The translations under genes and the position numbers were made by a program. 64,000 nucleotides of DNA from IMG/VR virus record IMGVR_UViG_3300020045_002401, positions 1 through 64,000 of that record; one strand, given 5' to 3'. The stretch's first letter is position 1; the number at the start of each line of letters is the position of its first letter. Of the stretch, positions 1 through 64,000 are shown piece after piece. The DNA comes from a virus (lineage: Duplodnaviria; Caudoviricetes). The notes under the pieces are model-generated. The model made no database searches. It saw only the letters and a program-made list of their open reading frames with translations, and had not been told where the DNA came from.

Positions 1-76
1 CTAACACGGTCTAATATATATCTAATTGTAAGTTTATCTACAATACCGAGATTAGTTATTTTCATAGAGTCAAAGT

Positions 77-113
77 AAAAAAAAATCCTATACAAATTAA
101 TGCATAGGATTTT
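77..113 (-). terminator. Rho-independent terminator downstream of SSB-like gene
   Basis: On the minus strand AAAATCCTATGCA-ttaatt-TGTATAGGATTTT is followed by a long T run, about 20 nt after the stop at 135. Confidence 0.8.
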
Positions 114-134
114 ATATATAATTAGTTAGTTAGA

Positions 135-917
135 TTACTCTGGAAATACCATATCTCCAGCCGCACCCATATCCATACCAGTACCGAATACGCCAGCACC
201 ACCAAATCCTTGGTCTCTAGCACCTCCAGTAGCTGGTTTAGCATCAGCTTTGTTTACAATGGTATCTTTTTTGTTAATACCTAATTCACAAACTGTTTGA
301 ATAGTACCTTCTTTTCCTTTAGCATAGGCTCTTTGAACAAAATTAGGAAACATAGGTGGAGCAAGTCTACCATTAAAGTAAACAAGTTTAAGATAAACAG
401 GTACTTGAGTATAAGCTTTAACTTTAACTACTTTAGTAGCTTCTGCACCTTTAGCAGGGTTTTCTACTTTAATAGTTTTATCGTTAGTAACTTTATTGAA
501 AGCATTAGCTACATTTTTAAATAATTCTTCAAAACTTGTACCAGCAAAATCAGCTTCTTCAAATTTATCAGCACCAATTATTTCTTCAAATACATGTTTA
601 ATACTTTTTTGCATACCTTCTAGTCTAACATCAAAGCTATCACTTTCAGGGTCAAGAGGAAAATATTTATCAGTAATTTTCTTTTCCGAATTAACAGTAT
701 CTTTATAAACAAAATTAAGTACAGGAGAAAAACTTTCTTCTTGTGTTTGTTTATCTACCATTTTTTGAGCAGGGTCAAATTCAACTTTTTCCAATAAGGC
801 AATTGGGAATTTATGAGATTTGAAATGTTGTGTAGGTTTATCAATTGCAATAGGTGGGTCAATTGGAATACCAGCTTTAGCAACTAAGTCTTTTTTAATA
901 CCTAAATTTAATGACAT
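135..917 (-). CDS. ssb: Putative single-stranded DNA-binding protein (crAss-like SSB)
   Basis: 260 aa; Gly-rich flexible C-terminal tail ending in acidic/aromatic residues (GDMVFPE); sits in the replication/recombination cluster. Family assignment from recollection, not a search. Confidence 0.55.
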   Translation of the reverse strand: MSLNLGIKKDLVAKAGIPIDPPIAIDKPTQHFKSHKFPIALLEKVEFDPAQKMVDKQTQEESFSPVLNFVYKDTVNSEKKITDKYFPLDPESDSFDVRLEGMQKSIKHVFEEIIGADKFEEADFAGTSFEELFKNVANAFNKVTNDKTIKVENPAKGAEATKVVKVKAYTQVPVYLKLVYFNGRLAPPMFPNFVQRAYAKGKEGTIQTVCELGINKKDTIVNKADAKPATGGARDQGFGGAGVFGTGMDMGAAGDMVFPE

Positions 918-973
918 AATAATTTACTTTTTTTAATTAATAATAAAGGGTTAAATAGGGAATAATTATAAAC

Positions 974-1005
974 ACAAAAAATAGGGATAATTACTTATCC
1001 CTATT
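974..1005 (-). terminator. Rho-independent terminator
   Basis: Perfect 11-bp stem AATAGGGATAA-ttac-TTATCCCTATT (980-1005) with a T run on the minus strand, just after the stop at 1028. Confidence 0.8.
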
Positions 1006-1027
1006 CTTTATTTAATTGATTTGAAGA

Positions 1028-1645
1028 TTATACTTCTTCTTCCTCAAATTCTTCTTCTTGAAGAGAAGCAGCAATATCAGCATCATCAGCGATAACAGCA
1101 CCTTCTACAGTTTCTCCGTCAGCTTTTGGTTTGCGGCTATTTACTGCACGAGTTTTTTCTACTGTAATTTGGAAAACTTCTCCATTTTTAAATTCACCAT
1201 TAGGTAGTGGGTAATCCATTACTCCAATAGATTCAATGTTTAATACTAATTCATGTTCTGTAGAACCACCTAACATTTTCCAAGTAGCAGAAGATGTAAA
1301 TGATAATACTTTAGAACCTTCAGCAGTAGTTCTAACAATAGCCCCACTCATAGGGTCTTCTTCTGAAAACAAAGTAGTGTTACGAGAACCAGTTTGTGGT
1401 GTACCGTCTTCGTTTCTAAGAATAGTACCATTATGACCTTTAGCTAAGAAAGCTTCTACTTCTTGAGTCTCTTCATTAACATCAGAGAAAATTGAGATAG
1501 CATCATAATCTTTAATATCTAATATAGCAGCTACTTTTGGTGGTACTCTAAAACCTCCTACAATTGAAGTAGCAATAAGGTTAGTAGAAAATTCGTCTTT
1601 TTGAGTTCTTGTGTTAACTAACGGCTTGAAATTAAAATTTCTCAT
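1028..1645 (-). CDS. Hypothetical protein with strongly acidic C-terminal tail (possible ssDNA-binding or DNA-mimic protein)
   Basis: 205 aa ORF with phage-typical codon usage; ends EEEEFEEEEV-type acidic run. Confidence 0.7.
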   Translation of the reverse strand: MRNFNFKPLVNTRTQKDEFSTNLIATSIVGGFRVPPKVAAILDIKDYDAISIFSDVNEETQEVEAFLAKGHNGTILRNEDGTPQTGSRNTTLFSEEDPMSGAIVRTTAEGSKVLSFTSSATWKMLGGSTEHELVLNIESIGVMDYPLPNGEFKNGEVFQITVEKTRAVNSRKPKADGETVEGAVIADDADIAASLQEEEFEEEEV

Positions 1646-1718
1646 AATAATAAATAATTAATAATTAATAAATTGATTGTTTTTTGTTACAGTGGGTGGA
1701 GCTGTAACTTCTCCTTAT

Positions 1719-2633
1719 TTATACCTCTTCGTGTGAGGTGTCAATTATTGTTTCTTCTAGGTCTTCATTAATAGTGAAGTCTTTACCAAACTCCATAGCT
1801 AATTCATTAATACCATACATTCCTTGTACTATATCAGAAGCTATTTCTGATGAACCTAATGTAAAGGCTCTAGCTTTAAGTAAACTTCTAGTGTATTTCT
1901 TCCATACATCCTTTTCTGCAAGTCCGGCTTGTTCTCCTTCACTAAGTTTATATGAAATTGTAACTTTTTTAACCTTGATTTCATTAGTTATTGGCATTCT
2001 CATTGCTCTTTCAAAATAATAAGTAGTTTGTCTATCTATTATAATAGGAGAAACTTGAAAACCTTCAACTTTTGTAGAAGTAGTAGTACCCATAGGTACA
2101 AAACCTTTTTCAGTTTTAAGTCCATAAGCATATACAGGAACAAAATCTTCTTGTAATTCAAAATATACACCAGCATTAGTTAATAAAGCTTTATGTAAAT
2201 GAACTGACATTCCTGTTTTACCATTAATAGCAAATATATTATTAACAGATACTCCATAAGGTAAACCCAGTTCTTTACCTCTTATTAAGACTAAAATAAC
2301 ATCAGCTTCTCTTTTAAAACTAGATACACCACTTTTAACAACTTCTTTAGCGAAGTAGCGCATTTTCTCTAATTCTATAACCTCAACACTATTTAGAATT
2401 TTCTCTTCTTGGGCTATTAATGCAATAGATTTGGATTCAGTTGGTTTAGATTCTGTAGTAACATCGTTACTAGCATTATCCTCTTCCGTAAGAACTTCTG
2501 TAAATTCAGTATAATTTTCATTAGTAGTACTTAAAGTTTGTTCTCCTGAATCCTTATCTATGCCCCCTTTTTTATCCTCTAAATTACTGTCTTTAATTTC
2601 AGTATTTTTAAGAACTTCTTTATTATCTTTCAT
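1719..2633 (-). CDS. recT: RecT/Redbeta-like single-strand annealing protein
   Basis: GKELGLPYG...IFAINGK and WKKYTRSLLKARA...DIVQGMY..NEL resemble RecT-family motifs; N-terminal ~70 aa is acidic low-complexity sequence. Confidence 0.75.
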   Translation of the reverse strand: MKDNKEVLKNTEIKDSNLEDKKGGIDKDSGEQTLSTTNENYTEFTEVLTEEDNASNDVTTESKPTESKSIALIAQEEKILNSVEVIELEKMRYFAKEVVKSGVSSFKREADVILVLIRGKELGLPYGVSVNNIFAINGKTGMSVHLHKALLTNAGVYFELQEDFVPVYAYGLKTEKGFVPMGTTTSTKVEGFQVSPIIIDRQTTYYFERAMRMPITNEIKVKKVTISYKLSEGEQAGLAEKDVWKKYTRSLLKARAFTLGSSEIASDIVQGMYGINELAMEFGKDFTINEDLEETIIDTSHEEV

Positions 2634-2707
2634 AATAACAGCTTTTGTATTAATGTGTGATTACCTTTTTGTTATAAAGTATTGCCCGTTCATATATTAA
2701 CACAGTA

Positions 2708-2739
2708 CAAATATATAAAACTTTAGCATTACTTCCAAA
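2708..2739 (-). promoter_or_regulatory. Bacteroidota-type sigma70 promoter (-33 TTTG / -7 TAnnTTTG)
   Basis: Minus strand reads TTTG-20 nt-TATATTTG, about 75 nt upstream of the recT start. Confidence 0.7.
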
Positions 2740-2792
2740 TCTTTAAGCATATTTCTTTTAATATTAGATTTATTTATACATTCAATAGTAAA

Positions 2793-3893
2793 CTATTCTG
2801 TTGTTTTAAGTTCAGATTGAGATATATTAATTAATTTTCCTTTTGTGAGTTCATTACGAAACCACAGTTGCCCGATATTTAATCCTCGATTCTTTAATAT
2901 ACTTACATTCAAAATATCCCAAATAACGTACCGTTTTGACGTATAAAGCTTTATTCCAATAAGTTCTGGAATTAAAGTTGTCATTACTGTATCACACGCA
3001 TTATATATTTGAGCTTGTGCATATATATCAGATTTCATAGGATAATGAAGAGCCGAGTTTTTAATTCTTTCCATACTTTCAATATTACCATTAAATTGAC
3101 CTACAAGTATTACTAACATACCCATCTTTTTTAATCTAATAGATAATTTCCCTAATGATGACATCATAGATAATACATCTTCTTTCCCCATAGCATCCAA
3201 TAATAAAGAGTGGTCTAAAGCTACTATAAATTTAGGTCTATGTTGTACGCCCTTACTATCAATATAATTATCATCTAATCCATATCTGTTTTTATAATCA
3301 ATAATAACAGCTTGAATACAGGCAAATAATTGAGGAACAGTACATGGGTCTTCAAAATAGTAATAATTAGGATTATCTTCTTCTTTATACTTATTTTTCA
3401 GTTTTTCTACAATACTATCATCAACTTCATTATACTTACCAGTACTGTCATTAAATTCTACTCCAAGTAAATGAGAATAACTTACCCCTAATTCACTTGA
3501 GGCTTCTCTTAATATTTCATCAGCAGGTAACATTTCAAAACAAAAATGAATAGTAATAACAGTAAAAGGTTGAGAATTAGTATTTGAAACTCCTAAATTA
3601 TTATTAATAGCAGGGTTATTAAAATCCATAAGTAAATCATTTAATAATTTAGATTTACCATGTCCAGATGGTCCAGCAATAAGAACAATTTTAGCAAATG
3701 AAAAGCCTTTACCCATAGCTATATTAAGATATGGATACCGAGTTAACATAGTAGTTTTTATTTTTGATTTACCTCGTACAATAACTTTTAAAGCTTCATT
3801 TTTAGCTTCTAATCGTTTCTTAAATTTAGGTATATATTTTTCTGCCATATTAACCAAATGATTTATCTTGTTTAGCTTCGTGAGTATCATCAA
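2793..3893 (-). CDS. dnaB: DnaB-like (SF4) replicative helicase
   Basis: Walker A GPSGHGKS, Walker B-like IVALDH, GQFN motif, C-terminal KNRG arginine-finger motif. Confidence 0.85.
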   Translation of the reverse strand: MMILTKLNKINHLVNMAEKYIPKFKKRLEAKNEALKVIVRGKSKIKTTMLTRYPYLNIAMGKGFSFAKIVLIAGPSGHGKSKLLNDLLMDFNNPAINNNLGVSNTNSQPFTVITIHFCFEMLPADEILREASSELGVSYSHLLGVEFNDSTGKYNEVDDSIVEKLKNKYKEEDNPNYYYFEDPCTVPQLFACIQAVIIDYKNRYGLDDNYIDSKGVQHRPKFIVALDHSLLLDAMGKEDVLSMMSSLGKLSIRLKKMGMLVILVGQFNGNIESMERIKNSALHYPMKSDIYAQAQIYNACDTVMTTLIPELIGIKLYTSKRYVIWDILNVSILKNRGLNIGQLWFRNELTKGKLINISQSELKTTE

Positions 3894-4404
3894 TAACAGT
3901 TTTTCGTTTTTTACGAATAGCTATCCAATATTTACTTTGCACAAACTTTAATATACTTAAATTAAGCATATTATTAGTTTTAGCATATTTAATATCTTTA
4001 AGAACTTCTTCATGTTCTTCAATACTATTCATAATAGCTTCATCATATAAATGAGCAACTTGAATTAAATCAACGGCAGTTAAAGGAACAATTGTACCAT
4101 TTATTTCAGTAGTACCAGGATATATAGCAAAAAGTTCTTCTGCTATCATAATTTTATCACAAAATATAGTTTTAAATGCTACACTAACTTGTAAATTTTC
4201 TCCTGTTTTTTCTAACCACCCTCTATTAATTAAATCATCTACCCAAATTTTACCTATCATTGTACCATCATCAGCAGGAAAAGTTTGTCTATACTTTAGG
4301 ATTAAATCCATTCTCTTTTTATATGCTAAATATAACAATAGAAATTGTCCTTGTGTTAGCTTATTTTCGCAAATAAAATTTACGTATCTTTCTTCTAATA
4401 ACAT
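3850..4404 (-). CDS. Conserved replication-module protein (possible winged-helix initiator or helicase loader)
   Basis: 184 aa, translationally coupled between SF2 helicase and DnaB; function inferred from position only. Confidence 0.5.
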   Translation of the reverse strand: MLLEERYVNFICENKLTQGQFLLLYLAYKKRMDLILKYRQTFPADDGTMIGKIWVDDLINRGWLEKTGENLQVSVAFKTIFCDKIMIAEELFAIYPGTTEINGTIVPLTAVDLIQVAHLYDEAIMNSIEEHEEVLKDIKYAKTNNMLNLSILKFVQSKYWIAIRKKRKTVIDDTHEAKQDKSFG

Positions 4405-5808
4405 CTATATATCATTTATATTAAAATAATTAGGTTGAGGTCTATAAGATATATCCTCAATGTTATCTACATAAACAGGAACAGTATTATTCTCTTCTTG
4501 TCTTTTACGTAGCCATACCTCATCTTGTGTATTTTTAATATATAGATTAACATTTAAAACAGGGTCATCACTTGTATCTTCTTTTCTACCGATACGAGCT
4601 TTTCTTTGTGTTTCTTGGTCAATACTAGATGTACCAGATGCAATTATGGAAAATCTTAAATCAGGAATATTAAGTCCTTTATCTAAGGATTTAGTTGTAG
4701 AAAGTACGTCTATAGTACCATTAATAAGTCCGTCTATAGCTTCACGTTTTAATCTTACTGCCCCAAATTTAATAAGTTTACCTGTTTTACCAGGTTTCAT
4801 TACAAATTTAAGTTTAGAATGAAATACAGCATTAGCTATTTTAGCTTCTGTTAATAATACTCCTACTTTATCAGCAAATTTAGTTGATTCACTAAATACA
4901 ATTGTTTTAGTTTTAGGAAACTTTTTGATTAACTTAATAGTAGTACGTTGTTTAACTTCAGCATCAGCTAATAATTTTTTTCTACGGTTTACTATTTGTA
5001 ATAATAAATTAGCATTACTAATAAAAGAAGATGGATTAAATTTTCTATCTATCTCTTTATGTTCAGGAATGTTTAAATCTAATTTATTACTCCAACCTTT
5101 TTGTACTGCTAAAGCCATAGCCCATTGTCCACTTTGATATTTTATTCCATCTCTAGGATTAATACCGCCATAACATATATACTCAGCTTTTTTAAGATTA
5201 TTATCAAATAGTGGCATTAGTTGATTAATAAGAGTACTATAATTTTCATAAACAGTTTGCTCTTTTGTATCTAAATCTAAACCTAAATTGTATTCAATCA
5301 TTTCAGCAATAAAACCTTTTGATTTGGCTTCATATTCAGATAAAGTATCAAATATTGTAAAATATTTAAGAACATTTCTAAAATTAATATGATTTGTTGT
5401 ACCTGTTAAACCTAAGAAAGCTTTATGTTGTATAATAGATTTATCTAATAAACATTGAGCATTTTCTGTGGTATATTCGTGTATCTCATCAATAATAAAA
5501 AGGCCTACATCACGATAAAAAATATTTTCATTTATTAATTGCTGTTTAGTTTTAACTAAAATTCTTTGTTTAAGATGAATTGGAAAAGATTCTATTAATT
5601 TAATCCATTGTTTATATATAATATCGTTTGGAACAGATATAATATAAGTGGATTTAATTATCTTTTCAAATCTTTCTATAGCAAGCATAGCTAAAAAAGT
5701 TTTACCTGTACCCGGATAATGGTCAGCAATACCACTATACCCATTTAAAGCCCATTTATCTAAAGCTTCTTGTTGTCTTTCTAGTCTTTTAGGGTCAATT
5801 TGTATCAT
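4405..5808 (-). CDS. Superfamily 2 (DEAH/SNF2-like) helicase
   Basis: PGTGKT Walker A, IIDEIH motif II, GLTGT motif III, LDKGLNIPD motif V, QRKARIGR motif VI. Confidence 0.9.
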   Translation of the reverse strand: MIQIDPKRLERQQEALDKWALNGYSGIADHYPGTGKTFLAMLAIERFEKIIKSTYIISVPNDIIYKQWIKLIESFPIHLKQRILVKTKQQLINENIFYRDVGLFIIDEIHEYTTENAQCLLDKSIIQHKAFLGLTGTTNHINFRNVLKYFTIFDTLSEYEAKSKGFIAEMIEYNLGLDLDTKEQTVYENYSTLINQLMPLFDNNLKKAEYICYGGINPRDGIKYQSGQWAMALAVQKGWSNKLDLNIPEHKEIDRKFNPSSFISNANLLLQIVNRRKKLLADAEVKQRTTIKLIKKFPKTKTIVFSESTKFADKVGVLLTEAKIANAVFHSKLKFVMKPGKTGKLIKFGAVRLKREAIDGLINGTIDVLSTTKSLDKGLNIPDLRFSIIASGTSSIDQETQRKARIGRKEDTSDDPVLNVNLYIKNTQDEVWLRKRQEENNTVPVYVDNIEDISYRPQPNYFNINDI

Positions 5809-6388
5809 AATGGTCTAATTCGTTAATAGGATAAAAATCATTATCATATAAATATGCAATTACCGCCGTCTTATCTTCTAAAGCTACAAATTTAATATCC
5901 TTAATTTGTCTAGGTAACATTTGCTTATAAGCTTTTTCTGGGTTAAGACTTCTATACTTAAAATTAACAGTAACTTTATCTCCAATCATAAATCTAGTAC
6001 TAGAATGTTTAATAATATCATAATGATTAGGATATAAATTAGGTACTATATCAACAATATCAACTGTAGATTCAGATACATTAATAAAATCTTCAAAAGT
6101 TTCTAAATCACTTTCTTCAATTTTACTAGTAGAACTTAATATAACAAAAACTTTAGGATATAATTCTCTCTTTCTATAAGTTTTATAGTCTTTAAGAGTA
6201 GTAATTATTACTTTAGGTTTTACTACGCGTTTAGGTTTAATAATTACTTTTTTAACAGTAGCTTCTCCTTGTGCATTGGCACTTTCTAAACCTATGTCGG
6301 TTAAACTCTCTTCTATGGGCAAAGCTCTGCCTTTAGGAAAGGGTGTATTCGGGTTTATAAGAGATTTAAAATTCTTCTTTTGTTCCAT
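5795..6388 (-). CDS. Hypothetical protein
   Basis: 197 aa ORF tightly packed between polymerase and helicase genes. Confidence 0.65.
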   Translation of the reverse strand: MEQKKNFKSLINPNTPFPKGRALPIEESLTDIGLESANAQGEATVKKVIIKPKRVVKPKVIITTLKDYKTYRKRELYPKVFVILSSTSKIEESDLETFEDFINVSESTVDIVDIVPNLYPNHYDIIKHSSTRFMIGDKVTVNFKYRSLNPEKAYKQMLPRQIKDIKFVALEDKTAVIAYLYDNDFYPINELDHYDTN

Positions 6389-6395
6389 ATATTAA

Positions 6396-8717
6396 TTACT
6401 TTACCCAATGTTGGGCTGTCACATGGTCAGCTTTAATTGTTACGTTATGTAAATAACGGTTAGCAACAGTTACCATAATATCATTTTTGGCTTCTGCAAT
6501 ATCTTTATAAAATTCACCTTTTTTAAATTTATGAGGTAAAAGTTTAGGGTCTATATTAGGATTAAATTCTAATAGTAAATCATCACTAACTTTATCTACA
6601 ATTTCATCATGAATCCATAATAAAATTTTAGCTTTAAGTTTACGTTTACGATAGTAGGTTCCTAATACTACACTAGCTTCTTTAACAAAATCAGCTTGTG
6701 TACCTTGTATTCTAATGTTTCTAGCGGCCGATTCTTCTCCACTTATTTCTAAGAAATGAGTCTCTTTACTTATTTCTCCTTTAATTTGTTTAATAAGATT
6801 AGGAAACCAAGCTCTAGAATTAGTACGATAATTTAATATAACAAAACCTTGAGCAGCAGCAGCTGTACTAGCGGCTTTAACCATTCTAAATGTATCAGGC
6901 AATTCTTTCTCAATAGTTTGTATTACTATACTCCCTTCTTCTTTAGGAATATTAAGTGTGGCACCTGCTTTTTTTGGGTACATACCATAAATAGTACCAA
7001 ATGTCATACCTTTAAATGATTTTCTATATCCAGGAGGGTTTTCTTTAGTAACTATAAAGTTTTTCCCTAAATCTACTAATTTTTCCCATTCACTTTGTAA
7101 TGCTTCTTTAATACTACCAACAACTTTATTTAATTGTTTGTATATATTACCAGCCCTACGTTTGTAAATGTTTTTCCAACAGATAGTAGCCATATAGCTA
7201 TGCATATCTATTTTAGAAAGATTAATAAGTTTAAAATCTTGAGCATGAGAAGCCATTACAATTAATTCAGCACCTTCATAATCATCTGTACCTAATTTAA
7301 AACCGGGAGGAGCAATAAAACAACTTCTATATTTAATATCAGCAGGAACATTTTGTGATTGAAATTTATCAGGTTCTCTTTTACCTCCACCTGATTGCAT
7401 TCTACCTGTTTCAGCGTGACATTGTCTATAAATAGTATGCATTTTACCTGTAATAGGATTGATTTTATTAATATAGTTAAGACCGTAATTATTAATTTTA
7501 GTATTAACTTCACTAAATTTATCAAATAAAAGAATAAATTCTTTCATAATAGTATCAGGTTTATCTACTAAATATTTTTCAAAGCCTACAGTACTAACAG
7601 TATAATAATTTGAACCATTAACAATTTGTCCTTTATCAGTAATCATAGGGATACCATAACCACTTTCAATTGGTAAAGGTTGATTTAATCTACCAAATAT
7701 ACGAATTATTTCAGAAGGAGAATTATAATCAGGATTTAGATTACTATCTTCTTTATAATCTTTTTTATTGGTTAAAGCTTTAATAGTAGCAGGTTCACCA
7801 AATAAATCTAAAGTATTAGTGGTTTTATCACTATTAATTAGTATACTAGCTTGCGCAGGACGTCTAATTTCATTGTATTTTTTACCTCCTAATGTTAGTA
7901 ATGGCGATAAACCTTTATACAGTTGTTTAGATGCAACAATATCTCGTATCCTACGAAGTTCTGCATCCATAGCTAATTGTAATTCAAATTTCTTAGCTAT
8001 ATTTTCATTTAAAATTTCAGTCCATTTTTCAACATCAAAATCTATTCCCTCATTTTCACTATCAGCTAATATAGATATTAAAGGAAATTCAATACCATAA
8101 ATAAGAAATTCCATTTTGAACTGCTTAATTTTAGGACGTTGTACTTGTCTTATTTTAAGCGGGTCATTAAGGTCGTTAGCTAAATATTTAATATGATGGT
8201 ATTCAACATTAAATGTAGTAGGGTTTTTATCTACAAATTCTAACCTAGTATCTTTATCTCTATATTCTTTAAGATATCTTTTAACAAGTTCTCCTAAGTT
8301 ATTATATTGATAATACTTCATATATAGACGTTGCTCTGCAAGAATAACATCATATACACGAGTTAATAATAAATTATACTTAGCAAGTATAAACTTAATA
8401 TCAAATTTAAGATTAGCACCACATAATACAATTTTATGTTTAATAATATGTTCGTAAAGAAATGTAAGATTAACATCATGAGCAAATATAAATTTATTAG
8501 CCATAGTACCTATACCTGTTAACATAATCTCATTAACATAAGGGTCTAAACCAGTAGTTTCTAAGTCAAAAGATTGAAGTTTTACTCGTCCTATTACATT
8601 ATGGTACATTCTTTTACCATAAGCTTCATCTATAATAACCATATCTTCAAATTCTTTAATAGTATGATTAAGACGTTCTCTATAGTATTCTGGTTTATTA
8701 GTTACAAAATATATCAT
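6396..8717 (-). CDS. polA: Family A DNA polymerase with 3'-5' exonuclease
   Basis: ExoI FDLETTGLD, ExoIII YLANDL, HQCHAETGRMQSG-type motif, motif A DYEGAEL, motif B RKSFKGMTFGTIYG, motif C IHDEIV. Confidence 0.93.
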   Translation of the reverse strand: MIYFVTNKPEYYRERLNHTIKEFEDMVIIDEAYGKRMYHNVIGRVKLQSFDLETTGLDPYVNEIMLTGIGTMANKFIFAHDVNLTFLYEHIIKHKIVLCGANLKFDIKFILAKYNLLLTRVYDVILAEQRLYMKYYQYNNLGELVKRYLKEYRDKDTRLEFVDKNPTTFNVEYHHIKYLANDLNDPLKIRQVQRPKIKQFKMEFLIYGIEFPLISILADSENEGIDFDVEKWTEILNENIAKKFELQLAMDAELRRIRDIVASKQLYKGLSPLLTLGGKKYNEIRRPAQASILINSDKTTNTLDLFGEPATIKALTNKKDYKEDSNLNPDYNSPSEIIRIFGRLNQPLPIESGYGIPMITDKGQIVNGSNYYTVSTVGFEKYLVDKPDTIMKEFILLFDKFSEVNTKINNYGLNYINKINPITGKMHTIYRQCHAETGRMQSGGGKREPDKFQSQNVPADIKYRSCFIAPPGFKLGTDDYEGAELIVMASHAQDFKLINLSKIDMHSYMATICWKNIYKRRAGNIYKQLNKVVGSIKEALQSEWEKLVDLGKNFIVTKENPPGYRKSFKGMTFGTIYGMYPKKAGATLNIPKEEGSIVIQTIEKELPDTFRMVKAASTAAAAQGFVILNYRTNSRAWFPNLIKQIKGEISKETHFLEISGEESAARNIRIQGTQADFVKEASVVLGTYYRKRKLKAKILLWIHDEIVDKVSDDLLLEFNPNIDPKLLPHKFKKGEFYKDIAEAKNDIMVTVANRYLHNVTIKADHVTAQHWVK

Positions 8718-8726
8718 AAGTGTAAG

Positions 8727-9038
8727 TTAAAATGGTTGTCCTTCAACAGGGTAAATATGTTTTTCTAATTTATATAGAATATTAGTAACAGTTTTCATTC
8801 TAAGAGTTTGATGATTATCATCAGGGTAATCAAAGTGAAGATTACATAAAGCTTCTAAGAAAATAACTTGTCTATATTCTATATATTCTATAATTTTACT
8901 CATAAGGTAATCAAGAGGTACAGGACTATATAGTTGTTCAAATTTAACAGCTTTATCTTTAGTATGAAAAATTTCAAGTCCTATATAAGTATTAGGGTAT
9001 TTAACTTTAATGTTAGCAATATAGTCTTTTGCAGTCAT
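8727..9038 (-). CDS. Hypothetical protein
   Basis: 103 aa ORF in operon spacing. Confidence 0.65.
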   Translation of the reverse strand: MTAKDYIANIKVKYPNTYIGLEIFHTKDKAVKFEQLYSPVPLDYLMSKIIEYIEYRQVIFLEALCNLHFDYPDDNHQTLRMKTVTNILYKLEKHIYPVEGQPF

Positions 9039-9040
9039 AA

Positions 9041-10408
9041 CTAATTATCATAAAATAATAAAGTTTTACTTGTACGAGAAGCTGCAACATATAATAAACT
9101 ACGTCTAGTAAAAGGATGAAAACACTTTTTAAAAGAAGGTATATAAATACCTACATTATTATATGTAGAACCTTGACTTTTATGAGTAGTTTGACAATAA
9201 CCATAATCAAAGTCTTTTTTACATACTTTATCATTATAGTTATTAAATACTTCATAATTAACAAGAAGTTTGTTTTTAAATTCATAAAAAGGTTTCCAAC
9301 TTCTAAATTGTACACCATTAGTATGACGTTGTACAAGTTCTATTTCAAAATCTATTTTACTATCAGGATGTAACATAGTTAAAATTTGACTATTACCTAC
9401 AACAGTACATTCGTAAACTTTGTAATATTGTTTTAATACTTTAATTTCTTTAATTTGTACATCTTTAATAATATAATCTTCTGAATTTCTAATATGACTA
9501 GAATAATAAGGAGGAACATCTGTTTCCTCTCCTACTGTATTATAACCTTTAATTATATCCCCTGGAGCTATAAGTTCAACAGAAGGATTAAGTCTTTTTC
9601 TTAAAAACCCGTTTACAGCTGTAACTGTAGTATTATCAAAAGCTAATAATTTAGTATCATAAGGGTCTTGATGTGCTTCTTCACTCTTATAATGTTTAAG
9701 AATTTCTTCTATATATGCCGGACCTTTACGTAATAAATAACCTTCTCCTAATTCATTAAAAGTATCTTGTATTTTTAATACTTTTGGTAAAAAGAAATCA
9801 GTACCATTAATTACATCTTGGGTAGCAGTATAGATTAATTCATTAACAGGATTACTATCAGCTTGTCTAACAATTTCTGTTAAAGCAACTTGAGGATAAT
9901 CTGTAAAAGTCGGACTTATTTTAAAGTCGGTTTTATTCTTCTCTACGGGCGGGAGTTGATATTTATCTCCTATGAATAATATCTTTACTTTGTATTCTTT
10001 AGAAAGCTTTTTAATTAAGTTATTAATATAACCTCCAATCATAGAACATTCATCTATTATAACTACGTTATATTTTGATATTCGTTCTTGACCTTGGGGC
10101 ATAAACATAACATTAGTTGGGTCAAAGTCTTCCATATTAGTATTAGGTCGTAAACCTAATAAGGCTTGAATTGTTTCACCTGGATAACCTGTCATTCTAT
10201 TAATAACAGTTTTTGCTTGGTGAGTTGGAGCAGAAACAGCAATTTGTCTTAAATTACTCTTTCTAATAATTTCTTTAACTGTTGTACTTTTACCACTACC
10301 AGCAGGACCAGTAAGAGTAATAATATCATTAGTTTCAAATTTATAAGGAGTATTAAGAAAATTTCCTACTACTTCAATGGCATTTAGTTGTCCACTAGTG
10401 AGAATCAT
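9041..10408 (-). CDS. RecD/Dda-like SF1B helicase
   Basis: GPAGSGKS, SAPTHQA, IIDECSM, GDKYQLPPV, THKSQGSTY, LYVAASR. Confidence 0.92.
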   Translation of the reverse strand: MILTSGQLNAIEVVGNFLNTPYKFETNDIITLTGPAGSGKSTTVKEIIRKSNLRQIAVSAPTHQAKTVINRMTGYPGETIQALLGLRPNTNMEDFDPTNVMFMPQGQERISKYNVVIIDECSMIGGYINNLIKKLSKEYKVKILFIGDKYQLPPVEKNKTDFKISPTFTDYPQVALTEIVRQADSNPVNELIYTATQDVINGTDFFLPKVLKIQDTFNELGEGYLLRKGPAYIEEILKHYKSEEAHQDPYDTKLLAFDNTTVTAVNGFLRKRLNPSVELIAPGDIIKGYNTVGEETDVPPYYSSHIRNSEDYIIKDVQIKEIKVLKQYYKVYECTVVGNSQILTMLHPDSKIDFEIELVQRHTNGVQFRSWKPFYEFKNKLLVNYEVFNNYNDKVCKKDFDYGYCQTTHKSQGSTYNNVGIYIPSFKKCFHPFTRRSLLYVAASRTSKTLLFYDN

Positions 10409-10643
10409 AAATTCTATTTGTTATTAAGTTAATCTCGTCTAAAGGGAAACAAGTAAATCGAAGTCTTTGCCTACGTATAACTTCAGCTTTAAGACTTTCT
10501 CTTATATCCTTTCTACGTCTTTGTACTTGAAAATGTATTCTTTTATCTCTACATAAAGCTTCATAATATATAATAGCATTATTAAGATAAGCATTGGTCA
10601 TTGTTGTAACATCAAGTTCTTGACCTTCTAAATTTATATACAT
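10395..10643 (-). CDS. Small hypothetical protein
   Basis: 82 aa; overlaps the helicase start in coupled fashion. Confidence 0.6.
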   Translation of the reverse strand: MYINLEGQELDVTTMTNAYLNNAIIYYEALCRDKRIHFQVQRRRKDIRESLKAEVIRRQRLRFTCFPLDEINLITNRIYDSH

Positions 10644-10648
10644 AGTAA

Positions 10649-10996
10649 TTAATTTAAGGATATAGTTGTAGATAGTAAATTTAGATTATGAAAATAAGTT
10701 AAAAGTAACTCTGTATCTACTTTATTAAAATCTTTATCTATTCCTTCTCTATATCTAGGATTAACGAGATTTCTAGCTATCATAGTATATTCAATCGGGT
10801 TTATAGAAGATATATATAAATGATTTACAGTTGCTAACATATTATATAAATATACTAACCTATCTGCATCAGGGTGTAGTTTTAGGTTAGTATATGTATT
10901 TTGCATATCCCATTTAATTACTAATATAAATAAAGCTTTAATTATCAAATCTTGTGGATTAGGTAATTGCTCTTGTGTAAAAGTTGTTAAATTCAT
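10649..10996 (-). CDS. Hypothetical protein
   Basis: 115 aa ORF in operon spacing. Confidence 0.6.
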   Translation of the reverse strand: MNLTTFTQEQLPNPQDLIIKALFILVIKWDMQNTYTNLKLHPDADRLVYLYNMLATVNHLYISSINPIEYTMIARNLVNPRYREGIDKDFNKVDTELLLTYFHNLNLLSTTISLN

Positions 10997-11023
10997 ACTA
11001 ATAATATTAGGAATTAATAGGTA

Positions 11024-11380
11024 TTACAGTTTCTCTTCTTCTATTTTAGCAAAAATAGTAGCTATATATATAGTAGCACATTTAGGGGCATCATATCCTT
11101 CAATAGGAAATGTGATAGGATTCATAGCAGAACGAGGAATCATAATAGTATCATTTACATTATATTCTACTATAATATCTTCATTTTTCTGATTTTTAGT
11201 CCAATATTGTCCTATACTTTTTACTACTTTAGCAAGTAAATAAGGGGCTCTATCTTTTTCTCTACTAACAATATCATCAGTTTTTATAACTGTACCTACC
11301 TGAGTATAAACTATAGGTTCTAAGATTTCAGCAATAAGTACATTTGGTTCTGTAATATTAATTTGTTCTAATTTAAGCAT
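11024..11380 (-). CDS. groES: Co-chaperonin GroES/Cpn10-like protein
   Basis: Pattern VLIAEI...VGTVIKTD...REK..P..AKVVKSIG...YNVNDTIM...IFAKIEE parallels GroES (mobile loop, GxVVAVG, VKVGDxV, ILAKI); 118 aa. Confidence 0.65.
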   Translation of the reverse strand: MLKLEQINITEPNVLIAEILEPIVYTQVGTVIKTDDIVSREKDRAPYLLAKVVKSIGQYWTKNQKNEDIIVEYNVNDTIMIPRSAMNPITFPIEGYDAPKCATIYIATIFAKIEEEKL

Positions 11381-11419
11381 AATATTTAAGTATTTATTTG
11401 TGTTATTAATTAAGGTTAT

Positions 11420-12139
11420 TTATAAATTATTTTTAATCCAATTATTTCCCCATTCATTTACTTCTTTCATTTCTTTAGGAGTAGGAGTTAAATTTCGTTC
11501 TGCAGCAAAAGATGATAAACCATACATAAAATTAAGTCTAATTTCTTCTCTATTCCAACTATCTTTTACTTTCTTAATAGTAATAGTATTGTCTTTAAGA
11601 TTTACTTTTAATCTTGTTCTCCAAGTACTAGAAGCATTTTTTATACTTCTACCATCAGTATTGTAATTAATATGGTGATGATTATATTCTTCATATTCAA
11701 CTAATACATCAGTAATAACTTCACCTTTATTATAAGATTCAATATATTTCTCAATGAATTGTTGTGATGGTTGAGGCAAGTTTTCTTCATAATAAGGACT
11801 ACCTGGTTCATTATTATTAATGTGTTTAATAGTTAATGAACTATCTGTTGTAACTATGATTTTATTACATAAGGTATTATTTATTTCGTGTCCTTTTGTA
11901 GTTACTATTCTCCATCCATTTTTAATACTTTTACATTGATATACAATGTTATTATATATAAACCAATCATCTCCTTTTATTTTATCATCTAAAATAATAT
12001 ATAAATGTTGAGGATGTTTATGAACATATCGTTTAGATTCTAAAGATAATATGTTAATGGATAAATCATCTATCTCTAAAGTAGAATCTTCGTCTTGTGT
12101 TGGTAATATTACCACTTGTGCTCTTTTAAACTGATTCAT
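11420..12139 (-). CDS. Hypothetical protein resembling a family common in flavobacterial phages
   Basis: PQHLYI..D..IK..DW, CNKII.TTD.SL, LPQPSQQFIEKY.E.YNKG, DNTITI.....W.REE; resemblance from recollection. Confidence 0.65.
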   Translation of the reverse strand: MNQFKRAQVVILPTQDEDSTLEIDDLSINILSLESKRYVHKHPQHLYIILDDKIKGDDWFIYNNIVYQCKSIKNGWRIVTTKGHEINNTLCNKIIVTTDSSLTIKHINNNEPGSPYYEENLPQPSQQFIEKYIESYNKGEVITDVLVEYEEYNHHHINYNTDGRSIKNASSTWRTRLKVNLKDNTITIKKVKDSWNREEIRLNFMYGLSSFAAERNLTPTPKEMKEVNEWGNNWIKNNL

Positions 12140-12167
12140 ATCATTTGTTTTTAAGATTATTAAGTTG

Positions 12168-12398
12168 TTAGTTATTGTATTGTTCTGCTTCTTCTATAGT
12201 ATTAGGTAAAACGCCATTTTTATATGTACCTATCCTAGTAAATAAGTAATTAGTATTTTCTATACTTTTAGTTATAGCATCTTCTTTGAAAAAATCATAA
12301 ACTTCTTCTTTTGTTAAGTCTTTTTCAATAATAGCATCAACAATAGTACTCCAAATAGAATACTTATCATCCTTCTGTTTTATTAATATACGTGCCAT
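12168..12398 (-). CDS. Small hypothetical protein
   Basis: 76 aa ORF preceded by an AT-rich leader. Confidence 0.6.
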   Translation of the reverse strand: MARILIKQKDDKYSIWSTIVDAIIEKDLTKEEVYDFFKEDAITKSIENTNYLFTRIGTYKNGVLPNTIEEAEQYNN

Positions 12399-12611
12399 AA
12401 TGTTATTTATTTAATTATTATTATTATTATACAAATTAGTTCCCCTATTGGGTCTGTAGATACTTGGTTATTTTCGAAAGAGATAAACATAAATGGTTAT
12501 CATAATTGCTATCTATAAGGACTATGGTGACACCTTTAATTTATATAATAAGATAATAGGGTTGTGAACTATATACCACACTTAGCGAATTACTACTGTA
12601 ATAAGACTCTA

Positions 12612-12932
12612 TTATTCTATATCTACAAAACCTTTAGGAAAGTAATGTAAATCTTCTTCTTTAAATTCTTTGTGGTAATCAGTAAAGAACTTATCACCAA
12701 AATATTCAAAAGCTTTCTTTCTTCCTTCTTGTGCATCTTTTACTTTATATCTAGCAATAGTATCACAATCTAATGTTTTACCGTTAACTCTATGAGTATG
12801 TTTTTGTCCAAATGTAACGTAATGATTTACAAGTTGTATTTCTTCCTTAGGTTTACATTTATCACATAATCCATCATTATTTTGAAATTCTTCTGTAGTA
12901 ATAGGTTTACCACAATGTTCACAATGTGCCAT
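12612..12932 (-). CDS. Small protein with N-terminal CxxC...CxxC zinc-ribbon motif
   Basis: CEHC-(14 aa)-CDKC at the N-terminus. Confidence 0.65.
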   Translation of the reverse strand: MAHCEHCGKPITTEEFQNNDGLCDKCKPKEEIQLVNHYVTFGQKHTHRVNGKTLDCDTIARYKVKDAQEGRKKAFEYFGDKFFTDYHKEFKEEDLHYFPKGFVDIE

Positions 12933-12959
12933 AATATTATATTTATTGTTGTTGTTGTA

Positions 12960-13450
12960 TTAGCACCCTCTTTCTTATAACTTTCCAAGCTTCACAGGCT
13001 TACTTGTTGTTGCTTCATAGGCTAAACAAGTTTATAAGAGTAGGGTCACATAGTTAATAGGTCAATTGTCTTGTTCCGTAACTTTTCATTAACTACTTGC
13101 CGAGAACTCATTTGTGTAGGTATAACATAATATACTATCATCTTTATACAACTCTCTAACTGTATCTACACATCTAGGATTACTCCATACTATAAGATTC
13201 TTCGTAGCTCTTATATTCATATCGCACGCAGGGTATTATATATCCTGTCAATTCAGGATTAGTATCTTTATGTAATAACATCCAGTAAATCTATACTGTT
13301 ACATTTCTTATTACATCAGGTATTCAATGTTTAACCTGTTTAAGTCCGACTATACGGTTTAAATTCTATATCAATTTCATACAGAATTTAAGTCTTGAGT
13401 TGCACTACTATAATCCTTACTTCAGTTTTATCTATCGTTCAGGGTTATAA
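12960..13450. ncRNA. Candidate structured non-coding RNA (unclassified)
   Basis: About 500 nt without a >=60 aa ORF; at least five local stems and one long-range 8-bp pairing seen by eye (see findings). Confidence 0.4.
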
Positions 13451-13454
13451 TATA

Positions 13455-13631
13455 TTAAATTATATCTAAATTGTGTCTAGCAGGTTTATATCTACCTATA
13501 AATTTTAATTCTCTATGAATAGGTTCACCTGTAGGGCTACCGTTACGATTTAATTGATAAGCTAATCTTCCTTTAGTAAGTTTAGTAGATTTTTCTAATG
13601 AAAGAACTTGTGTTGCTTTATTTCTAGCCAT
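13455..13631 (-). CDS. Small basic protein (58 aa), not in ORF track
   Basis: Hand translation MARNKATQVLSLEKSTKLTKGRLAYQLNRNGSPTGEPIHRELKFIGRYKPARHNLDII; starts 11 nt after the upstream stop. Confidence 0.6.
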   Translation of the reverse strand: MARNKATQVLSLEKSTKLTKGRLAYQLNRNGSPTGEPIHRELKFIGRYKPARHNLDII

Positions 13632-13642
13632 AATTCTAATTG

Positions 13643-13978
13643 TTAAGTTAATTGTTCTATAAATTGTTCTAAGTATTCTATTCTTTTATTCTCTAAATCT
13701 GAATGTATACGTATAGAGCCTAAAATATTTAATACTTCTTTTGTTAATTCAGGAAAAGCAATAGGTGTTTCTTTCCAATCCCAATCTTCTCCATTAGGAG
13801 CATTATCTAAATAATTATTTAACTCCCATAATAATATAGGAAATAATAAACATAATCCATAATGTTTACCTACTAAATCTTTAGTATACTTTACAGATTC
13901 TAAAGCTTTAATATAGACTTCTAATCGTATATCTTTAGGTACTTCTTGTTTTAGATTTAATATATGTTTGTTTATCAT
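13643..13978 (-). CDS. Hypothetical protein
   Basis: 111 aa ORF in operon spacing. Confidence 0.65.
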   Translation of the reverse strand: MINKHILNLKQEVPKDIRLEVYIKALESVKYTKDLVGKHYGLCLLFPILLWELNNYLDNAPNGEDWDWKETPIAFPELTKEVLNILGSIRIHSDLENKRIEYLEQFIEQLT

Positions 13979-13980
13979 AA

Positions 13981-14307
13981 CTATATCTTTCTTACCATTC
14001 TACTTGCAGTTCTAAAGAAGGCTTTATGTAATTGAATAACAATATCTTGTCTATAAGCTATAAGAGTAGCTTCACCAGGAACAATTCTATCTGTTATATT
14101 AATTTCTACTACAGTACCTACTATATCTTTTAATCTATTAGAACTACCTGTTAATTCGGGGTATGCACATATTATTATACATTCTTCTAATTGTGGGTCA
14201 TATATACCGTTTTCTTTTACTGTTAAAGAAGAACCGTCTATTACTCGTACTCTATCTCCAACTTCTAATTGTTGATGATATTCTTTTATTTCTAATGATT
14301 TTTTCAT
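13981..14307 (-). CDS. Hypothetical protein (possible KOW/SH3-like fold)
   Basis: LEVGDRVRVIDG...GTVVEI pattern. Confidence 0.6.
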   Translation of the reverse strand: MKKSLEIKEYHQQLEVGDRVRVIDGSSLTVKENGIYDPQLEECIIICAYPELTGSSNRLKDIVGTVVEINITDRIVPGEATLIAYRQDIVIQLHKAFFRTASRMVRKI

Positions 14308-14364
14308 ATTATTTAGTGTTTATTGTGTTATTATGTTATTGAGATTTTGACTACATTACTATTG

Positions 14365-14577
14365 TTACTTGGTATCTTTGTAATTAAGTGTACTAGTAAG
14401 TTTTGTTGTCAATATTTTAGTAAACCAATCATCAAAGTTACCATAATCAATTTTAGTTTCCTTAATTATATCATTATAACATAATTCATAACCAGCTTCA
14501 AAAGCTGATGCTAACACAGCTATAAATTCTTCTTTAGTTAATTCTGTTTTATTAATAGTAGGATTTGTTTTAGCCAT
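14365..14577 (-). CDS. Small hypothetical protein
   Basis: 70 aa ORF. Confidence 0.55.
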   Translation of the reverse strand: MAKTNPTINKTELTKEEFIAVLASAFEAGYELCYNDIIKETKIDYGNFDDWFTKILTTKLTSTLNYKDTK

Positions 14578-14638
14578 AATATTAGTATTAGGTTAATTAA
14601 TATATTTAAGAATATGTCGGACGATATTAGTAGAACTT

Positions 14639-14692
14639 GCCCATAGAGATAGATTAATTCGACTTTACTCGTTATACTTCTCTACTATGGGC
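14639..14692. promoter_or_regulatory. Intergenic dyad of the CG-N14-TAYGGGC motif
   Basis: GCCCATA-N14-CG-N8-CG-N14-TATGGGC, symmetric spacing. Confidence 0.7.
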
Positions 14693-14719
14693 AGTCTACC
14701 GTTCAACTACACAACAATC

Positions 14720-14965
14720 TTATTCTACAGCTTTTAATATATTATTAAACTCTTGTAGATTACTTATTCTACCATTAAATTTAATATTGGTAGTATCACT
14801 ATTTGCTATTCTAACTGAATGAGGTCTTTTAGTATGATTAGTAATAATCCAACTTACAACCATTAATGTTGTTACATTATAAGCTGATACAGCTTCTTCT
14901 TCTTTTCTATCTAAGACTTTAAAGCCTTTATCTTTTAAATATTGTATTACTACTTTATAGTTCAT
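14720..14965 (-). CDS. Small hypothetical protein
   Basis: 81 aa ORF. Confidence 0.6.
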   Translation of the reverse strand: MNYKVVIQYLKDKGFKVLDRKEEEAVSAYNVTTLMVVSWIITNHTKRPHSVRIANSDTTNIKFNGRISNLQEFNNILKAVE

Positions 14966-15330
14966 AATAGTTAGTTATTAGGTTAATTTTATTTAGCACC
15001 ATTATTACTTTAGTCACTCCTACTTAAAAGGTAGACACTTATATAATCTAATGGTCTAGCTGGTAACTCCTGCTATAATCATTAAGACATAATATATAAT
15101 AGGAACAATGTCAAGGAAGTCCGTATTAATATTTATCTTTAAGTTCACTCTCAAATACCATTTCAAGTGTTATAGCCCATCCCTTATGTATTCGGGTATG
15201 GTTTATTCTGTATAATTACTGCTCACATAGTAATCTTATACGAGGACATAGGTTTATCCTTTATTTAAGTATTGACGGTAATATTAGTAAATGGGAATAA
15301 ACTAATATAAGGTAATACTCTTTATTGTTA

Positions 15331-15453
15331 TTATATTAAAAGCATTAAAAGCTTTTCTACTGATACTGATAAGGCTAATATCATAACTGTTGTACTACCT
15401 AGTAGTACTATTGTATATAAACTATATACAACCGTTTGTTTAATTGTTTTCAT
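15331..15453 (-). CDS. Small hydrophobic membrane peptide (40 aa), not in ORF track
   Basis: Hand translation MKTIKQTVVYSLYTIVLLGSTTVMILALSVSVEKLLMLLI; starts 12 nt after the upstream stop. Confidence 0.5.
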   Translation of the reverse strand: MKTIKQTVVYSLYTIVLLGSTTVMILALSVSVEKLLMLLI

Positions 15454-15465
15454 AGTAGGTTAGTA

Positions 15466-15654
15466 TTAAAGGTTAACAAATCTATGTCCTATTGTATTAT
15501 AATTAATAGGATTAAAATACTTAACAATTTGAATATTCATACTGTTAAGAAGGTTAAGGGTTTTACGTGTTTTAACACTTGTAGAAGTAACTATTGTGCC
15601 TTTAGCAATTCTAGGTCTTCTTTGTTTTGTTGTTGTATTTGTAGTTGTGCTCAT
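15466..15654 (-). CDS. Small basic protein
   Basis: 62 aa, Thr/Arg/Lys-rich N-terminus. Confidence 0.55.
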   Translation of the reverse strand: MSTTTNTTTKQRRPRIAKGTIVTSTSVKTRKTLNLLNSMNIQIVKYFNPINYNTIGHRFVNL

Positions 15655-15688
15655 AATATTAATTAGGCGTTAAAATGTGTTTATATAT

Positions 15689-16045
15689 TTAAACACAAAA
15701 GTTAAGATTGATTTTATTTCTATTTTTTAATTCAATATAAAGATACTTGGTAGAATATATATGGATAATATTATTAATAGCATCTAAAGCCTGTTTTGCT
15801 CTAAGTTTAGCATATTCTGTATTCTTATCTTTATATGTATTATAAATACTAGTAAATAAATTATATGATTTATACTTTTTATTATCTGTTAAGTATAATT
15901 TAATTAGGTCGTGCGATACTTCTATTAAAGTATCTGAACTGTCAGTATTATGTACAATTGAAGAATTATCTTTATGTTCAATGATATAATCATTTCTTTT
16001 AAGTATATGTTCAATAGTAGAAAGGGAAACTTTAAAATAGTCCAT
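15689..16045 (-). CDS. Hypothetical protein
   Basis: 118 aa ORF. Confidence 0.6.
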   Translation of the reverse strand: MDYFKVSLSTIEHILKRNDYIIEHKDNSSIVHNTDSSDTLIEVSHDLIKLYLTDNKKYKSYNLFTSIYNTYKDKNTEYAKLRAKQALDAINNIIHIYSTKYLYIELKNRNKINLNFCV

Positions 16046-16074
16046 ACTTAGTAGGTGTTAAATTTAAAGTAGAA

Positions 16075-16212
16075 TTATACCCAATGAGTCTTCTTGTATT
16101 CTTTATCACGTACATTAATTTGTTCAATAGGACAAGATGGATTAGAAGGTTTAGACTTAGGGTATAATTTATACTTTAATTGGGTTAGTAATTGAAATAT
16201 GTTATTGAACAT
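16075..16212 (-). CDS. Small hypothetical protein (45 aa), not in ORF track
   Basis: Hand translation MFNNIFQLLTQLKYKLYPKSKPSNPSCPIEQINVRDKEYKKTHWV; start overlaps the upstream stop. Confidence 0.45.
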   Translation of the reverse strand: MFNNIFQLLTQLKYKLYPKSKPSNPSCPIEQINVRDKEYKKTHWV

Positions 16213-16531
16213 ATTCACTTTCTTTTTCTAGTTGAGGTTCATACATAGCTAATAGATTAACAGTAGTATGAAAATTAATCTCTTCTTGAAGTACACTAAC
16301 ATACTCTTCCATAGTATTAATATCAGCAGGGTGACCATAAGATAATTTATCTCTCATTTCTTCCTTGATTTCTCTAATATTAGCTGTACCTAATAATTTA
16401 GCTAATCTTTGTATTACTGATAAGGGTACAATAGCAGCTTGACTTGTTGACTGTGGTGTAAAGTCTAATACTTCTTTACCATTTACTTGTACAATTGGTA
16501 CTTGTACATTTGTTTTTGCTTCTGTTTTCAT
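16202..16531 (-). CDS. Hypothetical protein (109 aa; start reassigned to MKTEAK)
   Basis: The longer track ORF (to 16744) overlaps the 84-aa gene; ATG at 16531 lies 7 nt after that gene's stop. Confidence 0.6.
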   Translation of the reverse strand: MKTEAKTNVQVPIVQVNGKEVLDFTPQSTSQAAIVPLSVIQRLAKLLGTANIREIKEEMRDKLSYGHPADINTMEEYVSVLQEEINFHTTVNLLAMYEPQLEKESEYVQ

Positions 16532-16538
16532 TGTGTAA

Positions 16539-16793
16539 TTATTTAATGTTATCTTTAATATCTTTAATGGTATAAATACCTTGATGACTATTATCCATTG
16601 GTATAACTTGTGTATCATCAGGTAATAAATGAGCAAGAGGATTAATAAATCTAATACCATTATTTCTAAAAGCAATAGGTATAATAATCTCATCTGTATT
16701 GTCTGGATTGGTTTCTGCATCACTAGAGTATTGCATATGTGCATTATCTTCTATTAAGACTTTAGGTATTGATATTCCAAATGTTGTTGACAT
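16539..16793 (-). CDS. Small hypothetical protein
   Basis: 84 aa ORF. Confidence 0.55.
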   Translation of the reverse strand: MSTTFGISIPKVLIEDNAHMQYSSDAETNPDNTDEIIIPIAFRNNGIRFINPLAHLLPDDTQVIPMDNSHQGIYTIKDIKDNIK

Positions 16794-16820
16794 AATGTGT
16801 GTAATTAGATTAATATTAAG

Positions 16821-17081
16821 TTATGTAGAGATATGTTTTAATTCTAATAATTCTGCTATTTTTTGTATAGCTTCTTTAAATGTATAATTAATACTACTTA
16901 ATAAACTATTATAATCTGTACCTATAGCTATTACTTTTACATTGTTAGATAATACTTTTACAAATATTGATTTATCTTCATTTGTTATTATATCTAAATA
17001 AGCAATATCATTACTTTGTAAATTAATAATAGATTCAGGAGCACAAGAGGCTGTAAGCCATTCTTTAGTAAAAGGGTTCAT
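16821..17081 (-). CDS. Small hypothetical protein
   Basis: 86 aa; first ORF downstream of the promoter at about 17154-17184. Confidence 0.6.
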   Translation of the reverse strand: MNPFTKEWLTASCAPESIINLQSNDIAYLDIITNEDKSIFVKVLSNNVKVIAIGTDYNSLLSSINYTFKEAIQKIAELLELKHIST

Positions 17082-17153
17082 AGTATATATATTATGATTA
17101 GTAATAAGATATGTAGTTTTAACTTAATATTACTACTATATCGGATGGAGGTG

Positions 17154-17184
17154 CAAAGGTAGGGTTTTGTTTGAGAATGTTAAA
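17154..17184 (-). promoter_or_regulatory. Bacteroidota-type sigma70 promoter
   Basis: Minus strand TTTA-19 nt-TACCTTTG(CA); -7 box is a perfect TAnnTTTG, -33 box has one mismatch. Confidence 0.65.
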
Positions 17185-17321
17185 GGAAATGGTGTTAAAG
17201 GTTGAAAAATAGGCTGATGGTGGCACAATAATTTCATAAATGAATTGGTAGTAGGCTGAAAGTGATGTGATTGGAAATAGACTTAAATGAGGTAATATTG
17301 TACCTATATATATAGGTATAG

Positions 17322-17390
17322 TTAATTCTTTTCGGTAGCAATTATTAAAACTACTAACATTAAAAGTATAAAGGCTATAAATGAGTTCAT
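17322..17390 (-). CDS. Possible 22-aa single-TM peptide
   Basis: Hand translation MNSFIAFILLMLVVLIIATEKN, immediately followed by a perfect 18-bp palindrome (17301-17318). Confidence 0.35.
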   Translation of the reverse strand: MNSFIAFILLMLVVLIIATEKN

Positions 17391-17449
17391 TAGCTGTAAA
17401 TTTAGAGGTTATTGATTGCTATATGTAATAAGAATAGATTGTAATTGAT

Positions 17450-17790
17450 TGATAATGAAGGGTAAAATTGAGATTAGAGAGATAGTTAAAAGAATATGTG
17501 GGGATAACTTTGATTGAAAGGTGTTAATAAGATGATTATGTGATAGTTGAAGGAAGGAAATTGAAATAGTAAAGGGAGGTAGATAGAGAAGGGAAGGAAT
17601 AAGGGAATTAATGAAGGAATTGAAAAGTAGGTATAAGAGGTGAAATTAGAGGTGTATGAGTATAGGAGGATATAAGGTTATGTTCTCCTGTAGCTGTATA
17701 GCTGTGACTCAATCCTCTTCAATCTACAATTATTACCTTCAAATTCCTTATCACAACCTTCTATTTTACCTTTCATCTACCTTTATTTAA
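17450..17790. repeat. Strand-skewed low-complexity tracts (G/A-rich then C/T-rich), loosely inverted
   Basis: 17450-17680 is nearly C-free and 17700-17790 nearly G-free on the + strand; shared words AGGTAGAT, AAGGAATT, TGTGATA in inverted orientation. Confidence 0.55.
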
Positions 17791-18130
17791 TAATAAACTC
17801 TCACAAGGTTGCACCTTGACAGACTACTCTTAGAATCTAGGTAGTATAAATACCACGTGACACTTTAAGTTATCCCTATAACACCAGCAATTGGATAAGA
17901 GTTCTTATATTATTAATAACAGTCAAGAGTACTAGTAAATCAACCTTAAAAAACTAATACTCTATCTGACTATTACCCTACCTTACCAAGACATCAAATC
18001 TTAGGTAGTTATCATTATTACCAAACCTCTTTTAATCCAGTAATAATAATATCTTTATCTTTTACCCTATTCCTATTAGCTCTTTTAGCATCTATACAGT
18101 TTCATAACTAATAGGAAGGGCAAAGAGTAA

Positions 18131-18709
18131 CTATTCTCCGGGAATAGTGTTATTTTTAGGTTCAAACTCTATTGATTTATAACCAGCTTGTGAGATATTT
18201 GGATATTCTTTAACCCTCTTTAGAGCCTCTTCAAGAGTTGTTCTTTCTAGTTTCTTATTATAAGCTTTTACTATATCATTTGTAGCATTAAGACTTTGAG
18301 TATAAGCATTATCTTTAACTCTACCTTTATTAGTAAATAAAAAGTTATTAACATAGTCTTCTTTTTCCTCAATAATGTTAGTCTTACTAATACGTGTAAT
18401 TAATTGTTCATACTTCTCTTGTTCAATATGTCTAAGAAGTTGATTATTTCTACGTACACGGCACCATTGTTTATAGTATTTACTAGCAAGAGCGAAACAA
18501 GCTATACTATTAAGTATAGAAAGAAAGGAAATAGCTAATAAAACTATGGTTTGAATAAAGAAGGTAAGACCAAAGTTATAGACTTCTGTAGTATCAACTG
18601 GTTGGAAGTCTATGGTTATGTAGTTGTAAGATGTGACAGTAAATTTAAGTAGTAATACTGTGATGAATAGAGAGAATATCCCTAGTATTATGTATTTAAT
18701 TGTTTTCAT
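18131..18709 (-). CDS. Membrane protein (two N-terminal TM helices)
   Basis: Two hydrophobic segments at about residues 5-25 and 48-75, then a soluble basic domain. Confidence 0.7.
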   Translation of the reverse strand: MKTIKYIILGIFSLFITVLLLKFTVTSYNYITIDFQPVDTTEVYNFGLTFFIQTIVLLAISFLSILNSIACFALASKYYKQWCRVRRNNQLLRHIEQEKYEQLITRISKTNIIEEKEDYVNNFLFTNKGRVKDNAYTQSLNATNDIVKAYNKKLERTTLEEALKRVKEYPNISQAGYKSIEFEPKNNTIPGE

Positions 18710-18776
18710 TTGTATATGTATTTGTAATAGTTGATTGTAATGTGAATTTAATGTGTAATCTGAGTTTAATTAGAGG

Positions 18777-18845
18777 TAAAAAATAGTTCCCGTATGCTAC
18801 CACGAGAGTACCCATTACGGGCACCTCACGATAGCAGGGAACTAT
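18777..18845 (-). terminator. Long GC-rich hairpin with T tail (terminator-like)
   Basis: ATAGTTCCC...GGGAACTAT (18783-18845) closes TGCTA/TAGCA and CCC/GGG inner stems; TTTTT follows on the minus strand; 22 nt after the stop at 18868. Confidence 0.75.
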
Positions 18846-18867
18846 AAGCTATTCCTATAAGCAGGAA

Positions 18868-19494
18868 TTACTTTCCAGACTTGTTGTTAGGTTTAGCTAC
18901 CTCTTCTGTTTCCGGTACTGTATCAAATACAGTTTCTTCAACAAGTTCTGCAACAGGAGCAACAATAGCTTGTGACTCAACAGGAACAACAGCACTAATA
19001 GGAGCACCAATACCAAACAAACCTTGCATAATAATCAAAGGATTAGCACTAGCAAGGAACGCTCTTTGAGCATTCTCCAAATCAGTCAATGGATAAGTCA
19101 CAAAGCCTTCAATACGAGAACCTTTCTTTTCAGTGAAAAGAATATCTCCTACTTTGGCTTCTCCACGAGCAACAGCAGAACTAACTTCTGTAGCAACATA
19201 TTCAGCACCAGCTTCATAGAACTCAACATCAGCAAATCCAGCTTTATTTACCAATCCAATGATAGCTTCACGGAATAGGTTATGCATAATAGGATTAGCA
19301 CTATCAACACCATTATCATACAATCCAGATGGAATGTTAGATGCACGTGCTGATTTATGTAAATCAAGCAATGCTTGTTTACAAGTTCTTGCAATTTGTT
19401 GTTGTTGTCCATTAACAACTACAGTTAGACCTACGAATGGTTCAGTACCTTGTTTCGTAATAATGTCTGCGGCGATAACATTGAATGTTTTCAT
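18868..19494 (-). CDS. Hypothetical protein, probably highly expressed; first gene of the leftward arm
   Basis: 208 aa; visibly more C-ending codons (AAC, TTC, ATC) than neighbours; acidic Val/Glu/Pro C-terminal tail. Confidence 0.8.
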   Translation of the reverse strand: MKTFNVIAADIITKQGTEPFVGLTVVVNGQQQQIARTCKQALLDLHKSARASNIPSGLYDNGVDSANPIMHNLFREAIIGLVNKAGFADVEFYEAGAEYVATEVSSAVARGEAKVGDILFTEKKGSRIEGFVTYPLTDLENAQRAFLASANPLIIMQGLFGIGAPISAVVPVESQAIVAPVAELVEETVFDTVPETEEVAKPNNKSGK

Positions 19495-20141
19495 AATTAA
19501 AATATTTAAGGGTTAAAGATTACAAGTGGTTACAACTAGTTATGCTACTGAAACTAATACATACTAGACTTTTGTAAAACTAAAAGAATAAATGTCTTGA
19601 TAACCAATATTGGTTTTAAGTTCAGGAACAACGAGAAGTGGACGGGGTATGTTAATTCCCCGAAATGATGCGGGGGTAGTTCCACGGGTGGTGTCATAAG
19701 CATTTAACTCATATATAATTTTACCTATCGTCGAGTCTCCTCACATCTTCCTTTAAATCCCTCCAAATTTTCATAATTTTTTTTTCCTCCTATAACCTCT
19801 TCACTTCTACCTCAATCGATATACTATAACCTATACCCCAAGTCTATCTATTTCCTCCTCTCATCAAATTAATTATTCACCTTTAAGTCTTCTATTCGGT
19901 TAGGTCTATTTAATCCCTCTGTACTCGTACTCTTTATCCTTAGTAGGAAAGTCACCAAATAGAAAAGTTTCTGTATATTTTATAAAATTTTTTTTCTATG
20001 TATATTAATAATATTAATCTAGTTAGTAAAATCTACTCTCACAAACAAGATTATATTACCTTGCCAATCTTAGTAACTTTTAGGTATATTAATAATAGTA
20101 ATACTATGTACAAGATGGTCTATAGGAAGAGGGTCAAGACT

Positions 20142-20309
20142 GCCCATAGAAGAAGGTTTATACGTGTTAGTTAATTTAACAAAATTTTAACACTTTACAT
20201 TTGGAAGATATACCTCATATTACTATATTTCAAATATATATATTTATATATAGTATTATATACCTAAGTATATATAAGACTTAAGCCGAATAAACTCTCG
20301 ACTATGGGC
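20142..20309. promoter_or_regulatory. Putative rightward promoter flanked by an inverted pair of CG-N14-TAYGGGC motifs
   Basis: TTTG(20200-20203)-20 nt-TATATTTC shares ATTTGGAAG with the promoter at 2708-2739; motif copies at 20142-20164 (reverse) and 20287-20309 (forward). Confidence 0.6.
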
Positions 20310-20489
20310 AGGCTATTAACCCTTAACCGATATAGGCTTATATACAAGGTAGTACTATAGGAACTACTGACTATTATACAGATGTTCGTACATCTGGTAA
20401 CCTCAGACCCTCTTGACCCTTAAACTTTATATATTTATACTAATGAAACAATACTAACATTTACTAATTTTAATTAACACATAATAACG

Positions 20490-21011
20490 ATGGCAACCGA
20501 TATTATTCCTATCCAACTTCAATTATATAGAAGTTTACTTACTGACTCTCTTAATAGTCTGACTAATGAAATGTATGCTAATAACATTAAAACAAGTTAT
20601 AAGTATGACATTACTGCTGTACCTAAATCAGCTTACCCTTCTATTGCTAATCCACATAAAGCTTTATACTTATTTAGAGTATATGCAATAGATAAGTCAA
20701 GAAATCCAATTGGAGAAACCCACTACTTATATAATCAATACTATTCAAAAGAAGTTATTGAGTCTATACATACTATAGAAATAAAAGCTATTAAAGAATG
20801 GTTTATTATGGCTTCTAAAGCTTTATATAATGTTATGCATGATATGTATATTGAAGAAGCTAAAGCTGTACAAGATTTTACTGATTCATTAAAAGCTGAA
20901 GGTGTAACACAAGATAACCTTACTGCTAAGAATACTATTCAAAATACTAATATTATTAAGCAACAGGAAGCTAAGATAATGCAAATAATGCCTAAGATTA
21001 TTACTGAATAA
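20490..21011 (+). CDS. Hypothetical protein, first gene of the rightward arm
   Basis: 173 aa ORF. Confidence 0.7.
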   Translation: MATDIIPIQLQLYRSLLTDSLNSLTNEMYANNIKTSYKYDITAVPKSAYPSIANPHKALYLFRVYAIDKSRNPIGETHYLYNQYYSKEVIESIHTIEIKAIKEWFIMASKALYNVMHDMYIEEAKAVQDFTDSLKAEGVTQDNLTAKNTIQNTNIIKQQEAKIMQIMPKIITE

Positions 21012-21013
21012 CA

Positions 21014-21451
21014 ATGAATATTGATAATACTCTAGCAAGAATAATAACAGAAACTCAAAAACTTACTGCTAATGAGTATGGTATAGATTTAACATTTGAA
21101 CAAGTACATGAAGTTATAGAAGTTCAACTTACTTCAACTGTATATGCTCTTACTAAAAATATACCTATTCATTGGAGAGGTTTTATGAAGTTTATTTGGA
21201 CTAATAAAAGAGCCCGTAAAGCAGAATTTGACCCTGTATTTAAAGCTATACAAGATAATGCTCATAATCTTACTGATAGAGAAATTGATTATTATACATA
21301 TTTAGCTGGTGTTGCTGCAAGTTCTGCTAAACAAGAATTAGAAAAATTAAGTAGTCATTCTAAAGCTTTAAGTCCTGATGAGATTAAAGCTATTCCTACT
21401 AATGTATCTAAGTTCCGTCAATTTACTTGTTTAATTAAACAACGCCAATAA
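21014..21451 (+). CDS. HU/IHF-like DNA-binding protein
   Basis: FEQVHEVIEVQLTSTVYALTKNIPIHWRGFMKF parallels the HU/IHF core (helix 2-helix 3-VxLRGFGxF). Confidence 0.55.
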   Translation: MNIDNTLARIITETQKLTANEYGIDLTFEQVHEVIEVQLTSTVYALTKNIPIHWRGFMKFIWTNKRARKAEFDPVFKAIQDNAHNLTDREIDYYTYLAGVAASSAKQELEKLSSHSKALSPDEIKAIPTNVSKFRQFTCLIKQRQ

Positions 21452-22119
21452 TGGTAAGACACTATGTAGGAGAAGAAGATAATGAAGTTGTTGTACATAA
21501 AAAACAATGCTTCTTAATTCCTGAATTTAAGGAACTCTTTGATAGAGATAAAGGATGTAAACAAGATCCTAAAGGTAAACATCAACTTGTAGCTTGTGCT
21601 GAATTAAAATATATATATTATTATAATGACCCTCGTAGTGAATATTATAATACTCCTCTTTCTGCTTCTCAGGATACTGTACGTGATTTAAGTGGTATAC
21701 CTAATAACTGGAAAGCTGATAAAGTATTTGATAAGGCAGTTATAAAATATAAAGAACTACAAAAACTTAGTTCTGCTGGTAAAGCTTATTTTTCTGCTGA
21801 TGCTGCATTATATGATTTAGGTGCTGACACTAGTGAATTATTAGAAATAGTCAGGGACTTAAAAACAGACTTGAGAGTAGCAGTACAATTGACACAAAAG
21901 AAAACAAAAGAATATACTCTTGAAGAATTAGAGTTAGTAACTAAACTAATAAATAAATTAGATAATGTTACTAATACCCAAGATAAGATAATAAATATTA
22001 TTAACAAATTACCAAAACTTATAATTACTATTAAAAGTTTGAAAGAACAGTATGCTCAAGAAGATAATGAGAATAATATAGTAGTAGGTAATAGAGAATT
22101 AGGTAATAGAGAAGATTAA
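21451..22119 (+). CDS. Conserved crAss-like protein (possible small terminase by position)
   Basis: 222 aa, helical/coiled-coil C-terminal half, upstream of terL; function is inference. Confidence 0.5.
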   Translation: MVRHYVGEEDNEVVVHKKQCFLIPEFKELFDRDKGCKQDPKGKHQLVACAELKYIYYYNDPRSEYYNTPLSASQDTVRDLSGIPNNWKADKVFDKAVIKYKELQKLSSAGKAYFSADAALYDLGADTSELLEIVRDLKTDLRVAVQLTQKKTKEYTLEELELVTKLINKLDNVTNTQDKIINIINKLPKLIITIKSLKEQYAQEDNENNIVVGNRELGNRED

Positions 22120-22123
22120 CATT

Positions 22124-23095
22124 ATGATACCATTAATAGAATCTCAAGCTAAAGAATTAATCTTTACTGAACATGACCATAAGTATCGTGATGAAAATAA
22201 TGTTATATATACATCTGTAACTACTCTTATAGATAAATATAAAGCTAAATTTGATAATGAATTTTGGAGTATGTATACAGCTCTTAAAGATGCTGGTTAT
22301 AGACTTAAACCTTATCCAGAAGAACAAGCTATTAGACTAGGTAGTGTTAAATATAAATTAGCAGATTTAAAAAAAGAAACTTATTATGTACAATTACAAG
22401 ATCTTACTAAAGCTCAATGGGCTTTAAAAACTACAGAAGCTTGTATGAGAGGTAATAATATTCATAATAATATAGAATCTAATATTAATAAAACTCGATT
22501 TGATGAAGATGCTAATGATAATGATTTAATATCTTATGAAAATAATCCTTTTAAATATGGTAAAAACATAAGTAGTTTAAATGATTTAGAGGCTTCTAAA
22601 TTTAAAGAAGAACACCCTTTTATATATAATAAATTAAAACCACTTGTAGAAGCAGGGGCAACTGTTTTTGCAGAGAAACGTGTATATCTTTCTAAATATA
22701 AACTTGCTGGTACTATTGATTGTCCTATTATAAAAGGTAAATACTTTTGTATTTTAGACTGGAAATCAAATGCTGCTGATATGCATGATACACCAGGATA
22801 CTATAAGAAAGAAAATATAGGAGGGGAATGGATTAAAACAGATACTTGGATAATAACAGATGATAAGTTTACTAGTCCTATTAGTCATATTCCTGCTTCT
22901 AAGTTTCATACATATTGTTTACAGTTATCTATTTATGCTTATATTATGGAACAATGGGGATATACTCTTATTCCTAATGGTCTTGCCATCGTCCATTATC
23001 CTCTTAACAAGGAACCGGTATATCTCCAAGTTCCATATCTTAGAAACGAAGTTATAGCCTTACTTACTGACCATAACAGAAAGCTTTCCTTATAG
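22124..23095 (+). CDS. PD-(D/E)xK nuclease
   Basis: F.E..H.Y...YTSVTT, RGNNIH, EKRVY...LAGTID, LDWKS, QLSIYAY. Confidence 0.85.
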   Translation: MIPLIESQAKELIFTEHDHKYRDENNVIYTSVTTLIDKYKAKFDNEFWSMYTALKDAGYRLKPYPEEQAIRLGSVKYKLADLKKETYYVQLQDLTKAQWALKTTEACMRGNNIHNNIESNINKTRFDEDANDNDLISYENNPFKYGKNISSLNDLEASKFKEEHPFIYNKLKPLVEAGATVFAEKRVYLSKYKLAGTIDCPIIKGKYFCILDWKSNAADMHDTPGYYKKENIGGEWIKTDTWIITDDKFTSPISHIPASKFHTYCLQLSIYAYIMEQWGYTLIPNGLAIVHYPLNKEPVYLQVPYLRNEVIALLTDHNRKLSL

Positions 23096-23105
23096 GGAAG
23101 CTTTT
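23081..23105 (+). terminator. Hairpin overlapping the nuclease stop codon (possible weak terminator)
   Basis: AAGCTTTCCT-tat-AGGGAAGCTT followed by TTATT. Confidence 0.45.
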
Positions 23106-23130
23106 ATTATTAACCATAATTCCAACTATT

Positions 23131-23571
23131 ATGAATAATGCACTATTTTTGGACATTCCTACTATAATCAAAACTAATAGTAAACAAGACTTTCCTATAC
23201 ATAGAGAAGATTGGTATATTCCTCAAACAATTAAAGATATTATTAAAAAGCATCTTGAATTTAATTATAAGATTGTTCTTGTTGGTAATTATCCTGAAGT
23301 ATATGTAAATAAAAAAGAAAGCAATCCTATAGAAAATCTATTACGTAATATTGCGGAAAAGCTTGAAGAGGATTTTAAGCTTAAACCTTGTAGTATTAAT
23401 TATGACTACTGTACAGATTCTGCTTCTTTTGAACATTTACCTCTTCCTGGTATGTTTTATAATCTTGCTTATGAACATGAATTATTATTAGGTTATTCTT
23501 TTATAATTACTAATGTAACTATAGGTAAATTTATACAACAATATTCAGGTATTAAACCTATAATAGTATAA
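23131..23571 (+). CDS. HAD-IIIA (PNKP/GmhB-like) phosphatase homologue with degenerate active site
   Basis: ALFLDIPTIIKT...FP....DW, IVLVGN, YC, LPLPGM, SFIITN align to the HAD IIIA layout but lack the DxD second Asp, the motif III Lys and the GD. Confidence 0.65.
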   Translation: MNNALFLDIPTIIKTNSKQDFPIHREDWYIPQTIKDIIKKHLEFNYKIVLVGNYPEVYVNKKESNPIENLLRNIAEKLEEDFKLKPCSINYDYCTDSASFEHLPLPGMFYNLAYEHELLLGYSFIITNVTIGKFIQQYSGIKPIIV

Positions 23572-23575
23572 TAAA

Positions 23576-25936
23576 ATGAGAAGGTCAGATTCAGAAGCTT
23601 ATGATTTAGTAGCTAGATTAGAAGCAGTATTACCAACTTTACCTATTAATAATACCGTATATAGTACACCTTTTAAATCTGTTCCTTATATTAATCCTGA
23701 GAGTGACCAAGAGGATGCTCTAGAGATGTTTGACTTTGATGATATAGCTTTTGTTAATACTAGTGAAGCATCTTCAACTGCTGCTCATTTTAAGAAGTTT
23801 GGTTGTTATACTAAATTACATCCTAAATGGGATAGACGAGAGTTTAATGCTTTTTGGGATGAAGAAGAACGTAAATGTAAAGAAGGTCTTGTTCTTCCGG
23901 GTAAACTTATTAAGAATGATGCCGGTTTATATGAAATACAAAAAGTACATATAACAGGTGAGCATTATGGTTATCTTAATTATTCTAAGATTAAAGCTTC
24001 TGCTGAATTTGATATTAAAAAAGGAATTATATATAGTCCTAATGGAGAACCTATAAGTAAAGTAGAACAGGGTATTGTTGATAAAACTGCCTTGTTTCCT
24101 TCGTTTTGGGATGGAGATTATTATTTCTTTAAATCTTTAGAACTAGCTAGAAGAGTTGGTAGACACGTAGTTGTAGGTAAAGCTAGACGTAAAGGTTACT
24201 CTTATAAAAATGGTTGGATTGTAGCTAATAGAGCTAACTTATATAGAGGTAGTACATCTGTTGTATCTGCATATGATGGAGCATCTTTATTTGAAGATGG
24301 TACTATGAATAAAGTTATGTCTTTCTTAGATAATCTTAATGATAATACTGATTGGTCTAAAGGAAGGATACATAATTCACTTGAACATATAGAAATAGGT
24401 TATAGACTTAGAGGTAATCCTGCTAAGAAAGGTTTCTTATCTAAAATATATACTGCTATCTTAGGTAAAGATGGTGGTAAAATTAGGGGTAAAGATGCTT
24501 CTATTATTCTTATTGAAGAAGCTGGTAAATGTGCTAACCTTACAGATGTACTTGATGCTACACTTAAATCTTTAGAAGATGGCTCATTAATGACGGGTCT
24601 TATGATTGTCTTTGGTACTGGTGGTGGAGCTGAAACAGCTTGGGCAGGTTTTGAAGATTTATTTTATAATGTTATATCTCGTAAATTCCTTGCTTTTGTT
24701 AATAATTGGGATGAAGATGCTACAGATGATTATTGTGGTTTCTTTCACCCTTGTTATATGTCTAAACCTGGTCTTTATAAAGGAGTACCTCTTATAGATA
24801 GGCACGGTAATAGTAATGTTAAAGCCGCTATTGAATTTGAGAAACAAGAATTAGTTCGTTATGGTAGTGATGATGGTAAAGTTACTGCCCACTTAATGGA
24901 AGAACCTCATTCTCCTTCTCAAGCTTTTAGTAGAGCTAAGTCTGTTATCTTTAATGCTCAACTATTAGATGCTCAATTTAAGAAAACTGTTAAATTAGCA
25001 AGTAGAAATACTATTGGACGTGAAGGTATGTTTACTAATACAGGTTCTAAAATAGTATTTAAGGATAGAGCCTTAATGGAAGAGGATGAATTATTAAATA
25101 CACCTAAAGCTATTAAGAATTATCCTATATCTAAAGCAGATGATACTAGAGGTTGTTGGGTTATATATGATGAACCTTATCGTGATCCTGCTACAGGACT
25201 TATACCAGAACATTTATATCATGTATGGAATGACCCTTTTGCTATATCTAAAACTAAAGATACTTTTACTACTAGAGATTCTTTGGCTTGTACTATTATT
25301 TATGAAGCTGCTAATAATCTTACTGCTTCTAAGGGGGATAAGATAGTTGCTGTATATGTTGGTAGAACAGAAGATACTACTGATTATGATTTACAAATGT
25401 TCCTCGGTGCTACCTATTATAATGGTAAGATATTATATGAAAATGATAGGGGTGACGTTTATGGAAATGCCTTGAAATTAGGCTATTTGCACCTCTTAAA
25501 AACTGAAACGACCTTTCAACATCAAAAAGAATTACAAAAGGGTGGAATGGGTAGGAAATTCGGCATATCGATTGCATCCAACCCCCAAAGAAAACAGACT
25601 GGAATCGTGTATTTAAAAAACTGGTTAATAACTCCTAGAGGTAAAGATATACACGGAAATACTATTTTAAATTTGCATATAATATATGATTTACCTATAT
25701 TGAAAGAGTTATTAAAATATGACGGTTCTAAGAATGCTGATAGGGTATCTTGTTTAATAATAGGAATGTTTGATATTAAAGAAGCCCTTTATAAGAATCA
25801 AGTACCTGAAAGACCGCAAGCCAATATAGATAATTATTTTAATAATCCTTTTGATTATAATATAGATGATAATAACTCAATATATAATGAGGAATCTAAT
25901 AATGTTCAAGGAGTGAATTTTGACCCTTATTTCTAA
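23576..25936 (+). CDS. terL: Terminase large subunit
   Basis: KARRKGYSY Walker A variant, IEEAGK Walker B, GTGG coupling motif, RNase H-like NDPF and C-terminal NADRVS. Confidence 0.92.
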   Translation: MRRSDSEAYDLVARLEAVLPTLPINNTVYSTPFKSVPYINPESDQEDALEMFDFDDIAFVNTSEASSTAAHFKKFGCYTKLHPKWDRREFNAFWDEEERKCKEGLVLPGKLIKNDAGLYEIQKVHITGEHYGYLNYSKIKASAEFDIKKGIIYSPNGEPISKVEQGIVDKTALFPSFWDGDYYFFKSLELARRVGRHVVVGKARRKGYSYKNGWIVANRANLYRGSTSVVSAYDGASLFEDGTMNKVMSFLDNLNDNTDWSKGRIHNSLEHIEIGYRLRGNPAKKGFLSKIYTAILGKDGGKIRGKDASIILIEEAGKCANLTDVLDATLKSLEDGSLMTGLMIVFGTGGGAETAWAGFEDLFYNVISRKFLAFVNNWDEDATDDYCGFFHPCYMSKPGLYKGVPLIDRHGNSNVKAAIEFEKQELVRYGSDDGKVTAHLMEEPHSPSQAFSRAKSVIFNAQLLDAQFKKTVKLASRNTIGREGMFTNTGSKIVFKDRALMEEDELLNTPKAIKNYPISKADDTRGCWVIYDEPYRDPATGLIPEHLYHVWNDPFAISKTKDTFTTRDSLACTIIYEAANNLTASKGDKIVAVYVGRTEDTTDYDLQMFLGATYYNGKILYENDRGDVYGNALKLGYLHLLKTETTFQHQKELQKGGMGRKFGISIASNPQRKQTGIVYLKNWLITPRGKDIHGNTILNLHIIYDLPILKELLKYDGSKNADRVSCLIIGMFDIKEALYKNQVPERPQANIDNYFNNPFDYNIDDNNSIYNEESNNVQGVNFDPYF
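25668..25677 (+). promoter_or_regulatory. Candidate internal -7 promoter box upstream of portal
   Basis: TAAATTTGCA about 280 nt before the portal start, just downstream of a phased A-tract island; no clear -33 box. Confidence 0.35.
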
Positions 25937-25956
25937 TTAGATAAACAAATACAAAA

Positions 25957-28311
25957 ATGCTTTTACCTAATCAACTACTTACAGCTAAAGAAAAAGCTAT
26001 ACGAAATCAAGATACTGGACTTACTAATATAGAAGAAACTATTGTTCACTATATAGATAATTCAGGATGGAAAAAAGAATATGATGAAGTTAATAAACTA
26101 TTTGCCGCAGTAGAAGGTATTATAGACTATAATGAATATAAGGCAATATTTGGTTCTACTAACCAAGATAATGGTGCTAATACAGATTTTATGTATAAAG
26201 CTAAATTAGCTAATTACAATTGTCTTATGGGTATTGTTAAATTATTACTTGGTGAATTTGGTACACGTTCTCATGAATATGAAGTTGTTAATCTAAACCC
26301 TAATGATGATATTAGTCGTCAAAAGGGTTTATCTATGTTACTTAAAGAGTATCATAAAAAGAAAGTTCTTATGGATTTTCAAAAGATAACAGGTTTAGCT
26401 CCTACAGAAGAACAACCTTTACCTGAATTACAAACTCTTGTAGATAACTTTAATACTACTTTTAATGATGCTACATTAATAAAAGGACAAGAAGCTTTAG
26501 ATTTTATTAGATTTTATTGTGATATTGACCATAAAATTATTGATGCTTATTATGATTGGGTTGTAACAGGTGGTGCTTATACATATAAAGATGTTCTTAA
26601 TGGGGAAGTTGTATATGAACATGTACCTAGAAATGAACTCTTTGTTATTAATATGAAACCAGGGTCTTCTTTAGTAGAAGAAGCGGATGTTCATATTAGA
26701 CGTAGAATAATGAGTCCTTACCAAGTATTAGAAATGCTTCAAGATGAATTAGAAGAAGATCAAATTAAAGCTTTTGAAGCAGAAGTTAATAATGGTTTTA
26801 ATGAATATAATCAACAATATGTAGTAACTAATAGAAATGGTGTAATAAATTCACAATCTAATTATGTGAACTCTACTATACCAATGATATGTTATACTAA
26901 TGGATTAGAAGTTTTTCATGTTGTTTATACTACTTATAAAGATATATATGTTTTATCTTATTTAGATGAATTTGGATTACCACAAGAAAAAGAAGTTACT
27001 GCTGAATATGAATTACAACCTGAATTAGGTGATATAGGTATTAGTAAAGAGTGGTATACTTGTAAATATCAAGGGTATAAAGTATTAGATTATTTCTTTA
27101 AATGTGGGGAAGTTCCTTTTGACCGTTCTGATGTAGATTCTAAAGGTAATTTAAAATCTTGTTATAATGGTATTATTGCTCGTAGTAGAGTAGGAGAAAT
27201 TAATTCTATAGTTAAAGAAGGATTAGTATATCAACGTACTATTAATGTATTGAAATTTAGTATAGAAAAATTAATTAATAAAAATAAAGATAAAGTTCTT
27301 ATTATGCCATATGGATTAGTACCTAGAAGTAAAGGTATTAGTACTACTAAACAAGCTTATCATATGGAAGCTACTTCTTTATTATGGGTTGATGAATCTG
27401 CTCCTAATGCGGCTTTTGCTGCTCAAATGATTAAATCTGTTGATATGTCTTTAAATGGTATTATCAATGAAATTAGTAATTTAGTTGTACAAACTAAAAA
27501 TGAATATTGGGAAGCTATTGGTATGAATGCCCAAAGATATTCTGATGTAAGTCAATATGCAGGTAAAGCTACTACAGAACAAGCTATTGTACGTAGTGCT
27601 ATTATTACTTATGAACTTACTCGTGCTTTTGATAAGATGCTAGAAAAAGATTACCAAGGTTTATTAGATATATCTAAAATAGCTTGGATTGATGGAATTA
27701 AAGAACCTTATATATATAGTGATAGTTCTCGTGGCGTATTTGAAATGAATGTTGACGATGCTAACTATCACGCTAGTTCTAATTATAATGTATTTGTAAA
27801 GGATGCTACTACTAATACTAGGGGTATTGAAGCTATGAGAAGTTTTGCAGGTTCTATGATACAAAATGGGGCAAGTGCTTCTGCTGTTAGTAAAATGTAT
27901 ACTACTAATAGTACTTCTAAAGTTAGTGTATTACTTGAAAAAATGGAACAAGCACAACAAGCTATAGAAGAACAAAAAGCTCAAGCTGACCATGATAGAC
28001 AGATGCAATTACAAGAACTACAAAATGAATTACAAGCTGCTCAAACAGAATTAAAACAATATGAAATTGATAGTAGATTAGAAGGTGTTAAATACACTGC
28101 TGATATGCAATATGCAGGAAAAGAGTTGACTACAGGTGATGATAACCAAGACTTGCCCATAGAAGAGGATAATACGTTTGATGAAAATCTTGCAGTTAGA
28201 GAGGCTAATAGAAAAGAAAAGATGGATAACCATACTATTAGAAAAGATAATAAAGAACTATTGCTTAAAGAGAAATCTTTAAAGCAAAAGAAAGTAACGA
28301 GTAATAACTAA
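25957..28311 (+). CDS. Portal protein
   Basis: 784 aa directly after terL; long C-terminal Gln/Glu coiled coil; crAss-like terL-portal-x-MCP order. Confidence 0.85.
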   Translation: MLLPNQLLTAKEKAIRNQDTGLTNIEETIVHYIDNSGWKKEYDEVNKLFAAVEGIIDYNEYKAIFGSTNQDNGANTDFMYKAKLANYNCLMGIVKLLLGEFGTRSHEYEVVNLNPNDDISRQKGLSMLLKEYHKKKVLMDFQKITGLAPTEEQPLPELQTLVDNFNTTFNDATLIKGQEALDFIRFYCDIDHKIIDAYYDWVVTGGAYTYKDVLNGEVVYEHVPRNELFVINMKPGSSLVEEADVHIRRRIMSPYQVLEMLQDELEEDQIKAFEAEVNNGFNEYNQQYVVTNRNGVINSQSNYVNSTIPMICYTNGLEVFHVVYTTYKDIYVLSYLDEFGLPQEKEVTAEYELQPELGDIGISKEWYTCKYQGYKVLDYFFKCGEVPFDRSDVDSKGNLKSCYNGIIARSRVGEINSIVKEGLVYQRTINVLKFSIEKLINKNKDKVLIMPYGLVPRSKGISTTKQAYHMEATSLLWVDESAPNAAFAAQMIKSVDMSLNGIINEISNLVVQTKNEYWEAIGMNAQRYSDVSQYAGKATTEQAIVRSAIITYELTRAFDKMLEKDYQGLLDISKIAWIDGIKEPYIYSDSSRGVFEMNVDDANYHASSNYNVFVKDATTNTRGIEAMRSFAGSMIQNGASASAVSKMYTTNSTSKVSVLLEKMEQAQQAIEEQKAQADHDRQMQLQELQNELQAAQTELKQYEIDSRLEGVKYTADMQYAGKELTTGDDNQDLPIEEDNTFDENLAVREANRKEKMDNHTIRKDNKELLLKEKSLKQKKVTSNN

Positions 28312-28323
28312 AATTAATATATT

Positions 28324-29679
28324 ATGCCAGACGATGTTATAAACAAACCTAATGACCAAATTAGTTCATTAGATGATGTAAGTTTAGAAGGAGTACATAA
28401 TCCTGTTGAACCTATCCCGAATACTCCTTCTTCTACGGGCAATCCTCAACAACAAGCTGTAGATCCACTTGCTACCGTTATTAATAAAGAAGATGTTGTT
28501 GTAATTCCTCCTGTTGATAATACAGACGCTATTCCTACATTTAATATTAAATCTTTTGAAGATTTAACTGCTTTATTAACTACTAAAACTTCTGACCAAC
28601 TATCAGAAGAAGAAAACAATGAACTTTCTGATATAGTAGATGCTTTTGGGGGTACTGGATTTAATGATAAAGGAGAAATTGTTGATGCTAATAATGCTGT
28701 GTTATTTAATGCTGACCAACTTAAACATTATTTAGAAACTAGTGAATTACCTGTTGATGAACAAGGGGATTTTGTAGATGCTAATGGTAATGTAATAAAA
28801 ACTAAAACAGAATTATATAGAGAAAGTACTACTGTAGGAACAGTAATAAATGCTTTAGCTAAAAATTTTGAAGTATCTTTTGCTGATACTTTTATGCCTG
28901 ATGATACTGAAGATTCTTTAGTTGATGTAGTTAATAAAGTAGTAGGAGTTGTAGAAAAAGGAAGTGTAGAACGTTATATGCAAGCTAATCCTGAATTAGA
29001 AGCTTTCCGTAAACATTTACTTTTACACGGTTCTCCTAAAGGATATAATTCTAGTGTAGTAGATTATGATAAGATTGATGTAAAGACTCTTTCTAAGGAA
29101 GCTAAAGCTTTATATGTATCTGATGCTTATAAAGCTAGTGGTAGAAATTTAACACCTGCTTATGCTAAATATTTAGAAGGTCTTGATGATGAAACTTATA
29201 ATACTGAAGTACTCGATAATATAAAAGTATTAAAAGATATTCAAACAAATAAACAAAAAGAAATTGATACCCAACTTAAACTTAAAGAAGAACAAAGAAA
29301 ACAAGATGCTCAAAAGTATTGGAGTACAGTAGAAACAACCATCAAAAGTGGTAAATTATCTAATCTTACTATTCCAATCCCTGAAAGAGATGCATTTTTA
29401 GCTTATGTTACAACACCGGTAAAAGACGGTATAACAAAAGATATGCTAGATGCGGAAAAAGAAGATGTATCTGCTGATTTACTTATGTCTTATTTGAGAT
29501 ACAAAGGGTATGATTTATCCGTTCTTGCTAAAAATATTGCTACTACTCAACAAGTACAGAGTCTTAGAGATAAAATAGGTAAGAACAAAGCACGTAATAT
29601 TAGTAATAGTGATAAAGGACGATTACCTAAAACACAGAATGATAATTACATACCAAATCTAAGTGAGGTAAATTTATAA
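28324..29679 (+). CDS. Acidic head-assembly/scaffold-like protein
   Basis: 451 aa, Asp/Pro-rich N-terminus, between portal and MCP as in crAss-like phages. Confidence 0.65.
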   Translation: MPDDVINKPNDQISSLDDVSLEGVHNPVEPIPNTPSSTGNPQQQAVDPLATVINKEDVVVIPPVDNTDAIPTFNIKSFEDLTALLTTKTSDQLSEEENNELSDIVDAFGGTGFNDKGEIVDANNAVLFNADQLKHYLETSELPVDEQGDFVDANGNVIKTKTELYRESTTVGTVINALAKNFEVSFADTFMPDDTEDSLVDVVNKVVGVVEKGSVERYMQANPELEAFRKHLLLHGSPKGYNSSVVDYDKIDVKTLSKEAKALYVSDAYKASGRNLTPAYAKYLEGLDDETYNTEVLDNIKVLKDIQTNKQKEIDTQLKLKEEQRKQDAQKYWSTVETTIKSGKLSNLTIPIPERDAFLAYVTTPVKDGITKDMLDAEKEDVSADLLMSYLRYKGYDLSVLAKNIATTQQVQSLRDKIGKNKARNISNSDKGRLPKTQNDNYIPNLSEVNL

Positions 29680-29726
29680 TCTTAGAAACCTTTATTTAAC
29701 ATTATTAATTATTAAACAAATCAAAC

Positions 29727-31205
29727 GTGGAAAAAGCAAGAATTATGATTCATCCTTCATATAATGAAGATGGATACACATCTAACCTTAGTTTAGCTAA
29801 AGCTAGAATGTCAAAAAGTGATACAATTAATCCTGTAGTTACCTTTCTTCAAGGTAATGACCAAAAACTCTTTCCTTTATTGTTTCTTACTGAGGGACAA
29901 TTGAAAGGTGTTCAATGGAAAGGTATAGAAGATGTTGAATATGATTGGCCTATCTTTGGTAAACTTAAACATACATCTGAAGTCGTATCTCATTCTTATA
30001 CTGGTGTTACTTCTGTTGGTAATGTTCCCGGTGAAGAGATTATGGTAGTGTTTAAAGATGCTTTCCTGAAGTTTCAACATAACGTCTTGTCACCTAACAA
30101 TGTTTGGTGTCGTGTTATACGTAGACCTGTTAAGGTTGCTAATGGTTATCTTTATGCTTTACAACTAGTTAAATCTGCTAACTCTACTAATCTTCCGATT
30201 GATGAAATTAAAGCAGGTTCATTGTGGGGTATGATTGGTGCTGCCAACGTTAGTGAAGCTTACTCTGTTGGTAATGAGTCTAATAGACGTATGCCAGGTA
30301 AAGCTAAAAACCAAATTGGTATTATTAGAAAATCTTATGAATTTGCTGGTAATATTGGTAATAGAACTGTAGAGTATTTATTGCCTACTAAAAATGGTGT
30401 TACCAAGCTTTGGCAACCTTTTGAAGAGTACGAACATGAAATGGAATTTAAACGTTCATGTGAAGAATCTCTTTGGGAGTCTAATTACAATAGAGATGCT
30501 AATGGAGTAATTCAGACTATTGACCCTGATACAGGATTACCAATTCCATACGGTGCTGGACTTAAAGCTCAGATTCCAAATAGAGGTACTTATAGTATCT
30601 TGACTTTCAAGAAAATTACTAAGATTGTTTCTGATATTTTCTATGGTGCTTCTGATAAACAAAATGTAAATGTAGTTTTATTTACAGGTACTAGTGGAAA
30701 AGAGGAATTTTCTAATGCTATTATGACTGAAGCTAAATCTTGGACTCTATTAGAAGGTTCTTTGAACAGTACTATTACTGGTTCTCCTATGAATCTTACT
30801 TTTGGTGCTGCATTTACTCACTTCCGTCATATTGATGGTCATATTGTATCTGTTGTTACAGTACCTTATTTTGATCATTCAGGATATGCTGATAAATCTC
30901 CTCGTCATGCTGTATCTGGACGTCCACTTTCATCTTATGAAATGCATTTCGTAGATATGTCAGTTTATGATGGAGAAAATAACGTTCAATTGGTTAACCA
31001 AAAAGGACGTTCTATGATTAGAGGTGTTGAACAAGGTATGACCTTATTGAAAGGTAATAGTTTTGCAGATTACTCTGGTAATGGTAAAGATTTAGTAGTA
31101 TCAACTTCACAAGATAAATCAGCTGTTCACTTCCTTAAAACCTTAGGAGTAGCTGTACGTAGAAACACTCACTGTTTCTCTTTGTATTGTGATGCTGCTG
31201 CTTAA
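29727..31205 (+). CDS. Major capsid protein (HK97 fold, crAss-like)
   Basis: 492 aa with GTG start; size, position and strong downstream terminator fit; G.GL..QIP and FTG..G..EF motifs recalled from crAss-like MCPs. Confidence 0.85.
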   Translation: MEKARIMIHPSYNEDGYTSNLSLAKARMSKSDTINPVVTFLQGNDQKLFPLLFLTEGQLKGVQWKGIEDVEYDWPIFGKLKHTSEVVSHSYTGVTSVGNVPGEEIMVVFKDAFLKFQHNVLSPNNVWCRVIRRPVKVANGYLYALQLVKSANSTNLPIDEIKAGSLWGMIGAANVSEAYSVGNESNRRMPGKAKNQIGIIRKSYEFAGNIGNRTVEYLLPTKNGVTKLWQPFEEYEHEMEFKRSCEESLWESNYNRDANGVIQTIDPDTGLPIPYGAGLKAQIPNRGTYSILTFKKITKIVSDIFYGASDKQNVNVVLFTGTSGKEEFSNAIMTEAKSWTLLEGSLNSTITGSPMNLTFGAAFTHFRHIDGHIVSVVTVPYFDHSGYADKSPRHAVSGRPLSSYEMHFVDMSVYDGENNVQLVNQKGRSMIRGVEQGMTLLKGNSFADYSGNGKDLVVSTSQDKSAVHFLKTLGVAVRRNTHCFSLYCDAAA

Positions 31206-31223
31206 TATATAAGTAAGTATTTA

Positions 31224-31251
31224 AAACCCCTCTAACTTGAGGGGTTTATTT
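31224..31251 (+). terminator. Rho-independent terminator after MCP
   Basis: AAACCCCTC-taactt-GAGGGGTTT then ATTT. Confidence 0.85.
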
Positions 31252-31295
31252 CGTAAATTAAAAAAGTAATATAAACTATAATAATAATAAATACA

Positions 31296-32354
31296 ATGGA
31301 CACTAATCAAAATCCCGGAACTACTGGTACTACTGCAACTCTAACTTCTCAAATTGCTAATAGTGCAAATAAACAAGTAACTAAAAAATTAACTTTAGCT
31401 TGTAATATTAGACTTAAAAAAGGTTTAGTTGCTTTACCTAATCAATCCTCAGAAGAATTTAATTATTATGTTGAATCTATATTAGCTCCTAGTGGTGGAC
31501 CTTTAAAAGGTGTTACAGGTACATTAGAAAGGCTTATAATGCCGTCTATTATAGATGTATCGACTAATGATAATACTTTTAATAGTCATATTAAAGAATA
31601 TTGGGCAAATTTTAGTAATATTTTAGACCCTGATTCTGAAAATAAAAGAGATACTGAGCAAGGTATTAAAATGGAGATTAAATTTACTTTACATACTGCT
31701 AGTCATATTGCTAAATATGAAAAGTTAACTAGAGTAGATGAACAATTCAGATTTATACATGATTTATTAGAAGAACAAGAAGCCGGAAATAATACTAACC
31801 GTTTTATTACACTTAATTCTGAATATTATTCTGATTTTGTAAAACTAGCTTTTATATTAAAACATTCTCGTATTGCTAACCGAGCAGAAGATAAAGATAA
31901 ATCTCCTAAAATTTTTGGTTATATATATGAAAAAGCTATTGACTTTAAAGCTCAAGAATCTGAAATGGATGTATTCAATAAATTCTCTGATAATCTTAGA
32001 GGACTTGATGATGAGAAAAAAGCTAATGCTATTTTACTTGCTATAGGTGAACAAGTTGTTGATGTTGATTCACTATCTGATAAAAAGATTCTTATCTATA
32101 ATTTAGGTAAAAATTCTAATCCTGTTAGAGTTAAAGTTAATGCTTTATTTGCTGATGAAAATTGGGTAGAAAAATACTATATTCAACAAGGTATATTTTT
32201 ACAAATACTTAAACAACCTGTTAATAGTAAACTAGTACAATACGGTGATAGTATCATTGGTAATGATATAGAATCTGCTGCTTCTTATTTAAAAACTAAT
32301 AGTGATGGTGCTACATTATTACACATTATAAAATCTAAACTTGATATTAATTAA
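31296..32354 (+). CDS. Conserved crAss-like structural-module protein (post-MCP)
   Basis: 352 aa in the conserved slot after MCP. Confidence 0.6.
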   Translation: MDTNQNPGTTGTTATLTSQIANSANKQVTKKLTLACNIRLKKGLVALPNQSSEEFNYYVESILAPSGGPLKGVTGTLERLIMPSIIDVSTNDNTFNSHIKEYWANFSNILDPDSENKRDTEQGIKMEIKFTLHTASHIAKYEKLTRVDEQFRFIHDLLEEQEAGNNTNRFITLNSEYYSDFVKLAFILKHSRIANRAEDKDKSPKIFGYIYEKAIDFKAQESEMDVFNKFSDNLRGLDDEKKANAILLAIGEQVVDVDSLSDKKILIYNLGKNSNPVRVKVNALFADENWVEKYYIQQGIFLQILKQPVNSKLVQYGDSIIGNDIESAASYLKTNSDGATLLHIIKSKLDIN

Positions 32355-32371
32355 TATTAATTCCTAATAAT

Positions 32372-33457
32372 ATGACTGTTTCCGAAATCCATATAGGTTT
32401 AGGAGTACTGTTACAGAAGATAAATACACATAAATCAAAAAACTTCCTACCACAGGAATTGGATATGTTATTTAACTTTACATCTTTAAACTATAAAGAT
32501 AAACGAGCAGATTCTATTTCTAATCCAAAACAAGTATCTCTTTTTGATACTCATACTACTTTAGATAGTCTTAGTAGTTTATTTGAAACAGAAACATTAT
32601 ATCCAATAAGTAATACTAAAGAGGAAGCAGTTATATTGCTTCCTCTTGATTTTTATGGTTGGATTAGTGCTTCTGCTAACATAGCTTATAACTGTACGGG
32701 TACTTATACTACACAAGTTGGTGGTGTTATAACTAAAGAGTATTCTATAGCTAATTTAAAAAATATAAATTTAACTACTATAACTAGTTTTAAAATAGAC
32801 CTTTCTTATATAGATAAGTCTAATGCTTTACAAGTAGTTACTATTTTTGATTATACTACTTTACCTCTTGATTATTTACCTCAAGATGGTATTAAAGATT
32901 ATAAACGTTCTTTTATTTTTATTAATGGTATAGTTAATACTATTAACTTAGCCCTTGTTGATATAAATACAAAGAGTAAAGATAAGATATATTGTGAATA
33001 TGATAATAAAACTGAAAAATTAGTTATTAGTTCTATTAATAATATAACTTTATCTTTGGATACAGATATAGTTGGTTATACTTTTATGCTTAAAAATACT
33101 GTTAGTGATAAAGTTAATCTTATTACTAAACTTACTTCTCCTGTAGTAATTAATGATTTAGAATATAATGGGCATATAAACAATTCCCACCTTTCACACA
33201 GTCGAGAAAGTGAATTTCGTGCTATCAGGACAAGTGAAAACATAAAAGTGTATATTCCAAAAGGGCTAACATTTTCAAGCCTTACGCTTCATTATATCCG
33301 CAAACCTCGACAAATTGATTACCTTTTGGGTATAGGTTCAGATTTACCTAATGATATAGTTAATAAAATAATGGCTGATACAGCTCAATTTATTAAGGGT
33401 ATTATAGCTTCTGATTCTTATGATAAATTTGTTAGAGAAAATATATTAATTGAATAA
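32372..33457 (+). CDS. Tail ring/adaptor-type protein
   Basis: N-terminal MT..EIH...LLQKI....KNFLPQELD.LFN and C-terminal LHYIRKP...LP...VNKI...A, typical of crAss-like ring proteins (recollection). Confidence 0.65.
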   Translation: MTVSEIHIGLGVLLQKINTHKSKNFLPQELDMLFNFTSLNYKDKRADSISNPKQVSLFDTHTTLDSLSSLFETETLYPISNTKEEAVILLPLDFYGWISASANIAYNCTGTYTTQVGGVITKEYSIANLKNINLTTITSFKIDLSYIDKSNALQVVTIFDYTTLPLDYLPQDGIKDYKRSFIFINGIVNTINLALVDINTKSKDKIYCEYDNKTEKLVISSINNITLSLDTDIVGYTFMLKNTVSDKVNLITKLTSPVVINDLEYNGHINNSHLSHSRESEFRAIRTSENIKVYIPKGLTFSSLTLHYIRKPRQIDYLLGIGSDLPNDIVNKIMADTAQFIKGIIASDSYDKFVRENILIE

Positions 33458-33469
33458 ACAAAAAAGAAG

Positions 33470-34390
33470 ATGGAAAACATTTTATTTGGGACAACTATCC
33501 CTGACCTTACTGGTAAAGATTTAGATGATTTAACTGATGGACAGATTGGCTTGTTATTACACAATGCTGATGGACAAACTCCACCAATTGTTAGAGGTAG
33601 TGAAGTTACAAATACAGAACTATTGACAGCTAGAGGTGTTCAATTTATTAAGAGAATTGATGCTACAACTTTAGAAGGTTCTCTTATTATTCCTAATAAG
33701 ACTACTACTAATAGAAATTATCAAGTTTATGTAGCTGGTATAGCTGGTATTCATAAATTAGGAGATAATGCTGCTGCTGCTACTGCTATTGTCACTCTTG
33801 ACCCAGGAGAAGGTAATATTAGAATTACTGATTTAACTAATACTTATAAAGTAGATAATTTCCCTGCTAATATTAGTGCTACTAAATCAGCTTCTGAAAC
33901 TGTTAGTCAGTATTTAACTAGAGTTAGAGACCTTATTAACGCTGATCCTGTTGCTAAACTCCTAGTTACTGCTTCAGTTCAAGTTTCTGGTAGTAATTAT
34001 CAACTTAGATTAACTACTACTAGCTATAAAATTAAATTAGGAGTTGCTACTGATGGTATTTTTGCTCCTTACCATTTACTTACTGAAACTGCTAGAGTAT
34101 TAGCTGTTGGTTCAGGTGAACAAATGCAAGAAATTGAAAAACAACTTACTGTATTTAAAGGTAATGGTAATTATACAGAATGGTCTCAAGAGTATTACAG
34201 TGACCCATTGAAATCTAGTGTAACTACTAATTATAATACATTATCTATTACTTGGACAGGTATTGCTCAACCTACTGTATCAACTACAATGGCTGTAGCC
34301 TCTGTAAACTTACTAGTATGTGTACCGGCTGCTGATACTACATTAGAAGCTTTATATGATACTTTTATAACCCCTGATGTTGTAGTATAG
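33470..34390 (+). CDS. Putative auxiliary capsid/structural protein
   Basis: 306 aa, Thr/Ala-rich, third gene after MCP. Confidence 0.55.
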   Translation: MENILFGTTIPDLTGKDLDDLTDGQIGLLLHNADGQTPPIVRGSEVTNTELLTARGVQFIKRIDATTLEGSLIIPNKTTTNRNYQVYVAGIAGIHKLGDNAAAATAIVTLDPGEGNIRITDLTNTYKVDNFPANISATKSASETVSQYLTRVRDLINADPVAKLLVTASVQVSGSNYQLRLTTTSYKIKLGVATDGIFAPYHLLTETARVLAVGSGEQMQEIEKQLTVFKGNGNYTEWSQEYYSDPLKSSVTTNYNTLSITWTGIAQPTVSTTMAVASVNLLVCVPAADTTLEALYDTFITPDVVV

Positions 34391-34517
34391 TAGGTATATA
34401 TACAATAATAAATAGTAATTACGGTAACTATTTTAATTAAGATTTTTTGAATTGATTGTTAGAAACCTACTGTTACTTGTTAACAGTAGGTTTATTAATT
34501 TTAACCCTATTGATATT

Positions 34518-35624
34518 ATGTATTATAAAGATAATTATACTGAAATAAGATTAGGTGCTGGAATTATGGATTTTATTAGTGTTCTAGGTATAACTCTAGA
34601 TTATAAATTAATAAGACTTATTCCTAATGAACCTGATGTACTTATTGCTGAATTTACGTCTGATGAACCTTTAACAGTATATCCTACTGATGACGGTAAC
34701 TATAAATTAGAAGTAGCAAACGAAACTTTTACTACTTATTTTATTTATCTTACTATTAGAGATAAATTTATTACTGAATATATTACACAAATTATAGAAA
34801 CTATTTGTAATTGTGGATGTGATGATATTATTAATCCTTGTACTGAAACCCAACTTGGTAATATAGCATTAAAACGTCAAAAGCTTTTTAACATAACAAG
34901 TATATTACCTTACACGATTAAACCCTTCTCTAAGGGCGAAGCTTTGACGACAAATGATAAACTTATATTAATTTATCAATTATATTATAATGCATCTATA
35001 GATAATAAAATGAATGCATTAGGTAAAGAGTATTTTGATTATTACATTAAAGGTACTAATACTATTAATACTGCTTTGTTTAAAAATATTATAGCTTTAA
35101 ACTATTATGCTTTATATTATTATACAAGAACTGAAATATTACCTACTGCATTAGGAAAAAGAGAAGAATATATTAAACAAATTGATTCTTTTTTTAATTA
35201 TAAAGTAATTAATACTTGTTTAGGTTGTACTGACCTTGTTTCTAATATTGAAGATATAATTAATAACCCCCCTCCTTTTACTTCTCCTATTATGATATAT
35301 TACTGGCAACTTCCTTTATCTAATACTTTAGAAGATATTATACCTATTTTTGAACAAGCTACTTATATAAATAAACCAAATGAATCTTTAGTTGTATTTA
35401 ATATTGGAGTTGAAATTGTAAATACTTCTGTAGGTCGTTTAGCTTTAGCTGTTGCTCCTACTGAAAATATTGCATATGAAATTATTGATAATATAACAAA
35501 TAATGATGTAACTGCTTTATTTGATTCTCATTATTTTGCTGATTTAGATGTATTATTATATGTATCTAAAGTTCCTTATACCCTTTCTACTTTTGAATTT
35601 AAAATTAAAAAATTAACATTATAA
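34518..35624 (+). CDS. Putative structural (tail hub/fibre-anchoring) protein
   Basis: In-frame ATG at 34518 in the genome-typical ATATTATG context preferred over the TTG at 34452; CNCGC and CLGC motifs. Confidence 0.55.
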   Translation: MYYKDNYTEIRLGAGIMDFISVLGITLDYKLIRLIPNEPDVLIAEFTSDEPLTVYPTDDGNYKLEVANETFTTYFIYLTIRDKFITEYITQIIETICNCGCDDIINPCTETQLGNIALKRQKLFNITSILPYTIKPFSKGEALTTNDKLILIYQLYYNASIDNKMNALGKEYFDYYIKGTNTINTALFKNIIALNYYALYYYTRTEILPTALGKREEYIKQIDSFFNYKVINTCLGCTDLVSNIEDIINNPPPFTSPIMIYYWQLPLSNTLEDIIPIFEQATYINKPNESLVVFNIGVEIVNTSVGRLALAVAPTENIAYEIIDNITNNDVTALFDSHYFADLDVLLYVSKVPYTLSTFEFKIKKLTL

Positions 35625-35626
35625 TT

Positions 35627-38173
35627 ATGACTGATAATATTATACCACCAAATGATACACCAGGTAAATTTAGAGTACCTGCACAAGTAGCTTTAGATGC
35701 TAAATCCCAAATAGCAACTACAGCTGCTCTTATAAATTTAGGCTTAAATGATAATTTAGCTTATGAATATTTTAACGGTTTAGTTATAAAAGTTACTGAT
35801 GATTTAAGTTCTTGGGAATGGCGAGAAGCTGTTAATCCTTTAGAAGTTGGATTAAGACCTACACATTTTTTATACCCTCCTAATCATATAGTAGATGGGA
35901 TAGATTATTCTAATAAACTTTATAACTTTTTTGAACCTATTAGTACTGCTGAACTTTCTACTAATAAAGTAGATAAAGAAATTGGTAAATCTCTTGTTTT
36001 AGATACAGAAATAACTAAATTATCTCATTTAGATGATACTACTGATTTACAAAAGCCTGTATCAATTGCTCAACAATTAGCTATTGATACTGCTATTCAA
36101 GCTCAAATTACAGATAGTACTATTATTAATGGAGTTACTACAACCTCTCCAGAACCTGATATTTTGTTAGGTAATGTACATGCTTTAGGTGTTGGAGAAG
36201 GTACTTATCCTAATTGGGGAGGAATGGTTATTCCTGCAAATAATTTTGGAACTCTTCAAAGAGTTGCAGGTGTTTATTCTGTTAGTTTGACGGAGATTAT
36301 TTTAACAGAATATGCAAAAACTGATTATGTAAATTATTTTATAGCAGGAAATACAGATATAAAAGTAAACGGAAATGATGTTATAATATCTCCTTTTACG
36401 TTTTTATACACAGGAAAAACAAGAATAATAATTACGGCTGGAACTTATTCATTACCTGACACTCATAGTTTTTTAGTTTGTGACATTGATGGCGCGGTTA
36501 GTGTAAAGGCTTATACTGATACTGATATTTATTCTCATTTTGTAATTGCTTGTTCTGACCCCGCTGGAGTTATAACCATTAATACATTGCAGCATCAAGA
36601 CGTCATAAACAAAGAGTTGATAGTTCGTTTAGATTATGCCAATGGAAACAATTACATTGAGTTTACGCAAAATGGTGTGTATGATGTTGACGGAAATGTA
36701 ACAGGGGCTTATGGTGGATTTTATAAAGAAAAAACCATTACAGAAATTGGACTTTACAGGATTGGTTGGTCATTAGGTGGAGCTGTTAGATACATACACG
36801 CTGTTGATGTTTCTAATGTTATTCTGAAATCTTGGAGTGGAGATTATTTTTCAGATGATTATAATAAACTTATTGATGTACCAATTGGTGCTACTAAGTT
36901 ATTACTTTCATCTTATGGAGATAATCCTAAAAACGGTTATCTAATAAAAGAAGATAAGGCTAATTTAGATAAATTCGGATACATTACTGAAAACAAAGTT
37001 AAAGAAATAACACAATCCTCTATTCCAAATAATACTATTCCTTATATTGAAATTCAAGGTAATGTTTGGGAAGATGGTGCTTGGAGAAACGCAGAAACAG
37101 AAAATACAATTTCAAGAGTATATACTATTTCTGATTCTGAATCATATTATATGTTTTACAATCCTAGTATATATTACAGTCAAGCCTTTTCTTCACTTGA
37201 AATAAATAAGCAATTAGCTACCCTTGAGAATTTTGGCGGTATTTCTTTAAACGGTACGCTAACTAATAATTTAGAATCGGAACTTGATTCTGTTACTGTA
37301 AATAGTTATACAATGGGTAGAAAAACAATAACAAGTTTTACCCCGCCAGCAGGCTCAAAAAGACTTATAGTTTTATATAAAAATGTAGGAACCCTTTTAG
37401 ATGATATTAGAATTTACAGAAGCTATGGAAATAATGGGACTTTAGCACAAAACCCAAATGCAGGAAAAAAAATAGTTGTGTGCGGGGATAGTGTAGCTCA
37501 AAATATCGAAACAGAAAGAGGCAAGGAAAGATTAAGAGATTCTCTTGGTTGTAAGGTTGATACTTATGCTGTTGGAGGTGCTGGGTGGTCAATAAATGCA
37601 ACACCTTCTTGGGTTACAGCTCAAAATGTTTCAGGTGTTATGCAAGTAGAAGAATTGGTAAAACCAGCTTCTGAAACTTATGATATATATTGTCTTTCAG
37701 CAACTTTAAATGACCCAATAACACATAATAAACCGATAGGAGATTTTGATTACTGTAAACCTTATCTTTTAGATGGCTCTGACCCTGATTTTACAGACCC
37801 TAATTTAGACACGATGATAGGTGCTTTAAATTTCTCTATTCAAAGAATCTATGAGAAGAACTCTAATGCTAAAATAGTAATAGGAACAATGAACAAATGT
37901 TTTTTGACTATTCCAACAAGTGGATTTGGATTAGCTGCTGGATATGATCCTGACGACACAACTACAAATACAAGCGGAAGTACTTATTTTGAGTATATTC
38001 AAGCTATTAGAAAGTTAGGAGAAATATGGGGAATTCCTATCGTAGAAATTTATAAAAAAGCAGGAATTAACGAGTATAATAAAACAGTTAAAATGTTAGA
38101 TAGTTATCACCCAACTGAAAAAGGATATGAGGGTATTTGGGGGTTATGGTATGAAGCTATTTTAAATTGTTAA
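35627..38173 (+). CDS. Tail fibre/spike with C-terminal SGNH (GDSL-like) esterase domain
   Basis: IVVCGDS (block I), AVGGAG (block II), TLND (block III), DSYHP (block V); N-terminal anchor region then beta-rich modules. Confidence 0.8.
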   Translation: MTDNIIPPNDTPGKFRVPAQVALDAKSQIATTAALINLGLNDNLAYEYFNGLVIKVTDDLSSWEWREAVNPLEVGLRPTHFLYPPNHIVDGIDYSNKLYNFFEPISTAELSTNKVDKEIGKSLVLDTEITKLSHLDDTTDLQKPVSIAQQLAIDTAIQAQITDSTIINGVTTTSPEPDILLGNVHALGVGEGTYPNWGGMVIPANNFGTLQRVAGVYSVSLTEIILTEYAKTDYVNYFIAGNTDIKVNGNDVIISPFTFLYTGKTRIIITAGTYSLPDTHSFLVCDIDGAVSVKAYTDTDIYSHFVIACSDPAGVITINTLQHQDVINKELIVRLDYANGNNYIEFTQNGVYDVDGNVTGAYGGFYKEKTITEIGLYRIGWSLGGAVRYIHAVDVSNVILKSWSGDYFSDDYNKLIDVPIGATKLLLSSYGDNPKNGYLIKEDKANLDKFGYITENKVKEITQSSIPNNTIPYIEIQGNVWEDGAWRNAETENTISRVYTISDSESYYMFYNPSIYYSQAFSSLEINKQLATLENFGGISLNGTLTNNLESELDSVTVNSYTMGRKTITSFTPPAGSKRLIVLYKNVGTLLDDIRIYRSYGNNGTLAQNPNAGKKIVVCGDSVAQNIETERGKERLRDSLGCKVDTYAVGGAGWSINATPSWVTAQNVSGVMQVEELVKPASETYDIYCLSATLNDPITHNKPIGDFDYCKPYLLDGSDPDFTDPNLDTMIGALNFSIQRIYEKNSNAKIVIGTMNKCFLTIPTSGFGLAAGYDPDDTTTNTSGSTYFEYIQAIRKLGEIWGIPIVEIYKKAGINEYNKTVKMLDSYHPTEKGYEGIWGLWYEAILNC

Positions 38174-38318
38174 ATTATGAATATAAAAAATATATACAAG
38201 AGTTAGAACAATTCTTGTATTGACTAATAATTAATAATAAATAATAAATATAAAAATGAAAAAACAAATTTTAGACTTATGGGCTATAGATAAAAAGAAG
38301 CCTAATTAGTTTTAATAT

Positions 38319-38358
38319 ACCTATAAGTATAGATAATATACTTATAGGTCTATTTTAT
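38319..38358 (+). terminator. Rho-independent terminator
   Basis: ACCTATAAGTAT-agataat-ATACTTATAGGT (12-bp stem) followed by a T-rich tail. Confidence 0.75.
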
Positions 38359-38388
38359 TTTATTAATCAATTAACAATATTAAATTAT

Positions 38389-38877
38389 ATGACTTCTAAT
38401 ACCCCACATCAAGAGAGTTTATTACTATTAATTAAAAATGCTTTATTATATTTTGTTAAAGATATTTATTTATGTACTGTTGGAATAAGTACTACTTTTA
38501 TTGGTTACCTTTTTCCTATACGTAATATTGTACATTTAATGATAGGTTTTTTTATATTAGATGTATTATTTGGTTACTGGTCAGCAAGAGTAGTAAAAAA
38601 ACAAAAATTTTCTGTTAAAATTATATGGGAACATACTGTTCCTAGAATGACAATTGCTATAGTATTAATTATATGTACTTTTATGTGGGATAAAGAATAT
38701 CACCAAGATTATATATCTACACATAAAATTGTAGGTTGGTTTATATCTGGAGTATTATTAGCTTCTATAATTGATAATGGATATAAAATTACTAAATGGA
38801 ATGCTTTTCCTCAATTAAGTAAACTTATTAAAGAAAAAACAAAAGAAAAAACTGGATTAGATATAGAATCCGATTAA
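38389..38877 (+). CDS. Holin
   Basis: 162 aa with about 3 TM helices and a charged C-terminus, directly upstream of the endolysin. Confidence 0.75.
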   Translation: MTSNTPHQESLLLLIKNALLYFVKDIYLCTVGISTTFIGYLFPIRNIVHLMIGFFILDVLFGYWSARVVKKQKFSVKIIWEHTVPRMTIAIVLIICTFMWDKEYHQDYISTHKIVGWFISGVLLASIIDNGYKITKWNAFPQLSKLIKEKTKEKTGLDIESD

Positions 38878-38896
38878 TTAATTAAAAAATTAATAA

Positions 38897-39511
38897 ATGA
38901 TAGATAAAAAAGAAACGTTTACTGAAATACGAAAAGAATTTGGTAAACTTAATCAAAAACAAGTAGAAGGTTTTGATGCCATATTTGATGCTTGGGATGA
39001 AACTGAGTATACTGATATACGTTGGTTAGCTTATATGCTTGCTACTCCTTGGCATGAAACAGGTACTACTATGCAAGCTATTGAAGAATGGGGTAAAGGT
39101 AAAGGTAAACCTTACGGTAAACAATTAAAGTATGCTAAGGATAAAAAAGGTAAGCATATACCCTATACAGACACGAAAGCTCTCTTCTATGGGCGAGGTT
39201 TGGTTCAATTGACTTGGTATGAATTATATAAATTAATGGGAGAAATATTAGGTATAGATTTATTAAATCATCCTGAATTAGCTTTAGATTTAAATATAGC
39301 TATATTAATTATGTTTGAAGGTATGCTTAAAGCTGATTCTAATATTGGAGATTTTACTGGTAAATGTCTTGAACATTATTTTAATTCTACAGTTAATGAC
39401 CCTATTGGAGCAAGAAAGATAATTAATGGCTCTGATAAAGCTGAACTTATTGCTTCTTATCACACTAAATTTTTACGTTGTATAACACTTAAAACAAATA
39501 ACATAACATGA
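38897..39511 (+). CDS. Endolysin, glycoside hydrolase family 19
   Basis: AYMLAT..HET...IEE, YGRGLVQLTW..Y, ARKIING. Confidence 0.9.
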   Translation: MIDKKETFTEIRKEFGKLNQKQVEGFDAIFDAWDETEYTDIRWLAYMLATPWHETGTTMQAIEEWGKGKGKPYGKQLKYAKDKKGKHIPYTDTKALFYGRGLVQLTWYELYKLMGEILGIDLLNHPELALDLNIAILIMFEGMLKADSNIGDFTGKCLEHYFNSTVNDPIGARKIINGSDKAELIASYHTKFLRCITLKTNNIT

Positions 39512-40095
39512 AATATATTTTAATCTTAATTACCTTTCTTCTTATAAGTTGTGGTAGTACAAAAAATAAACAATCTTCTAGTATTAAAAAAGATACTCTT
39601 TCTATAAGTAATATTAATATTAATACTGATATTGTAGATAAAACTAATATTAAAAATACTACTTCTGTAACTAAAAAAGATACTATTACTACAAATAATA
39701 GTATTATTACTGATGAAACAAATATTAGTGTTAGTCCTACAGACTCTACTAAACCTACTATATTAGAAGATTCTAAAGGTAATAAATATATAGTAACTAA
39801 TGGTACAATAAATATAAATAAAAAAAATAAAAAAGAAACTAGTCAAATTAAAGCTGGGTCTATTACTACTAATAATACTGAGCATACTGATAAATCTACT
39901 AAAACAGATAACTCTTCTGCTATAATTAATACAGAAAATAAAGGTAGTTCTGTAGAAAATAATAAAAATAAATTTAAACGTAATTGGAACTTATTTCCTT
40001 TATTTCTTATTTTAGTAGTTGGTACTATTATATATTTTAAACCATTTTTTAAGAGGATTTGGGGTATTGTTAAGTTATGGTTTTTTAAGTTTTAA
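39508..40095 (+). CDS. Putative unimolecular spanin
   Basis: N-terminal lipoprotein signal (LLISC) plus C-terminal TM helix, Thr/Ser/Asn-rich middle, last gene of the lysis cassette. Confidence 0.7.
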   Translation: MKYILILITFLLISCGSTKNKQSSSIKKDTLSISNININTDIVDKTNIKNTTSVTKKDTITTNNSIITDETNISVSPTDSTKPTILEDSKGNKYIVTNGTININKKNKKETSQIKAGSITTNNTEHTDKSTKTDNSSAIINTENKGSSVENNKNKFKRNWNLFPLFLILVVGTIIYFKPFFKRIWGIVKLWFFKF

Positions 40096-40126
40096 ATATC
40101 TTATTACAGTTGTTAATTCTATTACT

Positions 40127-40152
40127 AATCCCTCTCAATGAGGGATTTTTTA
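40127..40152 (+). terminator. Rho-independent terminator after lysis cassette
   Basis: AATCCCTC-tcaat-GAGGGATT followed by TTTT. Confidence 0.85.
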
Positions 40153-40356
40153 TGTCCAAACTATACTCAAATACCCCGAAAATTCAGCAAAATCAGGGCA
40201 TCCTGTGTCTTAAATTTCGTATCCATCCAAATACCTTATACGCAAAAATATTCGATTTAAAGCCTTAATTTAGCTTAATTTTTATATATTGTAGAGATTA
40301 AGTTTTACTTATATATATATAGGTATAAAAACAATAACTTTTAATATATATACTAG

Positions 40357-41097
40357 ATGCAATCATTAAATGCAATATCGGAAAATATATCCTATCAATT
40401 AGGTGACCAATTTAATTCCACACTTAAAGAAAGTATTAAAGATACACTTATAATATATCGTTCTAAGTTCCTTAGAGATAGTGATATTAGGAATTTTGAT
40501 GATATGACTGCTTTTGCTCAACAGTTAGCTGTTCCACTTATTAAAGTAGATTTATATACAGAATTAGGTGCAGGTGTTGCTAAACAAGCTATTTCTTTTA
40601 TTACTATTGAGATTCCTAAAGAACAAACTTTTATGGTACTTAGAACTAAAGAAAAAGTACCTATGCCATATAGAAATCATTTAATGCATAGAGAACCTTT
40701 TAGATTTATTGGCGCATTTGATGGTAGTACTATGTTTCATTATACTACATTAGCTACATTAAGATATGACGCTATATTACCTAATAGACAAAATATTATA
40801 TTTTATATTTATATAAAAGGATATATATATATTATTAATAATTTACGATGTAAAGATATTACAAATTCATTAGATATAAAAGAACTTTTTATACAAAGTA
40901 TTTTTGATGACCCTAGATTAGCTTATAAAATATGTGATGACCCTTCTACTTTTATAGATGATAGACCTTTTCCTATGTCTAATGATTTACTTACTTTTAT
41001 ATATAGTTTAGTTAAGAAAGGTGAATTTATTCCGGGATATAGTACTAAAGACGGGCAAACTATTAATTTAAAACTAGATAGACAAGATGATAAATAA
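40357..41097 (+). CDS. Tail ring/tubular protein
   Basis: N-terminal helical hairpin and C-terminal DD.PFPM..DL..FI motif typical of crAss-like ring proteins (recollection). Confidence 0.6.
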   Translation: MQSLNAISENISYQLGDQFNSTLKESIKDTLIIYRSKFLRDSDIRNFDDMTAFAQQLAVPLIKVDLYTELGAGVAKQAISFITIEIPKEQTFMVLRTKEKVPMPYRNHLMHREPFRFIGAFDGSTMFHYTTLATLRYDAILPNRQNIIFYIYIKGYIYIINNLRCKDITNSLDIKELFIQSIFDDPRLAYKICDDPSTFIDDRPFPMSNDLLTFIYSLVKKGEFIPGYSTKDGQTINLKLDRQDDK

Positions 41098-41863
41098 TGC
41101 TACTATGTATGGTTTTTATAAAGAAACATTAACATACAAAGCTGATACTATTAATAACTCTTGTGTTATTACTCCTTTAGAAGAAGAATTAATGCTTGAA
41201 TTATTTAACGATATTAAAAGCTTTCATCCTGAATATAAAGATAGAACTTCTATAGTAAATTTTACTACTGATGAGATTAAAAATTTAAGAATTAGTCCTT
41301 CTCAAAGTTTATTTGTAACTAATTATGTTACAGCATATAAAACTATAAGAGATAATAAAATTAAAGCTAAAGAAGTTGCTAAAATAAGACTTACTTTAAC
41401 TCAATTTAGTTTTATATTAGCTACTTTTAATAAATTATTATGGAAAGCTATAATAGACGAAGCTTATATGTTTAAGTATAGTTTAATTGGACGTATTCAT
41501 GCTGTTTGTAGACAAAATGCCTCTTGTAAACCTAAAATGAATTGGCAAGCTTCTCTTAATAATAGAAAAGCTATATTAAATAAAGGCGGTATTCCTAGAG
41601 TAGAACTGGATGCCCGTAGAGCAGAATTTTATAACGAACAGTATGAAGGTGAAAGATGGATAGAAAAACATGAACCTTTTAATGTATCTATTATATGGAA
41701 AAGAACAGCTTATTCTGTAGGTCAAATACCAAATAGTAGAGATTTTGCTATGAAACTTGTTAAATCTAATTCCGGTGATGGAGTAATAGAAGCTCTTAAA
41801 CAAGAAAGAGATAATAATAGATTAGATGATTTAATAATTAAATATAAACGTAACCATGGTTAA
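41087..41863 (+). CDS. IHF/HU-like protein of the crAss-like tail module
   Basis: F..IL..FNKLL.KAII.E.Y.F...IG.I...R...MNW..S...W.R pattern and position between ring genes (recollection). Confidence 0.55.
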   Translation: MINNATMYGFYKETLTYKADTINNSCVITPLEEELMLELFNDIKSFHPEYKDRTSIVNFTTDEIKNLRISPSQSLFVTNYVTAYKTIRDNKIKAKEVAKIRLTLTQFSFILATFNKLLWKAIIDEAYMFKYSLIGRIHAVCRQNASCKPKMNWQASLNNRKAILNKGGIPRVELDARRAEFYNEQYEGERWIEKHEPFNVSIIWKRTAYSVGQIPNSRDFAMKLVKSNSGDGVIEALKQERDNNRLDDLIIKYKRNHG

Positions 41864-42524
41864 TGTTATAGAAATAGAAAATTTAGAAGCTAAATTTATT
41901 CGTGAATTTGGTATTAAAAACTTATCTTATGTAATAGATTTAGAAGTATGGGCTAGAGAGGGAATATATGATATGAGAATACCTAATTTTTATCAAGTTA
42001 AAGATAAAGAACTTACTATTGTTAATGGTAGAGCAAAAATAGGTTGTGCTTCTGATATGTTAATTGGTGCTTATTTCTATACGGATAACACGAACAACTT
42101 CTCTACTACGGGCAGTTATGAACTACTTATTAGAAATGATAATAGTCTAGGTTCTGTAGGATTACCTTGTGCTGGTAATATATACGCAAGTATAGCTAAT
42201 GGTTATATACACGTTAAACAAGAATCTGGATATATTCGTTTATTTTATAAAGATGTACCTACTGATTGTAATGGTAAAACTTTAGTTCCTAGTAATTCTA
42301 AAGTTCAAAGAGCTCTTATGTATTACTTTATATATAGAATGGCTTTATCAGGTCATGTACATCCTGTTATTGATTTTCAAACAGCTTTACAATTATGGGA
42401 AAAAGAATACCCTGCTGCTGGTAATGATGCTTCTTGGTTTACTGAACAAGAATTACAAGCTTTTACAGAAATGTGGACTAATCCATTACTTGGAGATTTA
42501 CATAGAAACAATTATATACATTAA
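41856..42524 (+). CDS. Tail tubular/ring protein
   Basis: 222 aa immediately before the large tail stabilisation gene; D..G..LVP....V..AL.YY pattern. Confidence 0.6.
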   Translation: MVNVIEIENLEAKFIREFGIKNLSYVIDLEVWAREGIYDMRIPNFYQVKDKELTIVNGRAKIGCASDMLIGAYFYTDNTNNFSTTGSYELLIRNDNSLGSVGLPCAGNIYASIANGYIHVKQESGYIRLFYKDVPTDCNGKTLVPSNSKVQRALMYYFIYRMALSGHVHPVIDFQTALQLWEKEYPAAGNDASWFTEQELQAFTEMWTNPLLGDLHRNNYIH

Positions 42525-42529
42525 TAAAT

Positions 42530-45500
42530 ATGGAAAACTTTGAAGGAATGGTACGAAGTACTACCAGAGATAAAAATCCTCCAAATACTTGGGAATTTGC
42601 CCGTAATATTTTATTATCTAAAAGTAAAACTAATATAGTAAATGAAGATGGTTTTGATTATATACATCCTATTCCCGGTGACTTTATTGGTAAAATAGAA
42701 ACAAATGAAGAGATTATTTACTTTAGTGTAGATGGTCTCTTTTCCTGTATAGGATACTATAAAACTAATCTATTAGGTAGTACTTATATACCTGTAATTA
42801 GAAGTATTCATTTAGGTTTTAAACTTAATAGGCCTATAGAGGGTATTTCTTTTTATAACTATAAAAAAGAACTTATTATTTTATTTTGTGATGGTGTTTT
42901 TCTAGATAGTAATACACCTAAATTAATTAATGTTACTAATATAGGTGTAGATTTAGATGTTAATTTAGAATTAGTGGATTCGGCTGATTTAGGTCAACTT
43001 GAATTATATAATCAAATTTTAAATGCTGATATTGATACTACCTATTTAGATAATGGTACTTTAGAAGCTGATGTTGCTTATATTACTTATGCTTATGTAT
43101 TACCTGATGGAGTATCAACTACTGCTTATTTACCTTTAATTGAAGTATCTTATCCTACTACAGGATTTAGACAAGATTTAAAAAGAAATTTACAAATAGA
43201 TTTTACAAGATTAGACCCTACATATAATAAACTTAAAATAGGGTTAGTAATTAAAAGTAATGATGGTATATTTGGATATGAAAGCTCTATTAGAAGTTAT
43301 ACAGGAACAGACTATTCTACTATTGTATCTACCTTATCTGCTTTTACTTCTGTTGCTGCTGATTCTTTGATTATACCTGTAGCTGTTTATAATAGAATTA
43401 GAACAATATCTACTGTTAATTCACAAGTAGTAATAGGTAATTTAGTAGGACAAGAAGAATTTCCTTTTCAAAAATATGCTAATATGCTAGAATTAGGATT
43501 AAGATATGATATAAGAAATGAGAAAGAACATACTAATCCTATATTATGTCCTGATGATGTATATGCTTTTTATATATCATTAGAATTATTAGATGGCTCT
43601 TTCACTAAAGAATTCCATATTCCTGGTGCTGTTGCAAATCCTGTTAATAACGAACTTGTTGACTTAACTGATGCAGATTTAATTGCTTTAGGATTAAATG
43701 ATTTAATAGGTACTGATACTTATAAGAGATTTAGGATATTTAATACAGGAGGTTTTCAAACGTTATCTCCTATAGGTAATCCTGTATCATCTGATATGTC
43801 TAAACTTAATTGGGGCTATTGGGAAAATCAAGAACTTTATCCTAATAGTGATGAATATAATAGTACTATTGATTATACTGGTGCTCTTTTAACTGGACAA
43901 GATTTACGAGGTACTAATATTAAATACCATAGAGTTCCAGGTTTAGATAATCTTGTTAAAGGTTTTCCTTGTATTCTAGGTTATACAGATAGAAATAATC
44001 CTGAAATGATAGGAAGTACTGGTGCTTTTTTTCAAGGTGCTATACCAGCTTTTGCTGTAGAAGTTACTAATTTTGATACTATTATTCCTGCTGAAATAAG
44101 AAATAAAATTCAAGGGTATAAATTATCTATAGTTAAAAAAAGTCAAGGTAGTTCTCTTATTGAAGATATTAATTTTATTAAACAAGCTAGAGTAACTCAT
44201 CAAGATACGGACGCAGGTATACAAGACTTTATGACTACTCCTTATATTAATGACCCTAATAGTCATAATTATAACTTTTCTCAATATGGTTTAAGTTATA
44301 TAAGAAGCGTTAATCTTTCTATAAATAAATCAACTGTTATAGGTAAACTTGTTAAAGCTAATTACGGAGTAAATAGTGCTCTTATTAGAGCTACTAGTGG
44401 TGGAGACGGTAATGAAGAAATAGATACTAAAGATTTTACTTTTATATACGGTAATATAGGAGGAATAAGTGTATTACCTTTTAGTTCTACTGTTCTTCCT
44501 ATGTATTTACGTATTCCTGATACACAAAGATTTGCTGTAATAAAAGATGTATCTTATTTACCCGGAAATAATATACCTGCCGGTACATTATTAGGAGAAG
44601 AAACTATAGTACTTAAAGCTCATAATACTTTAGCTTTACCAGATCCAACTAGTAGTTTACCAACTATACCTACTAGATGGAATCCTTTACTTATGGTTAT
44701 TCCTGATGATTCTCTTGATAGTATTACTTTAACTATAGATGCTTTTACGCCTAATGTAGGTTATGTGCCTTATACATATTCTACAGGAAGTACTTCTGCT
44801 TTAAATGCTATTGATGTATCTAGTACTTTTATTAATCTTCTTAAAGATGTTTATCCTGGTTTTAAACCTAAAGATTTTATAACTATAGGTAAAGTATCAT
44901 TAAGAACTATTCCTAATACTTTATCTGAAAATTTAATAAGAAATTGTGGAGATACCTTTACACATAATTTATATAATACTATTGTATCAAGGGCTGTAGG
45001 TAATGATGCTACTGGTAGAATAATATATAATCAATATGTAGCTAAAGGTATAATAAGTACTACTAATAATTCTGAAGTTTATATGACTAAAGATAGAGAT
45101 TATGGGATTGCTTACGATACCTCTGATGCTTCTACTAAATTTAGTGAAATGTTAACTTTTAATTATAATAAAACTATATTCAATTCTCCTATTTTTAATA
45201 GTTTAAATGATTTATATATAGGTATTCTATTTGATATTGATATTATAACTATTAATTATTTCCCTTATAGAATAGCTTTTTCATTAAAAATACAATCTGA
45301 AAATCTAAGTATTAATAATGTAAGAACTTTTCTTGCTAATTCTTATATTGATATGCTTAATGATAGAGGGGAAGTTGTAGCTTTAAGAGGTAGTAATAAA
45401 GTTCTGTATATACATCAAAAATTTAGTTTATTTACTGCTACTATTAAAGATAAATTAACAACTGTCGAAGGTACAACTTATTTAGGAGAAGGAAGTTTAT

Positions 45501-46591
45501 TTGATAGAACTCCTGATGAAGTATTAGATGCCAGTAATAAAGGATATATAGGTTGTACTAGTCAATTTGCTTCTATAATATATAAAGATGGTTATATTTG
45601 TTATGACCAAATTAAAGGTAAAATTTTTATAGTTAATACTAGAAATGCCATAGAAATATCTAAACAAGGTTTATCTATTTATTTTAGTGAAAATAGTAAT
45701 ACGTTTGATAAATATCATAGTATAGATAGATTTAGTAATATACAACCTTTAGATAATCCTTATCAACAAGTAGGTTATATTATTGGTTTTGATGATAAAT
45801 ATAATAGATTATTAATAACTAAAAAATACTTTAGATTTCTTAAACCATTAAATGTTATTGTAGAACCTTTTACTGTATATGTATTTGATGGGGAATGGTA
45901 TTATAGTCAATATACCAATGCTGCTCCTACTGTTATTACTAGATTAAATTATAGAGATACTGATAATTTTGCAGAAGAATCTAAAACCTTTTCTTATAAT
46001 CTTGATACTAATACTTGGATATGTGAACACGATTACTTTCCAATATGTTATCCTACTACTAATTTAGGTTTGTATGCTATAAGTTCTGAAAGTGACTTAT
46101 ATAAAACTAATAGTCTTATTACAAAAGGTTTATATTTTGGTGTTAAATTTAAAAGTTATGTTGATTTAATATTTAATACTCGTCATGATTTATCTAAAAT
46201 ATATCAAAGTGTAAGTTGGACTACTATAACAAGAGATAGAGCAACTAATGCTATTTTATTCTTTAAAACTATTGATGCTATTAGATTATATAATAACTAT
46301 CAATGTACTGAATTAATAGAATTACTTCCTGATACTTTAAGTCTTGATAGAAATGTTGAAGGTGTATGGAATTTTAATGAGTTTAGGGATATGGTCATTA
46401 ACAGAGACTTGCCCATAGTCGATAAATACGGTTCGATTATAGAAAGTAATATAAATAATAACAGAAGTTGGTTTGAAAAGTCAAATTTTATTCATACATT
46501 TATAGTTGTTCGAATGATTATGAATAATACTGATAACAAAGAAGTGACTATTCAAAATGTGAATATTAAGAGTAGAATAAGTGATAGATAA
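42530..46591 (+). CDS. Tail stabilisation/nozzle (muzzle) protein
   Basis: 1353 aa, beta-rich; N-terminal GM.R......P...W..ARNI; conserved position before the ejection genes. Confidence 0.7.
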   Translation: MENFEGMVRSTTRDKNPPNTWEFARNILLSKSKTNIVNEDGFDYIHPIPGDFIGKIETNEEIIYFSVDGLFSCIGYYKTNLLGSTYIPVIRSIHLGFKLNRPIEGISFYNYKKELIILFCDGVFLDSNTPKLINVTNIGVDLDVNLELVDSADLGQLELYNQILNADIDTTYLDNGTLEADVAYITYAYVLPDGVSTTAYLPLIEVSYPTTGFRQDLKRNLQIDFTRLDPTYNKLKIGLVIKSNDGIFGYESSIRSYTGTDYSTIVSTLSAFTSVAADSLIIPVAVYNRIRTISTVNSQVVIGNLVGQEEFPFQKYANMLELGLRYDIRNEKEHTNPILCPDDVYAFYISLELLDGSFTKEFHIPGAVANPVNNELVDLTDADLIALGLNDLIGTDTYKRFRIFNTGGFQTLSPIGNPVSSDMSKLNWGYWENQELYPNSDEYNSTIDYTGALLTGQDLRGTNIKYHRVPGLDNLVKGFPCILGYTDRNNPEMIGSTGAFFQGAIPAFAVEVTNFDTIIPAEIRNKIQGYKLSIVKKSQGSSLIEDINFIKQARVTHQDTDAGIQDFMTTPYINDPNSHNYNFSQYGLSYIRSVNLSINKSTVIGKLVKANYGVNSALIRATSGGDGNEEIDTKDFTFIYGNIGGISVLPFSSTVLPMYLRIPDTQRFAVIKDVSYLPGNNIPAGTLLGEETIVLKAHNTLALPDPTSSLPTIPTRWNPLLMVIPDDSLDSITLTIDAFTPNVGYVPYTYSTGSTSALNAIDVSSTFINLLKDVYPGFKPKDFITIGKVSLRTIPNTLSENLIRNCGDTFTHNLYNTIVSRAVGNDATGRIIYNQYVAKGIISTTNNSEVYMTKDRDYGIAYDTSDASTKFSEMLTFNYNKTIFNSPIFNSLNDLYIGILFDIDIITINYFPYRIAFSLKIQSENLSINNVRTFLANSYIDMLNDRGEVVALRGSNKVLYIHQKFSLFTATIKDKLTTVEGTTYLGEGSLFDRTPDEVLDASNKGYIGCTSQFASIIYKDGYICYDQIKGKIFIVNTRNAIEISKQGLSIYFSENSNTFDKYHSIDRFSNIQPLDNPYQQVGYIIGFDDKYNRLLITKKYFRFLKPLNVIVEPFTVYVFDGEWYYSQYTNAAPTVITRLNYRDTDNFAEESKTFSYNLDTNTWICEHDYFPICYPTTNLGLYAISSESDLYKTNSLITKGLYFGVKFKSYVDLIFNTRHDLSKIYQSVSWTTITRDRATNAILFFKTIDAIRLYNNYQCTELIELLPDTLSLDRNVEGVWNFNEFRDMVINRDLPIVDKYGSIIESNINNNRSWFEKSNFIHTFIVVRMIMNNTDNKEVTIQNVNIKSRISDR

Positions 46592-46616
46592 GTATTAATT
46601 TAATAATAAAGAAATT

Positions 46617-48422
46617 ATGTTACAACCTAAGCGTAAAATGGTAAAACCAAATATACCAACTTCTATTGTTGAAAATAGAAAAGGTAAAAATAAATATAAA
46701 GCAGAAGATACTGAAGTAGTTAAAGCTGCTAGTGGGGCACAATTATTAGGTGCAGTTGCACCTATGGCTAATCTTATTCCTAGAGTAGGTACTATTGCTG
46801 CTCCTTTATTAAGTGGAGTAGCTTCTATGTGGGGAGCAAGTGATGCTAAAAAAGAACAAGCTAAATTATTGAAAGAACAATCAGAAGGTATGTTTAATCA
46901 AAAGAGTATAGAAGATGCTTATGCTTTAGATAATTATAATACTAAAGGTGTTAATGATATATCTAGATTTAATAAAGGAGGAAAAATAAATAAAACACCT
47001 CAACCTGATATTGCTACTTCAGTTTATAATAGAGCTAGTACATCTGTTACTTATTTACCAACTGTTAAAGTTGATGATATAGTTAAATTACCTTCTTCTC
47101 CTACTAATACTACATATACACGTGTTAATATTAGACCTAGAGAACGGCTAATGTCTTCTCTTCCAAGATTAGAAGTAGGAGGAGTTATAGAAGAAGAAGA
47201 GACACTATCGAATAAACCTTCTACTACGGGCAAGTTCGACACCGTAGGTGGAGATTTACTACCGATATCTGATGATGCTCAAGTAGTATCAGGTAATACT
47301 CATAAAGAAAATAAAATAGATGGTTCTTATGGTGTTACATTATCTGCTGATGGTCAACCTATTGCTAACGTAGAAGATAAAGAAGTTATTGTAGATAATG
47401 ATTTAGTTTTTAGTGATAAACTTAAAAAAGGTAAAGATACTTTTGCTGATATAGCTTTAGGCGTTAATGCTAAAATAGGAGAATTACAAGATAAACTTAA
47501 AGGTGCTAAATCTAATGCTGAAAAATTTTCTTTAGAGAGAACTATACAAGGATTAGAAAAAACTAATCAAAATCTATTTAATGAACAAGAAATAGTTAAG
47601 AGTAATACAGTAGGAGAAGAAGTAGAAACTGTAAAAGTAGAAGATGGTATTGTACCTAAAGGGGCTACAGGTTTAAATCTTGTATCAGAATTAAAATCTA
47701 AATCTTATAATAAATATGCTTATCCAAAAGTTACCGCTTCAACTAATATACAAGGTGCTCCTGTTTATTATAAAGACCCTTTATTAGGTATAGGAGATAA
47801 AAAGCCTAATGTATTGGGACAAATAGCACCTTTATTAGCTGATAATATTACTAATGCTATATTAACTGCTAACGCACCTAAACCGGGTAAAGTTATACCC
47901 CGTAAAACACCAATATTTGATACTACAGTAAATGTTAATCCTCAAATAGCAAAAATAGAAAAAGCAGTAGGAAGTGCTTCTGATGAAATTAGAGGTAATA
48001 CAAGTAATTCAAATGTAACTAGAGCTAATATTGCTGCTACAAAACTTAAAGGAGCAGAATTAGCTAGTGATGTTTATGCTAGACAAGAAGAAGCTGAGAA
48101 AAGCCTAAAAAATAAACAAATAGAAGCTGTAACTAGTACAGCTAATCTTAATGCTGGTTTACAAGAAGATTATAATACTAATGTACGAGAGCATATGTTA
48201 CAACAAAATGCTAGTCAATCTAGAAATGTTGTTGATGTTGTACAAGATTATAAAGATGTTAAAACAGGAGAACTTCAAGATAAACAAAATCAAGATATTG
48301 TTAATCTTTCTTTAATGGATGACCCTACAGGTGAAAAATTAAGACGTTTTAGACGTTTAGGTAAAAATTTATCTACAGAAGATAAAGTGATGCTATTACA
48401 AGAAATAAATAGAAAGAAATAA
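46617..48422 (+). CDS. Putative ejection/cargo protein
   Basis: 601 aa; G.TH.....G.....VE..EV.....VFS..L motif; hydrophobic Gly/Ala-rich N-terminal segment; precedes larger ejection genes. Confidence 0.6.
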   Translation: MLQPKRKMVKPNIPTSIVENRKGKNKYKAEDTEVVKAASGAQLLGAVAPMANLIPRVGTIAAPLLSGVASMWGASDAKKEQAKLLKEQSEGMFNQKSIEDAYALDNYNTKGVNDISRFNKGGKINKTPQPDIATSVYNRASTSVTYLPTVKVDDIVKLPSSPTNTTYTRVNIRPRERLMSSLPRLEVGGVIEEEETLSNKPSTTGKFDTVGGDLLPISDDAQVVSGNTHKENKIDGSYGVTLSADGQPIANVEDKEVIVDNDLVFSDKLKKGKDTFADIALGVNAKIGELQDKLKGAKSNAEKFSLERTIQGLEKTNQNLFNEQEIVKSNTVGEEVETVKVEDGIVPKGATGLNLVSELKSKSYNKYAYPKVTASTNIQGAPVYYKDPLLGIGDKKPNVLGQIAPLLADNITNAILTANAPKPGKVIPRKTPIFDTTVNVNPQIAKIEKAVGSASDEIRGNTSNSNVTRANIAATKLKGAELASDVYARQEEAEKSLKNKQIEAVTSTANLNAGLQEDYNTNVREHMLQQNASQSRNVVDVVQDYKDVKTGELQDKQNQDIVNLSLMDDPTGEKLRRFRRLGKNLSTEDKVMLLQEINRKK

Positions 48423-48448
48423 TCTTAATAATATTAATATTAATTATA

Positions 48449-51400
48449 ATGGCAAAACAAAGATATAGTACAGGAGTTGATTCCTTGTCTTATAATACTT
48501 CAGGACTTCCTTATGTAGCACCCCCTACTAAGGAAATTTTGACGTTTTTAGACAAAGGCGAAGAGCGTTATTTAAAGACTAAACAAAATCTTAATTTAGC
48601 AGATGAATTACAAAAGACTATTAAATATAATCCTGTTAGTAAAGGTATATATGATGAATTAGTTTCAGAAGTAGATTTAGCTACTAGTAGTATTACCCCT
48701 GAAAATTATGCTGATAAAGAATTAGATTCTGCACAAGTTGCTCATGATATTGCTAATAAATTTGGGGGTAGAGAATTACAACAACAACAAGCTGCTTATT
48801 CTGCTGCTCAATCTGAAATAGATAAAGCAGAGAAAATAAGACCTGAAAAAAAAGATTATTATCAAGCTTTATTAGCTAGACAACTTAAACCTATTACTAG
48901 AGATACTTCTGGTGCTTTTAATGTACCTGGTGTAGGGGTTCCTACTATGGTTCAAGATATAGATTTATTTGATAAAGCTGATAAATTATTAACAGGTTGG
49001 AAATCTAGTGGTACTTATGTAAAAGATAGTAACGGTAGATTATCTATAGACCCTGGTGTTCTTGGTCAAATGGGTATTACTAAGACAGAATTTGCTGATG
49101 AAAAAGAACTTTATGATACTGTAATAAATTATTTAGGTAATGACCCTACTAATAGAGAATATCTTCAAAGTGAAGCTGATTTTAGTTTATTTAATAAAGA
49201 AGTTACTCCTGATTATCTTAGAAATACTTTACCTGATAATATATTGAAAAGCTATTTTCCATCTAAAGACCCAAAAGATGTTACAGCTTTAGATATACAA
49301 AATCTTACAGGTGGTGATGAAAATATGTTAAAAGATATGGCTAGCCATGGTATAGTAAGTAATCAAATGAATCAAGTAGGTTCTGCTTTAGCTAATAAAC
49401 ACGGATTTAAAGAAGAAACTAAAACTTTTTTTACAGATCAAGAATACGCTGAAAGCATAAAAGCTAAATATGTTGTTAAAAAAACAGGAAGTAGTGATGG
49501 TACTCCTAATGAAGCAATGGGACAATTAGTTATTCCACAAACTGCTACTACTATGCAAATAGGTAATCCTACTATATATGATAATTATAAAGCACAAGAA
49601 AATGAAGCTATTACTAATTATGCTAATAAAAGAGAAGAAGTTCTAAAATTAGAAGCTGAATATAATACTGCTACACCTGACCAACAATTATTACTTAAAG
49701 AAAATGTAGCTAAAGCTAGAGAAGAAGTTGCTATTGCTGACCAAGAAATTCAACGTGCTAGACAAGCACAAAATAATCTTACTAAAGGTACTATGAAATT
49801 AGCTACAGATAAAGGGGTTAATGTTGATAAAGCTTATACAGAAAACGCTATTCTTATATCTAATGATAATGCTGCTGCTAATAGAAAAGTTGCTCAACAA
49901 TATGGTTATAGTGCTGATGTAACTAATTTGGTTAAACCTAAATCTAGTAATGAAGTATCTATTAATGTAAAAGGAAGAGTACATACTTTACCTATATTAA
50001 CAGCTGACCCAGCTAGTGCTGCTAAACGTATGTTAACTCGTGATTATGTAATAAAAGATGGTAATTCTTATAAACTTTATCATAATGCTGAATCTCCAGA
50101 ATTAATTAATAATTATACTCAAGGACAAAAAGGTTCTACATTTAATAGTTTAAGTAATAATCTTATAGATACTATAGGTTTTAATAAATTACAAGATAAT
50201 CCTTTTAATAAACAAGGAATTAAAGATAATAGTTTATCTTTTAAAAGTAATCTTATAACTAGACCTACTGGTAGTGATTTTAAATCTATGGTTTCTCAGT
50301 TATTTATGAATCCTGATACTAAATTTCCAGGAGTACCTGATAAGACTGTAGCATTAGCTAAAGAAGAAGCTAGTAAAATTAAAAAAGTAGCTAAACCTGG
50401 AGATGTACAAGTAAATCAAACTTTAGATTATCTTTATGTACCTAGTGATGTTAAAAAGGGTACAGCGGCTAAACGTTTATATGACCTTGGAAAAGTTATA
50501 GATAAAACATTAATAAGTGATGGTGCTCAATATAAAGTTCGTAATAATGAAGGACAATGGGAAACTTTACCTTTATACGTTGCTTCTTTAGGTTTAGAAT
50601 TTAGTGATGAACATATTGACTTTTCAAAACTTAGAACAGGTATAATGCTTACTAGTGATAGAAAATATGGACAACAATATAATATACCATTACCTTTAAC
50701 AGCTAAAGGAAGAGCGGCTTTAAAAGAATCAGGGAATGAACCTTTTGCTTTAGCTGGTACATTAAATCTTACAGCTGTAAGCGCAACTGGTAGAGATAAT
50801 CCTTTTAATAAGAATGTAACAGATGCAGTGTATAAAGCTTATGTAGAATCTTATGGTAATACTTTACCTAGTGGAGAAGAAGCTAGACAAGCTTTTGGTC
50901 AAGTTACTTTTGATAATAGTCCTTATGCTAAAGATTTTTATGGTTTAAATTTATATACTTTAGGTCACGGTGCTACTACTCAATATAAATTACCTGATGG
51001 TAACGATATTAATATTACTGCTGTTAAACGTTCTGCTACCCCTGATAAATTAGGAGATAATGACTTTTTTATATCTAATGCACAAGGGGATATTTTTGCT
51101 TATGATGCTCAAATTGGTAAAGATAGAATGGTATCTAAAAAAGAATATGAAGCAGATACAAGCGCTAAATTATATAGACGTAAATTATTTGCTAGTCCGG
51201 AAGATATTGGTGGTTTAATCGGTAAAAGTTTATTAGACCGTAGAGCCTTATATAATAATAATAGTTCTATGCAAACTAATCAAGTTAAAACTACTGGTAG
51301 TTCCTATATAGTTAAACCTGATAGTGTAATATCAAATGAACATAGAACTAGTGTTAATAATACTACTAAACAATATGGAACCTCTGCTTCTCCTAGACAA

Positions 51401-51799
51401 ATAAAAACATATAGTGGTAAAGAAGTTACAGTTAATAGTAGAATTAACCCTTCTCAAATGACTTATATTAAGGATTTAGTACCTGGTAAAATTAAACCTA
51501 ATGTCTATCCTTATTTTAATAATACTGTAGCTAATGAAGCTGTTAAGATAATTAATGATTATGATTTATATGTAACAGATGCTTATAGACCTGATAGTAT
51601 TAATAAACAAAGAAAAGAATCTGCTAAAGATAGTTTACATCAATATGGTAAATCTATGGACTCTCGCTATAATGAAGGTGCTAAAAAACTATTAGCAGAT
51701 TTATCTACTAATCCTCAAATGGCTAAAAACTTAGGTATATCTTATGCCTTTAAACACACTGTAGATGGTGTTTCCCATCTTCATATAGATTTTGAATAA
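48449..51799 (+). CDS. Putative ejection protein with C-terminal M15-type Zn peptidase domain
   Basis: 1116 aa; C-terminal VTDAYR...SLHQYGKSMD...HLHIDF matches the M15 SxHxxGxAxD...HxH zinc ligands. Confidence 0.7.
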   Translation: MAKQRYSTGVDSLSYNTSGLPYVAPPTKEILTFLDKGEERYLKTKQNLNLADELQKTIKYNPVSKGIYDELVSEVDLATSSITPENYADKELDSAQVAHDIANKFGGRELQQQQAAYSAAQSEIDKAEKIRPEKKDYYQALLARQLKPITRDTSGAFNVPGVGVPTMVQDIDLFDKADKLLTGWKSSGTYVKDSNGRLSIDPGVLGQMGITKTEFADEKELYDTVINYLGNDPTNREYLQSEADFSLFNKEVTPDYLRNTLPDNILKSYFPSKDPKDVTALDIQNLTGGDENMLKDMASHGIVSNQMNQVGSALANKHGFKEETKTFFTDQEYAESIKAKYVVKKTGSSDGTPNEAMGQLVIPQTATTMQIGNPTIYDNYKAQENEAITNYANKREEVLKLEAEYNTATPDQQLLLKENVAKAREEVAIADQEIQRARQAQNNLTKGTMKLATDKGVNVDKAYTENAILISNDNAAANRKVAQQYGYSADVTNLVKPKSSNEVSINVKGRVHTLPILTADPASAAKRMLTRDYVIKDGNSYKLYHNAESPELINNYTQGQKGSTFNSLSNNLIDTIGFNKLQDNPFNKQGIKDNSLSFKSNLITRPTGSDFKSMVSQLFMNPDTKFPGVPDKTVALAKEEASKIKKVAKPGDVQVNQTLDYLYVPSDVKKGTAAKRLYDLGKVIDKTLISDGAQYKVRNNEGQWETLPLYVASLGLEFSDEHIDFSKLRTGIMLTSDRKYGQQYNIPLPLTAKGRAALKESGNEPFALAGTLNLTAVSATGRDNPFNKNVTDAVYKAYVESYGNTLPSGEEARQAFGQVTFDNSPYAKDFYGLNLYTLGHGATTQYKLPDGNDINITAVKRSATPDKLGDNDFFISNAQGDIFAYDAQIGKDRMVSKKEYEADTSAKLYRRKLFASPEDIGGLIGKSLLDRRALYNNNSSMQTNQVKTTGSSYIVKPDSVISNEHRTSVNNTTKQYGTSASPRQIKTYSGKEVTVNSRINPSQMTYIKDLVPGKIKPNVYPYFNNTVANEAVKIINDYDLYVTDAYRPDSINKQRKESAKDSLHQYGKSMDSRYNEGAKKLLADLSTNPQMAKNLGISYAFKHTVDGVSHLHIDFE

Positions 51800-51826
51800 A
51801 TAACTTAATTTAATTTTACATACATT

Positions 51827-54800
51827 ATGGCTTTAAACAATGACACAAATCAAGGCGACAATCTTGAGTCAAACCTAATTGAAGATTCTACTGGTATCGT
51901 AGGTGCAAAAGACTTATCAGATATTAAGCCAATAGAAGAAGTTAAAAATAAAGAACTAGAAGCCAAAATAAAGGCTCAAGTAGCAGACTTTACTCCTGCT
52001 AAAATTGAACCTTCTGTTAAGATATTACCTCCTGAGTATTCAGGGGGTAAATCTGTTTCTAGCCCTACCACTCAAGAAGTAGTAGATAAATATGGTAAAA
52101 TTCCAGATAATGAAAAACGTATAATTACATCTTCATCTGATACTGCTCCAGAGTTATCTCAACCTAGTTTTCTTGATACTATTGTTAAAGTCGGGCAAGG
52201 TGATACTAGTATTAGTCGTCCTATTGACCAGTCTATTAATTATGATGAATATAAAGATTACTTATCTAAGAATCATTCTTACTTTGATACTGAAACAGGG
52301 TTAGATAAACTTAGGGCGCAGAATCAAAGTGAAGGTATGCAAGTTTTAAATGCAGGATTAAGAGTTCTTGCTAATGTTATACCTGAAGGTATTAAACAAA
52401 CAGCTAATGCTTTTGATTTAGAACATTTAAATGCTGCTGAAGATGGTATAGGTAATATAGTTGCTGATACTATGACTGAATGGCAAGATTCTGTTAAAGA
52501 TACTTTACCTATTTATAGAGAAAATCCAGGTAAAGCCTTAGACTTTACTGACCCTGCTTATTTAGCTGAAACTTTAGAAAGTTTAGTAACTAGTATAGGA
52601 GGTTTTGTATTAGCAGGTTATGCTACAGGTGGTGCAGCAAGTACAGTGGGTAAAGCTATTGGTGGAACAGTTGAATTAGCTTCTACTATTAATTTAGGTA
52701 AAAAAGTAACTGATGGTATTAAATCTTCTACATCTTTTCAAAATGCTTTAGCTAGTGCTAAAGCTGCTAATATAGGTTCTAAAGCTGAATCTCTTGCTGT
52801 TAACTTTTTATTAAATCAAGCAGAAGGTAGAGGTATAGGTGCACAAGTATATGCTGATGTATACCAAAGAGAATATAATACTGCTTTAGCTACTGGTAAG
52901 TCATTAGAAGAAGCTAAAGAAATTGGTAAAGATAAAGCAGGTAAAGCTGGTGTAGCTGCTATTAACTTTAATAGAGTTACAATGCTTCTTAATGTTACTT
53001 CTTCTGATTTATTTTTACAATCTCCTAAAAATGTTGGTAAATTAATTGAAAAAGGAGGAGTTAAACAACTTTTAAAAGAAGGTGGACAAGAAGCAGGAGA
53101 AGAATACATTAATGATTTAGCTCAAATGTATGGAGAAGGTTTAGATACTGATAAACCATTAACATTTAAAAATTCTATTGCACATTTAGCTACAGCTGAA
53201 GGTATAGAATCTCCTATATTAGGTTTTATTGGTGGTGCTGGACAAACTGCTTTAACTAAAGCAGGTAAATATATTCAGTCTTCTTCCAATGAATCTTATA
53301 TGAGGCATTTTAATCAGTATATAATGGAGCACCCTATAGATGGTGCTAATAAAGATTCTATTATAGCTTCTGCTACTAATTATGCACAACAACAAGCTGA
53401 TAAAGATAAACCTTTAGGTTTTGTTAATAGAGGTAATGCAAGTGCTGATAGAACTTCTACTGCTCAACAACTTGAATCTTTATATGTTGCTCAACAATCT
53501 AATTTAGAAGATTATAAAAAGGCAACTTTAGCTGATAGTATGAATGACGTGGTAAATGCGACCATTTCCAGCTCATTTTCAGTCGATTTAATGAATCAAA
53601 TTAAAAACGACCCCACAATGCTCCAAGAGCAAAAAGATAATCTCTTAGAACGTTCCCTGTTAAGCCACCAAGCTTATATCGCACTTCAAGTTGGCACAGA
53701 AAATCAACTTAAAGATTTGTATCGTACATATGCAAATATGGATGAAGATACAGCTAAACAAAGAGGTATGTTTAATGGTGAATCTAAAGATGATATTAAT
53801 TATTATAAAAATAAAGCAGAAAGAGCTATTAAAAGTATAGAGAATTTTGAGAAAAATTATACTAGTAGTAAACAATATGTTAATAGTGGAGAAGTATATG
53901 ACAGATTAAATAATAATTATTTTAATGTTAGAGATGTTGAAGAGTTAAGTAAAAAACATAATGAATTACTTTCTAATATTAATGAATTCTCTCGTGATTT
54001 ATATGAACAAGAAGGTAATGAAGAAGCTTTAGAAGATGTAGCAAATAGAAGTGCTGAAGGTAAAGCTATTGTACATCCTAGTTTATGGGAGTCTAAAATG
54101 GAAGAAGACTTTAAAGATATACAAAAAGCTTTAAAAGTTGCTAAAGATAGTAGAGTTAAAAATGCTATACAACTTAATACTATAATGTCTACTAAGTATA
54201 ATCAAGAACTTAGTGAAACTATTAATTTATATAGAATTAAACAACAAGGAGAAAGAGTTAAAAAGAACAAAGTTGCAGGAATAAGTAATACATTTGGTAA
54301 AGTATTTAGTAAAAGTAAAGAAGTAGAAAATCGTGCTAATACTGTAAAAGAGCCTAAGACAACTAAGTCGAATGAGTCTTCTACTACGGGCAAGGCACAA
54401 ACGACAAAAGCTAAACCTACATCTGTACCTAATAGTACTCAAGTAGCTCCAACTGCACAAAATAATTACACTCCTCCACTTGTTAGTAATACTACTACAC
54501 AAAATAATAGTGTTAATGATGTAAATAATAATCCTGATTTATTCAGTTTTAGTTATTCTGTTCCAGGTGCTAGTGATGTTATGAAATCTTTTATAGCTTC
54601 TGATAATAAAAAGATTCATGTAATATTAAAAAGTCAATATTCTTTACAAGCTAAAATAGATAAACTTAATGAAATACTTAGTGATAAAATTAATTATGAA
54701 ATTAAGGAAACACCTTTAATTGCTCCAGATGGCGAAGCTGTAACTCAAAAATCTATAGATGTTATACAGGCTAAAATAAAAGAATTACATAATTATAAAG

Positions 54801-57800
54801 AAGATTTTTCTCCTGATGTAATTGATGAACAACAAGCTTATGAAAGTGACATAGTAGATTTTGGTTTAGATTTAGAGGAATATCAATTGAATGTTGCTAA
54901 TAGAGCAACTGAAGATGGTGATATAACTACTAGTACTTTTGATGTACTTACTTCTAAGTTTAATATTTATAGTGCTATATTAGATCAAATGGCTAAGAGA
55001 GGTATAGATACTACAAGTCTTGATGATGTAATGACAGAATTTAAGACTATACTAGGTACTAAATTACTTAAAGCTGAATTTAATTCTTTACAAGGATTAT
55101 TTAACTTTGCTAACAATACTACTGAGAATAGTACTTATGCTGATTTATTTAATTCTGATAAAGATAATAATAATGATTTAGATAATTTTAATAAATTAGC
55201 AAAAGTTAATATTCAAACTGGAGAGTTTACATATGATTTAGATAAAGAATCTAGAATGGCTATGCAAACTACTAAACAAGGTATTATTATAAATAATCCT
55301 GATACTGAAGTTAAAGGTTTAGCTTACCCTATTTATAATGAAATAGGTAGAGATAAAATAGCATATCTTGCTCAAAATTATTCTAAAGTTATTACTAAAC
55401 AAACTAATGAAGACGGGCAAGAATATTATGAAGTAGATAAAGTTACTGTTGAAAATACTATCAATTCTGCTTTAGACCCTACTGTATTAGAAGAAGATTA
55501 TTTTAAAGAAGGAGATAGTATTACATTTATACCTTTGGATTCCTTTACAGATGAAGAGGGGAATGTCGTTCTAGCGAAAGACTTGCCCGTAGGAGAAAGA
55601 CCTATCGGGGTTATCAAAGATGGGGAGTTAGTTAAAGGTTTATATTTACATACAACTTCTTGGATTACTGCTGAAAATATTACTAATACACCTGCTAATA
55701 TTGAAGCTGATAGACAATCTTTATTTAATTTACGTGAACGTATTATTAATGGAGAACAAGTTACTACTATAATTAATGATGTAACTACAGGGGCTCCTAT
55801 TTCTAGTGCTAATGGGGAAATGAATACTTTTGCTAATGAATTTCCTGAACACCCTGTTGGTGTAGTACGAAATGGACAATTAGAATTAGCTAATGGTAGA
55901 ATAGAATCTTATCCTGAATTTTTACATTTTGATGAAGGTGATGTTGTATCTATTGTTAATGGCTATTATTATTATGGTAGTAGAACTAGATTATTTAGTC
56001 CTATGAGAGTTGCTATTTTATCTAGTTTAACTGCTTTTGCTACAGCTACTCATACACAAGGTTCTGAATTTTTATTAAATAAAACAGGTAAAGATTTACT
56101 TAAACCTAAAGGAGTTGAGTCATATTTACGTGATTTTATCTATACTGCTCCTATTGCTATTGATAATGTTTATCCAACTAATTTAGAAGAATTTAGAAAT
56201 GCTTTACAAACTATAGGAGAAGATAGAGTTATTGTTAATTTTATTGGTAATAGTTTTTATATCGGTAGGGGTGGAGCATTAGATGTTTTTACTTTATCTG
56301 CCGGACAATATAAAGGTAATGCTGAAGCTTTGGAATATGTACTCTCTCAAATTGAGGCTTTGCTACAAGATGCCTATGCTAACGTTAGTTTACAATCCTT
56401 AACTAGTAATAATCCATTACATATTATTAGTGAACAAGGAGTATCTAAAACTTTTGATACTTATGAAGATTATGTAAAACAAGTTTCTGTTTCTCCTTAT
56501 GTATCTATTACACTACCAAGTGGAAATAAAATTACTACTATACAAAAAAGAGTAAGTTTTGATATTCCCGATATAGAACAAAATTCTGATAAAGTAGCTA
56601 GTACTGTAACTAAAAAAGGTACACCTAAAAAACCTAAAACTAAGAAAGAAATTATTACTACTGAATCAGGTAAACAACAAGTTATTGAATTTACAAGTTT
56701 AGATACTGATAGTAATGAAATTAATTTTGATGATGTTACAGAAGATTTTAGTCCTTTAGTTATTAACACTTCAGATATGTCACCTGATGTACAAGATGAA
56801 GCTTTAGAGTCCCCTTCTTATATAAATGGTATTTCATTAGAATTACAAGAAGCTGTAGTACATGATTTAGTACAAGAATATTATAATTTATTATTACAAA
56901 ATAGAGGTATAGATGTTCCTATAGTACCTTTAGAACAATTTTTTGATTCTAAAGTAGCTTTTTTTAATGATGTAGTTGCTAAAGCGGAAGCTATTAATCA
57001 TCCTAATTATAATAAATTAGCTTTACAAGTTCAAACTATTACTAATAATAAAGCGCAATTTCTTAATATAACTAGACAACAATTAACTAGTGAATTAAAA
57101 GTTAAAATTACTGATACAGCTTTAGTTTTAGAACCTGTTGATGTAGATATTAACACTACTTTAGAAAATGTAGATGCTCCTGATGGTGTAGAATTAGAAG
57201 ATGTACAAGAAGATTCTAGAATTTATTCTATGAATGAATTTGCTATAGACCCTAAAACTCAATTAAGTTATGAAATAAAAGCTTTATTGTATGGAGTTAT
57301 AGATGCTAAATTAGCTTATAAAGAAGGTGTACCTAATATTGTTCCTAGAAAATTAGGTTTACAAATTCCTTTATATGTAAATCCTAATGCTGTTTATCAA
57401 GATTTAATGATGTTATTCTCTAAATCTAGTATAAATGATGGTATGGATACTTCTAATTTTTCTTCTAATCCTGATTCTGCATTATTACCTAAGATTCAAA
57501 TAGCTATTGAAATATTAAAATCTCAATATACTACTAAACCTTATTATGCTAATGTTGTTAAGAAACTTGAAGTTTTAGATACTAAAACTCAAATACAATT
57601 TATTACTACTTTTAATAAAAATAATACTGACCATTTAAAAGTAATAGAATATGTAGATAAATCAGGAGAAGGAAAAGCTTTAAGACTTATTAGAAATAAT
57701 AATCAAAATGCTCATGACCAACTTATAAGTTCTTGGAGTGAAACAGTAAAAGCTATTGGTGGATATATACCAGGAGTTAATAATATAGAATTAGATGATA

Positions 57801-60800
57801 AGTTATACCAAGCTTTTACTAATGCTTATAATCAAATGGCAGGTAATGTAGCTTTACATACTTATGATAATTTTAAAGTATTATTTGCTTTAGTAGGTAT
57901 AAATTTATCTGTAGATGCTTTTGAAAAACTTCGTGATGGTACTTATGTAAATGGTCGTATTAAATCTATAACACAACAATTTGAACATACAGATGGTTGG
58001 TTAAAAAGAATGAAAGATAGACTAGTTTTTATTAAAACTAATAACCTTGATGCTAATACTCTTCATAATAATGATGTATTTAAGGAACTTGCTGACTTTA
58101 TTTTAAAGTTTGAAAAATCTGTATTTAATACTTCATATAAGAATGGTAATGGTGATACTATTTATGGTGTTACTAATAACCGTTATTTTATGGAAAGACT
58201 TACTGGATTAAAGAATAATGCTAAGTTGTTAAAACAATTAGCTAATAATGCGTTTTCTTCTAAATCTTCTTGGTTATCTGAATTACTAAATTCAAACAAC
58301 GGTACAGTTAATAAAGGAAAGTTTCATTCTACTTTTAGTTATAATACACTAGATAGCTATACTACTAGAGCAAATAATAAGACTAAAATGGTTGATAGTA
58401 TGAATAGAAAAGAACTTATACAACTAAGTTTAAGTTTATTCTATAATGGTGGAGAAAGTTTATATAATAAAACTACTCCTATACATACTTTCATTATACC
58501 TGCTTTATCAGATAAAAGTAATATGTTTACTGTTAAGGCTCCTGGAAGATTTTATAATATGGTAAATAATAAACTATCTGAACAAGATTTAACTTATTTA
58601 CGTACACAATTATTTGAAGGTGAATTTCATAGAATAGTACAATCTACTGTTAAAGGTAATATAGGTACTAAAGGTTATGACCAAGGTTCACGTAAATTTT
58701 TAATGTTTCCTGAATTTAATAATATAGATGGTTTATTTATAGATGGTAACATTAATACAGAAGCTTTAGGGGATAGTGAATTAATAGAACGTATTAATGA
58801 TAAAATTAATGATTATATCAGTAATATAATATTTAAGACTTATCAAGATTGGTCTAATTTAGGTTTACTAAGACAAGGTAAAGAAAATGTTTATTCTGAT
58901 AAAATGTCTTTTATAGATACAGCTTATGCAACTGTAAGTAAATCTAATCCTAATAACTCTTTACAAGAAGCTTCAAGTGTAGTATTAAATTATACTGTTA
59001 ATTATCTTGTTGCTAATGCTAATATGCAACAATTAATATTTAATGACCCTGCTTTTTATTATAAAAAAGGTAAAAGAAATAGTGAAACAGGTGCAGATAT
59101 TACTACTGATATAGCAGAAACTTGGGATAATGTTACTAAACGGTATGCGGCTGTAAATGGGGGTAAAGATGATTTTGGTTTTCCTGCTGGTAGTAAATTT
59201 AGTGTACTTAGTATTAATGATACAAAAGTAACAAGTAACACTCTCGAATATCTATCTTCTCTATGGGCAGGTCATGCCTTAGAAAAAGAAGTTATAGACA
59301 CATATTCTAATATGGAACCTGGAGATGCACAAGAATATACTTCTTTAGAAGAGCATTTAGATAGAATGGTATATAGTTCTATGATAGCAGAAGATAAAGC
59401 TAAACGTATATTAACTACTTATAATAAAACAGGTAAAGTAAGTAAAAAAGATTTAGGTGCTTTATTAATTAACTTTAAGCCTTTATATTTTAATACTTTT
59501 ATGGGTACTAAAGGTGTAATGGAAACTGTTTACATTAAAACCTCTAGTTTTCCTTTAATTAAAGAACTTACTAAAGGTACACAGTTAGATGAATTAAGAG
59601 AGTATTTAGATAATCCTAAAAATAAAGTTAAAGTAGCTGTATTTGCATCTGGTATTAAAGCTGGTAACCCTGCTGAGAGTTTAGATTTATTTGATTCTAA
59701 AGGTAATATGATTTCTGGAGCCTTAAAAGGTAAGTTAGATAACTTTATTCTTAAAGATTTACCAAGAGAAGGTCACGGTAATCAACAATCTAATCCGGAT
59801 AAAAGTAAATCTACAGTTATTAATGATGGTACTCAACAAGCTAAATTAATATTTACTAACATACTTGATGTACAAGGTTTTAAAAATCCATTTGGAGAAG
59901 GAGAAATTGGTGGTAGAGATTTAGCTACTATATATCTTAATAAATATGAAGAAAGATTTAAAATTAACTTTGATAAGTTAATGAAAGAATTAGGAGTTAA
60001 AAATGGAATAATTACTAATATAGCTAAACTTAAAAAGATACTTGTTGATGAAGCTACTACTAGAGGTTGGACTTTTAATGAAGCTTCTTCTTTTGAATTA
60101 GATACACTTGGTCTTAATTTTGAGATACCATTATGGATGTCTGTTTCTTCTAGTAAAATAGAAAATTTATTGTCTGCTATTGTAGATAATAGAATTAGAA
60201 AAAGAAAAAGATTTGGACGTTCTTATATATTAGCTTCTGAAGCTGGTATTAGAACATTTGATAAAGCTATTGATAATGATAATTCTGGTATAACTTTTAC
60301 TAGTGATTTTACAGGAGAACTTAGAAATAGTTTTAATAAAGATGGTGAAATGACTTCTGCTGAGATACTAGTACCTTTTAGATTTTATGATAATGAAGGT
60401 AATCTTCTTAGTATAAAAGATTTTATGATTGATAACCAACTTGATTTAACTAAATTACCTGCTAATTTATTAGAAGGCTTTGGTTATCGTATCCCTACAT
60501 CTGGTATTAACTTAATGTCTAATATTAAAGTAGTTGGTTTCCTTCCTGAATCATATGGTGATACTATTATAGCTCCTGCTGATTTTACTAAGCAAATGGG
60601 TTCTGACTTTGATGTTGATAAATTTTATAGTAGTTTATATGCTACATATTATAATAAAGAAACTAAAAGTTTAGAGAAACTAACACGTACTCATAATGAT
60701 AATAGAAATCAGATTATTGATAATGTATTTAAACTTAGAAATGATTTAAAACGTTTAACTAATTACAAAGGCGCTAAAAAAGACTTATTAATAGAAGAAA

Positions 60801-63800
60801 CTAAAGCTAAAATTAAATTAGAAGAAGCTAAACCTTGGTATAAACTTAAAAATTTAGATATACTTGTAATAGATAATGAATTAACTGATATTCAAAGAGC
60901 AGTATTAAATAACCCTTCTAATGTAATACAACGTGCAAGAACTAAACCTTTAATGTTTGGTAGATTAGAAGAAATGGTTACTAAATTTCATGACGCTACA
61001 ACTGATTTATATTATACCTTCTTAGATAGAAGTATTCAAGATAAGAATTATCTTAATGGACAATTAGGTAAAACAGCTGTTGGTAACTTTTCTCTTGATA
61101 TGATATTAAATTCATTAGGACAATATGTTACTACTCCGTTATTCTTTCAAAATGTTTATACTGATAAAGATGGTAGAAAGAAAGTAGTAGAAGCTAAAAT
61201 TAAAGCTTTTGGTTTTAGTAATAATAATATTAATGACCCATTTTTAAATGATGGTAGTGGTAGATATAAATCTGATGTATTAGAGGGTTTAATGGCTGCG
61301 GCTTTAGATAACGGTAAAGAACAAATTTTAGGTAAATTAGGTATATCAGATAATACTTTTGATTTTATACGTGCAATGGTTGCTACAGGTTATAATGAAG
61401 AAGTTATTATGGGTATTCTTGCACAACCTATTATTAAAATGTATTTAAGTCCTACTACAGGCTTTAATACTATAATGAAAATGAAAGGTGCTTTATCTAA
61501 AATTAAAGGTGCTGATAGAAATTTAGCTGATTTTAGTTTAGCTTCTCTTTCAGAAGATTTAGAAAAATTTAATGAATTATATAGTAATCTTAAAGAAGTA
61601 GATAAATTAGTTGCTACTAGTTTTAAAGAGAATACTATACCTGATACTGCTTTAGCTTTACAGTTTTATTCTTTAGGTTTATTTATTAGTATGGAAAAAA
61701 GAGGTAGAGCCTTAAGTCAAATACGTAGTGCTTTAAATGTTGATAGTGCTGGTGTAGGTAAAAATACTATATATAGTGCTGGTAAATTAGAACAAGCTGA
61801 TGCTGCTAAAAATAATTTAACTATTAATAACCCTACTGCTTATTTTGTTAATACTAAATATAATTCAGATACTCAAGAATATGAAAAAATATCTTCTTCT
61901 ATAGGTAATTCTGCTTTATTTTACGGTGCTAATACTAATTATCAATTATGGAACAGATACTTTCCATTTGATAATGAAGTAGTTAATAGAGTAATTAAAA
62001 CTATTGCAGATAGAACAGGTAAAGATATATTTAGACTTAATAGCTATAGTGATTATGCTACTTTAATTCTTAAAGATTTTAAATCTTATTTAAGTGCTAA
62101 AACTGTACCTACTATTACCCCTGCTTTTATGAAAGGAATGCAAACTAATGAAATATATAAATATATAGTTCATAGTACCCCTACTCATCAAAGTCTTGGT
62201 GAATTTATACTTGAACTTAGAAATCTTAAAGATGAACAAGGTAATGTTAAATATATTAATAGATTCTTAAATGATTTAAATATTAAACCTGTAGACAAGA
62301 CTACTACAAGTGAAAATAACCCTGCTATTGTAGATATTAATTATGCTACTATTAACCGTGTTGATAATAGTGAAAATAAAGTAGTTAATGCTATGATTGA
62401 TATGTTAAATAAACCTGTAAGTTTAGGATTATGGAATGGTAATATTATTGATAGTCGTCAATTAATGAATTTACTTACTACTTATCAACTTATTAGTAAA
62501 GGTATTCCAGCACCTAATAAATTTATAGAATTTATCCCTAATAATGATTTAAAACGTATGGGTTATTACCATCAAATGGATAATACTTATAGTGATTTTG
62601 TTAATGATAATCTTAATAGTTCAACTAAATTAACTGAAACACAATTTCTAGTACAACACTTACAACATAATATGGAAGACTATTATAATGTAGGACAAGA
62701 ACGTGCTTATACAGGTTATTTTGAGAATGGACAATTTAATAATGCTGATTTAGCTAAATTACCTCCTTATATTGTATTTAAAGATGAAAAAGGTTATCAT
62801 ACTCAATATAAAACTAAACAAGGTTTTGTACGTTTAAACCCATTAGGTTGGGGTAGTAATACAGAATATAACCATGATATAATTAATCCTACTAGTATTA
62901 ACCATAATAATAATAAATCTATGGTTAATGTATTTGAATTTACTAAAGCTAGTGCTGAAGTTACAGAAAATGTAATAACTACCTTTATACCTACTACTAC
63001 TCTTATAGATAGTTCTTTAGGTACAGCTGTAGAAATTCTTATACCTTTTGAAAATGAAAACGGAGAAACTATGAATGGTAGTTATAAAGCTTATCCTCTT
63101 ATAATGACTGCAAATGGTAGTAGTGATAGTTTTTATTTAGTTAAAAATGGTGCTACTTATAATACTATATACCATCCTATTACGGGAGTAGTTATACCTA
63201 TTAATGGATTATCTGCATTTACATCTAAACAAGAACGTGATAGTAAAATTATGGTTGCATTATCTGTAGTACCTGCAAATGTTATTGAGGCTTTAGGTTT
63301 ATCTGAACAATTAGAATCTTTTAATATTGAAAGTATAGAAAGTAATATTGAAACATTTATGACTCCTAGTAGAGATAAACAAAAAGATGTATTCCCTTCT
63401 GATATTAATGATACTACTAGAAACTTTGCAGATGAATTAGGATTATCTGATACTAGTTTAAATTTAGAAGATAAATATTCTTTAATTTTTGATAGAATTA
63501 GAAATACAGTTGGAGAAAGTACTCCTTTAGGTTATTTTCTTGCTAAAGCTAAAGAAATTGTACCTGCATTAGGTAATACACCTATTGTAATGGATACTAC
63601 TTTAAAAGCTAAAGGTGTCTATAAATCAAATGGAGCATCTAGTTATATAGTTATAAATCCTAATAAATTTACAACTATAGAAGAAATGGCTAATGTAATT
63701 GCTCATGAAGCTATACATGGTTTGTTTAAAAAACAAATACAAGTTAAAAACCCTATTACTAAACAATTAGAAAAACTAAGAAAAGAAGTAGAAGATTTAT

Positions 63801-64000
63801 TAATTGTAGAATATGGTCAACAAGCTGTAACTGATATGCAAAATAAAATAGCTTCTGGTGCTCCTCTTGTTAGAGGTATTGAAGCTGATTTATTATATGG
63901 TGTATATAATCTTGATGAATTTATTACCAATGCTCTTACTAATCCTGCTTTTCAACAATACTTAAATAGTAAAGATATTAAACTTGCTGATAAAAGTTTA
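51827..64000 (+). CDS. Giant virion RNA polymerase polyprotein (partial, runs off the window), with HExxH zincin domain
   Basis: ATG at 51827; in-frame GYRIPTSG...VVGFLP...QMGSDFDVDK (Asp triad starting at 60605) and AHEAIHG (63701-63721); still open at 64000; at least 4058 codons. Absent from the ORF track, consistent with no in-frame stop inside the window. Confidence 0.88.
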   Translation, partial: MALNNDTNQGDNLESNLIEDSTGIVGAKDLSDIKPIEEVKNKELEAKIKAQVADFTPAKIEPSVKILPPEYSGGKSVSSPTTQEVVDKYGKIPDNEKRIITSSSDTAPELSQPSFLDTIVKVGQGDTSISRPIDQSINYDEYKDYLSKNHSYFDTETGLDKLRAQNQSEGMQVLNAGLRVLANVIPEGIKQTANAFDLEHLNAAEDGIGNIVADTMTEWQDSVKDTLPIYRENPGKALDFTDPAYLAETLESLVTSIGGFVLAGYATGGAASTVGKAIGGTVELASTINLGKKVTDGIKSSTSFQNALASAKAANIGSKAESLAVNFLLNQAEGRGIGAQVYADVYQREYNTALATGKSLEEAKEIGKDKAGKAGVAAINFNRVTMLLNVTSSDLFLQSPKNVGKLIEKGGVKQLLKEGGQEAGEEYINDLAQMYGEGLDTDKPLTFKNSIAHLATAEGIESPILGFIGGAGQTALTKAGKYIQSSSNESYMRHFNQYIMEHPIDGANKDSIIASATNYAQQQADKDKPLGFVNRGNASADRTSTAQQLESLYVAQQSNLEDYKKATLADSMNDVVNATISSSFSVDLMNQIKNDPTMLQEQKDNLLERSLLSHQAYIALQVGTENQLKDLYRTYANMDEDTAKQRGMFNGESKDDINYYKNKAERAIKSIENFEKNYTSSKQYVNSGEVYDRLNNNYFNVRDVEELSKKHNELLSNINEFSRDLYEQEGNEEALEDVANRSAEGKAIVHPSLWESKMEEDFKDIQKALKVAKDSRVKNAIQLNTIMSTKYNQELSETINLYRIKQQGERVKKNKVAGISNTFGKVFSKSKEVENRANTVKEPKTTKSNESSTTGKAQTTKAKPTSVPNSTQVAPTAQNNYTPPLVSNTTTQNNSVNDVNNNPDLFSFSYSVPGASDVMKSFIASDNKKIHVILKSQYSLQAKIDKLNEILSDKINYEIKETPLIAPDGEAVTQKSIDVIQAKIKELHNYKEDFSPDVIDEQQAYESDIVDFGLDLEEYQLNVANRATEDGDITTSTFDVLTSKFNIYSAILDQMAKRGIDTTSLDDVMTEFKTILGTKLLKAEFNSLQGLFNFANNTTENSTYADLFNSDKDNNNDLDNFNKLAKVNIQTGEFTYDLDKESRMAMQTTKQGIIINNPDTEVKGLAYPIYNEIGRDKIAYLAQNYSKVITKQTNEDGQEYYEVDKVTVENTINSALDPTVLEEDYFKEGDSITFIPLDSFTDEEGNVVLAKDLPVGERPIGVIKDGELVKGLYLHTTSWITAENITNTPANIEADRQSLFNLRERIINGEQVTTIINDVTTGAPISSANGEMNTFANEFPEHPVGVVRNGQLELANGRIESYPEFLHFDEGDVVSIVNGYYYYGSRTRLFSPMRVAILSSLTAFATATHTQGSEFLLNKTGKDLLKPKGVESYLRDFIYTAPIAIDNVYPTNLEEFRNALQTIGEDRVIVNFIGNSFYIGRGGALDVFTLSAGQYKGNAEALEYVLSQIEALLQDAYANVSLQSLTSNNPLHIISEQGVSKTFDTYEDYVKQVSVSPYVSITLPSGNKITTIQKRVSFDIPDIEQNSDKVASTVTKKGTPKKPKTKKEIITTESGKQQVIEFTSLDTDSNEINFDDVTEDFSPLVINTSDMSPDVQDEALESPSYINGISLELQEAVVHDLVQEYYNLLLQNRGIDVPIVPLEQFFDSKVAFFNDVVAKAEAINHPNYNKLALQVQTITNNKAQFLNITRQQLTSELKVKITDTALVLEPVDVDINTTLENVDAPDGVELEDVQEDSRIYSMNEFAIDPKTQLSYEIKALLYGVIDAKLAYKEGVPNIVPRKLGLQIPLYVNPNAVYQDLMMLFSKSSINDGMDTSNFSSNPDSALLPKIQIAIEILKSQYTTKPYYANVVKKLEVLDTKTQIQFITTFNKNNTDHLKVIEYVDKSGEGKALRLIRNNNQNAHDQLISSWSETVKAIGGYIPGVNNIELDDKLYQAFTNAYNQMAGNVALHTYDNFKVLFALVGINLSVDAFEKLRDGTYVNGRIKSITQQFEHTDGWLKRMKDRLVFIKTNNLDANTLHNNDVFKELADFILKFEKSVFNTSYKNGNGDTIYGVTNNRYFMERLTGLKNNAKLLKQLANNAFSSKSSWLSELLNSNNGTVNKGKFHSTFSYNTLDSYTTRANNKTKMVDSMNRKELIQLSLSLFYNGGESLYNKTTPIHTFIIPALSDKSNMFTVKAPGRFYNMVNNKLSEQDLTYLRTQLFEGEFHRIVQSTVKGNIGTKGYDQGSRKFLMFPEFNNIDGLFIDGNINTEALGDSELIERINDKINDYISNIIFKTYQDWSNLGLLRQGKENVYSDKMSFIDTAYATVSKSNPNNSLQEASSVVLNYTVNYLVANANMQQLIFNDPAFYYKKGKRNSETGADITTDIAETWDNVTKRYAAVNGGKDDFGFPAGSKFSVLSINDTKVTSNTLEYLSSLWAGHALEKEVIDTYSNMEPGDAQEYTSLEEHLDRMVYSSMIAEDKAKRILTTYNKTGKVSKKDLGALLINFKPLYFNTFMGTKGVMETVYIKTSSFPLIKELTKGTQLDELREYLDNPKNKVKVAVFASGIKAGNPAESLDLFDSKGNMISGALKGKLDNFILKDLPREGHGNQQSNPDKSKSTVINDGTQQAKLIFTNILDVQGFKNPFGEGEIGGRDLATIYLNKYEERFKINFDKLMKELGVKNGIITNIAKLKKILVDEATTRGWTFNEASSFELDTLGLNFEIPLWMSVSSSKIENLLSAIVDNRIRKRKRFGRSYILASEAGIRTFDKAIDNDNSGITFTSDFTGELRNSFNKDGEMTSAEILVPFRFYDNEGNLLSIKDFMIDNQLDLTKLPANLLEGFGYRIPTSGINLMSNIKVVGFLPESYGDTIIAPADFTKQMGSDFDVDKFYSSLYATYYNKETKSLEKLTRTHNDNRNQIIDNVFKLRNDLKRLTNYKGAKKDLLIEETKAKIKLEEAKPWYKLKNLDILVIDNELTDIQRAVLNNPSNVIQRARTKPLMFGRLEEMVTKFHDATTDLYYTFLDRSIQDKNYLNGQLGKTAVGNFSLDMILNSLGQYVTTPLFFQNVYTDKDGRKKVVEAKIKAFGFSNNNINDPFLNDGSGRYKSDVLEGLMAAALDNGKEQILGKLGISDNTFDFIRAMVATGYNEEVIMGILAQPIIKMYLSPTTGFNTIMKMKGALSKIKGADRNLADFSLASLSEDLEKFNELYSNLKEVDKLVATSFKENTIPDTALALQFYSLGLFISMEKRGRALSQIRSALNVDSAGVGKNTIYSAGKLEQADAAKNNLTINNPTAYFVNTKYNSDTQEYEKISSSIGNSALFYGANTNYQLWNRYFPFDNEVVNRVIKTIADRTGKDIFRLNSYSDYATLILKDFKSYLSAKTVPTITPAFMKGMQTNEIYKYIVHSTPTHQSLGEFILELRNLKDEQGNVKYINRFLNDLNIKPVDKTTTSENNPAIVDINYATINRVDNSENKVVNAMIDMLNKPVSLGLWNGNIIDSRQLMNLLTTYQLISKGIPAPNKFIEFIPNNDLKRMGYYHQMDNTYSDFVNDNLNSSTKLTETQFLVQHLQHNMEDYYNVGQERAYTGYFENGQFNNADLAKLPPYIVFKDEKGYHTQYKTKQGFVRLNPLGWGSNTEYNHDIINPTSINHNNNKSMVNVFEFTKASAEVTENVITTFIPTTTLIDSSLGTAVEILIPFENENGETMNGSYKAYPLIMTANGSSDSFYLVKNGATYNTIYHPITGVVIPINGLSAFTSKQERDSKIMVALSVVPANVIEALGLSEQLESFNIESIESNIETFMTPSRDKQKDVFPSDINDTTRNFADELGLSDTSLNLEDKYSLIFDRIRNTVGESTPLGYFLAKAKEIVPALGNTPIVMDTTLKAKGVYKSNGASSYIVINPNKFTTIEEMANVIAHEAIHGLFKKQIQVKNPITKQLEKLRKEVEDLLIVEYGQQAVTDMQNKIASGAPLVRGIEADLLYGVYNLDEFITNALTNPAFQQYLNSKDIKLADKSL

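Follow-up and report, generated by a model that had tools for sequence, protein, structure and literature searches.

We found a polar DNA signal in the genome of a crAss-like phage, where each strand carries its own evenly spaced series of copies and the two series interleave. The signal recurs with changed sequence in other crAss-like phages, including cultured phages of gut Bacteroides, and is under selection at the level of the DNA; it is a real and apparently undescribed genome-wide control signal. Literature searches by topic and by literal sequence found no paper that describes it, in agreement with the first-pass annotation, which knew of no such description. We infer that the motif is read by a fast co-evolving, sequence-specific phage protein, and infer likewise what that protein is and what happens at the site. 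crAss-like phages are among the most abundant human gut viruses. Their transcription and replication signals are largely uncharted, and with crAss002, R. jaberico and crAss001 in culture the function of the signal can be tested.

The window, which is the whole stretch of DNA analysed (64 kb), contains 11 matches to CG-N14-TAYGGGC, and none was found across 100 dinucleotide shuffles. The TAYGGGC core is present in 21 copies, where 3.99 ± 1.79 are expected. All 11 exact-spacing copies lie where the first-pass annotation had placed them, and the TAAGGGC variant that it reported at 34915 was recovered by a weight matrix. The matrix also recovered four of the copies that had been proposed with slightly different spacing (28155, 39174, 46411 and 59245), but the fifth, at 41612, has the core and falls below the threshold. 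The complete genome is 81,848 bp and includes 14 strict sites, or 22 by weight matrix, with 14 of these on the plus strand and 8 on the minus strand; other genomes are near parity. The record ends in a 121-bp terminal repeat, which was rejected as the physical ends because a repeat of equal length is present in an unrelated relative and it looks like an assembly overlap. The sites in the window, with the virion protein gene that contains the last three, are as follows.

6298-6324, plus strand: motif copy in a convergent pair with the adjoining copy; antisense in gene 5795-6388
6325-6351, minus strand: motif copy, CTAAAGGC variant, newly found and absent from the first-pass annotation; sense
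9928-9954, plus strand: single motif copy; antisense in a Dda-like helicase gene
14635-14661, minus strand: motif copy, left half of a back-to-back divergent pair; intergenic
14670-14696, plus strand: motif copy, right half of the divergent pair with 14635-14661; intergenic
20138-20164, minus strand: motif copy in the gap between divergent gene arms; faces the minus-strand (replication) arm, ~650 nt before its first gene
20287-20313, plus strand: motif copy in the gap between divergent gene arms; faces the plus-strand (structural) arm, whose first gene begins 187 nt further on
28151-28177, minus strand: motif copy with N13 spacing, in a divergent pair with 28418; antisense in the portal gene, close to its end
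28418-28444, plus strand: motif copy; sense; 94 nt inside the gene that separates the portal and capsid genes
34915-34941, plus strand: motif copy, TAAGGGC variant; sense
39172-39198, plus strand: motif copy with N12 spacing; sense in an endolysin-like gene
42091-42117, plus strand: motif copy; sense
46407-46433, minus strand: weak motif copy with N16 spacing; antisense
47209-47235, plus strand: motif copy; sense in a 601-aa gene
54369-54395, plus strand: motif copy; sense, within the gene for the giant virion protein
55581-55607, minus strand: motif copy; antisense, within the gene for the giant virion protein
59246-59272, plus strand: weak motif copy with N15 spacing; sense, within the gene for the giant virion protein
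51827-64000, plus strand: 5332-aa virion protein gene, ending at 67825 past the window, with DFDVD at aa 2927

The weight-matrix consensus is the 27-bp CGAAT-N9-TCTnCTA[Y/A]GGGCAAG, in which the CTA-N-GGGC core is invariant. The bipartite, asymmetric site that had been proposed is borne out, as ~27 bp of information in two blocks. An upstream specificity element is followed by a pyrimidine tract, the invariant CTA, one free base, a G run and A-rich bases, and a flexible central TA step sits between the pyrimidine tract and the purine tract. When a flanking unwinding element was sought, the composition signal was absent beyond about ±20 nt, and a search for hidden partners near single sites returned none over background. 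A hairpin, of the kind found in N4-type promoters or ssi signals, was considered and dropped, as the pyrimidine/purine pseudo-dyads are weak by eye and inconsistent across variants.

Codon-preserving shuffles reduced the strict count from 14 to 5.08, with only the intergenic copies surviving and all coding copies gone, and the enrichment that had been anticipated over such shuffles is therefore present. Sites are also over-represented between genes, where ~20% of them lie in the ~5.5% of the DNA that is non-coding. Copies within genes favour certain frames, encoding S-T-x-G-K if sense and L-P-x-E-E if antisense, and the peptides listed previously (LPIEE, LPPVE, STTGK and LPVGE) are correct. 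By contrast, the second over-represented oligonucleotide in this genome, ATGACCCT, is sense in 12/12 cases and always in one frame, and is a coding-driven codon or peptide effect.

The spacing of every few kb noted earlier was found to be 3-10 kb and more regular than chance. Within each per-strand series the coefficient of variation is 0.19-0.58, compared with about 0.9 for random placement. Orientation alternates along the genome, with 118 of 157 neighbours opposite, and among neighbours <600 bp apart 28 are inverted and none has the same orientation. In this genome (G000), in G001-G004, and in R. jaberico and crAss001, the two gene arms diverge from a large gap that holds a divergent pair, each copy facing its own arm. 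By hand count, with junction copies assigned to the arm that they face, the clade has ~64 sense and 40 antisense sites, ~80% of all its sites being intragenic; the structural arms account for about 40 sense and 20 antisense (also a hand count). In crAss002, R. jaberico and crAss001 the sense/antisense ratio is about 1 to 1. As rules of genome design, the regular spacing per strand and the strictly inverted neighbours are unusual in themselves. The non-random orientation, the regular series on each strand and the occurrence of a changed-sequence motif in other crAss-like phages all go beyond the earlier description.

In 7/7 related or more distant crAss-like genomes, including those of the cultured crAss002 and 'Rudgehvirus jaberico', the top over-represented 9-mer is the genome's own variant of the motif. 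A different dispersed 9-mer, CTTCTGGAG, was found in crAss001. No such dispersed motif was detected in phi14:2, though the same polymerase is present; its best oligonucleotide, TATGGGAT, was rejected as a sense-only coding W-D-K motif. Site positions are often conserved in relatives, with 16 of the 22 sites of this genome at orthologous places in G001. Certain sites are kept across families despite altered sequence, and the position of 28418-28444 is kept in G001, G003, R. jaberico and crAss002. For 47209-47235, all five genomes of the clade have an orthologous site, each in a motif variant of its own. The Gly codon at the sites (GGC or GGG) tracks the motif of each genome, and the orthologous genes keep their length at shared sites. 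Identity between this genome and G001 is 0.69 in the motif and 0.63 in the flanks, a blunt measure as the spacer positions are free. The loss of coding copies on codon shuffling, their presence in both orientations, the lineage variants at orthologous positions and the tracking Gly codon uphold the claim that selection acts on the DNA and not on protein or mRNA sense. When IMG/VR was scanned with the pattern of this genome, the matches listed were one per stretch, with no multi-copy contig among them. The motif may serve as a marker for sorting crAss-like lineages and spotting their metagenome fragments.

As the motifs differ between phages of sister Bacteroides hosts, we conclude that the reader is not a host enzyme. 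No support was found for a parS-like or packaging-end role, suggested in the first-pass annotation. The copies are asymmetric rather than palindromic and are dispersed rather than in a single cluster near the packaging genes. Moreover, the motif class is present in crAss002, which packages by the headful mode, and an analogous one in crAss001, which has short terminal repeats.

Pfam and PHROG scans of the large ORFs revealed a family A DNA polymerase and a sole RNA polymerase signature, the DFDVD of the 5332-aa virion protein. A T7-like RNA polymerase, an HNH, GIY-YIG or HUH nuclease and a sigma factor were not found in about 60 ORFs scanned with Pfam, PHROG and NCBIfam. The primase is of the TOPRIM type, with Toprim_2 in some homologues and no PDB match. 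Genes for putative HU/IHF-like proteins open the structural arm. Our candidate for the reader of the motif is the crAss-type virion RNA polymerase.

We tentatively favour the reading that the sites are RNA-synthesis start sites of this virion polymerase. Each copy would be an oriented recognition site of ~27-30 bp for a co-evolving phage-encoded enzyme; the two-barrel polymerase would bind the upstream half, open the TA step and start RNA at the G run. Inverted pairs would then be bidirectional stations, and the RNAs made there would be transcripts and possibly also primers for DNA replication. This reading is suggested by the genome's own variant topping the 9-mers in seven genomes, which recalls the co-evolution pattern known for T7, T3 and SP6 promoters, and by orthologous positions that are kept with changed sequence. 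It is also consistent with the divergent pair at the arm junction, which directs each copy into its own arm, with the intergenic enrichment and the ~40:20 sense excess in the structural arms of the clade, and with the importance of polarity evident in the close pairs, the alternation and the strand series. Finally, the virion enzyme is the only polymerase here without an assigned promoter. Related two-barrel phage RNA polymerases use conserved promoter motifs. For the virion RNA polymerase of crAss-like phages no promoter has been found so far; in phi14:2 no common motif was found for early transcripts.

Several observations count against start sites for the virion polymerase. Approximately 40% of clade sites, and about half of those in crAss002, R. 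jaberico and crAss001, are antisense, most sites are inside genes, and the sense sites show no association with gene starts. We know of no phage promoter set of such an antisense, intragenic kind, and in phi14:2 the motif of the middle and late promoters lies mostly between genes and in the sense direction. In addition, phi14:2 shares the polymerase and lacks the motif, and a virion RNA polymerase is expected to act on early genes only. A proposal that we consider possible, if doubtful, is a grid of strand-specific start signals across many crAss-like genomes, one regular series to a strand and often in back-to-back pairs, at which a phage enzyme would start making RNA or DNA or would cut a single strand, whichever way the genes run. 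The most plausible enzyme would be the QDE-1-like virion RNA polymerase. If start-site function is true, the motif would be the first cis-element for a QDE-1-like virion RNA polymerase, the promoter of which was never found, and genome-wide bidirectional initiation would be a mode not described for any phage.

It is less probable that the sites are bound by a phage architectural or regulatory protein, for example one that is HU/IHF-like, bending or anchoring the genome at even intervals for condensation, organisation of the replication compartment or ejection. An asymmetric site of ~30 bp with a flexible TA step between pyrimidine and purine tracts would suit such a protein, as would even spacing and usage independent of gene orientation. 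ORF 21014-21451 gave a weak HU/IHF match (PF00216 at 21086-21223, E 0.001, 15.7 bits), which is under the 22.4-bit cut-off, and phi14:2 has an IHF-like protein without the motif. The near-invariant cores are unlike degenerate IHF-type sites. Sites of the IHF/HU type would be expected to function in either orientation, whereas those here are strictly inverted at close range (28:0) and alternate at 118/157 neighbours, a strongly non-random arrangement that a purely architectural role does not require.

Site-specific single-strand nicks on both strands, which could serve as swivels or supply the 3'-OH ends from which strand-displacement DNA synthesis starts, are an unlikely basis for the motif. 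All known systems nick one strand only, and abutting inverted pairs 21-55 bp apart would come near to double-strand breaks in DNA of 28% GC. The ORFs scanned, in a genome where many carry no assignment, yielded no nickase domain; the phage does encode an ATP-dependent ligase, a PNK-type 3' phosphatase and an exonuclease. Known nick consensuses are nevertheless dispersed, lineage-specific and indifferent to coding, and those of phiKMV (CGAC-N5-CCTA/CTCCGG) and tf (TACT/RTGMC) resemble the build of CGAA-N11-CTA/YGGGCA. A polar event on each strand would suit the two regular series, and in LUZ19 the nick motif is separate from the RNA polymerase promoter motif.

We think it improbable that the motif works like Chi or an uptake sequence, as a signal that a phage helicase-nuclease or recombination machine would read on single strands and that each strand would need at least once per few kb. 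The regular series per strand whatever the genes, the G-rich 3' half and a distribution like that of Haemophilus uptake sequences would fit, and the phage encodes a RecD/Dda-like helicase, an exonuclease and a RecT-like annealing protein. However, Chi sites are single blocks of 5-8 nt, unlike the ~27 bp in two blocks here, the difference between phages of sister hosts argues against a host reader, and neither the surplus of tight inverted pairs nor the pair that points outward at the arm junction would have a rationale. That the motif has no function, and arises from codon usage, a common peptide or a small mobile repeat, is barely credible: preferred frames in genes would be expected, but this explanation is already contradicted by the codon-preserving shuffles that abolish coding copies, by the per-strand spacing and frames and by the differing behaviour of the coding-driven oligonucleotide, and it accounts neither for copies in non-coding DNA in both orientations, nor for the constant length of orthologous genes at shared sites, nor for the regular spacing.

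Among known systems, the promoters of T7, T3, SP6 and K11 and the 20-bp motif of LUZ19 are, like the sites here, asymmetric, ~20-25 bp long and present in 4-20 near-identical copies per genome. Promoters of phage single-subunit RNA polymerases likewise combine an upstream specificity block with a TA-rich region that opens and a G start, and in the phiKMV group the whole set shifts together between relatives with positions kept, as here. The core in G004, CTATAGGGA, we take to equal T7 promoter positions −5 to +4. Differences from T7-type promoters are that no T7-like polymerase gene was found here, the two-barrel virion enzyme being the only RNA polymerase, that ~40-50% of copies run antisense and the majority lie within genes rather than upstream of them, and that there are two regular series, one per strand. 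The nick sites of T5, phiKMV-like and tf/LUZ24-like phages, the function of which the literature has yet to resolve, are also dispersed, blind to gene orientation, lineage-variable and conserved in position, and that of phiKMV is bipartite. Those nick sites are on one strand; the motif here, seen from sequence alone, is on both, alternating and in tight inverted pairs.

The ssiA and ssiB signals of RSF1010 are strand-specific start signals, one inverted pair per replicon, each launching synthesis one way. They are hairpins read by the RepB' primase, and signals of the ssi type (RSF1010, G4 and phiX174) have a conserved hairpin, whereas here there are about 14 stations, a TOPRIM-type primase and no conserved hairpin, only the weak pseudo-dyads seen by eye. 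Haemophilus and Neisseria uptake sequences and Chi are, as here, over-represented on both strands, found in coding sequence with preferred frames, evenly spaced and present as inverted intergenic pairs, and differ in their cellular readers and far greater number; to our knowledge, nothing comparable to uptake sequences has been described for a phage genome. Yeast mitochondrial DNA, which is AT-rich and ~80 kb, carries some 20-30 copies of a nonanucleotide promoter read by a phage-type polymerase, and some of these copies, in ori elements and in both orientations, prime replication. These promoters differ from the sites here in polymerase family and in being intergenic and mostly on one strand, and are similar in genome size and copy number.

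The strict pattern CG-N14-TAYGGGC occurs 11 times in the 64-kb window and in none of 100 dinucleotide-preserving shuffles, which bears out the copies with exact spacing listed in the first-pass annotation. Its 7-mer core, TAYGGGC, is present 21 times, against an expected 3.99 +/- 1.79. The whole 81,848-bp IMG/VR record (G000), whose first 64 kb make up the window, contains 14 strict copies and none of the reversed pattern used as a control. A weight matrix, seeded with the strict copies and then iterated, called 22 sites in G000 at a threshold higher than the top score obtained on simulated sequence. These include the TAAGGGC variant and four of the five near-spacing copies proposed earlier, the fifth not being recovered, and a copy not previously listed (6325-6351, minus strand). 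The consensus of the matrix sites is CGAAT-N9-TCTnCTA[Y/A]GGGCAAG. The 20 nt 5' of the TA are pyrimidine-rich and the 20 nt 3' of it purine-rich, with no composition signal found farther out.

When synonymous codons were shuffled inside each G000 gene, a control suggested in the first-pass annotation, only the intergenic copies survived (strict pattern, 14 observed vs 5.08; core, 22 vs 6.04). Copies within genes have preferred frames, S-T-x-G-K if sense and L-P-x-E-E if antisense. All 12 genomic copies of another over-represented oligomer, ATGACCCT (in the window at 4561, 21626, 25230, 39396, 40907, 40937, 44250, 48319, 49140 and 59043, sense), are sense and in a single frame encoding [N/D]-D-P. 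ATGACCCT was rejected as a DNA signal, as this pattern is a codon or peptide effect, and from the contrast with this coding-driven oligomer we conclude that the motif is a DNA-level feature.

By protein comparison, G000 is assigned to a distant crAss-like phage: TerL, portal and capsid proteins match crAss PHROGs, and the major capsid protein shares 32% identity with those of Bacteroides crAss-like phages. The genes lie in two divergent arms:

67927..81792 and 135..19494, minus strand: replication genes
20490..67825, plus strand: structural genes
1719-2633, minus strand: 304-aa RecT-like protein
22124-23571, immediately 5' of the large terminase gene: exonuclease (PHROG 298) and PNK-type 3' phosphatase (PF08645)
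51827-64000, continuing to 67825, plus strand: single ORF for a 5332-aa virion protein
12933-13454, 14966-15465 and 17082-18130: three ORF-free stretches (500-1050 nt) in the otherwise tightly packed replication arm

Among the replication genes are those for a family A-type DNA polymerase, several helicases, an ATP-dependent ligase and a primase, some homologues of which contain Toprim_2. The protein atlas groups the RecT-like protein, which has no match in Pfam or PHROG, with RecT/Bet annealing proteins at high confidence; this protein is conserved in the cultured phages crAss002 and 'Rudgehvirus jaberico'. The exonuclease and 3' phosphatase, with the ligase encoded elsewhere, look like a set for healing and sealing DNA ends. 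Neither a T7-like RNA polymerase nor a recognisable nickase was found in the G000 ORFs scanned. The virion protein carries DFDVD, the RNA polymerase catalytic motif, at residue 2927, within its match to a virion protein PHROG, and we read it as a putative two-barrel virion RNA polymerase; five motif copies lie inside its ORF (four sense, one antisense). The record ends in a 121-bp repeat (1-121 and 81728-81848). Because the repeat of G004, an unrelated relative, is equally long, we read this 'direct terminal repeat' as the assembly overlap of a circular assembly.

No tRNA or Rfam family was found in the three ORF-free stretches. A leader of approximately 650 nt without a long ORF (19495-20137, minus strand) separates the junction motif copy from the first replication-arm gene, and is 623-706 nt long in all five genomes of the clade (G000 and four relatives). 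It has no match in Rfam. It includes a conserved GC-rich block at ~19590-19720 (CACCC...ACCCCC...TTYGG...ACCCCGT) that could form a hairpin; the leader might act as an origin element or encode a non-coding RNA.

A capsid-protein search of IMG/VR returned the four near-complete or long relatives, G001-G004. The motif is unchanged in G001, whose proteins are mostly 45-90% identical to those of G000, and the orthologous place holds a site for 16 of the 22 G000 sites, the conservation in relatives that the first-pass annotation had proposed examining. More distant relatives contain no match to the strict pattern. When 9-mers were scored against a third-order Markov expectation, the most over-represented in every clade genome was a variant of one common design:

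G002: ACYAAC...TTCTTCTAAAGGCAAA
G003: CAACAC-TATCWTCTA[Y/A]GGGGGAAA
G004: TGGAWGnTTCTT[C/G]TA[T/G/A]AGGGAAAG

Matrices called 22, 17, 18, 23 and 24 sites in G000 to G004, respectively. Site positions are kept while the motif sequence changes. All five genomes contain the 601-aa gene's site (47209 in the window), which encodes S-x-x-G-K-F/Y with a Gly codon, GGC or GGG, that tracks each genome's motif. G000, G001 and G003 retain a convergent pair located in the DUF932 gene and the next gene downstream.

The motif is real, and is stronger and more widespread than first reported. The same class, with 30 sites each, is present in the cultured Bacteroides phages crAss002 (CTCCT[T/C]TA[C/T]GGGGGAA) and R. 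jaberico (CTCCT[T/C]TAC[A/G]GGGG[A/T]G.TTACA), both Intestiviridae. These phages and the window (28418) share a sense site within the gene preceding that of the capsid protein, ~1.1-1.3 kb upstream of the latter. In crAss001 (Steigviridae; MH675552, loci L066-L072) the dispersed sequence is instead CTTCTGGAG, with 29 exact copies distributed over the two strands, of which 13 are sense, 13 antisense and 3 intergenic; orientation alternates in 20 of 28 neighbours. The core of CTTCTGGAG includes CTGGAG, a type IIS/IIG recognition sequence (BpmI/GsuI); the CTGGAG-containing core is enriched, not avoided. No oligomer comparable to the dispersed motif was found in phi14:2, and a literature search found no description of the clade, crAss002, R. 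jaberico or crAss001 motifs.

Sites follow several layout rules. By hand count, with junction copies assigned to the arm they face, sense and antisense sites number ~64:40 in the clade (structural arm ~40:20, replication arm ~1:1); the ratio is ~1:1 in the Bacteroides phages. Intergenic sites make up ~20% in the clade, where roughly 5.5% of the DNA is non-coding. All 28 neighbours less than 600 bp apart are in opposite orientation (19 divergent, 9 convergent), whereas random placement predicts 7.5 opposite and 7.1 same; 28 was reached in none of 2000 simulations. The tightest pairs abut without overlap (33-50 bp T-to-T if divergent, 21 bp if convergent), which suggests a footprint of approximately -20 to +10; a search for hidden partners of unpaired sites found none. 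Spacing within each of the 12 same-orientation series tested is more even than expected by chance (CV 0.19-0.58 vs 0.83-0.92; P from <0.0002 to 0.04), and because spacing is regular on each strand, orientation alternates in 118 of 157 neighbour pairs, significantly so in six of the seven genomes. A divergent pair occupies the large gap between the divergent arms of G000-G004, R. jaberico and crAss001 (102365-/102416+), each copy facing its own arm; in crAss002 such a pair lies at the convergent junction instead.

These data show that the motif is a polar cis-signal that is strongly selected at the DNA level. As phages whose Bacteroides hosts are sisters have different motifs, the protein that reads them is predicted to be phage-encoded and not a host protein, and its specificity appears to drift, with all copies following. 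Of five readings weighed, we tentatively favour one in which the virion RNA polymerase would initiate at the sites. This possibility fits the size, asymmetry and near-invariant core of the motif, the G run after the TA step, the co-evolution pattern, the outward-facing pair at the arm junction and the use of conserved motifs by related two-barrel phage polymerases. The many antisense and intragenic copies count against it, as does phi14:2, which has the polymerase without the motif. If RNAs from the sites also primed DNA synthesis, regular series on each strand and inverted pairs would be natural. Even spacing and a kinkable motif centre would suit sites bound by an architectural protein, a doubtful reading given the strict orientation rules. 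Nick sites are unlikely: among known phage motifs with a dispersed, gene-blind and lineage-specific distribution they are the nearest, and the nick consensus of phiKMV is similarly built, but known systems are confined to one strand and abutting inverted nicks would leave the DNA nearly broken. In LUZ19, the nick motif differs from the promoter of the polymerase. Chi-like or uptake-like signals fit the site distribution but neither the motif length nor the pairing, and are very unlikely. A coding or mobile-repeat artefact is scarcely credible after the codon-preserving shuffle, the frame analysis and the ATGACCCT contrast.

As the motif is present in cultured crAss-like phages, its function is directly testable there. 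Among phage cis-signals of known kinds, the layout rules described here are unusual.
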